Part shown: positions 1-64,000 of the stretch, one piece after another
How the letters are laid out: every line of letters starts with the position of its first letter
How positions within the stretch are numbered: position 1 is the stretch's first letter
Assembly (NCBI GenBank): GCA_050084515.1
Contig: CM114271.1
Span: 6,758,001 to 6,822,000 of the forward strand
Length of the DNA: 64,000 nucleotides
Direction of reading: 5' to 3'
Source of the DNA: Blasia pusilla
Lineage: Eukaryota
Position numbers and translations under genes: made by a program
The notes under the pieces: generated by a model
Told to the model about the DNA's origin: nothing
Seen by the model: the letters and a program-made list of their open reading frames with translations, nothing else
The model's database searches: none

Positions 1-1727
1 GGTAGAGGTCCATGGAGGGAAATTAAATCTTCCTAATTCTTAAAGCCTACAGGAGTGTGCAGGTGCTCTTAATCTTCCTCCCAAGTTTTCCTCCCATCAA
101 CAGAAGTACCGGGTCATCACCAAGTACAACTGACGTTCATGGGCGAAGCACCCTTTGGCGATTGGTTTTTTGACAATACTTATTAATTTTTCTATCTTTT
201 CTAGCACCAATGCAGCAAACCGGTTGTTATCTTCTGTCATCCATTCTCCGAGGGGGATAGCTAGAGATAGCACATGGTCTTCAGTAAGAACTAGCTGGTT
301 GGGTCTTCTAGGAGACGAGTCTTCTTTCCCCGCTCCTGGATTTCCCATGTGTCTCTCTTCCTCTCCTGCAAAGCTTATGATCCCCGGCAGCAGCGCCAAA
401 AAGTTTCTGGTCCTCTATGTAATGTACAAGAGTTTCTATTTTACAGTTGTTTAATAAGTTCGATCCCCAAGAGGATCATTGTTTGATGAAAAGAGAGTTC
501 AAAATCACAATTCTGTCGTAATAGTTGTATTTAAATGGGTATGATTTATATTCAATGTCTTATCAATATCTTCGGATCTTTCTTAGTACCAAAGTTTCTT
601 TTCTCAATTCTCTCTAGTGGACTTGACAGCACGCTCAGGTAGATTTCCTCTCGATCTCAAGAAACCTCACAGAGACCTCAACATGAAAGCTGGCTTCTCC
701 TACTTTCGGAACTCAATCCGTCTTGGCAGGCTACTCTCTGTCAAACAGATTTTCCTACAACTCTATGTTTATTATTCCATTGATGAGAAAGGTTCGTCTG
801 ATTCACTTCTCACTCTGCAGACCCAATAAGAATACTCAGACATAAGCATCGCACATCAGAATGAAGGAATTATTGCTTTACTACTCCATCAAGAATAAGA
901 AAGCTTCAAAGTGTATACAAGCTCGAGAGGGTACTACTCCCTTGCTCGGACCATTCCTACAACATAAGGACTTTGTAAGAGAATGATGATGATAGCTACT
1001 TTCATTGCTTCTTAAATAATCTCTGAAGGAGGAGTGATCCAAAGATTCGAAGCGGTTTTGATGAAGCTGGTGGCTCTTCAACTTTTGTAACTACCTAGAT
1101 CTATGGTGCTCTTTGCTTTTCCTTTGATCCCTATGAATTCGCAGAACAAAACTGTCATAACTACCAATTTGATACCAAGGGTTGTGTCTCTTCCTATTCT
1201 AAGTGTTCTAACTATGTGTCGCTTGAAATCACTGCCAGTCTTAGCTTCGCTTCGCTGCTAAGTCTGGACCTCTTTTGCTTTGCTTGAGCACGAAGCTCTT
1301 TCTCCTGATTTGAAGACGAAGCGCTCCATTCTTGGTTCTTGTTCTAGGTGCTTCGTTCTTCGTGCTTTGTACAAGAGCAAAGTACTTCTTTCTCTTCTTC
1401 TTCTTGCTTCGTTATGCTTCGTTATAGAGCAAAGCACTTCATAGACAAAGCTTTGTTGAGCTTCGTTATCGTTCTGAAGCTAGCTTCTTGTTGGGTTTTG
1501 AGACTTCGTTATTTGAGTCTCCTCTCCTCTTAGGCAAATCCTTGATTTTCTATCTCTCTGCCTTGTCCTTGGAGCTTCGTGATTCACTTTAATCTTACTC
1601 ATTCCTTCCCATAATAATATATAATAATCAAAATCATAATGTATACGTGGTGCTGGCGGGAACCTAGTACTTGATATACAAGTTTTCGTTGAATAAAAAG
1701 ATATATTTCTTCAAAAGTACAAAATTG

Positions 1728-4700
1728 TGGGTATCACAAGAGCCTAAAATTATGACTTGTGAATAACATCGGTCTTCATGGAGTATTCCTCATCAACAAT
1801 CATAGGCAAATTATAATGTTTGGAACTTTTATATAAAGCAATTTCTCATTGGTCAAGAATTATGGAAGCTTGTTACAAGTAATGAGGCCAAACCAAAAAT
1901 GTGACTCAACAAACTTAAATGCTCACACATGGAACTAAGGCACAAGTTAAATAATCCATTATATTTCAATCACGATCGGTTCGCTAATGATTAGTCATAT
2001 TCAAGATGTTGATAATCCAAAGGTGATTTGAGATGCATTATAAAAGATGTTCAACCCATTTTCAATTAAAACAACAATTGAACAAAGTGAAGAAAGGATC
2101 ACAAATCATCAATGACTTTATGTTGAGTATCAAATATATTGTTGATAAATTAAATAGAATTGGAGTGATTGTAGAAGATGATGATCTAATTTTGTTCATT
2201 CTTCAAACCTTCCAAAAGATTACAAGTCTTTTGAGACCTCTATCTTTATGGGCGAGAAGTATCCAACCTTTCAAGAGTTAGTCATAATGTTAATAAGTGA
2301 GAAGATATATCTTGTCGACAGTAATAGCTCGCCATATCCAATTTATAAATAATGGATCAAATAGAACACATGTCATGGTAGAAGCTTGTGTGGTTGTTGT
2401 GGATATCAAGCATATGGAGGAAGATGCACTCAACATAACTTCACTCAATCAAGTGTGAACGAGTACCAAACACAATCACAAGGTGGTGATGATGGAATCT
2501 GTTGGGATTAAGATCAGCACTAGTGGGTCTCTAGATCTTGCAATTACTATGGGATGAAGGATCACTATGTAAATTTTTCCTTCAAGAAGAATGCAGATAT
2601 GAGAATGGGAGTCTTACAACAACAAAACTATGTGGAGCAAAAACACTAAGTGGAGTTTAAAAAATAACAACATTCACAAACTGAGCACCTCTTGATCATG
2701 ACTCATCGTATGGGAGCAATGGTCAAGAAAAACTCAATAGCATATTGGTACATTAACTCTTATGCATCAAATCACATGACCTCTCAAGCTAAATGGTTCA
2801 ATAGTTGGAGCATGTGAAAGATGCTACAATAGTGCTCATCAAAGATGATACTCAACATCATATCACGTGTATCAATAAAGTTCTAGTAGTATCATATGGT
2901 CTTTGTGCTCTTGAAAATATTTTCTATATTCTTACAACTATAACAAATTTGATCTCTGTATGATACATAGTACAACATGGTTATTATATGAAGTTTAATA
3001 TGGATGGTTGTTTCATTGAAATAATAGATGACTAGACTATCATAGCCAAAGGAACAAGATCTAGAAAAATGTTTAAATTAGATATTTCTATGCTAAAGAT
3101 TCAACAATCAATGAATGATTAAATTGGCCAACAAGTCACAGATTTCAATGTGTGGGATAAAATAACTGGACTTATAAATCTTCCAAGATTATAAATTCTT
3201 CCATCATCTAATCTAGTAAGAGGACTTCCTAAATTATTGAGTCTTACTATGTTAAAGGTATGTCTTGCGGGCCAATTGGAAAACAAACTAGATTTTTATT
3301 TCTAAAGCAGGATAGAAATACATTCAAGATATTAGAGTTGATTCATAATGATGTGTGGATAACATCACAACATGACCTTAGTGGTTTCCAATACTTTGAT
3401 TCATTTTTAGATGACTTCTCTAAGTATCTATGGATATATCTTCTAAAAGCCAAGTAAGAAGTATTCTCGATGTTCCATACATTCATAATTTAGGTAGAGA
3501 AGCAAACTAGACAAGAAATTATCAATTTGCGTTATGATGGAGAAGGGATACCTTGCAAATGAGTTTGACAACTACTTACGTCAAAATGGCATCCAACGAT
3601 AAGTCACTTGTCATTACACTCCATTAAAAAATCTAACGGATGAGCAGTAGAATCAACATATTGAAGAGGCGGAATATGCTATGTTGAATAAGAAGAACAT
3701 GTTTGAGATGTATAGGTTAATGGCTGTAGCATGCGTAGTCTTCTTAATCAACCAAACGCCAACATCTTGAGTTCATGATAAGACTCCATTTGAAGTCTTC
3801 ATAGGAAGTAAAACTGGATTTTTCATTCTTAAAAGCCTTTGACTATATTTTTTTAGCTAATTTTCCTTATGAAAGACATGATGAATTAGATCCCAAATCT
3901 AAGAGATACATCTTCACTGGGCTTTTTTTTTTTAGCTCATTTTCCTTCTGGAAGACGTCATAAATTAGATCCCAAATCTAAGAGATGTATCTTTATTGGC
4001 AACATTGATGGAACTAAGGGATATGAGTGCTACATTTCATCCTCTACATAACTTAGTATTAGTTGTGATGTCATTTTGATGTGTTGAAGTCATGGTATGC
4101 TCTATCGTCCAAATATATATCGATGCCAACATACATCAGATGTCATGCACACAAGTCTAAAATCCATCTAACTATGAATCCTAACATATCTACACATGAA
4201 CGACTAGACAAACCCAATATAAAGTTGATATGGAATGTGAAATTTGATGAAACCTACAATCAACTATGCTTCATCCCAATATCCATTCAATGATACACAT
4301 TGTGATAACTCAATGGGTGTGATTTACGATCAATCCTTGCTCACTCTTCAAGAGAGAAACCAAGCTCAATACATGCAATGTGCATAGTATCATGGATCCT
4401 AGCATGGGTCTGATCCAAGGAAGATGAGCTCTGAATGAGCTTCATCCAAGATATACTTCCTCCACACCTCCATAGGTGACATATACCCATAGGTAACCTC
4501 CTCCTAGCATGTCACTAACCACCTGGAGTACACAAGGTACTAACTCCCTAATCACTACACATGTGATCCTCTCATGAGACCAACTCCCAGGGAACCCTTG
4601 ACCTTATAGGGTAGTATAGGCCTAAGTGGCTCCACACAAAGGATGGGAGAGTCAACCTCTCCAAGGTTATCACTCCTCATAATGGAAGGAAAACCTACAC

Positions 4701-6830
4701 CCGTACGTCATCTCTAAGAGTATATCACATATAACCTCTCAAAATAGGGAAGTTAAAGATCCCTCTAAGGCCTCAATGCTATCTCGTCCTACGGCTCATC
4801 TACCATCACAACTTCATCTGAGCCTATTCCATCTCTAATCTTGTCTTTTGAGGACAATAAACCAACAAACATTGCCTACGAATCTCCCAAGTACTAGTGC
4901 AAGGTTAGAAGAGGTCCTAGAGTCTTTGATTAAATTTCTTAATCCATGGTCGGTAAGAGTACATATTAAGTCTATTGACACTTGTCAAAGCTCAAGTCAT
5001 ATTTCAGAGGCATCCACCTTTGAACAACAACTTTGTATATCAAGTAGAATCACACATCTTGTTCATAGATTCATAAATGAAGATTTTTTCTAACACATCA
5101 TACATATATGATTATTGCCCTTCAAGAACAAGAACCGAGTTATTTTGAAGAAATTTCATGTAAGGTTGTCGGGTAGAATGGAATGAAACTATGGAGGAAG
5201 AGCTTGTTGCATTAACATATCAATAGACTTGGGAGCTAGTTGATATATACCTTCACGTAAGAAAACTATTAGTTGAAAATGGGTTTACAAAGTCAAGGGC
5301 AATAAAGATGGTATAATGAAGAAATAAAAATACATATTTGTAGCGAAGGGCTGTGCATAACAACATCGCATCGATTATAAGGAGATATTTAGCCTTGTTG
5401 CAGAGATGACAACTAGAACAGTGGTTGCAATTGCATTAAGTAAGAAGTGGAGACTACATCATACGGATGTCAAGAATGCCTTCTTGAATGGAGATGTGCA
5501 TGAGGAGGTATATATGGCTCAATCTCTTGGACATGAGCATCTAGAGTTTCCATTCCGCGTATGTACGTTAAACAAAGCTCTATATGGGCTCACGTAAGCC
5601 CCAAGAGCTTGTTATGGAAAGATTACATATCTCCTACAAGAGCTTGGCTTTAGGATTTTTTATTCTGATTCCTCATATTATGTCTTAAGAGGACAAGACC
5701 ATACGATTATCATTGTGTTGTATGTTGATGACTTATTGAGTATTGGGACTATTGAGGATATGATACTACAAGTCAAGCCAAAGTTTCAGGCAGAAGTTAA
5801 TATGGAGGACTCATGAAAACTCAAAGTACTTCCTTGGTATTGATTTTATTAAGGTTGGAGAGAGCATTTGGTTATTACAACAATAATATACTCTTCACAT
5901 GCTTTCAAAATATGGTATAACGGCTTGTAATTAAATGTGTACACCATTAGATCATAGTATGAAGCTAAGAGTGGATGAAGGAGAGTTGCTTGCAGATTCT
6001 TATATGTATAGGTGTATGGTTAGAAGTTTAATCTATCTAACTATAACTAGGCCAGACGTGAGCAACGTAGTTGGCGTAGTGAGATAGTTCATGCAAGCAC
6101 CTTGACAACCTCACCTTGATGTTATGAGGGGGATTATGCAATATGCGGAATTCTTTGTTCAATTTGGGCTTCAATTTGAACCTTCACCTTGTTAATATTT
6201 ACAAGAATTCACATATGCTTTTTGGGCATGAAGCATATCTTATAGACACTCTACATCCAGTTCTTCCTTCACCTTGGGAAACGCAATTATAAGTTGGGCT
6301 TCAAAGAAGCAATCTACCATTCCTTTATCTTTAAGAGAGGCTAAGTACATTAGGAGTAACCAATGTACCGTGTGAGGCGGTGTGTCTTCATCAATTACTT
6401 ACTGAGACTGGTATTAGTAACTTAGGACCTAGTGTAATATATGCAGATAATGTTAGTAGCACCACACTTGCTAAAAATCCTCTGTTTTATACTCGAACAA
6501 AGCATGTTGAGATGCACTACCAATTTATCAGAGAGAAAGTGCTTGCAAGAGAAATTAACCTTGTTTATATAGGTATAGATCAGCAAATTTCTTATATCTT
6601 TACAAAGGCATTGCCTAAAGATAAGTTTGAGATGTTTAGAAGCGATTTAGGTTTTAGAGACATGGATATAAGCTTAAGGAGGAGCATTGAAGATGAAGTT
6701 CTCGTCAAGCTCATCGGACATATAAACTGCTATATTTGGTATATTCACGTGAAGCAGGAAAGATTAATCTTGGTTAGTTAGTTGAGTATAAATAAGAATC
6801 ACCAAAGACTATTGTTAGGATTAGGGTAAG
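1728..6830 (+). mobile_element. Degenerate Ty1/copia LTR retrotransposon (gag-PR-INT-RT-RH relic plus start of 3' LTR)
   Basis: Degenerate PBS-like gggtatcacaagagc (~1729). Gag fragment 2033-2281; protease-like WYINSYASNHMT (~2746); integrase LELIHNDVW..FLDDFSKYLWIY (3260-3457); RT DVKNAFLNGDVHEEVYM..LNKALYGL (5406-5597) and LYVDDL (~5718); RNase H DNVS..KNPLFYTRTKHVEMHYQFIRE (6380-6781). PPT-like aggaggag at ~6677. Copia order INT-RT-RH; many stops and frameshifts; boundaries approximate. Confidence 0.9.
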
Positions 6831-6832
6831 GG

Positions 6833-8690
6833 TCAAGGTTGCACACAAACATGTCCTTGTATGCGAACTTATGTCCATCCCTAAGATGGACATGTTTGTG
6901 AAGGTGCACGTACCCGCTGCTCGTATTCGAGCCCACCGCATGCGTAACGCACACTTGGGCTCAGCCAGCCCGCACCCAGTCTAAGAACCCGTCGCTCATT
7001 TTTTAACATACACTAGCCCGCCCTAAGCCCGCATTGGCCCATGGTAGGCCTGCATTGCACTCTCGACCAGGCCTGTAAGGCGAGCCCATGTAAGGTCTGG
7101 CCTTGTTGCATGTCGGGCCTTTGCCCTGCAAGGGAAAAAGCCGGCCCTCCGGGCCTACCATGGGCTTGGTCGCATCATTGGCCCGGTGCGGGCCGATATT
7201 TTCAGTTGCTATGAAGAACAAAGAAAAAAATACAATAAATTGTTTTACTTAAGTGGTTTTTGCTTCTTTTTGTTTTTTTTTGTTGCCTCCTACAATCTAA
7301 GACGCATTAAAGGGGATGCAAGAAGGCCAAGCTGAGCTGGGTGATTTAAAAAGGGGAAGGAAAATCATGAGACTCGCCCAATTCATTTTGGGATCAAACT
7401 ATAGCCAAATGCAAAGTTGGGGACCTCAATCCACATTTGGGTTGATGGCCAAAAGTAGTGGGATACTTAGGATGGAGAGGAGGACCAGAAAAATCCATAA
7501 GCATATATAGGGGAGGGATACTCTCCATCCCCACCCCCACATTACTTGGAATAAGGGTTTGATCATGTTTCATGTTTGTCAACTAGGATATCGTTCGGGA
7601 TGCACTTTGAGGATAGCAATCAGCCTCCAATAGGTCAAGGCTCAAGGAAGAGAGTCCTTACGCAAATGGTATGCCCTTTGTATGACCTGAAACTTAATAT
7701 TGGCGACACGTTGTTCGAGTCTATCCCATGGAACATGTAACAAGTTAGGTCTTGAAACGTAAGTCTTGCGCTCAAGGCTCAAGGTGGGGGTGTCTTGATG
7801 GACATAGCAAAGAGGAGTAACTCTACAAGAATGTGCAATTTCTAAGAATGATGTATCATGTAAGCGAATGTTTGAGTAATCCTTCTTTTTTCAAAATAGA
7901 AGAATCTTCTTTCTCATAAAAAGTAGAGCTACTCGGATATTATGAAAAAAAAACTCAAATATTAAATTTGGATATTTTGAGGATATAACAAAAATATTAC
8001 ATATTTATAGGGATTTAACCGCATAAGATCTTACATAAGATCATTCATTCCTATGCATGAACTTATCCATTTCTATCCATGCATGAACTTATCCATTTCT
8101 ATGCAAGCACCTTCACATCTGAAAATTTGTGATTTTGATATCAATCCTAATCCACTCTTCATACAAAATAACTCACCATCAATATCAAGATAACATATGG
8201 ACAAAGTTTGTGTCCGAGGACATATCCATATATTTGTCGACCCGTAGTTATGTCCATCCCTAGGACACGCGTGCCCATTTAGGCCTTGATACCAACGTTC
8301 GGGCCCGTAATGTAGACCTTGGCTCGGCCAACAAACACCCCGGCCGACACTGCCTGCAACATGGACCAGGACTTCGCCAACCCGCACCAAGTCCATGAAC
8401 TCGTCGCCCGTTCTCACCGACCATGCAGTTTGTAGCCCGCATCGAGTCTACTTGGCCCCTAAGGCCTATGCAAGGGAATGCAAGCTTAGGGCGGGCTGAT
8501 GCGGGTCAGGACAGGGCTCATACACCGCACACCCATTTGATCCCTGCCCACCTCCCTTATTTCGAGCCTGATTTTGTTACCTATGTCCCAAGCCCGCGCA
8601 TGCCACTATGGTACAGAAAAAAACTGGGTGAGGGACCAATTGGGCATATCTGTCCCTTGGATGGACATGTCCTTTTCGGTGCAAGCTTGA
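6833..8690. mobile_element. Putative non-autonomous TIR DNA transposon (hAT-like) with GC-rich subterminal motifs
   Basis: tcaaggttgcac (6833-6844) and gtgcaagcttga (8679-8690) are an 11/12 inverted match. atgtccatcc/ggatggacat motifs recur near both ends. gcccgccctaagcccgcatt (~7016) is an inverted match to aatgcaagcttagggcgggc (~8478). No TSD recognised. Confidence 0.4.
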
Positions 8691-9440
8691 TCAATATACC
8701 AACATAGCTTCAATCATGGATGTCACTCTCAACCTCTCATATCTAAAAACAAGATCCAAAATCGACCTCCATAATCTATAATCACCCCCACCCAACCACC
8801 CACCTTCTCTTATTGACCAACTCCATGGTAAAATATGTATAGAGTTTAATTCCAATAATAAGGCAATATAAACTTGGAGTATACTTGGAATATACTCTCC
8901 TTAAACTTCCTCTACACTTAGTCCTATAATAAGGGAGTAGATGCATGGTCAACAAGGAAAGGCCTTTCACAAGAGGATAATCCCTCTTATGTAACTCTCC
9001 TTGCTCTCCTTGAGCCTCATAGGCTCAAGTCAAACCATTACATGCATGACACGCAAAAATCTGTCACCTAAGATGTAACAAAAGGATGACATGTACACAT
9101 ATGTCCCCTCTAAGAAAGCATGTCATTATGACCTCCTGATATAAGTACTACAAAGGACCCCTCTAGGTCTCAATGTAATATGACCTACCTCCATATGGTC
9201 ATGAGGATTGTGGTACAAATACACATTGGTAACCAAAATATATCATTTGACATCAACACATGACTAATATCTTTCTAATCTATAAATCCTGGAACATCAG
9301 TGCACAAAATGACTTTATACACCCAATCACTCTACTTAATGATGGTTAATTTCCTCTAAATTTTGAAAGCTAACAAAACAATAATAAATATTATACACCT
9401 TTTCGAATTCAGTGCTTCCATCAAAAGGTTAGGTGTTATA

Positions 9441-9960
9441 TGTCACGTCTTTTAGGATAGATCGGTGAGATGATCTAGTAGAGCGCCTTCGTGAGTTCTA
9501 GAGGACACGCTCAGTAGATTGAGGATGCCCTGTTGAGGCCCCGGGAAACCTGAGAGAGCACGTTTCCCCTTTGTTTCCGCTCATTTGGAGCCATATTTAG
9601 GAACTAACTATTTTAGTGAAGTATCATTTTGAGTATATGATCAACTTTTTATTTTTGGTAAGTGGCCCTTGACCTCCTACATCATGTCAAGAGCCAAGGA
9701 GGTGACTTGGGAGCATAGGTTACCATGGAGAGAGCTTGGGAGAGGGGAGGGGTATACCTCAAGGAGAGAGAGCTTGAGAGCTTATTCCCTCTTTGTTGAA
9801 CCTCTTGGTATGAGGCCGCGAAGCTATGGTCTTGCTTCCCTTGTGTGTGTAATCCAAGCCTCTCATTAGGAGAGTGGGTTTGGTTGACATTGAGAGAGAT
9901 ATGTGAGAGTGCACACACGTGAGAACTATGGTGTTGTGAGAGAGATTGGATCTTATTTTA
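9441..9960 (+). repeat. Terminal repeat block A (~520 bp), A1 of copy 1, followed by unique 5' leader (9961-10038)
   Basis: Homologous to 10166-10681(-), 19303-19804(+), 32975-33467(-), 55685-56202(-) and ~57050-57591(-); all begin tgtcac(g/a)tct.ttaggatagat. Confidence 0.9.
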
Positions 9961-10038
9961 CAAAGAGAGAATGAGTGAGTGAGAGAGCTTCATGGGGAAG
10001 CTCCCTGGTCACTCACTAGTTTTGCAGGTTGGGGATCG

Positions 10039-10813
10039 TGTCGTGCACATACACATCGCTACACAACATACATCGTTGTCATCGAACACACATACAAACA
10101 CGCACGATCCCTGCTAACTCATGGCATCCAAACAAAGAGACAAGAAGAACCAAAATATCTCCAATAAAATAAGATCCAATCTCTCTCACAACACTATAGT
10201 TCTCACATGTGTGCACTGTCACATGTGTCTCTCAATGTCAAACCAAACCCACTCTCCTAATGAGAGGCTTGGATTACACACCCAAGGCAAGCAAGACCAT
10301 AGCTCCGCCGCCTCATGCCAAGAGGTTCAACAAAGAGAGAATAAGCTCTCAAGCTCTCTCTCCTTGAGGTATACCCCTCCCTTCTCCCAAGCTCTCTCCA
10401 TGGTAACCTATGCTCCCAAGTCACCTCCCAACCTATGACCTGATGTAGGAGGTCAAGGATCACTTACCAAAAATACAAAGTTGATCATATATTCAAAATG
10501 GTACTTACCTAAAATAGTGAATTCCTTAATATGGCTCCAAATGAGCCGAAACGAAGGGAAAACCTGCTCTCTTAGGTTTCCCGGGGCCTCACCATGTCAT
10601 CCTTGACCTACTGAGCATGTCCTCCACTACTCACAAAAGCGCTCTACTAGATCCCACCGATCTATCCTAAAAGACGTGACACTTGTTGTGCGCATATACA
10701 TCACTACACAACATACATCGATGTCACCGAACACACACACACAAACACGCACGATCCCATTCTAACTCATGGCATCCAAACAACGAGACAAGAAGTACCA
10801 AAATATCTCCAAT
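10039..10813 (-). repeat. B1-A2-B2 repeat cluster of copy 1 (B1 10684-10813, 2-bp spacer, A2 10166-10681, B2 10039-10165)
   Basis: The ~127-bp block B (tgt(c/t)gtgc..tatctccaat) occurs on both sides of block A. Same arrangement at 32862-33597. Confidence 0.9.
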
Positions 10814-10993
10814 CGCTTCCCTAGCTGGTGGTTAGATCGCGCTCACTCCAAATAGCCATCTATCCCTACCTACCATGACATACATCTCTCGGACGCTAAG
10901 AGCAAGAAGGTCGGGTGCTCATGTGGCCCCATCGTTAGTTGCCTTCTTGTCATCCATGTCACAGACACAAGTCGGAATGTAGAACTAGCTACT

Positions 10994-11140
10994 CTATGTA
11001 CATCTGTGACATATCCATCGTCCCCTCGGAACCCTAGTGAGAGGTGGCGTCAAACATGTCATATGCCATCCTCTCGAACACCCATCACAAACTAGCATAG
11101 TGGCTCCACCACGGGCGGAACCACACAACATACACTGCAA
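10994..11140 (-). pseudogene. PHD finger (C4HC3) at C-terminus of retroelement Pol, copy 1
   Basis: CMLCGSARGGATMLVCDGCSRGWHMTCLTPPLTRVPRGRWICHRC in ORF 10994-11218. Confidence 0.9.
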
Positions 11141-11219
11141 GCCTGTAGAAACTATTGCTAAGCTCGGATCAACTGTACCTTCAATGTTTGGAAGATGACA
11201 TGGCGCACATTTACGCATG

Positions 11220-13620
11220 TGGTCCTTTCAAACCATACCATTGCGTACCTCCAATAAGATAACACCGGATTGCAAAACCTCACGCACTCTCAAGATAGTG
11301 CGCCCTGCAGTCACATTCAACGTCGTGGATGCCGTCTGCTACAAGTAGACATGGTCTCCCTGATGAAACCTCCGGATAGTAGGTTGATAACCACCTCCCC
11401 AAATAGTCGCATACCTCAACATATCCCGATATTGCATAATCGCCAAGTTCTCAAACGCCATGGGCATCACTCTCCGAAATAACTCAGCCCTGTGAGAACA
11501 TGTTTGCATCCATATATCAAGGTCATCAAGGTTCAACACATCATTAACATTTTGACAAATGGTTGTAGGTAAATCTAGCTCTCGGCCATAAAGCAACAAG
11601 TACGGTGAGAAAGACACTAAGGACGCCTCCCTGCTGAATTTGTATCCCATCGCCAACGATGGCAACTAAAGGTCCCAATCTCCTAGGTGACCTCTCTACA
11701 AGCCATACTTGCGTAGTCCTCTCTTCACCGTCTGCACAACTCGCTCCGCTAGTCCATCCGCCTCAGGATGATCTCGCGAAGTAGTGTGGTGGTCGATCAG
11801 TGCTTGATCACACAAGGCCTTAAACTCCCGGCGGAATTCTGTACCATGGTCTGTCAACACCTCAGCTGGTGCATCGTAATGACTCAACACTCAACCTAGG
11901 AAGTCATACGCTACTCCCTCACTTGCTTTGTCAGGCAATGAAACCAACTCTATCCACTTCGAGAAGTGCTCGACCATCACCAACACATAACGACTATGGC
12001 GCTCCGTTAAAGGCAAAGGTCCGAAAAAATCCAAACTCCATCTATAACCTAAACCCATGATGGGAAGTGGATGCAACTATGGAGTTGGAACATTGAACAA
12101 TGCTCGGACTCGATCACACACCATGCATCTGGCAACAAACTATTGAACATCAGTCTGCATGCCTTCCCACCAATACTGAATCTGGAGCAAGCTATATGTC
12201 CGCTTCACTACAAAATGATCCAACTCCTCGTGGGCATCACACACCAAACGTGCTCTCTGCAAAGGATGAGGCACTACACGCACTCTAACATCCTCCCACA
12301 CTCGCAACACATGTGTGCCCTCCCACCGGAACCTTCTGGCTCGCTGTAGGATGCGATCCAGCTCTCTAGCACCCATTGTGCTCGCGACGTTGCCAGTACG
12401 CGGTACTCCAAGACCACTCCATCGTTGTGAATATCTTGGCCTCATGTCGTCTCCTCACCGGCCTCTGTATCTAAGGACTCTCCATCAGACCTCACCATTG
12501 AAGTCTCAGCAATTTGGCTCTCCATAGCCAACAAGCCCAAATAGGTTGACGCATGTCATCCTGGCACCAGCTCCTCATCACTCTCACCATGCCAGCAAGC
12601 TCCAGTCGCATCTCGCTGACTTAGGTATGGATTACAGCTCAAACCATCTGCATCTTGGTTGAGCGTCCTAGGTCTATGCACCACTTGGAAGTCATACTCC
12701 TGCAACAAAAGAAGCCCACCTAGCAAGCTTCCCTGTAAGCTTGTCGGACTCCATCAACCACTTAAGTGGCTGATGATCAGTAATGATGGTAAAGGGATTG
12801 CCGAATAGATAACATCTAAAATATGCGACAGCCCACACTGTAGCCAAGCACTCACCCTCATACGAGCTATACTTCGCCTCTACAGCGTTGTTTCAGCGAC
12901 TAGCATAAGCCACCACGAACTCTACCATCATCGTCATGTTAGGTGGGCACGGCTCCAAGCCCCAACATGCTCCAATTCTTATGCAACTGGAAAGGATGCC
13001 CCGTGATTGGTCTCCTCAATATGGGCGCAAACGTCAATCTGTCCTTGAGCATCTGAAATGCTCTCTCTTGCTCATCCCCCCAGTACCACTCCTGATCCAC
13101 CTTGGTCATCAAGGTTAGCGGCTTCGCAATCGAACTGAAACCTTTGACGTATCGTCGATAGAAGTTTGCCAATCCCATGAATGCACAAACTCGACTCACA
13201 TTTGCAGGGCGTGGAATGCGTGAAATAGCTTGGATATAGCTTTAGCCCATGTAATTGAAATCATCGAAATACCTCCTCTAGATTTCGTTCATGCTCTTCA
13301 ACTGTGGCGCTAAAGACTACGATGTCATCAATATAACACCTAACAAAATCCAGACCTGCCAAGATCCTATCCATGACCCTCTGAAACTCAATCGGTACAT
13401 TCTTTAACCTGAATGGTAAGAACCGCCACTGGTACAAACAATCCTTCCCGTGAGGATTGATGCCCCAAAATGCCGTCTTTTGCCTATTCTCAAAATCTGA
13501 TAAGCAAGTGATGGTATCCGGCTCGCAAATCCAATGACTTGAAGATCTTTGCATGTCCAATTGCATGGAGACCCTATCGGACTTCGTCTACCGATTGATA
13601 GATCAGTAATCTCCACCAAA
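11220..13620 (-). pseudogene. Gypsy-type RT-RNaseH-integrase, disrupted, copy 1
   Basis: RT: FLPFRLKNVPIEFQRVMDRIL..CYIDDIVVFS, FMGLANFYRRYVKGFSSIAKPL. Integrase: WSLDFFGPLP..VMVEHFSKW..EVLTDHGTEF..HPEADGLAERVVQTVK (DDE). About 0.4 kb of RT N-terminus is missing relative to copy 2 near 13615. Confidence 0.92.
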
Positions 13621-13884
13621 TCTCAGAGATGAGATAAAGGAAGTCTCATCTCCATGTGCAGTACTCGGAACCACATTCGATGTTGTGGTTATCATCTCCT
13701 GGCGTACCTGCAAAACATCCCAAGAAGTCCAAGGGTGTCTCTCCCGATCACCCCTGGTGTGTGGATCTCCTTGGGTCTCGCACCCAGCCGCTGCCTCAAC
13801 CGCCTCGGTAGGCATGGGGCTCACCAACGCAACAGTTGTGATCTGTCGCATCCTCAACCGACGCTGCTTAGCTACTCCTAAGCT

Positions 13885-14835
13885 GAAAATCCATGTCAAG
13901 CAGTTCAGGTCCATTGCCTGACCCAAGACATGACGTCGTGATGCCTCTGATCATGACGGTACTTCCATCACTCCTGTGGGGAATCCCATTGCTCGCTCTC
14001 GCTCATCGACGTTGGGCTCCACCAACCTCTGTACTTGGTCATCCCAAACCAAGCCAGGTCCGGCTTCCATGAATACAGAGGAAGCAGGAAAACTCACCAA
14101 TGTGGGAAAGGCTGCACATGGCCTACCATTCCTGTTGACCACACTCAACGGTGGTTGATCATCTAGCCTCACTGTCTGTGATCGACAGCCAGGATCCAAT
14201 ATAGAATCCACCAAAAAATTGGAGGGGCACTCCACTCTTGCATATGCCCTCCGTAACACCTTGTATGGTACCAAGTTGGTCCACCAAAGATGCGGGCGAT
14301 GTGCTCGTGAACCCACATTTTCCGCATCTAACAACATTGTCGGGCCGATCCATGCGCGCACCTGATGTGCAGTCGTCACCACGCGGGACCTTGAATTGCC
14401 CAAAATTGGCACATTCTCCGAAATGAATGTTGGAGAACGAGGCTGATGCTCCTATAAATGTTGCAAGATCCGCATCATCTCCCAAAACAACTTGGACCGA
14501 GTGCAACTAACCCGCTACCTCGTCTAGCACTCAACTGGCCCTGACAGAGCCAACCAACAATGACCAAGTCTATGGTCCCTACCCGCTCCAAGTCCTATGC
14601 CCCCAACAATGAAATGTCCCTCGGTAGGGAACTCTTGTAACCTTGAATGGCGGATGCAGACAACAAGTTGGGAAAACGGAGGCGTAACAACGCCACATGG
14701 TGAAGTGAAGTGAAGTGCGCCTCGAAACATCATCAATCTCCACATACAAGTACTATTGCACGCATACTCCAACGTGCAAAACAACAGCTAACCTAGTGCG
14801 GATCCCTCCAAAGAGATCAACCACCCAAATACTCT
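13885..14835 (-). pseudogene. DNMT3-like C5 DNA cytosine methyltransferase domain inside pol, disrupted, copy 1
   Basis: Motif I VDLFGGI, II YLYVEIDD, IV VIVGWLCQG, VI TFISENVP, VIII LDAENVGSRAHRPHLWWTNL, IX/X ERERAMGFPTG..RRHVLGQAMDLNCL, in canonical order across frameshifts. Confidence 0.85.
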
Positions 14836-15229
14836 TCTCTAGGATGCACCACACAATCGGGGTGGTGTCCAAATGGGTCATAGCAACACTCTTGCCTACT
14901 TGGGGTTCATGTGACCGGTCACACTATGGTGCAAGTGTCTCGCTCCACGGGGTCTGCGCATGCTTAGTGGCTAAGCGTCGAAGCTCCTCAATGGAGCCCC
15001 AAAGTGGCACCTCTCCTCCACAGACTAATGCGGCTACCATGACACTCCTCTCCATAGAAATGTCAGGAACGGGAGTATCCTCTGCATGGACATGTCCCTC
15101 AATCAAATCACTACGCCAAGTGATGGCATTGCTAAATGCTACTAAGGTCGCCATCTCTCTTGGCCGTCGCTCGATCACTGCATGTGTGAATCGTACACGT
15201 GATGAGCTAAGGTGCCCATCACCTGACTG

Positions 15230-17700
15230 CCATACTTGTCTGTAAGACGTTGACTCCTCCCAGTAATCCAAGGAAAACCCCATCGGATATGACACTTCTC
15301 CACCAACCAAGATGTCGTAGGACTCTACATCAATCACTATCACCTTGGCTTGCACCATGGACTCATCTGTAGGGATGTCCCGGGCGAATCCTCACCACAA
15401 CCTCTTGTCAGGTGATATACTATGTGGTACTAGCTCCACCCAAGGATGTCTGTATCCGGAATGGACAACGCTCCACATCGGCTCTCGTCAAGCCCAATCC
15501 TCTGAATGACGCTTTTCCCAACATCAGGGGTTACGCTCCTGAATCCAAATAGACGCGCTATGGACTAAAACCTCTACCTCCGGGACTCACCAACTGGAAG
15601 ACCTCTCCCCGGTTATCCAAGAACACAACACTAGGAGAAACCATGGCACGCTCTATCGCGGGTCTAGCAGGCATCTCCGCCATCCTAGCGACATGACCGC
15701 CATGAATCGCGTGGACGGCCCCCAAAGATTCGCCTCCAAGGGCAGGTCCATCACCTCCTCTACAATCACCTCTGAACGTGATGCAGAAACTCCAACTCCA
15801 CGCTCACATAGCATAGCGGCTAGCCAAAAAACCTCGGCGTACGTACCTCCCAACATCATAACATCGGAAGCATAAAATAAAGGAGCGCGGTACACAACGG
15901 TGGTCGCCCCCAACAACATGCTCGACACATGCCCCTCCTGAGCATCAACAATAGGAGTCGTCGCACTTGCTTCTCCCATTTCTCTCTGTGCCTTCACACC
16001 AACAACATCACCAACTCTCCAGGAAGTCTAATTAGGATCCATCGATGGGGTCCTCATCGCCTCGGACAAGGTAAAAGACTGAGGAAGCCTAGTCTGTTTC
16101 TTGGCTTCCCCTCGCTATGGATCCAACTCTGCGGCTCCACGTCACAACTGCGGCAGCCTCCATCTAGGCAACCCTGCACATCCAACCAAGATCCTCCATA
16201 TTTTTGGCTGCTCCATATGATGTCGATACCACGGATCTGGCATCGGTCAATCTCAATGCCATAGCGGAAATCTGCTCTTGTAGTTGATGTTTCTGAGCAG
16301 CCATCCTAGCCTCACGCTCGACGTCTCCCTTGACACGTCTAGGTGGTGGAACTCTACCTCCACGTGCAGCTCCACCACCCTGTCGGACAACTCTAGCTTC
16401 TCGTCCCCCAACGGGACCACCTGGTGCACGATCTCTAGGCCCACCCGGACCGGCTACTCGCTCTTGTGCCCTCTGTGGCCCTCGGTCCGGACGTAACTCA
16501 TTATGTAAACTGAAACACCTGGCGAGTGTATGAATATATGTCTGACAATAATCACATTGATAACCTCCTGGTATAGCACCATCTCCTTCTCCATGGTGAG
16601 GCACACGTCCATGACCCTGACGAGTGCAATCACGCTGATGATGAGCTCCACCACATGACCAACAAGTAGTCGTAGGCAGCTGCTACTGAGCCGCATATGA
16701 AGGCACAGGTCTTTGTGGCATGGCCTCCCGATATCCTCCCTGAGCTCTTGGTGCCACAGTCGACCTATCTCGGAGTCCACGTTGCTGCACAGGTGGTGCA
16801 GACAATCGTGACTGCTCTCGCCTAGAACCCATGGTGGCTACGCTCTCCTCCGCCATGTTGCGCTCAATGTTCTTGGCAGTTCTAAAAACATCTCTCAATA
16901 TAGGGGAGGTGTTCATAAGAAGCACCCCCTCCCGCACACGTGTCCGCAGGGTCCGGTCCAGCATCGCGTACCATGATTGGATAGCCTGAGCCTCTATCAC
17001 CCCTTGAGTGACGTTCATCAACCGATGCAAGCGAGTGTAAGCCTCACGCAAACTCTCACCTGGGCGCCTCTGAAAGTCATGGATGCTCTGCAACTTCTCC
17101 GTCTGTACCCCCTGGTAGCTCGCCATCAACTCAGTGAAGAACTCAACCAAGGGGTTGAACCAGGGACAAACCCGACTAGACCGTGCAACTGCTCCAGTGT
17201 GAGTGACCCCTCCTAAAACATCACTAGTGGAAGAGGAAGTAGCCTCTTTTGACTCCTCCTCCTCATCTGGGAACGGCTCCGTCCATGACACATAGTGTGG
17301 GTTATAGTAGAGTCACCATGTCTCAATCTCCTGGGCATATCTATGGGAGAACTCATGATAATCGTCCATGGGCGGCCCCTCTAAATGCTCAAACATATCG
17401 TTCCATGCTGTATACGGGTTGAACTCTCTAGAGTTCCTAGCCCGCTGTGAGTCACACCAACTCCTAAACTCCGCAATGAAGTTGTGTAGCTCTATAGTGC
17501 CAATAGCACCCAAAAATCTACGCGATCCTCTACCCCGGTCGTCCATCTCGTACGCCCAACTGGTAGGACCACTCAATGTGTACGGTGGATCACTTACACA
17601 CTCCTCTATACGCTCACTCTCGTCTGAAGATGACACAAAAGGAGATAGAGGTGGTCTCTAACGTGGAGACCCTCGAAACCTTGCACCACTCCGGGTAAAC
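15230..17700 (-). pseudogene. Gag (two CCHC knuckles) and aspartic protease, disrupted, copy 1
   Basis: Gag-like FQRRPGESLREAYTRL (16683-17291); knuckles CWSCGGAHHQRDC (~16625-16665) and CDYCQTYIHTLARC; protease LDSGA..YDILVGG (intact as RILLDSGAQ in copy 2). Confidence 0.8.
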
Positions 17701-19302
17701 CCTCCAAAGCTACTCTCAGGTCCACTACCTCGCCTCTCAAAATCCCGGAAGGACGCCGTGATGGCCCTCGTGTCCTTCTCACATGATCACTCTCAATCTC
17801 GTGAGATATCCCTCAATCACTCAAACTAAACATGCGGCACTCAATCTACACTCTCTCATTGAGACGTGTGTTGTGCGGCAACAAGCAGCGTGGTGCGGCA
17901 AAACAACCAATCTATCGTCTCATCGACAAACCATCCTCAACTCTGGACATCCCACACAGGTCTATGTCCCCTAACCCATACATCATCGATGCTCCTAGCA
18001 TTAGCACGAAACCCAATATCCCAAATAATTTCCCAATATCTGGAAATCCCTCACACGTGCAGGGTAAGAGACCAAAATGGGTAACGTGACAATCATATGG
18101 ATGTCGCTCCTCGGCAACTGCAAATCTCGACTCCAACTCGGTCGTGAAGACAACTCCTCCAATCAGAAAGTCACACTCCTCTCGTACTGACGCTGCTCAA
18201 ACCTCCTCGATGTGCGGTGCAGGTCCAGTGGTCCGGTGCGGCACTGGCGGCATGGAACAGCTACAAACAGCACGGCACTCGGGAATGGGGTGTGGCACTC
18301 AGCGGCATATCCTCCTCAATCAGAAATTCACACGCTCTACTCCTTAGTGAAGGAGTGGCTCCGCGATCAAGATGGTACGGTGCGGCCACGAGCGGCACGG
18401 CGCGGCAATTGGCGGCGCGTTGCGGTTACAGGCGTCACAGCACGATACTCGATTGTCGTCGAGCAGCTACCAATCACAACATAGCAGCATGAAATGAAAA
18501 CTCAAAAACCATAACCCTGGATCACCTGCCATCATAGGTTGATGACGAAACTACGATGAAGGTGGCGGCCAAACCAAAGTACGTGGTGGCGGCGCAAGTC
18601 AAGGAATCACCTGTGGTCGTGGAAAACCCTCCACTTCGTAATGGTGGCAATGGCAACCAAAAGGTGGACAACAGACGAAGGCGGCTAGGCGGCGGCGGCC
18701 GACGGTGGACGATGGACCATTGATGGTTGATTGTTGATGGTGATGGCCGAGCGTTGACGGTGACGGTTGACCATTGACCGTTGATGGTGTCTATGACGGC
18801 GACAGCCACCGCCGGCGCGGCGGCTGGTTTAGGGTTTGAACAATTTAACCCTAAAAATCGCCTAGCAATGGCAGTTTTGCAAGATTGACTATAACTTTTT
18901 GCTCCCAACTCCAAATTGTGCATTTTTTGTTGCAAACCTGCATAGCTTCATGATCTACAACATTGTTAAAAAATAATTGGAATTCAACATTCCAGTAACA
19001 ACTGACAAGGATTGTTGTAAAGCCCAATGTCTCTTTCTCCTGCATAAAATTCGGTAGCGCTTCCGTGTTGATTTCTCCCAACAAAAATGTAAAACATGTG
19101 AGAACACAAATCAGCAAGCTACATGGTGCTCCCAAGAGTACCGGCATGGGGTAACCTACCCCCATACTCAATCCCTATAAAAAATTGGGCAGCGCTTCCG
19201 CGCGCCACTCTTCCACACAAAAAATCAGAAAAGGAAACATCACAAGTAAGCGGCTCTTGCTCCGGTGAGCACTCCCATGAACCATTGAATGGGGAATACG
19301 AT

Positions 19303-19932
19303 TGTCACGTCTTTTAGGATAGATTGGTGAGATCTAGTAGAGTACCTTTGTGAGTAGTGGAGGACAAGCTCGGTAGGTCAAGGATGACCTACTGAGGCCC
19401 CGGGAAACTTGAGAGAGTATGTTTCCCCTTCGTTTCGGCTCATTTGGAGCCATCTTGAGGAACTTACTATTTTAGGTAAGTACCATTTTGAGTAAATGAT
19501 CAACTTTCTATTTTTGTTTAGTGGTCCTTGATCTCCTACATCAGGTCAAGAGCCAAGGAGGTGACTTGGGAGCATAGGTTTACCATGGAGAGAGCTTGGG
19601 AGAGGGGAAGGGTATACCTCAAGGAGAGAGAGTTTGAGAGCTTATGCTCTCTTTGTTGAACCTCTTGGCATGAGGCGGCGGAGTTATGGTCTTGCTTGCC
19701 TTGTGTGTGTAACATAAGCCTCTCATTAGGAGATTGGGTTTGGTTTGACATTGAGAGGGACATGTGAGAACTATGGTGTTGGGAGAGAGATTGGATCTTA
19801 TTTTATTGGAAATATTTTGGTACTTCTTGTCTCGTTGTTTGGATGCCATAAGTTAGCATGGGATCGTGTGTGTTTGTGTGTGTGTTCGATGACAGCGATA
19901 TATGTTGTGTAGCGATGTGTATACGCACGACA
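19303..19932 (+). repeat. A+B terminal unit (A 19303-19804, B 19805-19932), TG...CA
   Basis: Reverse-complement homolog of 10039-10681; followed by the TSD TATA. Confidence 0.9.
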
Positions 19933-20949
19933 TATATCTTCCCATCATTAATGATCCCACATAAGATCATGAGTCAAAGCTATATATATCTGGTACAAAC
20001 CAACACCCATAAGTAAGCATATCAAAAGGCAATGTGAAACACAACATATACCATATTCTTGTGTGGAGTAAACTATTTACTCTTCCTCAATTACCTCTAC
20101 AACTGTCCTCTAATAAGAGAGTATGTGCATGATGAGCAAAGAAATGCATCTGACGAGAAGATAATCCCTTTTATAACACTCTCCTTGAGTCTTGTAGACA
20201 AAAGTGGAACCACAATATGTGTGGCATACAATAAGCCAAACACAAAAGGGAATGGTGATATATATATATATATATCTCCAATAAAATACTTATTTTAGGA
20301 GGTCATATTAATTTTATATATATATATAGCAAGTTAATTTGACCTCCAAAAATAAGTATTACAAAAGATCTTATTAGACATCAACAAAATCTCACCCCTC
20401 TCATTAAAGTTATGATATTTTCTTCTGAAAAAGACAAATGTCATCCAAAGGTTAAATTGAGTTTTTCAATTTCTATTAGATTGTTCTCCAATAACAATGC
20501 TCTCGAAGTTATTGAATAATAGGTCAAAAATAAATTATCCATACTTAGGAGTCCCAAGGGTTCAATTTCAAGTTTCAAATCCCTAAAAAGCGATATTTTC
20601 ATATTTTCAATGCCATATTTTAATCAATATCAAATATAACGTGAGAGAAATTGAACCCAAAGAACTATGCTATAGGGAAGAATAAATATCACCAAATTTT
20701 TTATAAGTCCATAATTTTGGGATGTTTCTATGGGCGATGGACTCAAGCCTATAGAAGACTCCATTGACCTTAAAATAAAGTGTCGAACAAAAGAGCAAGG
20801 TGGATAATCCATTACATATTGATAACTATAAATGCATCCATAATAAATATATCCACTTTATTATAAAATAGACCTCAAAAGAGGACAAAGAAAGGTAATA
20901 AAAACTCAAAAGAGGAGTCAAAAAATGCATTAAAAATACAAAAAGAAAA

Positions 20950-23380
20950 TGGCAACAAGCCAACGCAAACACCGGCTCAACAAGCTACACGATTGATAGC
21001 CAGAAACAAATCTGACAAGAACCCGAGTGGTTGGTTAGACGTGAATGGACGAAGAGGCGAGCGACCCCCACCACCTCCGCACGATGCATCAATGCCAAGG
21101 CTTGTGCACGTTGTAAGGTCACTGAGATACATTACCGAAAATAAGTAGTAACTACTGAGAGAGAAGGACTACGGGAAGGGGCAAGGTGATGATTCTCGAG
21201 GGAGTGGTGAGCACATGTTTTCAGGAAAGTATCAAAAGACATATGTAAATGACCGAATACTTCCACTACAAAAGGAATAAATCCATCAGTCGCATGTCTC
21301 ACAACATAACTTAACTCCTTGATTCTTGCTGTAGCTTCGGCCGCCAAACCTTTGGTATGTCCGTCTCGATACACCAAGTCAGAACGTGTTGGATCAGCAA
21401 CCACCACATCACCTAGTGTCCGAAATCCACCTTGAGACATGACAAGATCCACTCTCCGACGAGAGGTTGCTTGTGTGGTTGAAGGTAGGACATGGAGTTG
21501 CTCTTGCCCAACGGTGTATCCTGCAGTACGAGCCACCGATGCTATTGCCTCTCTAATGACATCATGTGTGGCCGTTTGTTCTCCACCATGTGCACATCGG
21601 AGAATATGGATATCCTTGGCATCAATGGGATCCCCGCATACACAATTCGGCACACCTAAGAGAGAAGGATGGGGAAGTCCAAAACGTAACCGCAAAGCTC
21701 TCGAGAATATACTTCAAGGAAGACAAAATGGAAGGATAAGAGGATTTGCAGTAAGGCACGCCCCCGCTCTGGTACTCGCACATGAACGTAGACGAGCTTG
21801 ATTAGCGTCAGAGGATGCCTCGGAGAGAATGCTGGAAAAGTTGATTTGATGCAGATTCTTGGAGATATGCTCTTGAAGTCGATCAAGCCCTTTGGTAATC
21901 AGTTGACTGAAAGGGGGTAGAATTGCTTGTGTAGCAAGAGGAAGAAGAGCTCATGCAGATCTCACTTGTTGTTGAAATAACAAGTCCCCCTCCTCTACAT
22001 GGGCGATATGATCCATCAAGATAGGTGTATATCCTTGGAGAAACCTTGAAACCATAATCGGTGCTACGAGAGCAGATGCGACTGTGGAGGATAGTCCCAC
22101 CCCTCCAAAAGAAATAGGCAAGATAGCTTGTCGTGAAACAAATACACCATCCTCTCCCTCAAGGTATTCGGGCCAAGAAGTTGACCAAAAGTTGCCAAGA
22201 TAGAAGCATTAAAAGAGGCCAACCGATGTAAGAACCTTGAAGTGGGAGGACAAGTGAGAAGAAGGTAGGAAGGACATCGTAGAAAATATTGGGAGAGAAT
22301 CCCATAAGCCACTTGGGGATCCCCTATATGAGGTAACAAATGAAGCCATTCCACGTCTTTCAAAAGGGCCTCATCCAAGAACTTTGAGACATAGTCGATG
22401 AAGCCAATTGGGACCCCAAGAACTCTAACCCCTTCAATGTAGATGGGAAAATCAGGAGTAGGTGGGATGAATGTTGAGGGAAGGCATGAAGGAGACCATA
22501 CTCCACATTTACTAGGTTGGACTTTAAGGTTTAAGAAAGAGAGTTGCTCCACAAAATGGGTATAAGCAGGAACCACTTCAGAAGGAGGACCTATAATGTG
22601 AGTGTCATCAGCAATACAAGGGAAAAGACAAGATGGAAATGCTTGCGATGATGCTCGAAGGGCACGAAAATAGGCAATGGCAAAGAGTGGGCCACCCATG
22701 GGATCACCTTGATGTGTGCCACAAGCCGATTGTAGAATACTATATTCCCCAGAAGTAGCATGATGGGAATAGATAATGGGCCTATCATAGGCATAGAAGG
22801 AGCAAACAAATGGAATGAGGCTCGCGAGTTGTCCTCCTGCACAACGTAACTCCTCAAAGATGGTTGCACGAGAAACTGAATTGAATGCGTTAGCCACAAC
22901 CACTTGAATTGCTACCCAATCTGGATGAATATCAAGAGTGGAGCGAATCCCATGTATCACAGCCTCACAACCTCCAAGAGTTGCCACTCCAAATTGATGA
23001 GGAAATAAGTGGGCACTAAAGTGAGGAAGAAATTGCAAGCATAGGGATCAACTTACCAAGCGGTACAAAACCTCTCCAATAACCAAAGGGCGCACACCTG
23101 AAGGAGGCTTATCCATACCCAACAAACGACAAGCTCCTAAAAGCCTAGAGATAGAGAATGGGAGACGACATGCCGCCATATGTTCACACACCTTATATAG
23201 AGAGAGATAAGCCACTTGCTGAATCTGTTGGGATAAAGCAATCGCGGAGATGCTCAAAAACCATCCCTGATAGTCCGCTTGCTGACAAGCGAGGAGTATG
23301 CAGAAAAGCCCTTGTGAAAACCTCCAAGTCAAGCTCCAAGTCAAGGTCTGTTGTATAGTCTTCCACAAAAGGTTACATTC
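20950..23380 (-). mobile_element. CRE-clade-like non-LTR retrotransposon (RT + restriction-like endonuclease), 5'-truncated, disrupted
   Basis: RT motifs RPLVIGE, HQFGVATLGGCEA, NAFNSVSR, QGDPMGGPLF, IADD. C-terminal CVC..HILRC..THD..RRVDL..DVVVADP..K..FIPFVVE (zinc knuckle + PD-(D/E)xK-type RLE). Confidence 0.85.
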
Positions 23381-26165
23381 TAAAGTTATCGAAACCCAAG
23401 AAAGCATGTGATGCACTAACCTAAAATATTTGCTGTAAAGGTAGGAAGTTGTTGTTGAAGCAACAATTAAATAAACTAATAATAACTTTAGTATGGGGAG
23501 AAAGTTTTCGTGCTTAAGTCTATTTCAAATAAACTCAAATCTTCCCAACCTTCACAAAATGTTCCAAGTCTCTCCCGGATTCATTATCTTTTCCTATTTA
23601 TTAGGTCAAAAATAGAGTTTACATTTTCAAATTTCAGGTTTAGTTAAGGGAGAAATTTTTATACTTTTTTTCAAGACACTCATAAATGAGGATAAGAAGA
23701 AGGTGGGACAAGAATTATTCTTCAAACTGATAAAGTGATCCAATTTTCTCCATTCTTTTTTATTTTCAAGCTTGGTTAGGAGGTAAATTGAAATTGGGAA
23801 GAAAAAAGTTTGACCAAAGCGAGCCATTTTGCAATTCTTATTTGAGAGATGGGGGTTGGAAAAGGAAACCATACCCTTTTTTTTCAACATTACTAAGGGA
23901 AAATATAAGGAAATAAATTAGGGTGAAATAAGAATCTCATTATCATCAATATTCAAGTAAAAATATTATTCTATTATTTTTTTTGCCATTGGATGCTAAG
24001 TGCTAAAATTCAAGTTTTGTATAATGATTACACACTAGTAATTTGTTGATGTGCAATGCCCCAAATTAAACACATGGGGAAAAAAAAGTGTCGAGATATC
24101 AAAAATGATAATATGAAGTGACTCTAAATGCACTTAACTTATAAATTTTAATATCCAAACAATGAAAAAAAATTTACAGATTAATGTTTGAGTATAAATG
24201 TAATCTATTTTTTAAACATTTTTCCCTTAATAATTAGGGATAAAATAATTTATTTTTTCTTTTCCCATATCCATCTTTCCATCCATTAAAAAATAAATTC
24301 GTTAAATTTTATTTTTAAATAATATTTTAGTTTAATTTTTTTTCCCAATAAATTTTGAGAATTAAACTTTAAATTAAAAATAAATTCCATCATTTGAAAT
24401 AAAACTTTTTGGCCTACCATGTTTTCAATTATCTAATTTTCTTTCCAACCTCTTCTTATGTACAACCATGGCGAAGTACCTTGAATCATGATTATTCCAA
24501 ATATATATATAAATCACCAATCATATAAATAAATAAATGAAAATCTACATATACTATTGAAAATCTTAATCCTCTTCATAATTCTTTGAAAATTAAAATT
24601 TCCGGTAATATTTTCTACATTGATTTTGAAACGAATTAATTCAAATTTTAAAATGAGATAATAATTTAGAATACTTCATGAAAATTAGGAAATTTTATAA
24701 AAATATGAAAATCACTCTGTTATGATTAATTAAATTACCAATTTCTTTCAAAAAAATAAATTTTGATGGTATATTTTATTTTATATTTTTAAATCAAGAA
24801 AGTAAACAAGTAATAAAAGATTTGTATACATTTTATGGAGATTTAAACATATTTAAAAAGTAAGAAAGTAAATAAATAAAAACTACTTGCCAAAATATTC
24901 TCCTCATTCTGTGTCTATTTTTAAATTGTTAAAAAATCTAATTTTTTTAGTTACTCACATTTTAAGTGGCGTTCATAAGCAAAGAAATTGTTTGACGTTC
25001 ATTTTGACAACCACGGCATAAAAGGTGTAATACTTAATTTCTTACGTGCATGCTTTTTTATATTTGTCTGTAAATCTTCTTGTCTTCTTCTATCAATTGT
25101 ATAAAAAGGACTATCTTTTTTTTTGCAAATACTTCTATGCTTAACGTGGCAAGGCATAAACAAATATCACATACTATGGGCAGCAAAAAAAATTTTGATT
25201 TTATATACATCATTAATTTCTTCCTTTCACGATCTGTATACTAAATTTTCAAACTTTCTTTTTCATGTAAAAATATATTCCATATCACATGCACTAATTC
25301 ACTCATTCTTCAAACATTTTTTTTAAACGCGAACAACCTTCTCTATTTTCAAGAAGAATGCCTACTTGATTTTCAATCATATTTATACTGGGTTAAGAAA
25401 TATATTTCATATGATATAAAATAAAAAATTGAGTTTATTTGCAACATATATTCAACTTACATTAAAAAACTAGCTTTTCAAACCTTTTCTATTAGACATA
25501 TTATGTAGATGTTTTATCATTACTTCCCATTAAAATTTCTAGTGTATTAACAAATTGCCACAGCCTATCGTTTTAACGAAACCGGATTTAATCATCTTCT
25601 ATCGGCGTCATGTGATGATTGTAGTGTATAAAGGAAGCCTATGATGAAAGGAAGAGTGCATTGGTTTCTTTTTGGCGATTAGAATACTTTTCTAAAAGAG
25701 CCTTTCTATTTCTATCCTTCTTCATCCTCACTATCATCATCTCCATTACAGCATATCCAAAAACATCTCTCCTATTCAACTAGATCGAATAGAGAAGTTC
25801 TGGATGAAATACTTCAGTGATTTCGACCATTCAAATTAGACAATACTCGTGAACGCTACAGAAGATTAGTGGCCGTGTTTGAAGGCGGTGGGTGTCTGTT
25901 CCTTTGCTCAAATTCAGCCATGAAGCGAGGTAGACGATACTGAGTGCATATGGAAGGTCGCATTTCACTATAAAATGTGGGCAGATCAGACATACGTGAT
26001 GCTCGCAGATCCTTCGCGGTAATAATATCAAATGGAAAGAGAAGGGCCAGTCCTCTCGTCCGTGGAACACCCTTCAAGCCGACAGGACGCATGGAGGCGA
26101 AACGCGAGTAATAACCAAAACATTCCTACTACGTAATCTAGGCGTATGAAAGTAGCTTGACGTGC

Positions 26166-27946
<1,781 letters not shown>

Positions 27947-28067
27947 TCAAAGTGCAATGGCTAGGAACCAGCAGGCGACAGAACAGGAGAGAGGAGAAGC
28001 TTCAAGGAAGACGTTTGCAAAGACGTCCCCGAGAAGTGAGAATGACACTCGGAATGGCTCCGCGAGA

Positions 28068-28078
28068 GGTATATAAGC
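28068..28078 (-). promoter_or_regulatory. Candidate TATA box of the alpha-tubulin gene
   Basis: CTTATATACC on the minus strand, ~150 bp upstream of the ATG in a GC-rich proximal region. Confidence 0.55.
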
Positions 28079-28308
28079 TTGGCCCGGCTGTGGCTATGGC
28101 GGCCACCGGGTGGATCCTTGGCGGGAGCCCGATGAAACGCCCGGTCCTTCCTCCTGGCAGGGCGTCTTCCCGGCCCAGTAACTGGTAGCCTGATCCACGT
28201 CCCTCCTCTCCAGCCGGCCTGTTTTACCTCACTCACCCGCGATTCCGAAAGCCTTGTAACGTGAAAGACGTTGCGATACCGTCACGGCCGGCGGGCTCTC
28301 TGTCGACA

Positions 28309-28320
28309 CACCACGTGGTG
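28309..28320. promoter_or_regulatory. Palindromic G-box (CACCACGTGGTG) upstream of alpha-tubulin
   Basis: Perfect 12-bp palindrome with CACGTG core, ~390 bp upstream of the ATG. Confidence 0.4.
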
Positions 28321-28599
28321 ATAGATCCTAGCCATCAACTCACAAATGCTGAACGGCCAGATCGACCGCACTAGCTGTTCATGTTTTGGGGTTGGGTTAG
28401 TCAGTCACATGGAAAACACCTCTTCCGAGTACGTACGTACGTACATATGGATTTTCAAATTACTATGGCCGCCCCGAATGTGTTTCGAGCGAATATAAAC
28501 ATTAATAGAAATTTGGATGGAAAATCCATCGGGATACAAAGGAGGGGGGCATAGAGAGCCAATAAACCCGCGGGCCAAAACCGGCCCCAAAGAAATAAA

Positions 28600-31500
28600 A
28601 GGGGGCTTCTCATCTAACGACCGAAATCATCAACAACAGAGACAACATCAATAACACCTAGATAACTATAGCTACCACTAAGTGGGCCTCTAGCATTGGC
28701 ATCTCCAACCGTCTGAGCCTGTCGCAAAAACCGGTTTGCCTAGACATGTTGTAAAGCTATGGAGACCGGATGCCTACAATAAAGTATCGTAGTGGCTAAG
28801 GACAACCCATTTCTCGACTAGAGATGATGGGCGCAATCCGTAAGGAACAAGTCAGACCTCTCCCCCATAGCCCCGTACATCTCAATGGCTAGGGGGATAA
28901 ATCGATGTTCGTCATGGAGTCGACTATAAATGTGGGTCTTCTTTACCTCCGCTCCTTGTAGCAATCTCCCTTGTGCCACCACTTGAGCTTGCACCGCCTC
29001 CCGTGTAGGATCCGTCACTACAACATCCGCTACCACCACCTTAGACTCCCGCGTCATGTAGAGATCAACACGGATAAGGGAATCCCGCATGGAGTAGTTC
29101 CTCTCTCTCTACACATGGAAACCACTCTCCCAAGCAATTGATAACATAAAATCCCGTACTGCATCGTGAGTGGCTATCCTCTCACCCCCAACTGGACATC
29201 GTGCCAAAAGCACACCGAGTGGATCCAGACTCCGGCGACACTCACAATGTGTCAAACCAACCACCGATGATTGGGGGAGGCATAGTCCGAACCGCTTCGC
29301 TGTAGTGTAGGTAAGTGGTGCAATGCAGAAAGCCCCCACCCATGAGCCTGCCCCCTTTCCGGAGCAAGAGCGAATACGGGCCTGAACTTCCATGGGGATA
29401 TTCTCATCCAACATAGTAGCTCTGAACACTGCCTCAAAGTGGGCTTCCATCAAAGAAGATTATGGCCCAAACTTTCTGGAGGTAACTAGAGAAGAGAAAG
29501 TGGGATGAACTGCTCTAGCCTCAACTAGAAGGGAGTTTGTACACGCTGTGAGTGAAGACTAAAGTGGAAAAAGACCATCCTCAACTTGGGAAACGTATTG
29601 TACAAGTAGCGATCTATCCCTAACCAAAAATTGGGAGCAAAGGAGGGGTACTAAAGTGGCCCAACTCCCTAAAAAAGCCGAAGATGCTACAAACTCAGTC
29701 GTTATAACAACTACTCCACCAAAGGCAATCGGCCAAGAAGCCTGTCTACGAGCTAACTCTCCTGCAGGGTTCTCTAAGGAGCCGGGTCCTAGTAGATCCC
29801 CAAACATTTGCAATGATCTTTCTATCAATGGATCTATATAAGGAAGAAATATGGCTAGACGCCCACACAGTTCTACAAAGATAATAAGGTCTACGAGCAA
29901 AACAAGAGGCAAGGATGCCATAAGCTACTTGAGGGTCACCAATCCTCATGAGATCGTCGAGGTGGAGAAGAACCTCGTTAAGAGTCATCGCCACAAAACT
30001 TGATACAAAGTCTTGGCTCCCGAGTGGGACTCCCTAGATGCAAAGCCCTCCAATAGGTCTCAAGAATCCGTCGAGTAAATCAATATCAATCGGCAGACCT
30101 GATGGAGACCAAGCCTTGCACTTTCCCACCTTCATGGTGAGGCCGACACGTGCCAACTGTGCTGAAAAGTGCTGAAATGCAGGAACGACCAGGTCTCCAG
30201 GGCCAACAATGTGAGTATCATCTGCCAACGAAAGGAAAATGCAACTTGGGAAAGCCTCCACCATAGAAAGTACCACTTGATAATGAGCCAAAGCAAACAA
30301 TGCACCACCCAAGGGATCACCTTGAGGAGTCTCAGTAGCAGACTCCAAAATTGTGGCCTCCTCCTCAAACCTACTGTGGTGAAAATAGAGGGCTGAAGGG
30401 GCCCCATAGAAAGCCTGCACGAAGGGAATCAGGCTTGCAATAGGAACCCCTCCGTCTCTCAACTCCATGAAGATAACTGCCTGAGATACAGATTTGAAGG
30501 CGTTCTCCATATCAACTTGGAGAACCACCCACTCATGATGTATATCCAGACAAGCCCTAAGGCTACAGTCTCACAACCGGCCAGCGTGGCAACTCCAAAC
30601 AGGTGCGGACTTAGATGTGACTGGAAAGCCTCAAGGAATTGCAAAGCAATAGTGCGACTCACCGACTGCAAGAGCACCTCACCTATGGCGATCGGACGGA
30701 TCCCTCCACCCTTCTTCGATAGCGCCAAAAGTCGCCCGGCCCTCAATACTTGGGCCACTTCTGTTGGCACTCTCCCCTGAGCTAGTGAGAGGCAACCTGA
30801 AGCAACTCAAAAAAGCCGCTAGTAAAGTCCTAAGGAGGAAAGCAATCATGTAGGTGTTCGTACATCATACCGGACAACCCTCCGGCTGCTATCCTAGGGG
30901 GACGTTCTAGTGCATGTGCAAAGAGGGACGGGTTTAAGCATAAATCCGTGTCAGGATGGAATGTCAACCGTTGGACGAGGATGTAGCCTCTGGAGGGTGT
31001 TGATGGTAACAGCGGAAGGAGGAGCCATGTCCATAGGGCGGAGCGCATGAGCCGTTTGTGAGTACTCCCTAGCTCGTCCAAGTGTCCTACATCGTTGAAA
31101 CCTATCTGCTACAAGATCATCCATCGGGAAACCAAGTGAAGTGCTACTTCTGGCATATGCCACAAACTCGCTATGCAGAGACTCCCAATCGCCTTCTTGA
31201 AAAAGCCGCAATCGGGCCACAACCTCTCTATGGCCAGCCTTCCCCCCTTCCCCTCCGATATAACGAAGACATCATTGTGGAAGGAGAAGTAGTAGATACC
31301 AAGAGAGCTCATCCATAGGATCAAGTGCTATCCTATATAGAGGAAGGAGGAAAGCCTGGCGGAGCTCATCCTGAATGGCATGGGGAATCCTATGAAACAA
31401 CCTCGGGCACGGAAAACGGGTCTCGAAGAGGTCTATGATGCTACCAATGTGGGATCTCAACCACTCCCATGCCTTAGGAGGAGGCAATGATGCATGAATC

Positions 31501-31860
31501 ATTGGTGAGCATCCATGCTTGATTGGAGGAACCACCCATCCGAATATATCAAAGTCATGATGTTTAGCCGCTAAGTGGTTCCGAATTCCTAAACGGATGA
31601 AGAATTTAGGACAACAAGGGCATTTTGTATCCCGACTAGATGACCCACGGGCCCCTACATGAGAGGCCGATCCGGGTCGAGGCATGGACATCGCTCACCA
31701 AGAAGAGAACATGGCCCCCTCCATCAAACTTGAGAGACAACCCCCACCAAAATTCGCCCCACAACCCCCATTCGAACTAGCATGAATGGTAATCGGCTCT
31801 CTTCCCGTCTGCGATATTGCTCCCCTAGTATGAACTCTCATCTACCTTCCTCACCTAGGA
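28600..31860 (-). mobile_element. CRE-clade-like non-LTR retrotransposon, near full-length, disrupted
   Basis: N-terminal C2H2 finger CPCCPKFFIRLGIRNHLAAKH; RT motifs GGIRPIAIGE, FGVATLAGCE, DMENAF, QGDPLGGALF, LADD; C-terminal CEC..ARC..THDAVRD, RVDL..ADVVVTDP..KK..FIPLAIE. Confidence 0.85.
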
Positions 31861-32542
31861 CTTTTGGCCCAACCCCCTCCCAAAATAAATTGGAGATAGT
31901 ATGGAGGTACTAATAATGTGGAAAGAGAACAAACAAAACCAGAGAAAATTGGATGGGAATAGAGGTCTACCTAAGGGTGGGATAACGGAGAAAAAACATG
32001 GGTCAAACATGAGCGAGAAATATGCATGGCCACAAGGGAAGGACGTAAAGAAAAAGCGGGGGTGTGGAAGAAAAACATGAGTTATCTTGGAAACATTCAT
32101 AACATGACAACAAGGAAAGACAACAAAGGGGATCCCAATACCTACATGAGAAACCCTAAAAAGATCAGGAATCTAGAAAATAGAATAAAATAATAAACAC
32201 TTCACTATAAGGCTGATGCTATGGATCAAAACCTAGAGGAGACCAAGATCTCTGTTTCGGTGTATCATACAACCCCCCGCCCTCCTCCTTCCCTCCATGG
32301 CATCCTCTTCCCTCGTCCCCGTCCACCTCCACCGCCGTCCCCGTGCCTAATACTTCAAGTTAAATTATTTTTTTATTAATATTGGAGAATTCCTTCTTGA
32401 TTTGTAAGCCTCACGATTGGATAATAAGAAAGTGTTTCACATGTTATGGGAAACATGGAAAAAAATTTGAATTTTTGTGCATCATTATTATTCCCTTCAC
32501 GGGCTATACACGAGGAAAAGTTCTTTAACACCTTTTTTATTT

Positions 32543-32570
32543 CCCGTGCATCGCACGAACACTTTACTAG
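32543..32570 (+). mobile_element. Helitron-type 3' terminus (hairpin + CTAG|T)
   Basis: cgtgc-atc-gcacg hairpin about 10 nt upstream of CTAG (32567-32570), followed by T. Confidence 0.55.
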
Positions 32571-33777
32571 TCTTTACTTTTGTTGGATATGACCGTTTTA
32601 TTTTGGAATCTCTCATGGGAATTTTTAGTCAATAAGATTATTTATTTTCTAAATGAGTATGCGGCCCGGTTTTGGGTTTTTTAAGAGAGTTGAGACAAGA
32701 CTAATACTAATAAGGTGGGAAGAAACAAGGGCAAAGACTAACACTATGGGATGGATGCAATTTAGAGCGCTTCCGGTTCCTACGGAAACACTACAAGAAA
32801 AAAATAACCCGAAAAAGAAAAATACAACAAGTCGAGATGAAGAATGATAGCTCCTCTCCAGTGTCGTGCGCATATACATCGCTATATAACATACATCGTT
32901 GTCACCAAACACACACACAAACACGCACGATCCCATGCTAACAACGAGACAAGAAGTACCAAAATATCTCCAATCAATAAATAAGATCAAATCTCTCATG
33001 AGATTATAGTTCTGACATGTGTGCACTCCCAAACCCACTCTCCTAATGAGAGGCTTGGGTTACACACACAAGGCAAGCAAGACCATAGCTCCGCCGCCTC
33101 ATGCTAAGAGGTTCAACAAAGAGAGAATGAGCTCTCAAGCTCTCTCTCCTTGAGGTATTCCCCTCCCCTCTCCCAAGCTCTCTCCATGGTAACCTCTGCT
33201 CCCAAGTCACCTCCTTGGCTCTTGACATGATGTAGGAGGTCAAGGGCTACTTACCAAAAATAGAAATCGATCATATACTCGAAATAATACTTGCCTAAAA
33301 TAGTAAATTCCTTAATATGGCTCCAAATGAGGCGAAACGAAGGGGAAACCTGCTCTCTCAGGTTTCCCGGGGCCTCACCATGTCATCCTTGACCTCCTGA
33401 GCCTGTCCTTCACTACTCACAAAGGCGCTCTACTAGATCCCATCGATCTATCCTAAAAGACGTGACATTTGTTGTGCGCATACACATCGCTACACAACAT
33501 ACATCGATGTCACCGAACACACACACAAACACGCACGATCCCATGCTAACTCATGGCATCCAAAAAACGAGACAAGAAGTACCAAAATATCTCCAATCGC
33601 TTCCCTAGCTGGTGGTTAGATCGCGCTCACTCCAAATAGCCATCTATCCCTACCTACCATGACATACATCTCTCGGACGCTAAGAGCAAGAAGGTCGGGT
33701 GCTCATGTGGCCCCATCGTTAGTCGCCTTCTTGTCATCCATGTCACAGACACAAGTCGGAATGTAGAACTACCTACT

Positions 33778-36700
33778 CTATGTACATCTGTGACATATCC
33801 ATCGTCCCCTCGGAACCCTAGTGAGAGGTGGTGTCAAACATGTCATATGCCATCCTCTCAAACACCCATCACAAACTAGCATAGTGGCTCCACCACGGGC
33901 GGAACCACACAACATACACTGCAAGCCTGTAGAAACTATTGCTAAGCTCGGATCAACTATACCGTCAATGTTTGAAAGATGACATGGCGCACAGTTACGC
34001 ACATGGTCCTTCCAAACCATATCATCGTGTTCCTCCAATAAGAGAACACCGGATGGCAAAACCTCAAGCACTCTCAAGACGGTGCGCTCTGTAGTCACAT
34101 CCAACATCGGTGGATGCCATCTACTGCAAGTAGACATAGTCTCCCTAATGAAACCTCCGGATAGTAGGTCGATAACCACCTCCCCCAATAGGCGTATACC
34201 TCAACGTATCCCAAAGTTGCGCAATCGCCAAGTTCTCAAACGCCATGGGCATCACTCTCAGAAACAACTCAGCCGTGTGAGAACATGTTCGCATCCATAC
34301 ATCAGGGTCATCAAGGTTCAACACCTTACCAAAATCTCGACGAATGGCCGTAGGTAAATCTAGCTCTCGTCCTTAAAGCAACAAGTACGGTGAGAAAGAC
34401 GCTAAGTATGCCTGCTTGCTGAATCTTTATCCCATCGCCAACCACGGCAACTCAAGGTCTCAATCTCCTAGGTGACCTCTCTACAAGCCATACTTGCGTA
34501 GTCCTCTCTTCACCATCTGCATAACTCGCTCCGCTAGTCCATCCGCCTAAGGATGATCTCGCAAAGTAGTGCGGTGGTCGATCTGTGCCTGATCACACAA
34601 GGCTTGAAACTCCCTGCGGAACTCTGTACCATGGTCTGTCAACACCTCAGTTGGTGTGCAGTAATCACTCAACATTCGATTTTGGAAGGCATACGCTACT
34701 CCCTCACTTGCTTTGTCAGGAAATGCAACCAACTCTATCCACTTCAAGAAGTGCTCGACCATCACCAAAACATAACGACTATGGCGCTCCGTCAAAGGCA
34801 AAGGTCCTGCAAAATCCAAACTCCATCTATAACCTAAACCCATGATCGAAAGTGGATGCAACTGTGGAGTCAGAGCATTGAACAATGCTCAAACTCGATC
34901 ACACGCCATGCATCTGGCAACAAACTGCTAAACGTCAGTCTGCATGCCTCTCCACCAATACTAAATCTGGAGCAAGCTATATGTCCGCTTCAATCCAAAA
35001 TAACCCAACTCCTCGTGTGCATGATGCACCAAACATGCTCTTTGCAAAGGATGAGGCACTACACGCACTCTCACATCCATCCTCCCTACTCACAACACAT
35101 GTGTGCCCTCCCATCGAAACCGTTTGGCTCGCTGTAGGATCCGATCCCGCTCTCTAGCACCCATTGTGCTTGCGACGTTTCCAGTACGCAGGTACTCCAA
35201 GACCACTCCATGGTCGTGAATGTCTTGGCCACTTGTTGTCTCCTCTCCGTCCTTCGGATCTAAGGACTCTCCATCAGACCTCACCATCAAAGTCTCAACA
35301 ATCTGGCTCTCCATAGCCAACAAGCCCAAATAGGCTGACGCATGCCATCCTAGCACCAACTCCTCATCACTCTCACCATGCAAACAAGCTCCAATCGCAT
35401 CTAGCTGACTCGGGCATGGGTTACGGCTCAAACCATCTACATCCTGATTGAGCATCTAAGGTCTATGCACCACCTAGAAGTCATACTCCTGCAACAAACG
35501 GTCCCACCTTGCAAGCTTTCCCGTAAGCTTGTCGGACTCCATCAACCACTTAAGTGGCTCATGATCAATAATGATGGTAAAAGAATTTCCGAATAGATAA
35601 CATCTAAAATGTGCGACAGCCCAGACTGCAGCCAAGCACTCACCCTCATACAAGCTATACTTTTCCTCTGCAACGTTGTTCGAGCGACTAGCATAAGCCA
35701 CCACAAACTCTCTACCATCATCGTCATGCTGGGTGAGCACGGCTCCAAGCCCCAACATGCTCCAATCGGTATGCAACTGGAAAGGACGCCCCCTGATTGG
35801 TCTCCTCAATATGGGCGCGGACGTCAATCTGTCCTTGAGCATATGAAATTCTCTCTCTTGCTCATCCTCCTAGTGCCATTCCTAATCCATCTTGGTTATC
35901 AAGGTTAGCAGCTTCGCAATCAAACTAAAACCCTTGACTTATCGTCGATAGAAGTTCGCCAATCCCATGAATGCATGAACTCGACTCACATCTGTAAGGC
36001 GTGAAATAGCCTCTACCTTTGTTTGTTGCACACCAAGATCCCCAGGATATATCGTATGATCCAAGTACTCAATTTGGTTGTAGAAGAACTTGCACTTGCT
36101 TGGATGTAGCTTCAGCCAATGTAACTACAGTCGTTGAAACACCTCCTCTAGATGTCGCTCATGCTCCTCAACCGTGGCGCTAAAGACTACGATATCATCA
36201 ATATAACACCTAGCAAAATCCTGACTTGCCAAGATTCTATCCATGACCCTCTGAAACTCAGTCGGGGCATTCTTTAATCCGAATGGTAAGAACCGCCATT
36301 GGTTCAAACAATCCTTCCCGTAAGGATTGATGCCCCAAAATGCCGTTTTCTACCTGTCCTCCAATCTAATAGGCAACTGATGGTATCCGACTCGCAAATC
36401 CAATGAATTGAAGACCTTTGCATGCCAATCGCATCAAAGATCTCCTCAGGGATGGGCATGGCATACCTATCGGACTTCGTCTACCGATTGATAGGTCGGT
36501 AATCTCCACACATTCGCTTATCCGTCCAATTGCCATGCACATCCTCCTTGACGGGCATGACAATGGCAGATGCATACTCTCCATGCAACATCTCCACTAG
36601 TCTTGCTCCAACCAAGACATAGCTCCTACTCTAAGTCAAAGCCCTCTCCATGTCACTATACTTGTGGGGTCCTTGGAAGATCGGCGTGTCAGTCGATAAC

Positions 36701-36900
36701 TCAATGCGGATCCCTGGACCCTTCAGCGTACCCAAATCATGCATACTAAATGCAAAACAACTCCTATAACTCCTAAGGAACAAGTGTATCCGGCACCGCT
36801 CTCCTCTTGTCACCTTAGGGCCCATATTTGGCTCCCAAGTCTCCATCGTGACTACGGTAGGACACTCTGGCGAGGGTGTCGGTGGTTGCTACGGTGTAAC
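33778..36900 (-). pseudogene. RT-RNaseH-integrase-PHD, disrupted, copy 2
   Basis: FLPFGLKNAPTEFQRVMDRIL..CYIDD; FQLHTDWSMLGLGAVLTQ..YASRS..EGECLAAVWAV; WSLDFAGPLP..LTDHGTEF; PHD CMLC..CDGC..HMTC..CHRC. Confidence 0.92.
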
Positions 36901-37159
36901 CCCGTCTCGGACAATAGAACTCTAATCTCCACTTGCAATACCCGGAACCACACTCAATGTTGTGGTTATCATCCTCTAGCGTACTAGCAAAACATCCCAA
37001 GAAGTCCAAGGGTGTCTCTCCCGATCATCCCTGGAGTGTCGATCTCCTCTGGTCTAGCCCCCAGCCGCTACCTCAATCGCCTCGGTAGGCATGGGGCTCA
37101 CCAATGCAACAGTTGTGATATGTTGTGTCCTCAAATGACGCTGCTCAGCTATTCATAAG

Positions 37160-38030
37160 TTGAAAATCCATGTCAAGCAGTTCAAGTCCATTGCCTGACC
37201 CAAGACATGACGTCGTGATGCCTCTTATAGTGATGGTACTGCCGTCACTCTTATGGGAAATCCCATCGCTCGCTCTTGCTCATTGGCATTGGGCTCCACC
37301 AACCTATGTACTTGGTCATCCCAAACCAAGCCAGGTCCGGCCTCCTTGAATGCATAGGAAGCAGGAAAACTCACCAATGTGGGAAAGGCTGCCCGTGGCC
37401 TGCCATTCCTGTTGACCACAGTCAACGGCAGTTGATCATCTAGCCTCATTGCCTGTGATCGAAGGCCTGGATCCAATATGGAATCCTCCAACAAATCGGA
37501 GGGGCGCTCCACTCTTGCATATGCCCTCTGTAACACCTCATGTGGTACCAAGTTTAGAAACGTGGAAAACTCACCACGCGGGACCTCGAATCGCCCAAAA
37601 TTGGCACATTCCTCTAAATGTATGTTGGAGAACAAGACTGATGCTCTTGTAAATATCGCAAGATCCACATCATCTCCCAAAATAACCTAGACCCAGTGTC
37701 AGCTAATCTGCTACCTCATCCAGCACTCGATTGGCCCTAACACAACCAACCAAAAATGACCAAGTCTATGGTCCCTACTCGCTCCAAGTCCTGCGCCCCC
37801 AACAATGAAATGTCCCTCGGTAGGGAACTCTTGTAACCCTGAATGGCGGACGTAGACAACAAGTTGAGAAAACGGAGGCGTAATAGCGCCATATGGTGAA
37901 GTGAAGCGCCCTTCGCAAGATCATCAATCTCCACATACAAGTACTGTTGCACGCACACTCCAGAGTGCAAAACAACAGCTAACCAAGTGCTAATCCCTCC
38001 AAAGAGATCCAACGCCAGAATACCCTTCTC
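37160..38030 (-). pseudogene. DNMT3-like C5 cytosine methyltransferase domain, disrupted, copy 2
   Basis: ALDLFGGIST..YLYVEIDD..DISLLGAQDLERVGTIDLVIFGWLC (ORF 37737-38192); EQERAMGFP (ORF 37225-37680). Motif VIII region partly deleted. Confidence 0.85.
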
Positions 38031-38399
38031 TAGGATGCACCACACAATCAAGGTGGTGTCCAAAGGGTTCATAGCATCTCTCTTGGCTACATGGGGTTTG
38101 TTTGACCCGTCACACTCTGGTGCAAACGTCTCGCTCCACACGGTTTGCACATGCTCAGTGGCTAAGCGTCGAAGCTCCTCAGACGAGCCCAATGCGGCAC
38201 CTCTCCTCCACGGATTGATACGGCTACCATGACACTCCTCTCCATAGAAATGTCAGGAACAGGAGTATCCTCTGCATGGACATGTCCCTCAATCAAATCA
38301 CCAGGCCAAGTAATGGCATTGCTAAATGCTGCTAAGGTTGCCATCTCTCTTGGACGTCGCTCGATCATTGCACTTGTGAATCGAACGGGTAATGAGCTA

Positions 38400-40760
38400 A
38401 GGCGCCCATCACCTGACTGTCATCCTGGTCTGTAGGATGTTGACTCCTCCCAATAATCAAGGGAAAAGCCCATTGGGTATAACACAGCTCCACCAACCAA
38501 GACGTCGTATGACTCTCCATCAATCACTATCGCCTTGGCTCGCACCACAGACTCATCTGTAGGATGTCCCGGGCGAATCCTCACCATGACCTCTTGTTGG
38601 GTGATATACTGTGTGGTACTCGCTCCACCCAAGGCTGTCTGTATTCGGAATGGAAAATGCTCCACGTCGTCTCTTTTCAAGCCCAATCCTCTTAATTATG
38701 CTTTCCCCAACATCAGGTGTTGCGCTCCTGAATCCAACAAGATGCGCTGCGGACTAAAAGCTCTACCTCCAGGACTCACCAACTGGAAGACCTCTCCCCG
38801 GTTATCCAGCAACACAACACCATGAGAAACCATGGCATGCTTTATCGCAGGTCTAGCGGGCATCTCCGCCATCCTAGCAGCCGAAGCCTGCCATGAATCT
38901 GACGTGGATGGCCCAAGCATCCGCTCCAAGGGCATGTCTATCACCTCCTCTGCAATCACTTCTAAATGTGATGCAGGAACTCCAACTCCACGATCACATA
39001 GCGTAGTGGCCAGCCGAAAACCTCGGCGGGCGTACCTCCCAATGTCATAACATCGGAAGTAGAAAATAAAGGAGCGCGATACACAACGATGGCCACCCCC
39101 AACAACGTGCTCGACACATGCCCCTCATAAGCATCAAAAATATATATCGTTGTATGCGCTTCTCCCATCGCCCTCCGTGCGTGCACACCAACAATATCAC
39201 CAACTCTTGAGGAACTTTGATCACGACCCATCGATGGGGTCCTCATTGCCTCGGACAACGTGAAAGACTCAGGAAGCCTAGTCTGTTTCCTGGCTTCCCC
39301 TCGCTGTGGATCCAACTCTGCGGTTGCTCCATGCGTCACAACTGCGGTGGCTTCCATCTGGACAACCTCGCACATCCAACCAGGATCCTCCATATCTCTC
39401 GCTGCTTCATATGATGTTGATGCCACGGATCCAGCATCAGGTAACCTCAATGCCATAGCGGCAATCTGCTCATGTAGCTGCTATATCTTAGCAGCCATCC
39501 CAGCCTCACGCCCGACATCTCCCTCGACGCATCTAGATGGTGGGACTCTACCTCCTCCATGGGCAGCTCCACCACCCTATCGAGAAACTCCAGCTCCTCG
39601 CTCCCCAACGGGACCACCTTGTGCACGATCTCTAGGCCCACCGGGACCGGCTACTCACTCTGGTGCCCTCTCTAGTCCTCGCTTCAGACGTCACTCAGGA
39701 TGTAAACTGAAACATCTGACGCATGTATGACCATACCTTTGACAATAGTCATACTGATAACCTCTTGGTGCAGCACCATCTCCTCTCCCATGCTGAGGCA
39801 CACGTCCATGACCCTAACAAGTGCAATCGCGTTGATGATGGGCTCCACCACATGACCAACAAGTAATCGTAGGCGGCTGCTGCTGAGTCGCATATGAAGG
39901 CACAAGTCTCTATGACACGGCCTTGCGGTATCCTCCCTGAGATCGTGGTGCCACAGTCGACCTATCTCGGAGTTCACGTTGCTGCATTGGTGGTGGAGAC
40001 AATCGTGACTGCTCTCGCCCAGAACCCATGGTGGCTACGCTCTCCTCTGCCATGTTGCACTCAATATTATCGGTGGTCCTAAAAACATCTATCAACGTAG
40101 GGGAGGTGTTCATAAGGAGCACCCCCTCCCGCATCCGTGTCCGTAGGGTCCGGTCCAGCATCGCGTACCATGATTGGATAGCCTGAGCCTCTGTCACCCC
40201 CTGAGTGACGTTGATCAACCGGTACAAGCGAGTATAAGCCTCATGCAAACTCTCACCCGGGCACCTTTGAAAGTCGTGGATGCTCCGCAACTTCTCTGTC
40301 CGTACCCCTTGGTAGCTCGCCCTCAACTCAGCGAAGAACTCAACCACGGGGTTGAACCTGGGACGAACCCGACTAGACGGTGCAACTGTTCCAATGCGAG
40401 TGACCCCTCCTAAAACATGAGTAGTGGAAGAGGAAGTAGCCTCTCCTGACTCCTCCTCCTCATATGGGAATGGCTCTATCCATGACACATAGTCTGGGTC
40501 ATCGTAGAGTCGCCATGCCTCAATCTCCTAGGCATATCTGTGGGAGAACTCATGGTAATCGTCCATGGGAGCCCCCTCTAAATGCTGGAACATACCGTTC
40601 CATGTTGTAAACGGATTAAACTCTCTAGAGTTCCTGGCCTGTTGTGAGTCACACCAACTCCTTAACTCCGCAATGAAGTCGTGTAGCTCTATGGTGCCTA
40701 CAGCACCCGAAAACCTACGTGGTCCTCTACCCTGGTCGTCCATCTCGTACACCCAATTGG
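38400..40760 (-). pseudogene. Gag and aspartic protease, disrupted, copy 2 (5' part continues at 53862-54070)
   Basis: RILLDSGAQHLMLG, YDVLVGG; gag ORFs 39910-40488 and 40528-40752 are homologous to copy 1. Confidence 0.8.
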
Positions 40761-41169
40761 GAGGTGCAATAAGAGGAGAGGAAGAGAGGAAGAGAGGAAA
40801 CTACCTTCAACCGAAAGAGACACTTTTTTTTAAAGAGAGTTTCCTGTGATTTGAAGAGAGTTTCTCTTGGGTTGAAGAGAGGAAACTTTTTGTGTGAATT
40901 TTTTTGCACTTTTCTACTCAGTTCTTAAGCACTCCCACAGTTTTCTTTTTCTCATTCACTTTTTGGCAACCCATTTGAGTCCGACGAGTTGCAAATTACA
41001 CAAAATTTAGAAAATTGAAAATCAGTGGAATCATAAGTTTGGAACCAATAACTTTTTCCATCCAAGGTCTGGAAAAAATCTATCATTTGCTCTAAGCTAA
41101 ATAGAGTTCAAGCTCAAAGTGAAGGTTGTGGAAAAATGAAAGTACAATCTAAAACCTCATTTTTCATCC

Positions 41170-44100
41170 TCAAAGTGGTTTGTTTAAAATACTTCGCACT
41201 TCTTTGAGGGACAAAATTGGTTGGTGGATTCCTACTCCTACCTCCGACTCTCTTAAAACTACAAGCAACACATAGTACATGTGCTTATAAGGGAAATACC
41301 TTTTCCCACTTGTCTCTCTTTGGACAAAGTCATCACATGAACATGTGGGAAAGCAACAGATGTGCACCACATACATCCCTATGACACTTGAATTTACAGT
41401 GTTGTTCCCAACCTAATATATCCTTCCTATTCCATTGCCAATCTGGACATCTTTCGTGGCGATGATCTCCATTTTTTCCTCCCGAGTTGATGCAATTCGC
41501 TTTGCTCTCTCCACCGTTGGCCTATACATTTTATTTCTCTTCACCCCATTTCTAGACTCAAAGAGAAATACTGGATTGAAATCATCCACCTTCTCCGAGT
41601 ACATGTTGACATCAATCTTGGGTTGAATACAAAATGCGAAGGTCTCTGTAATGTGAACATGCTCTAAACTTCCTCAGTCTACGAGTATGAAACTGGCACT
41701 TGTAAGATTGTCCACTTTGTCTTGAGTGCAATTCGTACCTATGGCAATGGGCCAAATCGTGGGGGTATTCCCTGGAGCTCTAATGGCAGCCGGATAAGAC
41801 TTTCAAAAAGCCCAAGATTCATTTGGGCAGAAGAAGTACTTCAATTGATTCCCAGTCCTCGTGAAATGATCAAAGGTTTTGAGTCCCCAAAATCCAGCAG
41901 TGGTCGTCCAGTCCTTGTACAGTTCTTATTTAGGAAAGTGCCGCATGCTCTCCTAATGCCATAAGATCCTGCCCTGCAAGTGGATCCACGTCCAGGGTTG
42001 CTCCGAGATATATGCCACCGTTTGAGGTTGCAATCCATCGCAATGACCGGAATCCCATATTGTTGAACCACCCCAGCGATCGGATGTTGCGAACTTCCAG
42101 CAACTAAGGGCTTTTGAAAAAAAACATTCACGGATTTTGGAGAAGTTACTCCATCACGGATTTGGGAGCAATCCGGGGTCTCCAAATACATGGGCGGCGT
42201 GATTTCCTCGTCCAAATCAATCACCGGGTTCCTCGATGTTGCCTCTTTACCTGCGTGAAGTCAAGATACTTATCTGGTCTCCACGAGTCTCGCTCGGACT
42301 GGTCTACCACCATATGTATGGGACGTCTTGAAACGCGCCCACAAATATCCCCACCAATGTGTACGTCTTGCTCCAGGGAAGTTTCAACTACGCACCAATT
42401 GAAGGCTTTCACATAGAGTTTCTCATCACCCGATCTCACAGCCGCCTTGACATAGAGCTCGTAGATCAAAGGCCCCCCTTCCTTTTGTTATGCCTTTTGT
42501 GAGGAAGATATGGGATGATGCAGACTATAGCATTGCTCTTGCCTGGTCTTGTTGGCATGCTTCCATAAGTGAAATTCTTTGGCATGCTTGTGACGACCTC
42601 CAAGAGGAATGAACACTTTCTGCTCCACTTGTGTTGGGGCAAAGGGTATTTTCATGAATGTTCAATCCCTGCAACAACGGCAATATGAGAAGGGAACCAA
42701 AATAGCTCCAAAGTTAGAGAAAAAAGCTACATGTTGGAACTACACGGGTTGCAAGTCAAAGGTATCCCATGAATGACTCTGTGACCCGTCAGGTTCCGAT
42801 GTGTTGCAACACTCACGAACCACCTACTGCAACCCATCCGATTCCGAAGGGTTGCAAGAAACTTTGGCCACTCCAAGTTGGAAGATCCAAGTGCAAGTCA
42901 TCCCAAACCCATCCGGGTCAAATTATTTGCAGGCCTTGTATACATGCAACTTGCATACTTTTATTTGGGTTACACCAACATTCTTGATGCAACCCGTCGG
43001 TTTCCGACTGGTTGCACACTTAGGCAACCTGTCCGTTTCCGACGGGTTGCACACTCGGGCAACCTTCCCCATCCGACAAGTTGCTTGGTTTCTTCGGCTT
43101 GAAATCCCTATAGTGCCCGCGCTTCTCAACTTGAGCTGCAACTTTTCAAACAATTCTCAGCGTGAGCTTGACAAGACAAAATAGTTAACTCACTTGCCGC
43201 ATGAAGTTTCCCCATTATCTCATTCGTACAGTCCACCAACTCATCCAAGAGCACAACTCTTTGTACTTCCCCTCAATTGCATGCTTCCTCCACCACCCAT
43301 GAAGTTCTTCTTGGCATTCCATGGCATGTTTCAAGGTTTTGTAGTCCTCGCAGCGTTGGAGTAGAGTGACATGCTCTGTCCTCTTATTCTCCTTGATGCA
43401 AGATTTGTTGTACCAAGTCACAGACTCTTGCTAATGGAAAGCATCCAACCTTTCCCTCTCCGGTTGAACCTCTCCACCCTAGAACACTTCCCTGATAGCA
43501 ATCCACCCAGGTTGTGCATTGTCCCCCACGAACCCATAAATTTCCGGAGGTGGCCTTTTCTTTTCCTTCACCACCTCCAATAAGAGTAACCAACATATCT
43601 TCAAACTGCCAACGTCTTCTGCTTTTACTTCACAGACAAATATAGTTTTGAGTCCCTTCTCCACATGGTCATAAACATGAGCACCCATGGTCAACCATCC
43701 ATTCAGCACTCTGTAGCAAATATCAAAGCTTACCCAGCTTCTGTGAAGATCTTCCCCTTCATTCATTCGATCTATAATATCGAGGTCACTCGACGGTCCT
43801 GTCGTTGATATTTTTGAAGATATAAGCCCTGGATCCTTCGCCTCCTTGGCCCATGAACTGCCATCTCTAAGTGAATGGAAATGTGGAGTTGGCCTTGATT
43901 CTGGAAATGACATCCATTTCGGCCATCTTTCCATCCAGTACCTGTATTTGACGTAGCAAATTTCGAAAACATTCAGGATCGGCGAGAAATGCGAGATTTT
44001 TCGTGAGTTGTTTCTCCTCAATAGTCGTGATCTCACCCTGCCCAAGAATTCCAAGCAGTTGTTCACAAATTTGTGATGTTGTTGTTAACTTGATCACTCC

Positions 44101-45210
44101 GGGCTTTGATCCCGGAGAGTTTCTATAGACCTCGGCCACTTTCTTTGCCACATCCTCCTTGATATATCTCTGAATTGCACCGGTCACCGGATGAGTGTGG
44201 GAGCCAATATGAACTGCCAGCCTTGTGTACTCTGACGTAGAACTGAAGTCGTGGACAATGAAAAAAATGTATGCAGGATACGCTCCAACGTAGAAAGGGG
44301 ATGCTTGACAATGAAGACATCGATGGCCTCCCGGCGGTATGGTCGCACCGACCTCATATGGAGTTTCTGCATTCTTGGGGGGAAATTGCAACATATTGAC
44401 TCGCCCATTACGCTCTAGATACAGGCATGCTGGACTTCTACATTCCAAGGCTCCAACGCATTGGCGGCGGGAGACAATCCAAGGACCACCTGGAATTGAA
44501 GCACTAGTCCGTTGAAGCCTGCACCATCAATGACAATTAGACTTTCTGTCCATACCCTTCAAGCGTCCTCCATCTTTCTTTTGAGCAGGAGCAGCAAGTG
44601 GAGGCAATTCAAAATTGCAATTATCATCGTACGTGGGCGGCAACTCGTCGACAAGAACGTGCTTGAACATTTTAAAGGGTAGAGATGATAGCAAACTATT
44701 GCCTGATACTCGCAAGAGGAACGAGTAGGCGGACAGAGGGCCCGGTTGATGTCCGACAGATCCACTGAGGTTGACGATATCCGGAATGTCTTCAGGAAGT
44801 ACAAAATTATTACGAACGTGTGAAGTTGGAGTCGATGCCGGATCTACTGAGCTAGGAGTTGCAAACGTAGAGCTCGGTGCACTAGGAAATTCTCGACCGT
44901 CTACTTGGGAAACAGAGGAATTCAGAGGCAAGCCGTAAACTATGTTTTGACCATTTGCTAGAGGTAGGAGATTCCATACTTTACGGTGTGCAATCACTAG
45001 CTGGACTGTCTCACCTATTATGTCCTCCGTACCGTCCACCCTTACATCCTTGGACACAAAGATGGTTCCCATTTGGAGAAGAAATCGAACTGAGAGAAAA
45101 TTTTCATCCACTGGTATGAAAGACTCACGAGCTTGCGGTCGAACTATTTATGATTGAGGAAGGGCCGCTAGATGATTGCCACAAGTGAGCTTCACATAAT
45201 TATCCATTCC
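41170..45210 (-). pseudogene. MULE transposase with N-terminal GCM/WRKY-like Zn domain and C-terminal SWIM finger, disrupted
   Basis: CRSPAC..CLHC..HIGSHTHP; DDE core WVSFDICYRV..FVGDNAQ..AFH and PNTSGAESVHSSW (~42600-42640); SWIM-like TCSCDDF..PYKHMYYV. Predicted intron 42669-43193 (GTGAGT..TTGCAG). Confidence 0.8.
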
Positions 45211-45778
45211 CAGAAGATTCCACCGGGAGGAGATTGAGATTAAGAATAAGAATGAGAATGAGAATGTTTAATTTATAGTGAATAGTGACTCAGATTCTCC
45301 TGACAGAATTTGACTGACAAGATGCTGTTTGGTAGGTGAGATTGTCATACGGAATGGATTCAATCCTGTTGGAACCTGTCGGAGTCCGATAGGTTGTAGA
45401 ATTAGGGAATCAGACACGTGGGTTGCAAAGCTCATAGTTCCATTTTATGTTAGTGTCCCAATGCGAGTTGCAACCCGTCGGAGTCCGTTGGGTTGGTACC
45501 CCCTTCTTGTCTAACCAATGTGATTTGAGTCAAGATTGCTAGCATCAAACACGAGACATCGCATGGATTTGCTACGACAACCCGTTGGGGACTGTTACGG
45601 GATCCAAAGGTACCTAACCTTGCTTTCCCTTTTGCATCTCGCGTCGATTTCTCTTATTCAATTAACCGTACAAACCGTGAGTGCAGTTTTTCCGTATGTT
45701 GGGAAGTGTCTAACTCCGGGTAGACCTTGTCACCCGTCAGAGGGCAACGTGTTGCCTCGGAACTATGCTTTGTCGCAT

Positions 45779-46215
45779 TGTTACCCGAGGGAGAGAAAAG
45801 TGTGCAACCTGTCGGTATCCGACGGGTTGCTCGGGTTCCTCTCCTTGTAATCCCAAGATGAGGGAAGCGTGTTACCCGTCAACCTCCGACGGGTTGCACG
45901 GGTACCTTGCCTTGTAACAAAAGCATGAAGGAAGCGTGCAACCTGTCGACCTCCGACGGGTTGCGCGGGTACCTCGCCTTGTTATCCCAAGATGAGGGAA
46001 GCGTGCAACCCCCTGGTCTCCAACGGGTTGCGCGAGTACCTCGCGTTGTTACCCCAAGACGGGGGAGGTGTGCAACCTGTCGGTCTCCGACGGGTTGCCA
46101 TGGTAGGATGGATGGATGCAATCCATGGGTCTCGGACAAGTTTCATGGGAAACTCGCTCTGCATCCCCAAGATGCGGGAAGCGTGCAACCCGTCAGAGAC
46201 CGTCGGGTTGGCCGG
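45779..46215. repeat. Tandem array of ~67-bp units, each containing the 27-bp palindrome
   Basis: Units ttgt(t/a)a.cccaagatgagggaagcgtgcaacc.gtc....tccgacgggttgc.cgggtacct.gcc starting near 45779, 45846, 45912, 45979, 46046, with a degenerate unit near 46160. Confidence 0.85.
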
Positions 46216-46534
46216 GTTCCCACGTCCAAAGTTCCATAATGGCCGATACGTCGCCGTCGGTATGACGGTGCGACCCAACGGTCAGCTCAACGGCTCGAAA
46301 AGTGTAAATAGCCAAGGTTTTGCTCACTTTCATTTTTTTTTTCGCGATTGCATGTGCTCTTCCGTGCAGCAGCTCAACAGATACCAAGGGGAGTGAGGAG
46401 GGTGAGGGCGCTTCATCATGAAACGCAAAGAGAGTTGGGTCTAGGATCACGGCGATTCATCGCGAGACCATTCAAGGGAATTTTCGTGCACAGAAAGAGA
46501 CTAGACTGTCGAGGGGGAAGCATTGACGGGAACC

Positions 46535-49500
46535 ATGACGAGGAAAAAAACACAAGCAAGCAAGGTAGGGAGCATCACTCCCAAGTCCATGAGGACTCAT
46601 GTGTCACCATCTCCAAGGCCTCGTTCGGCCAATGAGATAAGGCACCAAGAGATAGAGGAGCGGGAAAGGGAAGCAGATATGCACATGCAGGAGCTTCTTG
46701 CAAAACGTGTTCTGGAGGCGCTCGAAAAACAAAACGCCAAGGCTGAGGCATCGCACGCCTTGAAGACAAGAGTCGTCGATGAGAAACACGAGAAAAAACA
46801 TATGGACGCGTCCGTGAGGAGAGCAGAATGGAAAAAGCAATTGCCATTGAAGAAAGCCCTGCCCATCCAACAGAGAGTGTTGAGATGCACGAAATGTCCC
46901 CGATGAAGTTTGGGGACACCATGAATATAAAATCGGTTGAGGAAACGGCCAAAGTTCAAGTGACGGATGATGAGGCCATAAGGACGGCAAGCGTGGGGAT
47001 GGTGGACATCTCTAAAGAAGCAGGACAACAATCTTCCTCGTCTTTGAGCCCGGCCAAAGAAATCGACCTTTATCGGATCGATGAGTTTCCTGTGGACTTG
47101 CCAACTGCTGTCCCAGAGCAGTTTGCGGGCCAAGACACCGACCCAATCTTTGAGCGGGTAAGAAACGTTTGAGTTATGTGAAGGCCCATGATGCAATTCA
47201 TTGGCAAAAAAGTGTAGTTTATTGACTTGGTCCCCATTGTGGCAGGTTGTTAAGCAGATGGCACTGATGGAGGGCCAAAACATGCCGAGAATTCCACTTT
47301 GCCGATCGCGGACAATGGAGTACATCCGCAAAATTCACTGGGAGGAGGATATTACAAAGGTGAAACAATCGGCAGCGACAACATCCAACGTTGACAACTT
47401 CCCTCTGTTCTATGTTCAACCTTACAATGAACATGGAACCCAAGCGCTGGTGACGAAAGAGGACTTGGAAGCGCTCGATATATTCTGGAGGATGAGAGAT
47501 CAGGAGTTTAGAAGAGCTATTGAGGGGACGCAATTTAGCTAGATGCGGAACCCTTACTTCTTCATCTGGGATGGAAACCACATGTACATGGCATGGACCA
47601 AGTTTGCACAGGAGCGCCCAAATTCATTGGAGGCCCATTTTTGCGTTAAGACAATCGTGCTCCATCCATTTCCTCATCACATGGCAATGGTGGAAATGGA
47701 AATGCATGCCATGAATACGTAAGTTTCCTCTCCCTTAATTTTTATTGGTTCAACCCTTCGGTGTTAGACAGGTTGCATAATTGGAAAGCTTCAATCAAAC
47801 CGTCAGAGTCTGAGGGGTTGTCTGGTGGCCAAGCACACCGGAGAAAGTCGGGATACCGAAACCAGTCCACCATCGACGTGTGTAAAAATGAGTGCATGAT
47901 TTCTATGTTCTGAAAACTTTCGAACTTCGATGAGTTGTTAAACTAGTGGTAACAAATCATCCGACGCCTAAAAGAAACTCGTCAAAGTCCGACCAGTTGC
48001 TGGACTGTCCGCTATTTTGGGATGTTTTTGGCCGAAAGCAACTCGTCAGACTCCGACGGGTTGCATTTTCCCCCACAGGTAGATGGTCAGAGTAGGAGAG
48101 CTTGCTTTTAGGCGTCCAATTTCAGCTTTACAAGGAATTGCGCAACTTGTCGGACTCCGACGGGTTGATACGTGCAGTTTTTTCCGAAAACCAGTCTGCG
48201 AATGGAAATCATTTTACAACCCGTCAGAGTCCGACGGGTTGTAGCCAAGGACTAAAACGGATGGACCTGAAAATCACAAATCCCAGTGCAATCCGTCAAA
48301 CTCCGATGGGTTGCAATTATGTCTCAAAATTTGCGTGTGTGTTGCAATAAGTATAACAGAAAAAAGGTGTTGCGACTCGTCGGACTCCGACGGGTTGCAA
48401 TATTTTTCTCTGTGCTACCATTTCAACCACCAGGGGTTGCAACCAGTCGGTGTCCAACGGGTTGCAGGAATCCGGTAGCTTGCAATAATTCTTAACGTGT
48501 TTTTGGATGTGCAGGATTGTATCCAAGGGGAACGTCACCCACCACTGGATCCAGGATTACGACACGGTGAAAAAGGTGCTTACGACGCACCCAGAAGAGT
48601 ACATGGGGTTCTTGGGCGACTCTCTGGTAAATGGGATGTTGGCGAAGGGGGCTCAAATTAGAAAGAAGACTTGGGAAAATACCTTCATTTCCCAAGCCGC
48701 AACGCGTCCTAGAATGACCATTCACGCAGCCAATGGGAGATCACTGGGTCAGAAACTCCTGGAGGATGGTGTGCTGCCCGCTTTTGGGCCTCTGTGCTCT
48801 CGACACTGATTTTCATGAGTTGGATTCTCCTAAACTCGGAAATTCCTGACAGTGCAAATCTGTGAACGCGGTCCAGAGACACTTTCTCGCCGACCCGACC
48901 CTGTGGATCTTCGTCTCTCTTCCGCTGGCGCTTGATTATCACCTTGATTATCCTTTGTTGGTCGATCTTGGTAAATGAAGGCTTGGGAAAATACCTTCAT
49001 TTCCCAAGATCGCCTTGATTATCCTTTGTTGGTCGAAGATCCAAGCCGCCAAGAAGAGCGCTTCATTGGAACTGGAGCTAAGGGAGAACATGTTTACGTC
49101 TGAACGTGCAAAGTTTATCCAGGCCTTGAGCTCCTTGTAGAATTCCGGGTCAAGTTTGGGGTTCAAAATGGCAATGTATCGCTGCATCTTGCTTGCAGTG
49201 TACTTCGTAGCTGTAGATACTGCAGCATGGATAAACTTTGCACGTTCAGACGCAGACACGTTCTCCCTTCGCTCGAGTTCCAATGAAGCGCTCTTCTTGG
49301 CGGCTTGGATCTTAGACCAACAAAGGATAATCAAGGCGATCTTGGGAAATGAAGGTTTTCCCCAAGCCTTCATTTCCCAAGATCGACCAACAAAGGATAA
49401 TCAAGGCGATAATCAAGCGCCAGCGGAAGAGAGACGAAGATCCACAGGGTTGGGTCGGCGAGAAAGTATCTCTGGACCGCGTTCACAGATTTGCACTGTC

Positions 49501-52362
49501 AGGAATTTTCGAGTTTAGGAGAATCCAACTGATGAAAATCAATGTCGAGGGCACAGAGGCCCAAAAGTGGGCGGCACACCATCCTCCAAGAGTTTCTGAT
49601 CCTGTGATCTCCCATTGGCTACGTCGTGAATGGTAATTCTAGGATGCGTTGCGGCTTCTCGAGAAGTCCATGCTCGTGGATCTTCAAGCGGAGCTTAAGA
49701 AGATTGAGCCAGTTTTGGAGGAAGCAAACCTAGAGACTGCGGAAGATTTTGAGCTATGGCTTGATGACATCCGAGACAAGCCCACAAAAAATCCAAGCTT
49801 CAGGATGATGTTCAAGAATCACATCCTCCCTCAGGTAGACCTAGATGAAGAAATTGACCCCAAAAAAAGGGATTTCGCAAAGAAGAAGCGGGGTCTTCAG
49901 GAGCAGGTGGCCGATTCATCTCGACAAAGAGCTGCCCAACGGATGGTGTACAGGTACCTCATCAATTGTAAGAATGCAGGTACCTCGCAAAAATACCGAC
50001 ATCTTGCAAATTGTGGGCTTCTCCGCCTGATGGAGAGGCATTTTCCATGTACGACATAGAGATGGCACATGGCATGTCCGACTGGGAGGTTGAAAATTGC
50101 CCAATCTGGTTGGACTTCAACGACCCTGAGGACATAACCGAAAAAAATCTACGCCTGGTCTATGATGCAGTGGTCACAGGTAGGGACGACATTCTGAATT
50201 TCGTGCTGCGTGAAGATTTTTTCGAAGGAGATGCGGAGGAGCAAGCCCTCAAGACAGCGGAGCTGGTGTCCAAGGTCATCACCGCCAAGGACAAATCTAT
50301 AGTGTGTTTGAAAGCAAAGGCGAGGGGATTGAAGAATTCGGAGGCCGACTCTTCCAGAAAAGAGGCTGACACCTCAAGGCGAGAGGCGGAATCGTCCAGG
50401 CGAGCGGGGCAAGAGGGCCGGACCAGGTCCTCCGCCAAGAAAACTCCAATGGAGTCTGAGGTAATAGAGACCCCCACAAGCCGACCGCAGACTCGGGAGA
50501 AGCGAAAGCGGGAGGCACCTGGTTCATCCCAAGGAGCAGATAAGGATGTGGAATACACTCCATCATCCTTGGGAAGGCATAGACAAACAACGACCATGAC
50601 AAATGTCCTCATTCAGTTCACTCATCTTGTGGATGAGCTGCAAAGTTTCAGTTCCCAGGAGTCCACACCCGCCATCGACAAATTGACCATGTTGGGACGA
50701 AAACTTCAACAAAACGGGCATGCTCCCTAGACGGTCCATGGGGTGGTCGAGGAGGTGGCGGTGGATCTCCTCATCGCAAATTTTCCCTCTAGGTTTCGCT
50801 TGTGGGACAATAATCCGTCTGATACTGTCCCACACTAGAATGTCCCTCTTTCCTACGAACAGATCGCGCTCTTGTTTTCTTTTGCAGACGCTTATATGAG
50901 TGATAGGGGTTGTTTCTTGGTCTTGATTGGAGGGAGCAAGGATGAGCTCTTCAACCTTCTGTGCGTAAGGAGGTCGCTGAAGTGGAGGACGGCGCAATCA
51001 TGGGTCATTAAGAACAAGTATCCACTCCGATCGGCGATGAGTCAAGTCCGGGTAAGTGCTCTTAATCCAAATTCAACCCATCAGGCTCCGACACGTTGCA
51101 TCTCTCCATGCAACCCGTCAGATCCCAACAGCTTGTGGCTGGGGTGTTGCAATCTGTCTGAAAGCAACGGGTTGCAAATTTACCACAAGTCTCCATTGAG
51201 TGAGTGCAACATGTCAGAATCTGATGGGTTGCTCTTAGCCAACCATGGGTTGCTCTAAGCCAACAACCTGTCTGTTGGCTTTCGACGGGTTCCTCGTGGC
51301 AAAAAAAAAACACTTACACTTGTAAAACAACCCGTCGGACTCCAACTGGTTGCTCTACTGTTAGAACTATAGGCCAAGTTCTTATGGGTTGGTAATCAAC
51401 AGGGACTAGAATGCACTATGGACGTGTTGCACATTGTGTCTCCATATTGAGAGTAGACCAGCCGTCAAGTAGCTCTTTCTTTTTGCTAACATTATTTCCA
51501 ACCTGCTTCTTTACAGATGGACCACTTCTTTGTCTATTGTTTTGTTAGGCCCGAGCACAACTTCCACGTGTTCCAGATCCCGGATCCAGTCGATCCATGC
51601 TCCGATGGATACAACTTAGATAGTTTATACAATTCCCCCCTGGGAATTTACATGCAAGACGGAGCCCTTACTTGGAGGAAGGGAAAAGTCCCCTGCCTTG
51701 ATGCAAATGCTCATCGAGCTCTGTTCAAGGCCGAGTGACTTGGTCTTCGAATTAGTGGGCCTATCAGGGGCGAGTATCAGAGGTGTTTGCAGAGTGGGAG
51801 GAACATTCTCTGCCTTGAGAGAAGGAAGGAACTTTATGACCTTTGCAAAGAGGCAAGGCAGATTACGACAGACTAGTGGGAACATAAAACTCTCCTCCAA
51901 AGCCGAGAGCTCCGGTTCTAACCCACCATTGATAGTGACACCATCGTCACTTCCCACTTTTCTGAAAATCGGGAGGGCAAGGCCGATAGTAATTCTAGAA
52001 GAGCTCTCGGATGATGACAAGTGAGTTCAAAGAACTAAAGGACCCAGCTTGCCTGAAACGTTTTGGAGTAGGGATCTATTGGTTTCCAAGGATGGAGCAC
52101 ATATTGATACAGGATGGGTATCACCTTGTGGAGCGTACAAGATTTACTGCCGAGGAAGGCGGTGGGACTCAAATCAGGTTACATGGGACCGTTATGGTGT
52201 ACCTGGGGGGGGCAAGGCTCTCGAAATTCCCCAACATTTTTGATCCCCATCTACAATCGGCCAAAGGAGCCACTTGTATCCCAAGACATTCCTTTTGTGC
52301 AGGAACCTAGGAGAGTTAGGAGTAAATTTGTAGATGACGAGGCTGAAAAAATCATAGACTAG
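46535..52362 (+). pseudogene. Transposon accessory gene: ParB/Srx-like domain fused to N6-A/N4-C DNA methyltransferase-like domain, disrupted
   Basis: RIPLCR..FYVQ..FFIWDGNHMYMAW (47285-47600); VDLLIANFP..LFSFADAYMSDRGCFLVL (50761-50925); REKSPALMQMLIELCSRPSDLVFE..SGASIR/CLQSGRNILCLE (51680-51820, one frameshift). Predicted introns 47719-48514 and 51052-51516 (GTAAGT..CAG). Confidence 0.65.
48694..49657. repeat. Long inverted repeat (arms 48694-49121 and 49228-49657, ~106-bp spacer)
   Basis: The arms are reverse complements with scattered substitutions; mirror ORFs 48709-48942(-) and 49349-49636(+) share IIKRQRKRDEDPQG..HWLR. Confidence 0.92.
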
Positions 52363-55300
52363 ATCAAATGTACATTTCCGAGCTTCCCTCGGATGTAATA
52401 AAGGAAAAAAAATTTTGAACCATGATGGTGTTTGTAAAAGTTTGCTGAATATTTTTTTTGGTTTTGTCGATTGTGTTGGTCTATCTACTCAGACTGTTTA
52501 TTTTGCAACCTCTCTGATTTCGACAGGTTGCAACTTTTCACAATATTTTAAACCACTTTCAGGCAACCTGTCAGATTCCGAAAGGTCGGCGGCTTGAGTG
52601 ATCCGACTCTTTTCTTGTTAGTCCAACTTTTGAGGTATTCTTGCGGGCTTCTTCACTTTTGTCTTGTTCCCCTATTATCGTCAAACCATTCTTCTCTAAT
52701 TCTTCTCTTCTCTAGGACGTGTTGGATTCCTACTACCTATCGGATTGCCATTTGGGATTCCCAACCTGTTGGATTCTCATGGGGTGCAAGGCGAAATGGA
52801 ATCACTTCTCAAGATCCTTCTTTTGTTATTGTGTGCTTGCTTGCAAGGGATGCAACCCATCCGATTCCGACGGGTTGCAAAAGTTGCAACCTGTCGGATT
52901 TTGACGAGTTGGAAGGATTGTAGCTTCTCGGATTCTCAGATTTAGGATGTGAATGAAGGAACATGGGTGCGTCAGTTCCTCTTTACTCCTAATAGCTAAA
53001 TATCTTTTGCTTCAATTATCGTCTCGTTTGATCACATTTTCTTCTTGATCAGTTCCTCTTTACTCCTGATAGCTATCAATCTTTTGGTTCAATTGTCGTC
53101 TCGTGTGATCACATTTCTCAGTGCCAGAGAGAATGGTGAAACCAAGTTGTCAAACGCACAAAAGTCCATGGTATACTTTGTGCATCCATTCATGAGCCCA
53201 CATCATCAAATGATGTAATGAAAGTCTCCGGTTACCATGAGTGACGAGCGATTTATTCTGTTGTGGAAAACCCCCCTTATGGATGAGTATTGATGCCTTC
53301 TGCAAGAAGAGTCAACAATCATTTAAAGGCATTTCCTTTTGCCTTTCTTTTGCCCCTTATCGATGAGTATTTGATGCCTTTTGCAAGAAGAGTCAACAAT
53401 CCATAATGTCAACCACATATTCAGAGAAGTTACACCTTGAAGGGCACCAGAGTCAATTGAGACCATAGTTAGAGTCTTTATTTGAACCTTTCATTGAGAT
53501 GAAATTGCTACTTCTGGTCAAATTATTTGCCAATGGTCCTCCAACAATAATACCCTTGGGCACAACTTACTGTAGACTTGGACAAGAAATGTGAAGAAAA
53601 TTAGGCTCACATGGAGAGTGATGGAAGAATGTTGTAGTGGTCTTATGATGTCTACTTGTTTTTTTGCCCCTTGGAAAACGGAGGTTACTTTAGGCCCGAA
53701 TGTGGTCCACTTGCTACTCTCTTCTAAAGATTTCATGAATTTTAAAGCAATTTTTTTTTTCAAATATGTCAAAAAGTTTTGAAGAGAGTAGGCGGATACT
53801 CCCTCTTTTTTTTAAGAGAGGCTATCCTCTCTTCCTCTCTCCTGCCAGATTACCAGCCCTCGCCCAATTGGTAGGACCACTCAATATGTACGGTGGATCA
53901 CTAACACTTTCCTCTACACGCTCCCCCTTGTCTGAAAACAACACAAAAGGAGATCGAGGTGGTCTCTCAGGTGGAGACCCTCAAAACCTCGCACCACTCC
54001 GGATAAATCCTCTAGAGTTACTCTCGGGTCCACTACCTCGCCTCTCAAAATCGTGAAAGGACGCCGTAATGGCCCTCGTGCCCCTCTCACACGATCACTC
54101 TCAATCTCGTGAGTAATCCCTCAATCACTCAAACTAAACATGCGGCACTCAATCTACACTCTCTCACTAAGATATGTGATGTGCGGCAACAAGCAGCGTA
54201 GTGCGGAAAATCAACCGATATATCGTCTCATCGACAAACCATCCTCAACTCTGGACATCCCACACACGTCTATGCCCCCTAGACCCATACATCATCGATG
54301 CTCCTAGCATCATCATGAAACCCAATATCCCAAATAACTTCTCGATATCTGGAAATCCCTCACCCGTGAAGGGTAAGAGACCATAATGGGTAACCTAAAA
54401 ATAATGTCGATGTCGCTCCTTGATAACTGCAAATCTCGACCCTGACTCGGTCGTGAAGACAACTCCTCCAATCATCAAGTCGTACTCCTCTTGTACTGAC
54501 GCTGCTCAAACCTCCTCGATGTGCGGTGCAGGTCCAGCGGTCCGGTGCGGCACTGGCGGCTACAAATGGCACGACACTATGGAATGGGTTGCAGCACTCG
54601 GCGACATACCCTCCTCAATCAGAAATTCACATGCTCTGCTTCTTAGTAAAGGAGGGGCTCCGCGATCGAGATGGTGCAGTGCGGCCACGAGTGGCATGGC
54701 GCAACAAGTGGCGGTGCGTTGCCGCTAAGCGCATCACGGCACGGTAATCGATTTTCGTCGAGCGGCTACCAATCACAACATAACAACATGAAATGAAAAC
54801 TCAAACACCATAACCTGCGGTCACCTGCCATCACTGGTTGATGAAAAAATTGCGATGATAGTGGCGGCCAAACCAACGCACTTGGTTGCGGCGCAAGTCT
54901 AAGAATCAACGGTGGTCGTGGAGGACCCTCCACTCCGTAATGGCGGAAATGGCAACCAAAGGGTGGACAACGGGCGAATGCGACTCTGAGCAGCGCTAGG
55001 CGGCGGCGGCGGCCGACGGTGGATGGTGTACCATTGACAGTTGACCGTTGATGGTAACAACCGACTGTTGATGGTGACGATGATAGTTTACCGTCAACGG
55101 TGGACCGGTGATAGTGACTATGACGGCGGTGGCGAGTTTAGGGTTTGAACAATTTAACCCTAAAAATTGCCTAGCAATGGTAGTTTTGCAAGATTGACCA
55201 TAACGTTTTGCTCACAATTCTACATTGTGCACCGTTTGTTGCACGCGTGCACAGCTTCACGATCTAGGATAGCGTCAAAAAATATTTGGAATCAAAAATT

Positions 55301-56777
55301 TGAGTAAAAATTGACAGGGACTGTCATGAAGCCCAATGTCTCTTTCTCGTACACAAAATTTGGCAGCGCTTCCGCGCTGATTTCTCCCAATGAAAATGTA
55401 AAACATGTGAGAACACAAATCAGAAAGCTATATGGTGCTCCAGAGAGCATTGGAATGGGGCAACCCGCCCCCATACTCAATCCCTATAAAAAATTGGGCA
55501 GCGCTTCCACGCGTCACTCTTCCACACAAAAAATCGGCAAAAGAAACATCACAAGTAAGCGGCTCTTGCTCTGGTGAGCACTCCCATGAACCTCTGAACG
55601 GGGAATACGATCCCCAGCCTGCAAAAACAGCAAGTGACGAGCGAGCTCCCCATGAAGCTCTCTCACTCACTCATTATCTCTTTGTAAAATAAGATCAAAT
55701 CTCTCTCACAAGACTATAGTTCTCACATGTGTGCACTCTCACATGTGTATCTCAATGTCAAACCAAACCCACTCTCCTAATGAGATGCTTCGGTTACACA
55801 CACAAGGCAAGCAAGACCATAGCTCTGTCGCCTCATGCTAAGAGGTTCAACAAAGAGAGAATGAGCTCTCAAGCTCTCTCTCCTTGAGGTATATCTCTCC
55901 CCTCTCCCAAGCTCTCTCCATGGTAACCTATGCTCCCAAGTCACCTCCTTGGCTCTTGACCTAATGTAGGAGGTCAAAGGCCACTTACCAAAAAATAGAA
56001 AGTTGATCATATACTCAAAATGTTATTAACTTAAAATAGTAAGTTCCTCAATATGGCTCCAAATGAGCCAAAACGAAGGGGAAATCTACTCTCTCAAGTT
56101 TTCGGGGGCCTCAGCACGTCATCCTCGACCTAAAAGCATGTCCTCCACTACTCACAAAGGCGCTCTACTAGATCTCATCGATCTATCCTAAAAGATGTGA
56201 CACTTGGTTTCCAGCAAACCTTCAGTGCATGTGTTACTAAAAAATCGGGGTTATTTAGCATCTCCGTCGATTCTACCCGCATTTGGTTTGTGTCTGGCTA
56301 TAATCATTTTAATATTTCGTGCTTTTTTGTTTGGAGGCCTTGTCCTTGTTGGGCTATCCTGACTTGCACTATGATTATGCTTATTGTGCTTACAACGGTC
56401 TTTCCGTAGCTTCTTTGGAGCATGTATGGCGCTTAGGCTGCACAAAGAGTCAAACACCCAAGACTTTGAGAACATGATGTAATGACAAGAAGTAGGCGTG
56501 GGAGAAAGTAGATCAACATGTCTCGACCGATGTGGAAAGAGCATTAATACTAACACGCGGGAGTAATTAGTTCTCAAAGGACAAAAATTATTTTAATCCA
56601 TCATATGGTCTAGAAATTCACATCGGAGGGTTCAGAATTTTGCAGAATAATTTGTATTCTAGAGCCTTTCCACTCGAGGCTTAACTATTGTGGGGGCCAT
56701 AATTAATTGGATAGTTCAAAATTGATTAAAAATGGCCCTTGAAAATTTTGAGAGTTTAAAATGGAAAGTAATTTAAA

Positions 56778-56804
56778 CGCGTGCATAGCATGGGCTTAGG
56801 CTAG
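56778..56804 (+). mobile_element. Helitron-type 3' terminus (hairpin + CTAG|T)
   Basis: cgcgtgc-ata-gcatggg imperfect hairpin, then CTAG (56801-56804) followed by T. Confidence 0.45.
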
Positions 56805-56919
56805 TTTATACTATTCTTATACATCATCTTTTCAAGTTGGGATATTTTCACTAATCTTCATGTGGCATTTTAGGGAATTCTTACGATTCAAAAAATTGAC
56901 AGTGGAAAACGGAAAACTG

Positions 56920-57088
56920 TGTGGCTCTTATCCCCATGAGCACTCCCATGAGCCATGAAGTAAGGAACATGCTCCCCAACCTGCAACAAAGAGTGAGCAC
57001 CATCAAGCTCCTCCATTATAGCTCTCAAATACTCATTCTCTCTTTGGAAATCACGTGGATCTCTCCATTAACAAGGTCTCACAAATGT

Positions 57089-57149
<61 letters not shown>

Positions 57150-57591
57150 AAACCAAACCTACTCTCCTAATGAGAGGCTTGGGTTACACACACAAGGCAA
57201 AGAGGACCATAGCTCTGATGCCTCATGCCAAGAGGTTCAACAAACAGAGAATGAGCTCTCAAGCTCTTTCTCTTGGAGGTATACCCCCTTCCATCTCCCA
57301 AACTCTCTCCACGACAACCTACACTCGCACATCAACTCCTTGGCTCTTGACCTCTTGTAGTGGATCAAGGGCCACTTACCAAAGCGGAAAGTCGACTATA
57401 CTCAATATGGAAACTTACTTGAAATAGTAAGTTTATCTATATGGCTCCAAATGAGCCGAAACAAAGGGGAAACCTGCTATCTCATATTACCCGTGGCCTC
57501 AACAAGTCATCCTTAACTTGCTGAGGTTGTCCTTGAGTATCTTCAAGGATGCTCTACTAGATCTCGTCGATCTATCCTAATAGACGTGACA
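56920..57591 (-). mobile_element. Diverged 5'-end fragment (A block + leader) of the same retroelement family, with internal (CT)n expansion
   Basis: Ends tctatcctaatagacgtgaca at 57591; contains ctccccaacctgca and gagcactcccatga leader motifs like 55560-55640. Confidence 0.8.
57090..57147. repeat. (CT)n microsatellite
   Basis: Perfect dinucleotide run of about 29 units. Confidence 0.97.
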
Positions 57592-59904
57592 AGATACTCT
57601 ACCATTATTCCTCGCCTAAGAGTTCAAGAGTGGCAGGAGAGGCAAGTTGAGAGTTTGCGGCAACCATTAGCTAGAGAGGCTTTGTCAAGATGAGTTGATA
57701 TTACCTTGTGTTTGTTAAGTTGAGTTGAGATTGAGCCAAGTTTATATAGATTTGTGAGTTCAAATAAGAAAAGGTACATTTAGGGCTAATACACATTGGA
57801 TTTCTAAGTTGTGAGGCCTATATATTAGTTTCAAGAGCGGTTCATGGGAGTTCACGCCATCTCATTTTGCTAAGAGTTTGGGCGTCATGACCCTTGTAGC
57901 CAAAACGTGTGACAATGTAGAACATCAAAACTCTAATGGGCTCACACTAGGATAGAAGCGCGTCAAAGTCTCTAGAATTGGACATGAGTTGTAAATGAGA
58001 TGCAAGCCTTGTTGGGCATCTCAAGTAATGATGGTCGTGACCTAGTAGAACAAGACCAAACACCAAGCAGGACTCAAGAGGAGCTCGAGTCCCACAAGAG
58101 TTGGATGCCAAGGGACTTGGAACTTGACTAAGCGTTTGGAGATTCACGGAATTTGTGGTCATAACCATTAGACCCAAGAAGCATTTGGGATGAATAAGAT
58201 GGCGTTCGGAAGCTTAGGAGAAGAAAACTCCAACGCTATAACGATGAAGAAAAATGCATGACCAAAGATTGAAAAATCATTCCTAAACAATCAAAATCAT
58301 AGTTGGGTTGAGGGCCACAAGAAGCGGCCTAAAAGGACTTTCCCAAAAGGTACGGAGGGGATGGAAATCTCTAAAACTAACTATAAGGGGAAGGGTCTCC
58401 AAGGGAGTTTGGGACCCGAACCCTACCTTGGGAGCCATGGAGGTGAACCAAGGGCACAAGATGGATTAAGAGGTTGGATTCCGGGTGTGGAATCCAAGCC
58501 AAGTCCAAGGGGAGTAATTATGGCTATCAACCTTGGACTCATATATTGGGGACGGATGGAGACTCGTTCGAGGTCCATTGGGCAGTTGGGATTGCCAATC
58601 GCAATAATGCCATTCTAGCTTCGTGGACTTTCAAAGAAGCTTGTCCCAAGTCTTTGAGGACTTTCTTGCGTTGGGGAGTGAGGGGTTAGATCAATATCTA
58701 ACCTTGCTTAGATCTATTGAGCTTGGAGGATATCCCGAGTCCAAGACTTGGGATAGGCAAGATTGGTTGATCCAAACAATGACTAATGTGACTATGTTTG
58801 GATGTAGATCATGGAGGAGTGCATGACCTGCTGAATGTAAGCTACCGTAATACATTAGACCAATATTCAAGAGGAAGCGCATGAAATTGGGACAACATGA
58901 AGTGCATGAAATTGAGATATCTTGTTTATAAGTTTCACAAGCGTAATATGAGTGGCGAGAGTGGGTGAGTTTGGGGTAGCTCTCTGGCATCAAGTTCGAA
59001 CTAATCCTTTTAAGGAACCATGGAAGAATCCTTGAATATTCAAGCAATTTCAATTCAGAGTTGTCTAAGGTAAGTCTAAAACTACACCTTTAGGGATTTT
59101 TTTCATCGAAGGACAATTTCTTTTGTTGGTTTTGGAATCCACGTTGAAAATCTTGATGAACTATTTGATAGTATTTTGAGAGGTTGAATACAAAGGTAGG
59201 CAAGAGTATCCTTACGCTCTTTAAAGTTATTAGTAACTTTTAGCGTGGAGTGGGGCCACTCTTTCTGAGAGTTTTTTATGAGTGCCATTGTATGTTGGTT
59301 ATAAGAAAGACAAATTTGGCTTTGTTTAAAACCCATTTGGTTTAAGCATTTTGAGGCAAATTATTGAGGTGAAGGTTCTCTAAGAGCTTTCTCTAGGCTT
59401 TGCTATCGATTGAGCAGATTACGAGTATTTTGTAATATTGGTTGGTGGTATAGAGATGTTTGCCCTTCCTATTTCCTAAATCTTGCGTCCAACTCAAGGT
59501 ATTGTCATTGAATTGAACCAACAAACCAACCTTATAGACGGATCACATTTCCATTCAACACCATGGTAGGCATTTTACCACTAGAATTTCCCAATGCAAT
59601 CCCGCAACTTTTGACGACACCATGTTGTGTAAACAATGTGAAGACAAGGGAAATTTATAACCACATGTGAGAAATCTTGTGGCACAAGCTCCCAACCGCA
59701 GGCCATTACTCTTTCTTGTCCTATAGTATTCGCGAAGTTCACACGACATGCTTTAAACAAACCTTTGCCACGAAGAAGCGAGCAACCAACCTACAAATTT
59801 TCTCGCACCACCACAACTATTCCTTACTTAGTTCCTAATTTTCCTCACCTTTCCTTTCCAATCATCGTAACCTCCACCATTGGCCAATCTATTTTCTCCA
59901 ATTT

Positions 59905-60017
<113 letters not shown>

Positions 60018-63000
60018 CCTTTTTTTTTATTTCTCTTTCTCATTCTTCTTCTCATTATTTGATCTCTCTTATCTCATTCCTCTCCATATTATTTGATATC
60101 TTTGTTTCTCATTCCTCTCCTCACAATTAAATCTCTTTCTCATTCATTCCTCTCTAAATTTTATTTATTGGTTGGCACATAGTTGGAAGGTTAATATAAC
60201 TACTTTATTGGAAAGGAATTTTCATCCATAGGATCATCGTGCTCCTCGGGGTGCGAGAGGGGGTTTTGCATCATTTTCAAATAAATCCGTTGTAATCGTC
60301 TCTTTTGTTGCCCTGACAAACCATTGGCTCTCTATGACTTGGTTTGGAGTAGCATCAAGACCTCTTAGAATTATTTGAGGCTTTGGTGAGCATCCTTAAT
60401 GATTAGAAATGGATTTTCCCTTCCTCTAGTCTGCTGACGAGAGACTGGACACAAAGATTTCACCTACGCACTCAAAGCTTTGAGTCATTAGTTCCTAGCT
60501 TTTTGTCTTCAAATTTTTGTCTCTCTCCAACTCTATATTTTAATTATGACCCTCTCCTCTTATCTGTTGCACTTTCATGTGCGCTAACCACTTGCCATCT
60601 AGATTATGTCTTGTTTCGGGCGAGAGTAAACCTTCACAGAGAGTACAAATCAAGATGTCTATATCTAATCTAGAAATTTCAGACATTGTAGATTCTCAGA
60701 TGGAGATGTTGATTAGATTCATCCCATGCTGCAACATATGTGTTTCAAGTTGGTTACTCTCCTATTACCTGATTAATTTGCGTTCATAACTAAATTTTCT
60801 TGTAGCTTGACCTTCATCTCTAATTCCTCTGAGAAAATTAGGGAACTCATCTCACAAGGAAAACTTCCAAGTGATTTATTGTATAGCGTGCTATATTTGT
60901 GGATTGGAGATAATGGTTTGCTTACCTTTTGTGATCCGTAATAGTTAAATGGTTGTATGGAGACTATTAGGTATGGTTCTCACTTAGTTTGAATGAGTCT
61001 TATTGAGAGCCATGATATCTCTCCTTTGTGCAAGTATCTAACAAGTACAGATGTTATATAAGGAGTCGGGGAAGAGCAGTGGTTGGTGAGATCAAAAGAC
61101 AATACACATATAGACATATTGGTACATTTAGGTTTAAAAGATTTTGTAAGCCATGTTTGAATCCATAACATGCTACATACATTGAAGGTCTAGACCTAAT
61201 AGTAATCTTTATTTTCTTTAGCAAGGTTGATTGGATAACATAGTCCAGATTTCCCGGCTCCCTTCAAAGATTGCTAAGAACAATATTGTACCTTAGGAGG
61301 GATGGATGGAAATGGGCTACATAGGAGATCTAATTGATATGGAAATGGGATTCTGGGAACACATCCAATCCTATCACTCTCATGAAAGGAGTGATTTTTT
61401 TTACTAGCAAAATTTAGGCAAGTATTCCGTAAGTGGTCTCAATCTTTTATCTTTCCAAGTCAGGTTGAATATGCCTTCTTCCTAGATATGGAGTAGTCTC
61501 CCGCTTGGCATATAGTGTGCCATAAGCAGGCCAAGAAACATATGGTATTAAGTACTACATTGGAGTTCAGTTTAGATGGCCATGGGGCATTTGAAGCTCC
61601 TAGTAGGTTCAACCTGTCATAACTATTAGCAAATAGAACTTACCATTTACAAGTGTAGAAAAATGGGAAGGCAACATCAAGGTTATAGAAGAACCTGATG
61701 ATGCCTAGGGCTCATAAATATAAATTATGTTTTGGCATTGGGCATAGTTCTCATGGGATTTGCATGTTGTCAATAGGAACACGGCTTACAAAAGCAACCA
61801 ATATAATCAATGTAAAGTATATATTGGTTGCTTAATTTGTAGTGTGTGACATATTGAATATGGTTTTATTGTCAAATAGGATGGAAAATGAAAATGATAT
61901 GTATGAATCTATGGATTCATGCGTCGCTTAGATGGATAAGCGTCTTAAGGAATTGGAAGCAAAATTGAAATAGAAGGGAACTAAATTGTGAACTTTGACA
62001 TATTGTGCATTCCGGTTTGGGCATTTGTGAATAAATGATCTGCATGATGCTAAACTCATGTTCTTGAAAATACTTTCCTCATATGCAATGTGGAGGCTTG
62101 TTCTAGGCAAGTGCGTGCCCCACGTTCTACAAAGAGAGATATTTTCCATAGTGGACCAAAGAGAAGGAGCTCGTGATTGGTTGCAAAGGTATTGCTACCA
62201 ATGGCATAGTCTATTAACGAGATGGATATTTTCACCAGGGGTGAAGAGGCCCCAACTTGTGATCCAAAGTTCTTTGTTGACTTTGGCGAAGACGATCAAG
62301 CAAGATCATACAAGCATGCTGCATCTAAGGAACCTCTAGCACCAATTGTCGTGGGAAAGAAGAAGCAAGTAATTTCCTTGTTTCTTCTCAAGTGTTTAAG
62401 TGTCTACAATTATGGCCATATATATGTATTTTAAACCCATTGTCTCTAATTGGTGATATGCATTGGAATGGTTGAAAGGGATAGTTAGGGGATAGAGGAA
62501 TTGAGCATATTTACCAAATGTAAGGGATATTGCATCTTGGCGTATAGGTGATATTCATAGCCATGGGAAACTTCAAGTGGGTATACAACATCTTGGAAAA
62601 GGGCAAGTTGGTATGTCTCAAGGTGGTAGAGATGGCTCACATGCACGAAACCCAATGCCAACTTTGTTCCAAGGTGGTTATTGTTTAATGGGGCAAGGGT
62701 GGAATAGTAAGCCCTATCCATTTTATTCTACAATTTCCCTTTACCATTTTTCACATGTAGGTCACGGCAATGTTGCATGATGTGATGTTGCAATAGTCTC
62801 ATCATTGTTGTCATGTGTAGACCATGTGCAACATGGATTCTCTAACTAGATTGAGGGCACTTTCCATGCAGTACGAAATAGTCAAGTCCTTTATGGACTC
62901 AATAATACTTCCGCAAACATGTATGGACAAAACCAATGGTTCATTGGACAATCATAGGGAGTGAAAATGATAAAGGACACATGTAAAACCGAGTCACATT

Positions 63001-63149
63001 TAGTCATATATATCTTTTCTAGATATGTACATATATATGTTTTATTCCTTGGTGTTGTAATGGATATCTTAACTTGCTTCCATGAATTTTGTGGAAGTCT
63101 ACTTATAGGCGGGTAGATTTGCAATGTGAGATCAAATAATTATTGGAGT

Positions 63150-63720
63150 GTATCATATGTGCACCAAACCATATGACTCCAAGCTTGCGTAGGATAAGTG
63201 TAGGGATATCAAACACACCAAACTTATTGACAGAGAATTTTTGCGTGACAAGGAGGTGAAAGTTTGCAATGTGGCTCTAAATAGTTCAAGTTGGATTATC
63301 ACAACTTCTGAAGGAAAGAACAAGTGGCATGCAAATTTTAGAGCAGAGGTGTTGCGATGGTTTGACATCTTGGTTTTCAAAATTCTAGACCATCACTCTA
63401 GTGATTGGAAGTCAATGTTGAGGGATATTGGTGGATATTGGTGCTAGATATCGGCAACAATGGAAATGGAGTTTTTGTTCCATGTTTGGAGGAATATGCA
63501 AAATGAATACTAAATAATGAAAGGTTAAGATTACATCACACATGGAAAGAAGTTGTAGATGGGAAAAAAGAGTGGCCCTGCCGCCTCACGTAGATCCTAC
63601 CCAATGAGGGAGATTTCTAGCCTATGTCATGAGTGAAAGTGCAAGGACAAAGAGTAAGCAGAGTCAAAGGCGCGGGCATTGATAGCAAATCCTAATCCTA
63701 CAGGAAGGAAGGGAATGCAC
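63150..63720 (+). pseudogene. Remnant resembling CACTA/En-Spm ORF2-type plant transposon protein
   Basis: KNKWHANFRAEVLRWFDI.. followed by PPHVDPTQ*GRFLAYVMSESARTKSKQ..NPNPTGRKG, recalling the P..V...W..L..YW.S...S....R......G motif of Ptta/En/Spm proteins; stops present. Confidence 0.4.
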
Positions 63721-64000
63721 CAATTTCAAAGTGTTTGATAAGAAAAGTATCAAAGGTCTAATATATATTTTATTACTTTTGTTTTGGCTTTGTCCAATGA
63801 TTGATAAATGGAGCTTTTTTCATTGTTCATATGTTTTAGAGAAAAAAGAAGGGGCAAACCCCTACTTATATAGGCTCAGGTGTACAAGGAGGCAAAGAAC
63901 CAAAAGAGATGTGGTACAACGAAACTCTCCAAGGAGGTATTTGCATTTTCTTGCTATAGAATTGATATCACTCCAAAATTGGTTATTTTTAGTCCATGCA

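Follow-up and report, generated by a model that had tools for sequence, protein, structure and literature searches.

The window, the whole stretch of 64,000 nucleotides analysed here, carries two minus-strand copies of one Ty3/gypsy-type element that are ~88% alike. The domain order of the element is gag, protease, C5 cytosine methyltransferase, reverse transcriptase (RT), RNase H, DDE integrase and PHD finger. We consider it probable that both copies are old, dead insertions of a Ty3/gypsy-type family, Gypsy-DNMT3, whose ends are split repeats and not plain LTRs. The only host gene in the window encodes an alpha-tubulin. The features of the two copies are:

9441..10039, plus strand: copy 1 far end, repeat A and the first ~80 nt of the leader, inverted relative to the coding strand (outer flank TATA)
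10040..10813, minus strand: copy 1 downstream split repeats B1 (10813-10682), A2 (10681-10166) and B2 (10165-10040), from repeat alignments, boundaries good to ~3 nt
11000..11134, minus strand: copy 1 PHD finger at the Pol C-terminus (PF00628, 40.6 bits against a cut-off of 24, E 2.7e-10)
11765..12259, minus strand: copy 1 integrase, H2C2 zinc domain and DDE core (Integrase_H2C2 E 1.8e-13, rve E 4.2e-12)
12713..13632, minus strand: copy 1 RT and RNase H (RVT_1 E 1.1e-10, RT_RNaseH_2 E 2.1e-8, YIDD box 13324-13335)
13786..14947, minus strand: copy 1 predicted DNMT3-like C5 cytosine methyltransferase, two frame changes, five stops, Leu for Pro in motif IV (motifs, PDB and protein matches, family HMM)
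14924..15700, minus strand: copy 1 aspartic protease (DSGA 15534-15545; aligned through copy 2 to the Asp_protease_2 part of relative P0038)
16164..17657, minus strand: copy 1 gag (Retrotrans_gag E 0.0098, below cut-off; zinc-knuckle-like CWSCGG 16647-16664)
17658..19302, minus strand: copy 1 leader, 1.6 kb, no recognisable domain (0 Pfam families in three frames)
19303..19932, plus strand: copy 1 upstream side, repeat A and repeat B, inverted relative to the coding strand in an abnormal arrangement (self-blastn, six-way repeat alignment)
32861..33597, minus strand: copy 2 downstream split repeats B1-A2-B2 (self-blastn, repeat alignment)
33784..33918, minus strand: copy 2 PHD finger (PF00628 E 9.1e-10; ICHRC 33784-33798)
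37138..38150, minus strand: copy 2 predicted DNMT3-like domain (motifs I-VI in one frame with three stops, VIII deleted, IX-X in another frame with three stops)
40765..53860, no strand assigned: 13.1-kb foreign insertion splitting copy 2 inside the leader/gag border (flanking matches to copy 1)
53861..56206, minus strand: copy 2 leader (53861-55689) and upstream repeat A1 (55690-56206) (self-blastn, repeat alignment)

The Ty3/gypsy Pol order of protease, RT, RNase H and integrase is present, with an H2C2 domain and a DDE core in both copies, and the methyltransferase is an insert between the protease and the RT; in copy 1 it lies between the DSGA motif and the YIDD box. Pfam profiles, motif positions and relatives thereby confirm the arrangement read from the letters in the original prediction, a DNMT3-like methyltransferase between the protease and RT of a gypsy Pol that ends in a PHD finger. 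The Pol stop codon of copy 1 is at 10994-10996, and its protease has no Pfam match on the window sequence itself. By tblastn, the copy 1 gag aligns with residues 9-405 of Marchantia Mp_6g11220 (P0275), the RT/RNase H region is matched by P0282, P0301 and P0038, and Marchantia gene models are collinear with the window from gag into RNase H. Self-blastn equates copy 1 14376-17567 with copy 2 37571-40764, and copy 1 17553-19302 with copy 2 53861-55611, the two leaders being 84-90% alike; both junctions of the 13.1-kb insertion show a ~15-nt imperfect duplication.

The span 13885-14835 originally given for the methyltransferase is right for copy 1, because motifs I (LFGG, 14804-14815), IV (GWLCQG, 14538-14555), VI (ENVP, 14407-14418), VIII (AHRPHLWWTNL, 14272-14304) and X (LGQAMD, 13909-13926) all fall there, and the family HMM extends the whole domain from ~14947 to 13786. 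Ordered motifs had been claimed for both copies. This stands for copy 1; copy 2 keeps the order and motifs I, VI and X, but has lost motif VIII, since 98 bp (14278-14375 in copy 1) are replaced there by 16 bp (37555-37570). Motif IV reads Leu-Cys in both copies and motif VIII reads R.H in copy 1, so that the Pro-Cys and RxR signatures of a C5 methyltransferase do not occur in the window copies. The catalytic Cys was correctly read as retained in GWLCQG of copy 1; in copy 2 the Gln codon that follows it is a stop. The frame of copy 1 changes twice (near 14700 and 14503) and is interrupted by five in-frame stops (14924-14926, 14753-14755, 14595-14597, 14452-14454 and 13951-13953), and copy 2 has six stops and one frame change. 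Because of these stops and frame changes, and of the missing motif VIII in copy 2, neither window copy can methylate anything.

The decayed domain is nevertheless recognisable, with matches much stronger than chance would give. A 241-residue single-frame read-through (13786-14508, stops as X) matched 772 proteins at E<=1e-3 and 405 at E<=1e-10 (best 1e-83), and all 17 of its PDB matches at E<=10 are DNMT3A or DNMT3C; the window alone found DNMT3A in the PDB at E 0.006. In the PDB alignment, AHRPHLWWTNL falls on motif VIII of DNMT3A and ERAMGFP on its ERVFGFP stretch, as had been suspected from their resemblance. The copy 1 read-through with X at the breaks scored 471 bits over positions 16-381 of the 424 of the family HMM. 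Pfam returned no methyltransferase match on the separate ORF pieces of the window; searched on single frames, PF00145 aligned in the correct register but stayed under its cut-off of 22, scoring 14.0 and 11.7 bits (copy 2 at E 0.034 over profile 48-102, copy 1 at E 0.17 over profile 84-120).

For the profile searches, natural intact relatives were used in place of a frameshift-corrected consensus. All 20 reached PF00145, with a best E of 2.3e-14. Their joint profile matched DNMT3A in the PDB at 3.4e-25 and DNMT3B at ~4e-22, as against 7e-13 to 5e-9 for DRM, 8e-9 for M.HhaI and 1e-4 for DNMT2; the 29 best PDB sequences are DNMT3A, DNMT3B or DNMT3C, and DNMT1 is absent among the 56 PDB matches. 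The DRM chains match only profile positions 36-163, at the DRM C-terminal half, as expected for rearranged domains, and the domain is not DRM-like because its motif order is unrearranged. An AlphaFold model of the relative P0159 (pLDDT 88.5) was searched with Foldseek, and the matches listed, 48 ranks deep, are without exception chains of DNMT3A, DNMT3B or DNMT3C (best E 3.9e-18; TM 0.75-0.85 on the target). By the profile of its relatives and by predicted fold, the domain is thus assigned as a DNMT3-like C5 methyltransferase.

Whether the domain is in frame with Pol in young copies had been named as a point on which the claim could fail, and it did not fail there. L133 encodes DNMT, RT and RNase H in one ORF; P0038 encodes CCHC, protease, DNMT, RT, RNase H and integrase in one 2188-aa ORF; and L119, with one stop in 2417 codons, encodes protease and PF00145 (51.1 bits) before that stop and RVT_1, RNase H, H2C2, rve and PHD after it. 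The in-frame DNMT3-type domain in a gypsy Pol and the DIRS-like repeats that define Gypsy-DNMT3 occur in relatives, and the window copies show the same arrangement with broken reading frames. The element is a land-plant member of the Gypsy-DNMT3 type already reported.

The methyltransferase domain of the relatives is under purifying selection. Of 125 relatives spanning motif IV, 123 retain the catalytic Cys (79 as PC, 42 as EC); E-N-[VTAI] is present in 112 of 125 and RxR in 161 of 207. Among 28 pairs of relatives, 18 were saturated and gave no ratio. A dN/dS comparison among copies had been proposed, and its outcome depends on the copies taken: five unsaturated pairs of relatives gave 0.10-0.18, namely L119/L121 (0.14, Ks 0.25, 332 codons), L119/L118 (0.12), L118/L121 (0.10), L083/L101 (0.17) and L085/L101 (0.18), and the window pair gave 1.07 over 206 codons, which is neutral divergence. 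L083/L085 gave 0.83 and looks like two recent dead copies.

The family extends well beyond the window. The original prediction made its extension to embryophytes conditional on a land-plant host; it holds whatever the host, with collinear polyproteins annotated in Marchantia polymorpha, Calypogeia fissa, Riccia sorocarpa and Sphagnum. To DNMT3/DRM history, on which this extension had been expected to bear, the present results add nothing. Among metagenome contigs, 317 of 444 pattern matches encode relatives; viral contigs gave only distant phage C5 methyltransferases of another family, in short pieces of 25-48% identity. Two domain orders exist, protease-DNMT-RT in land plants and RT-RNase H-DNMT-integrase-PHD in Scenedesmus and many other contigs. 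A DNMT tree, from which 7 of 59 rows (<300 residues, including Riccia, M. paleacea and two Sphagnum fragments) were left out, splits exactly by position in Pol at one branch (SH-aLRT 99). A chance neighbourhood, in which a piece of some host DNMT3 gene or pseudogene has ended up inside an ordinary gypsy element, would account for the broken state of the window copies and for nothing more. The same order recurs in both window copies, in the Marchantia models and in the ORFs of P0038, L119 and L133, and this recurrence, together with the metagenome relatives and the split of the tree, leaves that reading with a negligible probability; the ORFs of L133 and P0038 rule it out.

The ends of the element are split direct repeats in the DIRS-like form A-coding-B-A-B. 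The arrangement A1-INT-B1-A2-B2 is seen in copy 2, L122, L133, L143 and L150; among 19 loci it is complete in four, and its downstream part is found in two more. Two identical LTRs with a tRNA primer site, as in Ty3/gypsy elements, were not found, and no TGG/tRNA-type primer binding site was seen by eye after repeat A. A G-rich tract precedes B1 in L122, and a decayed purine tract upstream of the copy 1 B1 is homologous to this G-run. A perfect 4-bp target duplication flanks three of the four complete loci (L133 GGTC, L143 CCAA, L122 AAGG), the flanks of L150 agree at three of four positions, and the relatives have TG...CA termini. Copy 2 has no matching 4-bp flanks (CAAG and CTGG); the repeats of copy 1 are rearranged, its 19303..19932 segment terminating in ...ACA followed by TATA, and its outer flanks are TATA and TATA. 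The repeat form, typical of DIRS elements (PMC5890265, as described there), and the missing primer site would suit an element of the DIRS order that relies on a tyrosine recombinase. Such an origin is nonetheless highly improbable: both copies have the DDE core and the H2C2 domain, Pfam finds no tyrosine recombinase domain in the window element or in the two large ORFs of L119, and the 1.6-kb leader lacks one because no Pfam family matches in any of its three frames. With the TG...CA ends and the target duplications in three of four relatives, insertion in the relatives is of the integrase type despite the DIRS-like repeats.

Abundance and transcription were assessed in one DNA run (X17) and three RNA runs (X19-X21) that bear the species label of the window's best holder; the RNA evidence consists of raw reads aligned to the element, with no RNA run among the indexed-run matches. 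In X17, 15,486 of 12.43 million records fall on 1.5 kb of the element, 11,617 of them less than 90% alike to the window copy, and reads differ by indels at each of the two positions where the frame changes (474 of 1016 reads at one, 169 of 437 at the other). In runs with this label, the family amounts to ~600 copy-equivalents per Gb. The RNA runs contributed 434, 372 and 550 reads. In them the first mate lies on the plus strand for 92-99% of the depth, compared with ~50% in the DNA run, and the call of sense-strand RNA assumes the usual library type. These reads establish that some copies are transcribed and are not a sign of full-length or intact transcripts. The same reads bear out the proposal that the Leu of motif IV is decayed Pro, because those from other copies mostly encode Pro at the middle base of the codon (1016 of 1138 DNA reads and 50 of 54 RNA reads).

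At the C-terminus of Pol, the PHD finger has as its best PDB relatives CHD4, PHF12, DPF3/DPF2, KAT6A, KDM5A/B PHD1, PHF21A, ATXR5, AIRE and UHRF1, with no ING, BPTF or TAF3 among the best 60 matches. Fingers of these proteins read unmodified H3K4 or the bare H3 N-terminus, and this kinship suggests that the element encodes a putative reader of the unmodified-H3K4 class. In chromoviruses, which are Ty3/gypsy elements too, the integrase ends in a chromodomain; their LTRs are plain and they carry no methyltransferase. They share with the present family the C-terminal fusion of a histone-tail reader to the integrase, although the reader here is a PHD finger and not a chromodomain.

We tentatively propose, at somewhat less than even confidence, a mechanism for live members of the family. 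The methyltransferase, translated within Pol, would methylate newly made cDNA of its own element or a copy that has just inserted. The PHD finger linked to the integrase would be of the unmethylated-H3-tail class and would steer integration toward chromatin without H3K4 methylation, with a logic that can be likened to that of the chromodomain of chromoviruses and of the ADD domain of DNMT3.

The same anatomy could also serve a domain that acts on RNA, or non-catalytically in the particle, and not on element DNA, as de Mendoza et al. suggested for a LINE-borne DNMT (PMC5890265). In the same account the Klebsormidium gypsy DNMT gave no DNA methylation in yeast, a result that its authors called inconclusive because human DNMT3B failed too. 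Also in favour of such a role, motif IV reads Glu-Cys in place of Pro-Cys in 42 of the 125 relatives, and the motif X region reads GQAMD and not the usual form. We find it unlikely: the fold and all DNA-methyltransferase motifs match DNMT3A/B and not DNMT2 (3e-25 against 1e-4), and the Cys, ENV and RxR signatures are kept under purifying selection.

Somewhat less likely still is an enzyme active in trans on the host genome, one that methylates rival transposons or damps its own family at low host cost, and does not act on its own cDNA. Self-limitation of this kind was raised by de Mendoza et al. (PMC5890265), and it would agree with a high copy number accompanied by only moderate RNA (over 1.5 kb, 372-550 reads for every 10-12 million records) and with strong C-to-T type decay of the window copy, which differs from the family by T or A in place of C or G at 88 of the 182 listed places in X17, and in the opposite direction at 34. 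The data agree with action in cis and in trans alike. The host, however, presumably has its own methyltransferases, since CpG in the flanking DNA is depleted to 0.39-0.46 observed/expected. Methylation of the element's own DNA, with integration guided by the PHD finger, remains the reading we tentatively prefer over a role in trans or on RNA.

The original prediction stated that retrotransposon-borne DNMTs were known in Symbiodinium and in gypsy elements of Klebsormidium, which is borne out by de Mendoza et al. 2018 (PMC5890265). Compared by description, KnitGypsy-Dnmt3 of Klebsormidium nitens shares with the present family an unrearranged DNMT3-type domain in a gypsy Pol, DIRS-like repeats with gypsy domains, intronless copies and a low Ka/Ks (<0.2 there, 0.10-0.18 for the five unsaturated pairs here) (PMC5890265). 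It differs in copy number, high here and described as 'fewer copies' in K. nitens, and in the PHD finger that ends Pol here, a word absent from the main text of that paper, figure content aside (PMC5890265). SymbioDIRS-Dnmt3 of Symbiodinium, as described there, likewise carries a DNMT3-like domain within Pol, has repeats of the A-coding-B-A-B form and exists in two domain orders, but it integrates by a tyrosine recombinase, whereas the window family uses a DDE integrase and leaves 4-bp duplications, and the hosts are unrelated (PMC5890265). The host DNMT3 of non-flowering plants shares the DNMT3-type catalytic domain with linear motifs; in the account of Yaari et al. 2019 (PMC6453930) these are cellular genes with DUF3444, in contrast to a transposon polyprotein module present here in hundreds of copies or more. 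Our literature search found no text on gypsy-borne DNMTs in bryophytes or other land plants, although supplements may list land-plant copies; in the portions consulted, PMC12344493 and bioRxiv 10.64898/2026.05.21.726589 only mention 'streptophytes', citing the 2018 work. What is new here is that the gypsy form is widespread in bryophytes, that it is abundant and transcribed in runs bearing the species label of the window's best holder, and that a PHD finger and integrase-type insertion occur alongside DIRS-like repeats.

Hosts hold transposons in check chiefly by DNA methylation, and a transposon with its own de novo methyltransferase therefore reverses the usual picture. To our knowledge, published cases of such DNMT-bearing elements come only from dinoflagellates and a single charophyte alga. 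With the present family, the benefit that a transposon derives from methylating DNA becomes a question for land plants too, among them the genetically tractable Marchantia. A broader view, which we hold as possible but doubtful, is that Gypsy-DNMT3 is no peculiarity of Klebsormidium but an old lineage, widespread in green plants, with two domain orders, still transcribed in at least one repeat-rich land plant at ~600 copy-equivalents per Gb (on the order of a thousand copies), mostly retaining the Cys motif, and a live player in methylation with its own reader of unmethylated H3K4. If true, a transposon-borne de novo methyltransferase with its own reader would take a live part in land-plant methylation. 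In addition, bryophyte entries named 'DNA (cytosine-5)-methyltransferase' may be transposon Pol fragments that distort counts of host DNMT3 genes.

The named relatives of the window element are land plants and the alpha-tubulin in the window is plant-type, whereas the host of KnitGypsy-Dnmt3 is K. nitens. The alpha-tubulin, judged by its sequence, is probably that of a land plant; it says plant-type only, because identities to a prasinophyte (95.9%) and to Naegleria (94.8%) are also high in a database that holds one representative per 90% cluster. Its identity is 98.5% to Musa, Vitis, Syzygium and Cannabis, 92.6-94.6% to Marchantia and 88.6% to two mosses.

The window contains, on its minus strand, two copies of one gypsy-type element whose Pol carries a DNMT3-like domain; the domain is under selection in a numerous, transcribed family, and insertion of the integrase type is seen in relatives. 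Self-comparison of the window gives the copies as 85–90% alike, with 14376–17567 of copy 1 pairing with 37571–40764 of copy 2 and 17553–19302 pairing with 53861–55611. An apparent third copy was rejected, as it is the upstream part of copy 2. The domain order of copy 2 is that of copy 1, and all three frames of the 1.6-kb leader of copy 1 are free of Pfam domains.

Features of the window (domains of copy 1 from high to low coordinates)
9441–19932, minus strand (body): copy 1, from self-comparison
32861–56206, minus strand: copy 2, from self-comparison, split at 40765–53860 by a 13.1-kb foreign insertion
Upstream of gag, minus strand: copy 1 leader
After the leader, minus strand: copy 1 gag, a weak Retrotrans_gag match and a zinc-knuckle-like CWSCGG
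15534–15545, minus strand: DSGA active-site motif of the copy 1 aspartic protease
14947–13786, minus strand: copy 1 methyltransferase, between protease and reverse transcriptase (RT)
13324–13335, minus strand: YIDD of the copy 1 RT, which is followed by RNase H (Pfam and motif)
After RNase H, minus strand: copy 1 integrase, H2C2 and DDE core
11134–11000, minus strand: copy 1 PHD finger, with the Pol stop directly after
About 26166–27600, minus strand: alpha-tubulin gene with introns (Tubulin_C E 1.9e-52); the window has no other host gene
22067–23047 and 30037–30570, minus strand: LINE-like RT fragments flanking the tubulin gene (RVT_1 5.4e-8 and 2.6e-11)

The foreign insertion is flanked on both sides by an imperfect duplication of about 15 nt and contains an inverted repeat (48694–49124 and 49225–49657, 93.8%); none of its 38 ORFs of at least 90 aa has a Pfam match. 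Just past copy 2, at 57128–57591, lies an older solitary repeat A (about 80% alike) with a (GA)n run and the leader start.

The original prediction placed C5 methyltransferase motifs I, II, IV, VI, VIII, and IX/X in both copies, and they are found at those places except for motif VIII of copy 2, where the stretch has been lost. A 241-residue single-frame read-through of the C-terminal two thirds, with stops as X, matches 772 proteins at E ≤ 1e-3 among 1.84 billion (best E 1e-83), and all 17 PDB matches of the copy 1 read-through at E ≤ 10 are DNMT3A or DNMT3C. The predicted membership of PF00145 is reached by all 20 relatives in our alignment and by 12 of 18 relative proteins scanned separately, whereas the window's own frames score only 14.0 and 11.7 bits against a cut-off of 22, the domain being split over three frames. 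When each break is read as X, copy 1 scores 471 bits over positions 16–381 of the 424-position family HMM. The copy 1 domain carries five stops and two frame changes, that of copy 2 six stops and one frame change, and in both a Leu stands in motif IV where relatives have the Pro of Pro-Cys. Over 206 shared codons the copies differ with Ks 0.110 and Ka 0.117, a ratio of 1.07, and their whole divergence is therefore neutral. The repeats inside one copy are 88.7–90.4% alike, about as diverged as copy 1 is from copy 2; both are old insertions that have decayed in place.

A profile built from the 20 aligned intact relatives retrieves, from all PDB sequences, DNMT3A (3.4e-25), DNMT3C (9e-24), and DNMT3B (about 4e-22), followed by the tobacco and Arabidopsis DRM enzymes (7e-13 to 5e-9), M.HhaI (8e-9), and DNMT2 (1e-4); DNMT1 is absent from the 56 matches. 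The DRM chains pair with the N-terminal motifs of the profile only, and do so through their own C-terminal half, a pattern that is the known DRM rearrangement, the Gypsy-DNMT3 family having the linear motif order. The AlphaFold model of the related protein P0159 (pLDDT 88.5, pTM 0.88) matches, among the matches listed, only DNMT3A/B/C catalytic domains (best E 3.9e-18, target TM-score 0.75–0.85).

The catalytic Cys is kept in 123 of the 125 matched proteins that span motif IV, as Pro-Cys in 79 and as Glu-Cys in 42; E-N-[VTAI] is retained in 112 of 125 and RxR in 161 of 207. To our knowledge, Pro-Cys is near-universal in motif IV of C5 methyltransferases, and a Glu-Cys active site is unusual among them. 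The Glu-Cys members, whose sources include the metagenome locus L133, are otherwise intact. Comparison among copies, proposed with the original prediction, indicates constraint: for eight metagenome copies with open domains, 18 of 28 pairs are saturated and the unsaturated ones give Ka/Ks of 0.10–0.18, the cleanest (loci L119 and L121) having Ks 0.25 and a ratio of 0.14 over 332 codons. A near-identical dead pair gives 0.83.

Named relatives come from Calypogeia fissa, Marchantia polymorpha, M. paleacea, Riccia sorocarpa, Sphagnum troendelagicum, S. jensenii, and S. fallax, with a more distant one in a 'pol' of Scenedesmus. These liverwort and Sphagnum sequences carry the retrotransposon-borne DNMT phenomenon into land plants, as had been suggested, whatever the host of the window. 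M. polymorpha alone has more than 12 gene models (e.g., Mp_6g11220, Mp_8g17980, and Mp_4g09160), and Marchantia models follow the window collinearly, starting in gag and reaching into RNase H. The domain is, as predicted, in frame with Pol in intact relatives: the related protein P0038 is one 2188-residue ORF of the order CCHC-PR-DNMT-RT-RH-IN, and a single ORF of L133 holds DNMT-RT-RNase H. In L119, the best-preserved relative, one in-frame stop (5083–5085) divides a gag-PR-DNMT ORF of 1369 aa from an RT-RH-IN-PHD ORF of 1047 aa. Either a single mutation made this stop or it acts as a read-through signal between methyltransferase and RT; it is absent from L133 and P0038.

In a second order, seen in Scenedesmus and many metagenome proteins, the domains run RT-RNase H-DNMT-IN-PHD. 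The DNMT follows RNase H in P0022, P0025, P0030, P0032, P0058, Scenedesmus, and many contigs, mostly with a PHD finger, and lies between protease and RT in P0038, L119, L133, and land plants. In a tree of 52 DNMT domains (7 short rows left out), one branch with SH-aLRT 99 parts the 12 rows of the first order from the 13 of the second. The window copies are sisters (100) within a 13-row clade (100) with liverwort and Sphagnum sequences, yet outside the subclade of those sequences (92).

The repeats of the element differ from plain LTRs. On the coding strand, copy 2 consists of A1 (about 517 bp, opening with TGTCAC), the leader with the coding region (INT), B1 (about 130 bp), A2, and B2 (ending CGACA). 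This A-INT-B-A-B arrangement is complete in 4 of 19 long metagenome loci (L122, L133, L143, and L150), and its downstream part is present in two more (L131 and L140). In the four complete loci, A begins TGTCATG, B finishes CACGACA, and a G-run directly precedes B1; where B1 meets A2, the end seems joined to the start. Perfect 4-bp duplications (GGTC, CCAA, and AAGG) flank the whole unit in three of them, the fourth being alike at three of four positions. According to the legends of Figs. 1e and 4c of de Mendoza et al. (PMC5890265), A-coding-B-A-B is typical of DIRS elements and is also found, with gypsy domains, in KnitGypsy-Dnmt3 of Klebsormidium nitens. In contrast to DIRS elements, the split repeats of the window family accompany a DDE integrase, without a tyrosine recombinase in Pfam scans.

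Copy 1 is rearranged: its body (INT-B1-A2-B2) runs opposite to the outer repeat units, an A on one side and A-B on the other (9441–10813; 19303–19932). At the two inner junctions, an element terminus abuts the two sides of one and the same four-base stretch where the leader starts; TATA flanks the copy on both outer sides. This looks like an integrase-type self-insertion, but it may also stem from an inverse nested insertion with later deletion, or from misassembly. The metagenome loci L109 and L110 have 468-bp inverted repeats (92%), 3.6 kb apart, around the DNMT region, and may represent a rearrangement like that of copy 1.

Reads of one DNA and three RNA runs, which share the species label of the best holders of the window, probably its own species, were mapped on 13550–15050 at a likeness of at least 85%. 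The DNA run places 15,486 of 12.43 million records there, 11,617 of them less than 90% alike and only 12 at least 99% alike; 1966 million letters give a mean depth of about 1130, which by arithmetic on the depth table is about 0.09% of all letters. The family thus amounts to roughly 600 copy-equivalents per Gb of genome; taking the 12 near-identical reads as coming from the window's own locus would bring it to the order of a thousand copies. The proposal that the motif IV Leu arose from Pro by decay is borne out by the middle base (14548), with Pro encoded in 1016 of 1138 DNA reads and 50 of 54 RNA reads. DNA reads also show indel differences at both frame-change sites (474 of 1016 near 14503 and 169 of 437 at 14700), and 351 of 418 differ at 14924–14926, the one of the five stops of copy 1 among the places listed. 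Among 182 listed places, copy 1 has T or A against a family C or G at 88 and the reverse at 34, an excess that is the decay expected of methylated cytosines. The RNA runs yield 434, 372, and 550 reads, and the first mate on the plus strand accounts for 92–99% of depth versus about 50% in the DNA run, which, given the usual stranded library type, means minus-strand (sense) RNA. Therefore, some copies are sense-transcribed and, as far as short reads show, most copies of the family lack the private defects of copy 1.

The best solved relatives of the PHD finger are those of CHD4 (1.4e-16), PHF12, DPF3, DPF2, KAT6A/B, KDM5A/B (first finger), PHF21A, ATXR5, AIRE, and UHRF1, and the best 60 PDB matches listed include no reader of trimethyl-Lys4. 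These fingers recognise an H3 tail whose Lys4 is unmodified or whose N-terminus is bare. By resemblance, the polyprotein would combine, at two places, what a DNMT3 enzyme works with: a catalytic domain and a module that reads unmethylated H3K4. We propose a mechanism in which the DNMT3-like domain, which the element's protease would either release or leave fused, would methylate freshly made cDNA, either inside the particle or immediately after integration, while the integrase-PHD would anchor the complex on nucleosomes that lack H3K4 methylation. New copies would therefore land in, and at once resemble, silent chromatin. The Glu-Cys variants count against this mechanism, as does the yeast assay of the Klebsormidium gypsy enzyme, the result of which is inconclusive in the text of PMC5890265.

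The Gypsy-DNMT3 kind is already known (PMC5890265); the main text of that paper does not mention the PHD finger, and passages of later papers (PMC12344493; bioRxiv 10.64898/2026.05.21.726589) name 'streptophytes (Gypsy-DNMT3)' only by reference to it. Full-text searches, and passage searches in individual papers, gave no account of Gypsy-DNMT3 elements from bryophytes or any other land plant; supplements may list some. The chief interest is that the question comes within reach of Marchantia genetics. The alpha-tubulin of the window is nearest to angiosperm representatives (98.5%), which gives no placement, tubulin being highly conserved and the database clustered; a land plant is the most likely host. 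The flanking DNA is CpG-poor, at 0.39–0.46 observed over expected.

Follow-up and report, generated by a model that had tools for sequence, protein, structure and literature searches.

A Gypsy-type retrotransposon of Blasia pusilla with split direct repeats and a DDE integrase

The locus raises the question of how a retrotransposon with a DDE integrase is copied and inserted when its repeats, A and B, stand in the order A1-internal-B1-nn-A2-B2. The window (the whole stretch of 64,000 nucleotides of Blasia pusilla DNA that was analysed) held decayed copies of such an element which, judged by its predicted domains, is a Ty3/gypsy-type retrotransposon of the order gag-PR-Dnmt3-like-RT-RNaseH-DDE integrase-PHD.

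Repeat order and coding content in the window

Copy 2 (56202 to 32862, minus strand throughout) was resolved by self-BLAST of the window, MAFFT alignment of six ends and motif coordinates, which upheld the order A1-leader-gag-pol-B1-nn-A2-B2 described in an earlier note. A1 (55685..56202) formed the 5' end, started with TGTCACA and included the complement of the primer site (approximately A positions 337-351). It was followed by leader x (55607..55684), the first 15 nt of which, CAAAGAGATAATGAG (55684 to 55670), constituted a putative self-priming-type primer binding site (PBS), and by the 5' internal part (53861..55606, from self-BLAST), in the ORFs of which no Pfam families were found. Self-BLAST delimited a foreign insertion of 13,096 bp (40765..53860), not the element's own, so that the interval 32862-56202, earlier taken as one element, held for the ends of copy 2 and not for all that lies between. 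The decayed coding part (33597..40764) had many stops and carried gag-like (39913-40527), PR-like (38423-38695), rve (34550-34888) and PHD (33781-34200) landmarks, with a Dnmt3-like C5-methyltransferase region between protease and RT (37228..38252; motif I LDLFGGIS, C-terminal motif ERAMGFP, motif IV site decayed to FGWLC). A conserved polypurine-like motif, CTAACCACCAGCTAGGGAAGCGA (33597..33619), adjoined the start of B1 (33470..33596; starts TTGGAG, ends CACAACA). The spacer AA (33468..33469) separated the CA end of B1 from the TG start of A2 (32974..33467), and B2 (32862..32973; ends CACGACA), with an internal deletion compared with B1, closed the 3' end. Identity was 90.3% between A1 and A2 (445 nt) and 92.6% between B1 and B2 (81 nt), far beyond chance. 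The flanks of copy 2 (CAAG vs. CTGG) did not match as a target duplication.

Copy 1 (9441-19932) had an outer 5' end on the plus strand (9441..10038) formed by A (9441-9960) and leader x (9961-10038, ends ATCG), and an outer 3' end, also on the plus strand (19303..19932), formed by A (19303-19805) and B (19806-19932) and followed by TATA. Between them lay an inverted block on the minus strand (10039..19302), composed of B2 (10039-10164), A2 (10165-10681), spacer AG (10682-10683), B1 (10684-10812), the PPT-like motif (10813-10835) and the decayed PHD to gag region plus leader, which extends up to 19302 and ends in CGAT on the plus strand. The repeat cluster reported earlier for this copy was thus confirmed (10039-10812), as was a third A plus leader end on the minus strand (56964..57591), which belonged to a more divergent subfamily. 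In that end, A ran from 57591 to 57047 and the leader from 57046, identity to A1 was 80.8% (57591 to approximately 56964), and homology to the internal part faded by approximately 56923. The 4-bp target duplication previously assigned to copy 1 was present (TATA), at flanks 9441 and 19932 around a copy that bears an inversion.

All 5' ends in the window had the form flank-A-x (3/3), and all 3'-type ends the form A-B followed by flank or junction (3/3). The A-x junctions were the same in 3/3 window ends, and the A-B junctions near-identical in 3/3.

Pfam matches on the minus strand followed the order gag (weak)-RVT_1-RT_RNaseH-Integrase_H2C2-rve-PHD in the window ORFs, in agreement with the gypsy DDE integrase proposed earlier. 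No match to a tyrosine recombinase (Phage_integrase) was obtained in the 38 window ORF pieces scanned, as previously stated, and neither Phage_integrase nor any other unexplained catalytic domain was present in the scanned ORFs of the window and of a sister family from metagenome contigs (L031). A phmmer search with the PR-RT spacer returned 232 relatives (E ≤ 1e-3). Among six long or medium relatives scanned, five passed Pfam DNA_methylase and three had RT-RH through INT-PHD; the H2C2 plus rve integrase was conserved among the relatives scanned. The best solved relatives of P0089 were DNMT3A/3B (E 1.5e-8). The Dnmt3-like domain, the 13-kb insertion and the inversion of copy 1 had all three been overlooked in the earlier note.

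Repeat order in relatives and in reads

The sister family had the same repeat order, with a 4-bp target duplication: in L031, A1 (1679-2017) was followed by x, B1 (10238-10350), GC, A2 (10353-10691), a single A, B2 (10693-10805) and the duplication AAGG. Its 5' ends had eight distinct flanks, all starting TGTCATG; B preceded none of them (0/8), and A continued into x in 7/8. Further contigs had the layouts B1-GC-A2-B2-flank (L040/L043) and flank-A1 to B1-GC-A2 (L023). Judged from these sequences, the A...B-nn-A-B order is a trait of the family and the clade and not a rearrangement, as had been suspected from the window. Integrated copies ran from the TG of A to the CA of B with 4-bp target duplications, found in four copies (TATA in copy 1, AAGG, ATGT and CACA). 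Two of the five resolved 3' ends of the sister family were internal-B-flank ends without A2-B2 (L037, L058); in L058, 11 nt of A were kept and the target duplication was present. These two may be B1/B2 recombinants, or they may come straight from linear cDNA that was cleaved at its two internal sites. Assemblies of the form internal-B-GC-A-x-internal (L006, L008, L012/L018, L025, L079) would fit the split layout, ordinary LTRs, tandems or circles alike.

The family is very high-copy and its window copies are decayed; approximately 1% of a DNA run bearing the same species label contained 177,678 family reads. The joint from x to the internal part was supported by 296 reads, in which 5 letters at the canonical joint fit both sides, and in 1,609 reads the B2 terminus (10039) was followed by sequence that varied from read to read (agreement 0.37). 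Of the reads across the A-B junction, 43 had an extra A and 110 lacked it. A few RNA reads crossed A2-B2, which indicates that some transcripts include B2. RNA reads started near 9815 and 19683, approximately 20 nt further downstream than the RNA start that the PBS model predicts (10-14 molecules only).

Priming sites, the B-nn-A junction and a possible route of integration

The PPT-like motif (CTAACCACCAGCTAGGG) adjoined B1 in copies 1 and 2 of the window, as well as in five metagenome loci. It was the sole conserved motif of its kind, and no purine-rich tract preceded A2. No TGG-type PBS followed A1 in the alignment of six window ends, as the earlier note had stated; its broader claim that A1 lacks a PBS did not stand, because a candidate self-priming-type site of 15-16 nt lay directly 3' of A1, with its complement inside A approximately 180 nt upstream. 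The initial 16 nt of x formed an exact complement to A positions 164-179 in L031 and L064 (14 nt reached in 0/20,000 shuffles), and the full 16-nt complement was present in 2/7 copies of the L031 family. In the window, 15 nt of x of copy 1 were complementary to A2 of copy 2, a cross-copy pairing (15 nt reached in 0/20,000 shuffles); 7-8 nt survived within single decayed copies. In L012, 11 nt were complementary. The PBS sequences differed among L031/L064, the window and L012, yet complementarity persisted.

The integration ends were imperfect inverted repeats (TGTCAYG/CRYGACA), placed back to back in B-nn-A as a near-palindrome. GACA-NN-TGTCA occurred on the coding strand of 14/77 loci; approximately 2.1-2.5 were expected, and none of 30 shuffles gave more than 7. 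Its spacer was GC in 13/14, and it lay downstream of pol in 13/14. This conservation of CA-nn-TG across distant relatives fits a built-in site of abutted ends, as the earlier note had proposed.

The positions of these motifs largely show reverse transcription that would be ordinary and Tf1-like. Because the PPT precedes B1 and the PBS follows A1, the repeat at the cDNA ends should be B-nn-A. Replication by split repeats in the manner of tyrosine-recombinase elements had been supposed; the positions point instead to LTR-type reverse transcription of B-nn-A, followed by an unusual integration. The repeats would then do two jobs out of register, one in reverse transcription and one in integration, with B-nn-A being copied to both cDNA ends and offset from the integration ends. 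The natural cDNA termini (end of A, start of B) would be joined in a circle, by repair or by template switching, which would yield the A2-B2 junction; the junction observed equals the predicted termini joined with 0-1 extra A, and in L046/L057 it contained 9 nt of PBS plus filler. The DDE integrase would open the abutted-ends junction in the repeat next to the leader, and the permuted DNA would be inserted as A-x-internal-B-nn-A-B. Since this form alone places A, with its promoter, upstream and keeps B-nn-A whole downstream, it would be the only one to make full genomic RNA. Joining of cDNA ends followed by opening of the internal junction is given a probability of about one half. None of its intermediates (circle, joined-end cDNA, linear cDNA ending in B-nn-A) was observed, which counts against it. 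Moreover, a two-repeat circle has two identical junctions, so that random cutting predicts both permutations equally; A-B-nn-A-x-internal-B occurred in 0 of 11 resolved 5' ends, and joining would need an unexplained bias. Further points against it are the offset of the RNA read starts, the unmatched flanks of copy 2, the short PBS complements left within single copies, the two sister-family 3' ends that lack A2-B2, and the relatives whose assemblies fit several layouts.

The inversion of copy 1 is best explained by integrase cutting a B-nn-A junction. A 4-bp inverted duplication (ATCG/CGAT) stood at the breakpoints, which were joined exactly to a B-CA end and an A-TG end. If a junction was cut and its two ends were then inserted, within the one molecule, into the ATCG that borders the leader, the block would be left inverted. 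Against this scheme, the proposed precursor needs an extra nn-A-B unit, seen nowhere else.

On a less likely reading, which would account for the single permutation, the linear cDNA already has A on its left and B on its right after reverse transcription. Extra priming or a template switch in the palindromic B-nn-A could bring this about, as could an RT that, on reaching the end of A, switches end to end to the start of B; integrase would use ordinary ends, and neither a circle nor internal cleavage would be needed. The extra A at A-B (L031; 43 of the 153 junction reads) is the trace expected of non-templated addition before a template switch, the rearranged L046/L057 had inverted pieces of the kind left by template switching, with PBS letters at its junction, and the RNA reads across A2-B2 speak for the same course. 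Conversely, the conserved PPT-like motif lies before B1 only, the PBS follows A and not B, the inversion of copy 1 demands internal cleavage of B-nn-A anyway, and no stepwise scheme devised gave the extra B without end joining.

It is unlikely that the short form A-x-internal-B is the primary product, cut at two internal sites of linear B-nn-A...B-nn-A cDNA, and that joined or concatemeric cDNA gives rise, less often, to the long form, which alone propagates. L037 and L058 end as this would require, and in L058, which has the duplication ATGT and a 5' end at a TGTCAT only 11 nt short of where A stops, a single integration is simpler than two later deletions. However, B1/B2 recombination yields the same 3' end with the duplication kept, window 3' ends were long in 2/2 resolved, a sterile main product is hard to square with the read-based copy number, and the sample is five 3' ends.

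Derivation by rearrangement or nesting from a conventional element whose two LTRs are identical A+B units, or assembly artefact, is very improbable and largely refuted: A+B at 19303-19932 (TG..CA, approximately 645 bp) resembles a solo LTR and the window consists of nested old copies with approximately 10% mutual divergence, but 5' ends lacked B in 3/3 window and 8/8 distinct sister-family cases, raw reads supported the joint from x to the internal part, independent contigs had the same order and target duplication, and a difference between 5' and 3' LTRs is not heritable under ordinary replication. Integration in the manner of DIRS/Ngaro/PAT, by a tyrosine recombinase that acts in trans or lies concealed within the element, is equally remote and largely refuted, since the PAT/Ngaro-type order, a term tied to tyrosine-recombinase elements in the literature passages drawn on, is outweighed by the lack of a Phage_integrase match in the scanned ORFs, the TG..CA ends with target duplications and the conserved H2C2 plus rve integrase.

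Known systems and new features

The combination had been thought undescribed; this did not hold, because KnitGypsy-Dnmt3 of Klebsormidium nitens, with a Gypsy-type Pol and a Dnmt3-like domain, was described as having DIRS-type repeats and Gypsy domains (de Mendoza et al., 2018, PMC5890265, Figure 4c legend), and a 2026 preprint mentions "streptophytes (Gypsy-DNMT3)" (10.64898/2026.05.21.726589, in the part available). The split layout with Gypsy domains is thus on record once in the sources drawn on, in an alga and without explanation. The window family, from another host, a different family and very high-copy, is assigned to the clade of KnitGypsy-Dnmt3 by comparison with its published description. 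The two have the extra Dnmt3-like domain in common, as far as predicted domains indicate; the window element also has a PHD finger, a term with 0 occurrences in the text of PMC5890265, and the passages of that account drawn on hold no mechanism, PBS, PPT, junction or target duplication.

The DIRS-order elements with split direct repeats (PAT-like, Ngaro) equal the window element in the A1-internal-B1-A2-B2 order and in an internal B-A junction that holds the information of both termini. The window element differs from them by its DDE integrase, TG..CA ends, 2-nt spacer, 4-bp target duplications, RT-RNaseH of gypsy-type Pfam families and lack of a tyrosine recombinase.

IS3/IS30/IS256-type copy-out-paste-in elements are bacterial DNA transposons without reverse transcription, in which abutted inverted ends with a spacer of a few bases are the reactive transposition substrate, and intramolecular events result in inversions with target duplications. 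Their reactive ends and their inversions thus parallel the B-nn-A junction and copy 1 of the window element, to which they are unrelated in sequence. The target duplication of Tf1 is 5 bp, compared with 4 bp in the window family.

The Tf1/Sushi group, which includes the plant Tcn1 clade, comprises self-priming Ty3/gypsy elements (Neumann et al., 2019, PMC6317226). According to the passages drawn on, they resemble the window element by their PBS, which is not of the tRNA type, directly follows the repeat and has its complement within the upstream repeat, and differ from its split repeats by identical ordinary LTRs, and by chromodomains. Integrase is reported to cleave palindromic LTR-LTR junctions of retroviral 2-LTR circles (foamy virus PMC1180852, HIV-1 PMC1905944, PMC4372172); as is proposed for the window element, an abutted CA..TG near-palindrome can be cut by a DDE integrase into integration-competent ends. 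In retroviruses, as these sources have it, such cleavage is a side route on a by-product, whereas here every copy carries the junction as part of its structure, and the clade has conserved it. What is new here is the PPT-like motif at B1, the self-priming-type PBS at A1, the conserved junction GACA-GC-TGTCA (14 relatives) and the inversion of copy 1.

Split repeats around a gypsy-type coding region

Repeats in the window were mapped with self-BLAST, a repeat finder, alignment of six ends, and motif coordinates. In copy 2 (56202->32862, minus strand), repeat unit A1 (56202->55685, starting TGTCACA) was followed by the leader x (55684->55607), which lay between A1 and the internal part. The internal part was followed on the same strand by repeat unit B1 (33596->33470, ending CACAACA), the spacer AA, A2 (33467->32974) and B2 (32973->32862, ending CACGACA, with a deletion). 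Identity was 90.3% between A1 and A2 (445 nt) and 92.6% between B1 and B2 (81 nt). The order A1-leader-internal-B1-nn-A2-B2 (nn, 2-nt spacer) proposed for this copy in the earlier note was borne out by self-BLAST, end alignment and motif coordinates. Its reading of the interval as one element held for the layout but not for continuity, as a foreign insertion of 13,096 bp interrupted copy 2 at 40765-53860. By motif coordinates, the flanks of copy 2 (CAAG vs. CTGG) held no matching target-site duplication (TSD).

The foreign insertion had GA-rich terminal inverted repeats of ~20 bp (AGGAGAGGAAGAGAGG / CCTCTCTTCCTCTCTCC), an unusually long flanking target duplication of ~13-15 bp (CCCAATTGG[G/T]AGG), 67-bp tandem repeats at 45775-46222, and an inverted repeat at 48694-49124 / 49225-49657. 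No Pfam family was found in its ten ORFs. A third, more divergent 5' end consisted of A (57591->57047) and leader (to ~56964), with the same A-x junction as copy 2; nesting of copy 2 within this third element was rejected, as there was neither a TSD nor continuing homology. Outside the elements, a short tandem or overlapping direct repeat with 77-80% identity was present at 59907-60154.

Textbook LTR retrotransposons carry two identical LTRs, and split A...B-A-B repeats are taken to mark tyrosine-recombinase elements and circular intermediates. The window element did not have two identical terminal repeats; its 5' end comprised A only and its 3' end B-nn-A-B, which is the split direct repeat arrangement A1...B1-A2-B2 of the PAT/Ngaro type within the DIRS order. 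Elements of the DIRS order insert without a TSD, whereas 4-bp duplications (TATA, AAGG, ATGT and CACA) were found in four copies of the present group, together with TG..CA termini (TGTCAYG...CRYGACA).

All window copies were decayed, with many stops. The ORF pieces of the minus strand gave the Pfam order Retrotrans_gag (weak, 16.5 bits, under the cut-off), RVT_1 (42 bits), RT_RNaseH/RT_RNaseH_2 (72.6 bits for RT_RNaseH), Integrase_H2C2 (37 bits), rve (43.6 bits), and a C-terminal PHD finger; the protease was seen by homology to L031, the complete copy of a sister family, and by eye only. This was the Ty3/gypsy (Metaviridae) order of PR-RT-RNaseH-integrase with H2C2 and DDE (rve) domains. A DDE integrase without a tyrosine recombinase, as claimed earlier, was confirmed by the Pfam scan, which found H2C2 and rve, and no tyrosine recombinase (Phage_integrase) or other catalytic family in 38 window ORF pieces and two L031 ORFs.

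Window pieces of the protease-RT interval (~430 codons) had no direct match in Pfam or PDB. A 171-residue piece of this region (37740-38252) searched with phmmer against 1.84 billion representatives had 232 relatives at E<=1e-3 and 36 at E<=1e-10. Six longer relatives were scanned: five passed the cut-off of DNA_methylase (PF00145; 25-45 bits), three were RT-RNaseH-(DNMT)-integrase-PHD polyproteins, and one was protease-DNMT, matching the window order. Methyltransferase motifs I (FGGIxTGL), IV (GWPCQG) and VI (ENV) were visible in alignment A1 of the DNMT relatives (distinct from repeat A1), and the solved structures closest to the related protein P0089 were DNMT3A/3B (E 1.5e-8). One relative was a protein named by NCBI from a liverwort; among longer relatives, only two unnamed proteins matched.

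A Dnmt3-like C5-methyltransferase domain in Pol was recognized via these homologues, the window copies being decayed, at 37228-38252 and 13954-15062 on the minus strand, flanked by protease and RT. In the related proteins P0057 and P0132 it was located between RNaseH and integrase instead; because its position differs among relatives, the module has moved within Pol. The PHD finger lay at the integrase C-terminus (33781-34200, 46 bits; 10997-11227, 44 bits; minus strand) and was retained in the long relatives P0057, P0132 and P0149. Chromoviruses carry a chromodomain at the integrase C-terminus, a place occupied in the window element by the PHD finger. The element bears, with the Dnmt3-like domain and the PHD finger, two chromatin modules.

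Layout and abundance of related elements

The locus search used alignment A2 of the DNMT relatives, smaller than alignment A1, and gave 76 metagenome loci. Gene order in the L031 family was that of the window element, and its amino-acid identity to window pieces was 38-83%. Its complete copy comprised A1 (1679-2017), x, the internal part, B1 (10238-10350), the spacer GC, A2 (10353-10691), a single A, and B2 (10693-10805), between two AAGG duplications. L031 parts were BLASTed against all loci, the ends were inspected, and same-site pairs (L031=L036, L066=L067) were merged. This resulted in eight distinct 5' flanks of the L031 family, with a TGTCATG start in 8/8, a preceding B in 0/8, and A passing into x in 7/8. 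Conventional A+B LTRs at both ends, which would have spoken against split repeats, were not seen; 5' ends started at A without B in all eight.

Five 3' ends were resolved in the L031 family: full B1-GC-A2-B2 (L031); B1-GC-A2 reaching the contig end (L065); internal-B followed by flank (L037 and L058, the latter with TSD ATGT and a 5' end reduced to 11 nt of A); and a rearranged A(part)-16 nt-B end (L046=L057, TSD CACA). The L046 element (12578-13361, also that of L057) was defective, parts of A and of the internal region being inverted in it, was still bounded by CACA, and looks like an integrated aberrant reverse-transcription product. B1-GC-A2-B2 followed by flank was also present in L040/L043, and the GC-rich L023 had flank followed by A1, as well as B1-GC-A2. 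Young families (L006, L008, L012/L018, L025, L079) were represented by self-closing contigs or by internal-B-GC-A-x-internal, uninformative on layout. No second B end past the junction was found in L001, L003, L008, L025 and L079; in L008 and L025, B-GC-A passed directly into the next long ORF, which is neutral on a second B end. Sensitive self-comparison of 27 more distant loci gave few terminal repeats, such contigs breaking or closing at repeats. The scan of viral contigs gave two weak loci, and that of genome contigs one contig, L079, self-closing and uninformative on ends. Judged from the resolved ends, the split layout is a clade trait.

The 9,285-bp contig L079 encoded this retroelement, which is eukaryotic, and was filed under a cyanobacterial metagenome-assembled genome. 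The same 127 nt stood at its start and at its end, and it looks mis-binned and closed on a repeat. L008 (5883-12341) and L025 (2582-7207 and 7211-13669) contained ORFs of 2,153 and 1,542 codons without interruption, in units of >12 kb, and elements with such long ORFs may be active.

About 1% of a DNA raw-read run with the same species label was mapped on 9300-20100 at a likeness of at least 80%, yielding 177,678 mapped reads and a summed depth of ~1,000-3,500 across the element. No more than 174 reads matched the window copy at 99% or above, and nearly all mapped reads therefore derive from other copies. The family is very abundant in the host of the window. The best-supported joints were the canonical passage from x to the internal part (296 reads; 49+57+45+73+72) and the connection from A to B (153 reads; 110 without and 43 with an extra A). 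At the B2 end at 10039, 1,609 reads continued into sequence of low consensus (0.37), matching the expectation for a true insertion terminus. The weak consensus of reads past this end was, in sense, B-AC-TGTCACATCTGAG...; in part of the family B is followed by the spacer AC and a divergent A, and these units may be other subfamilies or tandem units. Read differences in 9300-20100 were mostly C>T and G>A (~1,200 places each vs. 80-440 for other types), an excess that fits methylated-cytosine decay. Two RNA runs with the same species label gave sense-strand-specific coverage (first mate on the plus strand 150-250 at 10744-12187; other strand at most 27). Five RNA reads crossed the A|B junction, and RNA read starts were few and weak, ~20 nt off the complement of the primer site.

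Reverse-transcription repeat and integration ends

A polypurine-like motif (PPT), CTAACCACCAGCTAGGG(G/A)..CGA(G), stood immediately ahead of B1 in L031, L034, L037, L058 and L065 as well as in the two window copies; L023 and L079 had GCTAGGG at the PPT position. A primer site (PBS) of the tRNA type after A1 had been reported as absent, and a putative PBS of the self-priming type was found adjoining A1, with 11-16 nt of pairing in three lineages. In L031 and L064, the first 16 nt of x, right after A1, were exactly complementary to A positions 164-179 (14 nt reached by 0/20,000 shuffles of A in the L031 family). In the window, the first 15 nt of x in copy 1 and in the third end were complementary to A positions 337-351 in A1/A2 of copy 2 (15 nt reached by 0/20,000 shuffles and 14 nt by one), and the third end's own A contained this complement with one change. 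In L012, the first 11 nt of x paired with a site lying 214 nt from the end of the repeat. Primer-site sequences differed among the three lineages while pairing was kept, at similar distances to the A end (176, 184 and 214 nt). Within single decayed window copies 7-8 nt of pairing survived, and all 16 nt were kept in only 2/7 copies of the L031 family. The arrangement is like that of self-priming Tf1/Sushi/Tcn1 elements, according to passages of PMC6317226. The PBS of Tf1/Sushi-type elements pairs with the 5' end of their own RNA; here the pairing site lies in A and may be such an RNA 5' end.

A PBS at the 5' repeat with a PPT at the 3' repeat was found for the unit B-nn-A and not for A+B taken as an LTR. 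Because the PPT precedes B1 and the PBS follows A1, B-nn-A is the repeat expected at both cDNA ends. By flanks, TSDs and loose read ends, an integrated copy starts with the TG of A and finishes with the CA of B. These integration termini were imperfect inverted repeats and the outer ends of B-nn-A were not; within B-nn-A the two integration ends adjoin each other. Coding-strand matches to the motif GACA-NN-TGTCA were present in 14 of 77 loci (558,008 nt) vs. ~2.1 expected (30 shuffles: mean 2.5, maximum 7), with the spacer GC in 13/14 matches and a position downstream of a pol match in 13/14. The matches came from about nine lineages (flanking sequence, grouped by eye), and the window family had the variant ACA-AG/AA-TGTCACG. 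A palindrome scan with strict arms misses most junctions, and a conserved coding site, GACA-TT-TGTC, raised the reverse-strand count of the motif.

Copy 1 had been taken for a plain second copy with a 4-bp TSD; the TSD stood, and the copy was found to extend over 9441-19932 with an inverted block, TATA flanking both outer limits. Its left end on the plus strand comprised A (9441-9960) and x (9961-10038, ending ATCG). It was followed by the inverted block, with the reverse complements of B2 (10039-10164), A2 (10165-10681), the spacer (AG), B1 (10684-10812) and the internal part to 19302 (ending CGAT), and by A (19303-19805) and B (19806-19932) on the plus strand. The canonical leader/internal boundary of copy 2 read ..GGGG ATCG TATTCCCC.., so that each breakpoint of copy 1 carried these four bases, inverted relative to each other. 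The CA-end of B was fused exactly to one breakpoint and the TG-end of A exactly to the other. At the canonical joint of x and the internal part in reads from other copies, 5 letters matched both sides.

As origins of copy 1, a nested insertion with later deletion and one with later homologous inversion were both rejected: other junctions would be expected from them, and each breakpoint falls exactly on an element terminus and on the same 4-bp target. The simplest account is a single transposase-type event within one molecule, in which the B-nn-A junction would have been cut in a precursor with one additional nn-A-B unit, and both cut ends inserted into ATCG with a 4-bp stagger, inverting the intervening segment. 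We infer from these breakpoints that the inversion is a probable trace of integrase acting on the B-nn-A junction.

Origin and meaning of the split layout

Ordinary, probably self-primed, reverse transcription would yield B-nn-A-x-internal-B-nn-A. The cDNA termini would then be joined, creating the A2|B2 junction, integrase would cut after CA on both strands at the junction adjoining the leader, and the permuted molecule would be inserted as A-x-internal-B-nn-A-B. The A|B junction consisted of the predicted right terminus (last base before the PBS) and the predicted left terminus (first base after the PPT), with 0-1 extra A in window copies and L031, a small insertion in copy 2, and 9 nt of PBS plus filler in L046/L057. 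End joining is favored because the junction equals the predicted termini joined and is heterogeneous. In favor, too, is the cleavage of palindromic LTR-LTR junctions that has been reported for retroviral integrases (PMC1180852, PMC1905944 and PMC4372172).

In the main rival explanation, template switching during reverse transcription would make the A...B linear DNA directly. No intermediate of the joined-ends route was seen. The short forms L037 and L058 may be primary products or B1/B2 recombinants. A two-repeat circle would have two equal junctions, yet the alternative permutation A-B-nn-A-x-internal-B was present in 0/11 resolved 5' ends. That the whole clade, with hosts ranging from GC-rich algal-type ones to one with a large genome and thousands of copies, integrates obligatorily via the GACA-GC-TGTCA abutted-ends junction after joining of cDNA ends is proposed tentatively, at a probability of roughly 0.4.

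DIRS-like repeats with Gypsy domains were stated in a figure legend of de Mendoza et al. 2018 (PMC5890265) for KnitGypsy-Dnmt3 of Klebsormidium nitens, and the combination thought undescribed in the earlier note was thus already in print. Main-text passages of that paper offered no mechanism for the repeat structure, and its supplements may hold coordinates. Among the texts matched, 'KnitGypsy' was found in PMC5890265 only and 'Gypsy-DNMT3' also, in passing, in one 2026 preprint (10.64898/2026.05.21.726589); under either element name, no follow-up of the repeat structure was found among these after PMC5890265. The matches listed for 'split direct repeats' of retrotransposons were in their majority on tyrosine-recombinase elements, and none was on a gypsy element with split repeats. 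The window element had the DIRS-like repeat structure and the Gypsy domain composition, and is akin to the Klebsormidium element by shared architecture only. It is an additional case of a known but unexplained layout; new here are a reverse-transcription repeat out of register with the ends used for integration, conservation of the abutted-ends junction, a PBS of the self-priming type, and the copy 1 inversion as a probable trace of integrase. Overall, the earlier observation stands with amendments and its interpretation in part.

The clade breaks the link between split repeats and tyrosine recombinases, because its split repeats coexist with a DDE integrase and target duplications. In annotation, LTR finders will mis-call these elements, and A+B could be taken as a solo LTR or the copies classed as DIRS-like. 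Concrete predictions on how split repeats function follow from where the PPT and PBS lie, from the conserved junction and from the copy 1 inversion. If integration via abutted ends is true, it would be the retroelement equivalent of bacterial copy-out-paste-in transposition and would have converged, on a DDE basis, with the split repeats known from tyrosine-recombinase retroelements, and copy 1 would preserve, as a fossil, an integrase cut at such a junction within a molecule.

Follow-up and report, generated by a model that had tools for sequence, protein, structure and literature searches.

A decayed copy of a high-copy transposon and its probable accessory gene joining a DGNH-motif domain to a methylase-like domain in a bryophyte-like plant genome

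Known transposon accessory genes and ParB-methylase fusions

The closest published parallels to the gene analysed here are the accessory genes of red-algal transposons and the ParB-methylase fusions of phages. According to the description of the red-algal Plavaka, Mutator and Zisupton elements, PAG2 combines PF01555 with a SET domain and PAG3 a ParB-like DNA-binding domain with a 2OG oxygenase; the ParB-like match is weak (HHpred E 0.29), the genes adjoin inverted-repeat arrays, and most copies are degenerate (10.1101/2025.02.11.637652). The present gene resembles these accessory genes of giant DNA transposons in its PF01555 domain, its possibly ParB-like domain and the inverted repeats nearby. 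Unlike PAG2 and PAG3, which are by that description two proteins each fused to SET or 2OG, it carries both modules on one protein, and its host lineage is that of bryophyte-type plants; neither a SET nor a 2OG domain was found by Pfam in the family proteins.

Fusions of a ParB fold to PF01555 are described as enriched in phages (PMC12704722), and methylases of the ParB-Tls locus as a source of a eukaryotic clade (PMC4738411). With the phage and prophage fusions and the ParB-terminase locus methylases, the gene shares Pfam family PF01555 and the beta-class motif order, but it is eukaryotic, intron-bearing and located on a DNA transposon, with about 500 aa between the domains, an N-domain that fails ParB profiles and non-canonical motifs IV and I. 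The phage and plasmid methylase genes that were inspected all stand alone (5/5, 217-255 aa).

Other accessory genes and amino-methylases are more distant. VANC of the Arabidopsis VANDAL elements (MULE), with a reported anti-silencing function, and MURB of maize MuDR (10.1101/2025.02.11.637652, PMC12973397) are, as described, second genes in DNA transposons. The present gene is like them in this respect and in being proposed to act on transposition or on the DNA of its own element. VANC is not known to have a methylase fold, and no relation of VANC or MURB in sequence or domains to the family considered here is known. Marchantia MpDN4MT1a/b are reported as prokaryote-type amino-methylases with the canonical TSPPY, encoded by host genes expressed in sperm (10.1101/2021.02.12.428880), and rotifer N4CMT as a bacterial-type amino-methyltransferase domesticated in a eukaryote (PMC8885841). 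The present family is likewise of prokaryotic type in a eukaryote, and one of the hosts compared, Marchantia, is a liverwort; unlike MpDN4MT1, as compared by its description, the family has D-T-P-F, DLPT, DLPK or NFPS at this motif and is multi-copy and transposon-borne. The DIRS1 retrotransposon is described with an inactive PCIF1-like methylase domain (PMC4738411), and further retrotransposons with prokaryotic adenine methylases (10.64898/2026.05.21.726589); these are also eukaryotic mobile elements with an amino-methylase domain, but of other methylase clades, whereas here a DNA transposon carries a PF01555-type domain. No report of a comparable system in land plants was found in the literature.

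Structure and family of the divergent gene

The accessory gene in the 64-kb window (the whole stretch of DNA analysed) has about five exons and is oriented divergently from a minus-strand transposase gene. It starts with the ATG at 46535; GT..AG introns fit at the checked sites (GT at 47158, 47719, 48627 and 51052), and AG acceptors precede 47246, 48516 and 51517.

46535-47157, plus strand: exon 1, with the ATG at 46535, a charged low-complexity N-terminus and the donor GT at 47158
47246-47718, plus strand: exon 2, conserved N-domain, with DGNHM at 47570-47584 and an in-frame TAG at 47540-47542
48516-48626, plus strand: tentative exon 3, with an AG acceptor, a GTAAAT donor and an open frame joining exon 2 in phase
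49409-51051, plus strand: exon 4, middle region and first half of the methylase-like domain, with NFPS (50779-50790) in the place of motif IV
51052-51516: intron 4 (GTAAGT...CAG), with palindrome copies at 51072-51355
51517-51876, plus strand: exon 5, second half of the methylase-like domain with motif X and motif I; stop at 51874-51876
51877-52403, plus strand: 3' transcribed stretch, probably UTR, with transcript ends piling up at 52403

The peptide strings quoted in an earlier note on this DNA were all located on the plus strand, in collinear exons, and the matches of exons 2, 4 and 5 exceed chance.

47558-47596, plus strand: FFIWDGNHMYMAW
50761-50787, plus strand: VDLLIANFP
50872-50922, plus strand: LFSFADAYMSDRGCFLV
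51683-51751, plus strand: EKSPALMQMLIELCSRPSDLVFE
51764-51781, plus strand: SGASIR
51784-51819, plus strand: CLQSGRNILCLE, in a different frame

In exon 5, the motif X/motif I string reads EKSPALMQMLIELCS...VFELVGLSGAS...GRNILCLE. The plus-strand exons with GT..AG sites agree with the claim of a divergent spliced gene. RNA mates map to opposing strands in the two genes (first mates mostly on plus over the transposase-like ORFs). A transcript joining the accessory-gene exons was not found among the RNA reads, and those covering exon 5 stem from diverged copies whose upstream exon differs (loose ends before 51515). Of the proposed gene span up to 52362, the start at 46535 was retained and coding past the stop at 51874-51876 was not: no coding support was found in 51877-52362, which looks like 3' UTR, because the moss homologue P0012 ends just past the methylase domain and plus-strand RNA ends at about 52403.

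P0012 is Ceratodon purpureus M758_1G295400 (1147 aa), a predicted gene model and not a sequenced transcript. The window exons correspond to three of its parts: the N-domain and motif I match it directly, while motif IV is linked to it via a Riccia protein. In tblastn against the window, its residues 225-382 fall on 47243-47716 (E 4e-17) and residues 1062-1116 on 51668-51832 (E 3e-6), in the same strand and order. Exon 2 matches 12 database proteins, namely P0003 (E 1.4e-11) and 11 more (profile E 2e-64 to 1e-28). The only two matches of exon 4 among 1.84 billion representatives are KAL3687003.1 of Riccia sorocarpa (E 1.4e-18) and KAL2653794.1 of Riccia fluitans (E 8e-7); residues 388-476 of the Riccia protein P0004 align to 903-988 of P0012 (pairwise E 2e-4). 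For exon 1, homology support was not found, and the N-terminus of P0012 is acidic and similar in length to the exon 1 product; tentative exon 3 gave no significant match to the family profile.

The predicted proteins form a family of about 1,000-1,150 aa conserved between mosses (Ceratodon) and liverworts (Riccia). Their charged N-terminus is followed by the conserved N-domain (about 230 aa, with the motif FFxWDGNHR) and then by a middle region, about 450 aa long, that belongs to no known family; the C-terminal domain is a beta-class DNA amino-methyltransferase domain (N6_N4_Mtase, PF01555) of phage or plasmid type. The claim that a DGNH-motif domain and a methylase domain lie in one collinear gene is upheld by the same order in full-length P0012.

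The N-domain and the methylase-like domain

FFxWDGNH is nearly invariant in the N-domain, and DGNHR is kept in 8 of the 13 family members, the window having DGNHM. By these residues the domain may resemble bacterial ParB. Whether it is a true ParB/Srx-fold module, as in the phage fusions, the gene then being derived from one such ParB-N6_N4 fusion whose two domains are separated by a long insert, is in our judgement an evenly balanced matter. The conserved motif speaks for such a fold. So does hhalign of the N-domain, minus a family-specific insert of about 40 aa, against 19 real ParB proteins, which gave 1.9% (score 20.1), a value far below any accepted threshold and obtained with post hoc trimming; none of 20 column-shuffled controls exceeded 0.52%, and the reversed one gave 0.16%. 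The top alignment of the trimmed domain was in register, with L..DI.KM / VFYVS / FFIWDGNHR..AW placed on LA.SI / PI.V / y.iiaGERR.RA. ESM-Atlas feature neighbours of P0003, which are leads only, include DUF6551 clusters (5/30) and ParB_N (1/30, carried by 11% of the members of that one cluster), and DUF6551 is described as fused to the ParB fold in phages, where ParB-fold/PF01555 fusions are enriched (PMC12704722). Against a ParB fold, Pfam found a ParB-type family in 0 of the 13 members at E<=10, a PDB profile search with the N-domain found neither ParB nor Srx, and no ParB match to it was found in PHROGs; the ParB/Srx assignment of the earlier note draws on the motif, the 1.9% alignment and the language-model leads. 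With the untrimmed domain, hhalign gave 0.8% for a 14-column alignment lying outside the motif, and the models from two AlphaFold runs (pLDDT 42.3 and 42.5) were too poor for fold comparison. Moreover, phage ParB-methylase fusions are, as far as is known, compact, whereas about 500 aa lie between the two domains in P0012.

The methyltransferase reading was supported as a beta-class N6_N4-type domain split over exons 4 and 5, by Pfam for P0012 and by hhalign for the window. P0012 matches Pfam N6_N4_Mtase (E 4.9e-7, 30.4 bits against a cut-off of 26.7, residues 903-1119 on profile positions 2-217 of 221) and the PHROG DNA methyltransferases (phrog_67, E 5.6e-6), and its C-terminus aligns with five phage/plasmid methylases at 98.3% in hhalign (E 1.2e-14, 196 columns). 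No window exon matched a Pfam family, even at E<=10. The read-through of exons 4-5, with X placed at the breaks, reached 92.8% against the same five methylases (E 3.9e-7, 117 columns; reversed control 0.3%) and, in an alignment spanning the exon junction, matched the C-terminus of P0012 (blastp E 1.4e-12, 181 columns). The non-plant matches of P0012 were all phage or plasmid methylases, which makes the proposed phage or prokaryotic origin of the domain plausible.

The catalytic motif is degenerate, as had been proposed. Motif IV is NFPS in the window and D-T-P-F in P0012, and its inspection in intact relatives, suggested earlier as a check, gave DLPT and DLPK in the two Riccia ORFs; it is not conserved between lineages and canonical in no relative. 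Since the intact Riccia relatives also lack the canonical motif, the degeneracy belongs in part to the family and is not due to decay alone. At motif I, ELVGLSGAS in the window and DLSASTGAS in P0012 compare with DPFMGSGTT in DpnA, the glycine-rich SAM loop being altered in both, and these deviations at motifs IV and I argue against a conserved enzyme.

It is unlikely, in our view, that the protein would be an active DNA adenine (or N4-cytosine) methyltransferase marking element DNA, with degenerate motifs due to decay of the window copy only. Such an enzyme would fit the D-T-P-F of P0012, the good conservation of the motif X/I region between moss and window, and the best PDB match of P0012, the adenine-specific methylase DpnA (5hfj, E 0.053); D-I-P-Y in 2 of 5 reference phage/plasmid methylases also indicates that annotated methylases can have a residue other than proline at the second position. 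However, the intact Riccia ORFs, the closest relatives of exon 4, lack the aromatic residue, so its loss is not private to the dead window copy, and the altered SAM loop is common to P0012 and the window.

The surrounding element and decay of the window copy

The gene lies among repeats and decayed ORFs of a mobile element.

42780-43084: left palindrome cluster, with a 30-nt palindrome of the TGCAACCCGTCGGAnTCCGACGGGTTGCA type and a 35-bp tandem repeat at 42989-43084
43215-45147, minus strand: decayed transposase-like ORFs in several frames (43479-44084, 43867-44526, 44527-45147 and shorter ones)
45370-46213: intergenic palindrome array between the divergent genes, with a 67-bp tandem unit (4.2 copies) at 45818-46098
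47749-48467: copies of the 30-nt palindrome in intron 2
52504-52911: right palindrome cluster (30-nt palindrome)

The 30-nt palindrome occurs in introns 2 and 4, in both flanks and beside the transposase-like ORFs, and its half-sites (41 against 0.67 expected) all fall inside 40980-52898. In one hundredth of a WGS run carrying the same species label as the window, 35,964 reads were placed, 101 of them at least 99% alike and 33,507 below 95%; the element is present at high copy number in a bryophyte-like plant genome. The common palindrome and the very high depth sustain the claim that the gene belongs to a repeated mobile element, and the label "Mutator-like" was left unconfirmed: the D...D and C..H pattern of the transposase-like ORFs is MULE-like by eye, Pfam gave no match on them, and no long TIR was found.

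In the same fraction of the run, the transposase part had a depth of about 750-1350 and most of the accessory gene one of about 100-250, and beyond 45285 many reads diverge, so that either most copies are without the gene or the two halves have separate histories. This 5-10-fold difference, and the failure to find terminal inverted repeats bracketing both genes, would suit Pack-MULE-style capture of a host-gene fragment, or an independent gene or element beside the transposase, an origin that we consider decidedly improbable. Within the window, the palindrome is confined to two introns of the gene, the shared spacer and the two outer sides; the gene region itself is highly repeated (depth 60-670); the homologues in other databases are several diverged paralogues (11 matches, one 90% cluster having 21 members), a pattern to be expected if the family is mobile; and the full domain set is kept.

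As the best explanation, we hold it likely that the element is a DNA transposon of cut-and-paste type, very abundant and present here as a dead copy, with a divergent accessory gene of a DGNH-motif/methylase-like family. The accessory protein would act on the element's own DNA, and its N-domain might, quite speculatively, bind the 30-nt palindromes that lie in the introns, in the flanks and in the promoter region shared by the two genes. The methylase-like domain of the moss form (D-T-P-F) could possibly methylate adenine, and that of the Riccia/window lineage (DLPT, DLPK, NFPS; aromatic catalytic residue gone) would be a non-catalytic DNA- or SAM-binding module; either form would help transposition or counter silencing.

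The window copy of the transposon and its accessory gene is dead: it has three in-frame TAGs (47540, 50728 and 50836) and at least three frameshifts, and its exon 4 contains a palindromic rearrangement. The TAG at 50836 (exon 4) replaces a Trp invariant in both Riccia proteins. Exon 1 needs one frame change (46783-46906), frameshifts occur at 49988 and about 51785, and the frame of exon 5 changes between 51660 and 51668. WGS reads of other copies have an extra base at 49988 in 81/222, behind 51785 in 81/185 and behind 51788 in 63/173, the latter positions bearing out the frame change assumed earlier near the SGASIR string.

48694-49657: near-perfect palindrome in the exon-4 region, arms 48724-48991/49357-49624 and 48990-49124/49225-49359, 94% complementary

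This palindrome consists of 5' coding sequence from exon 4 of the gene itself, duplicated in inverted orientation, and is not a foreign insertion: P0004 residues 68-212 align to 49466-49966 on the plus strand, and residues 68-125 and 30-47 to 48882-48712 and 49193-49140, respectively, on the minus strand.

Gene model and bryophyte relatives

The gene at 46535-52362 belongs to a transposon-borne family with a phage-type methylase domain, conserved across bryophyte lineages. All motifs quoted for it in the earlier note were found on the + strand where that note had placed them, and they fall into exons with GT..AG boundaries, in accordance with the spliced gene proposed there. The model is as follows:

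46535-47157, + strand, exon 1, requiring one frame change
47246-47718, + strand, exon 2, carrying the N-domain, with an in-frame TAG at 47540
48516-48626, + strand, exon 3, tentative
about 49409-51051, + strand, exon 4, with in-frame TAGs at 50728 and 50836
51517-51876, + strand, exon 5, second half of the methylase

The decayed transposase-like open reading frames (ORFs) at 43215-45147 lie on the opposite strand, so that the gene is indeed divergent from the transposase. When six-frame pieces of 46000-53000 were compared with the profile of the N-domain family (profile A3; the N-domain is the conserved exon-2 domain with the DGNH(R/M) motif), exon 2 gave the only match (profile positions 29-186 of 266); exon 3 stays tentative. 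The same six-frame profile search of this interval did not recover the latter half of the moss N-domain (ENSHVK...KFLDYIYS).

Pfam searches with 10 single exons and 2 read-throughs of the window returned nothing relevant at E ≤ 10. A full HMMER scan with the exon-4 read-through (P0001) gave two matches among 1.84 billion representatives, both hypothetical proteins of liverworts, namely Riccia sorocarpa KAL3687003.1 (P0004; 488 aa, E 1.4e-18) and R. fluitans KAL2653794.1 (305 aa, E 8e-7). Both proteins stop where window exon 4 stops, and no longer relative of P0001 was present among 3681 candidates.

Exon 2 led further. It matched a 138-aa ENA protein (P0003) at 33% identity (E 1.4e-11) with FFIWDGNHRHQAW, and the two-sequence profile then retrieved 11 longer proteins, among them P0012, the 1147-aa product of Ceratodon purpureus M758_1G295400. 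Window exon 2 corresponds to residues 225-382 of P0012 (E 4e-17) and exon 5 to its residues 1062-1116 (E 3e-6), in collinear order and on one strand of the window, which bears out the placing of the DGNH-motif domain and the methylase parts in one gene. Between them, residues 903-988 align to the motif-IV region of the Riccia proteins (pairwise E 2e-4). Judged by these alignments, P0012 ties the parts of the window gene together.

The N-domain exon was also met as many diverged paralogues (P0003, P0006-P0016; 44-88% identity to P0003), most of them ORF calls extending beyond the exon end into intron-like sequence, and one 90% cluster of N-domain proteins has 21 members. These database entries suggest that the gene family may be multi-copy in other, probably moss, assemblies.

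The methylase domain and the N-domain

P0012 passes the Pfam family N6_N4_Mtase (PF01555) with 30.4 bits against a gathering cut-off of 26.7 bits (E 4.9e-7, profile positions 2-217 of 221), and the window's own exons and read-throughs gave no Pfam match to this family at E ≤ 10. P0012 also matches four PHROG methyltransferase families, three of them named DNA methyltransferase (best E 5.6e-6), and hhalign placed its C-terminus against five annotated phage or plasmid methylases at 98.3% (E 1.2e-14). The read-through of window exons 4-5, written with X at the breaks, aligned to the same five methylases at 92.8% (E 3.9e-7; reversed control 0.3%) and to P0012 across the exon junction over 181 columns (E 1.4e-12). 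The first half alone, represented by Riccia and the window, reached 33% (E 4.5e-4), in register at motif IV but not decisive when taken alone. When P0012 or the window model is aligned with the reference methylases, the motifs follow the permuted order of the beta class, with IV first and X and I last; in the window, the motif-IV block at 50761-50922 precedes the motif X/I block at 51683-51819. ESM Atlas neighbours of P0004 residues 350-488 have the methylase fold and serve as leads only. Because the Pfam, PHROG and hhalign results and the alignment across the P0012 junction agree, the beta-class methylase reading made from the sequence at the outset is right, and the two methylase halves of the window gene belong together as one domain, so far as alignment can tell.

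Motif IV of the beta-class amino-methylases is normally (D/N/S)-P-P-(Y/F/W). This catalytic norm is departed from throughout the family: P0012 has DTPF, which is nearest to it, the Riccia proteins have DLPT and DLPK, and the window has NFPS, so the catalytic motif is degenerate here, as had been pointed out, and non-canonical in Riccia too. The aromatic residue of the motif is absent from the Riccia and window forms. At motif I, DPFMGSGTT of DpnA aligns to DLSASTGAS of P0012, the window reads ELVGLSGAS, and neither is of the D-P-F-x-G-S-G-T-T type. Since two of the five reference methylases carry DIPY at motif IV, the moss form with its DTPF may still be catalytic. Catalysis would thus be possible in the moss form, with a role confined to binding conceivable in the lineage of the window copy.

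The N-domain is well conserved in 13 sequences, 8 of which have DGNHR, the window having DGNHM. The nucleotide-binding motif of ParB/Srx proteins is (D)G-x-(H/R)-R. A motif of this type is therefore present, as the earlier note had it, and by eye the domain follows the pattern of the ParB N-domain; so short a motif is not enough to define a family, however, and the profile evidence did not follow. None of the 13 family members matched a Pfam ParB-type family at E ≤ 10, the same being true of P0002 and P0003, and the N-domain proteins had no PHROG match. PDB sequence searches with P0003 and profile A3 returned chance-level matches only, with no ParB among them, and of the 142 pattern matches in viral contigs searched with profile A3, none was confirmed. 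An hhalign comparison with 19 real ParB proteins, collected through PF02195, gave 0.8%; once a family-specific insert had been cut out post hoc, the value was 1.9% in the expected register, which is far below significance but exceeds all 20 shuffled controls (≤ 0.52%). AlphaFold2 models had a mean pLDDT of 42.3 (13-sequence alignment) and 42.5 (whole P0012), too poor for fold comparison. The profile checks suggested earlier favoured the methylase, through Pfam and hhalign matches of P0012, and did not extend this support to ParB. On balance, the N-domain has about an even chance of being of the ParB/Srx type.

The ESM Atlas neighbours of P0003, which are leads only, include DUF3723, DUF6551, and ParB_N; DUF3723 occurs in 9 of the 30 nearest clusters, and Pfam confirmed it for none of the 13 family members. 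DUF3723 is described as a conserved accessory gene of the fungal Starship giant transposons (10.1101/2021.12.13.472469). If the DUF3723 lead were true, an N-terminal module would be common to accessory genes of unrelated giant transposons.

Mobile context and decay of the window copy

A 30-nt palindrome occurs 31 times within 38-58 kb of the window. The window has 41 of its half-sites where 0.67 would be expected, all inside 40980-52898, and copies of the palindrome flank the two genes on either side, lie inside two introns, and form a 67-bp tandem array in the spacer. One hundredth of a whole-genome sequencing (WGS) run placed 35,964 reads on the window, only 101 of which were at least 99% alike, so that nearly all of them come from other, diverged copies; in the same run fraction, the transposase part was covered 5-10 times more deeply than the gene. 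These palindromes and diverged copies uphold the mobile context claimed for the gene, but its attribution to a Mutator-like transposon found no such support. Mutator-like elements have long terminal inverted repeats and an 8-11-bp target-site duplication. A blastn comparison of 40000-46500 with 51500-58000 gave short palindromes only and no long terminal inverted repeat, and the three main minus-strand ORFs matched no Pfam family at E ≤ 1, MULE and Transposase_mut included; the D...D and C..H pattern in the transposase-like ORFs was recognised by eye only. The earlier note was right on the methylase and the mobile context, with ParB and Mutator as candidate assignments.

At two places the window copy departs from the usual form of the transposase part: a large number of WGS reads part from it beyond 45285 (286 loose ends), and about half (371/702) are without one base at 43811 within 43811-43814.

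Five DNA runs shared window words at 0.10-0.16, and no RNA run was listed among the runs sharing them. Three RNA runs placed 268-309 reads each on the window, mostly 88-95% alike. Over the two genes, the mates mapped to opposite strands, which is the pattern that divergent transcription would give, and no splice joint of the gene was among the 15 joints listed (333 further joints; three RNA runs). Diverged copies with a different upstream exon account for the + strand RNA at 51517-52403 (exon 5 with the 3′ stretch); the consensus of this upstream exon (loose ends before 51515) is the same in all three RNA runs and unlike the window exon-4 end, and the WGS depth at 51517-52403 is 2-5 times that over exon 4. 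In view of this upstream exon and depth, the 3′ part may also reside in another, expressed gene or element. Additionally, 34-48 RNA reads in each run cover a 35-base block in exon 2 (47303-47337); all of them carry the same two differences (47323 C>T and 47324 A>G) and continue on either side into unrelated sequence. This short block looks as though it were shared with an unrelated, well-expressed transcript.

The window copy of the gene is dead, a pseudogene. Besides the in-frame TAGs of exons 2 and 4, of which the one at 50836 replaces a Trp invariant in both Riccia homologues, it has frame changes at 49988 and about 51785, where reads of other copies in the WGS run, labelled as the same species, have an extra base (81/222 at 49988, 81/185 at 51785, and 63/173 at 51788). 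An additional frame change is located between 51660 and 51668. Because the copy is a pseudogene, the yield from the window alone is modest.

A nested MITE or inverted-repeat element at 48694-49657 was considered and rejected, as its arms consist of exon sequence from the gene itself, running in both directions. This interval is a palindromic rearrangement of the 5′ part of exon 4, and P0004 matches it on both strands:

48882-48712, - strand, P0004 residues 68-125
49466-49966, + strand, P0004 residues 68-212
49193-49140, - strand, P0004 residues 30-47

Known systems, possible function and neighbouring features

Fusions of the ParB fold with PF01555 are reported as common in phages (PMC12704722). 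Plavaka, Mutator, and Zisupton elements of red algae are described as carrying PAG2 (PF01555 with SET) and PAG3 (weakly ParB-like with a 2OG oxygenase), the latter adjoined by inverted-repeat arrays (10.1101/2025.02.11.637652). Whereas these red-algal proteins are, by their description, SET or 2OG fusions, P0012 has PF01555 only in Pfam, with no SET or 2OG domain. The 4mC enzymes of Marchantia, reported to retain TSPPY (10.1101/2021.02.12.428880), differ from the family studied here with its DTPF, DLPT, DLPK, and NFPS. In a 2015 survey of amino-methylases in eukaryotes, section 8 has no land-plant clade of this kind (PMC4738411). The literature search returned no ParB- or PF01555-bearing transposon gene for bryophytes or other land plants, although plant members may be listed in the PAG-homologue tables of the Bostrychia preprint and the figures of PMC4738411.

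The protein might act on the palindrome-rich DNA of its own element. A fuller scenario, which we regard as rather improbable, is that before the moss/liverwort split, DNA transposons of bryophytes gained a phage-derived protein of two modules, in which a ParB-like clamp would load on the element's own palindrome arrays and a methylase would write 6mA (in some lineages, with binding only), so that transcription would be kept or transposition marked; amino-methylases of the host, for instance the 4mC enzymes of liverworts, could then be domesticated offshoots of such elements. Few transposons come equipped with chromatin- or DNA-modifying functions of their own, and VANC is the sole land-plant example of self-action at the DNA level named in the literature found. 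If true, the conserved, multi-copy, transposon-borne protein of mosses and liverworts with its phage-type methylase domain would stand beside VANC as a second kind and would be a concrete candidate for 6mA/4mC, or for a dead-methylase DNA binder, in the transposon-silencing conflict of early land plants. Moreover, the near-canonical motif of the moss form and its loss on the liverwort side might offer a natural comparison of active with inactive forms.

The window sequence is eukaryotic and plant-like. A 367-aa open frame at 26166-27269 (- strand) is what we take to be the main exon of an alpha-tubulin gene. Two related retroelement stretches, at 13951-17312 and 37225-40527 (both - strand), have similar gag-like ORFs (16683-17312 and 39910-40527) and downstream ORFs and appear to be copies of a single LTR-retrotransposon family; the palindrome half-site at 40980 is just past the second. 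ORFs resembling LINE-type reverse transcriptases, with an ...ADDTHI... motif by eye, lie at 22064-23047 and 30034-30570 (both - strand). Finally, 55758-56202 and 57148-57591 form a direct repeat at a distance of 1.39 kb, whose four collinear blocks (families D4, D5, D6, and D9) are 80-90% alike.
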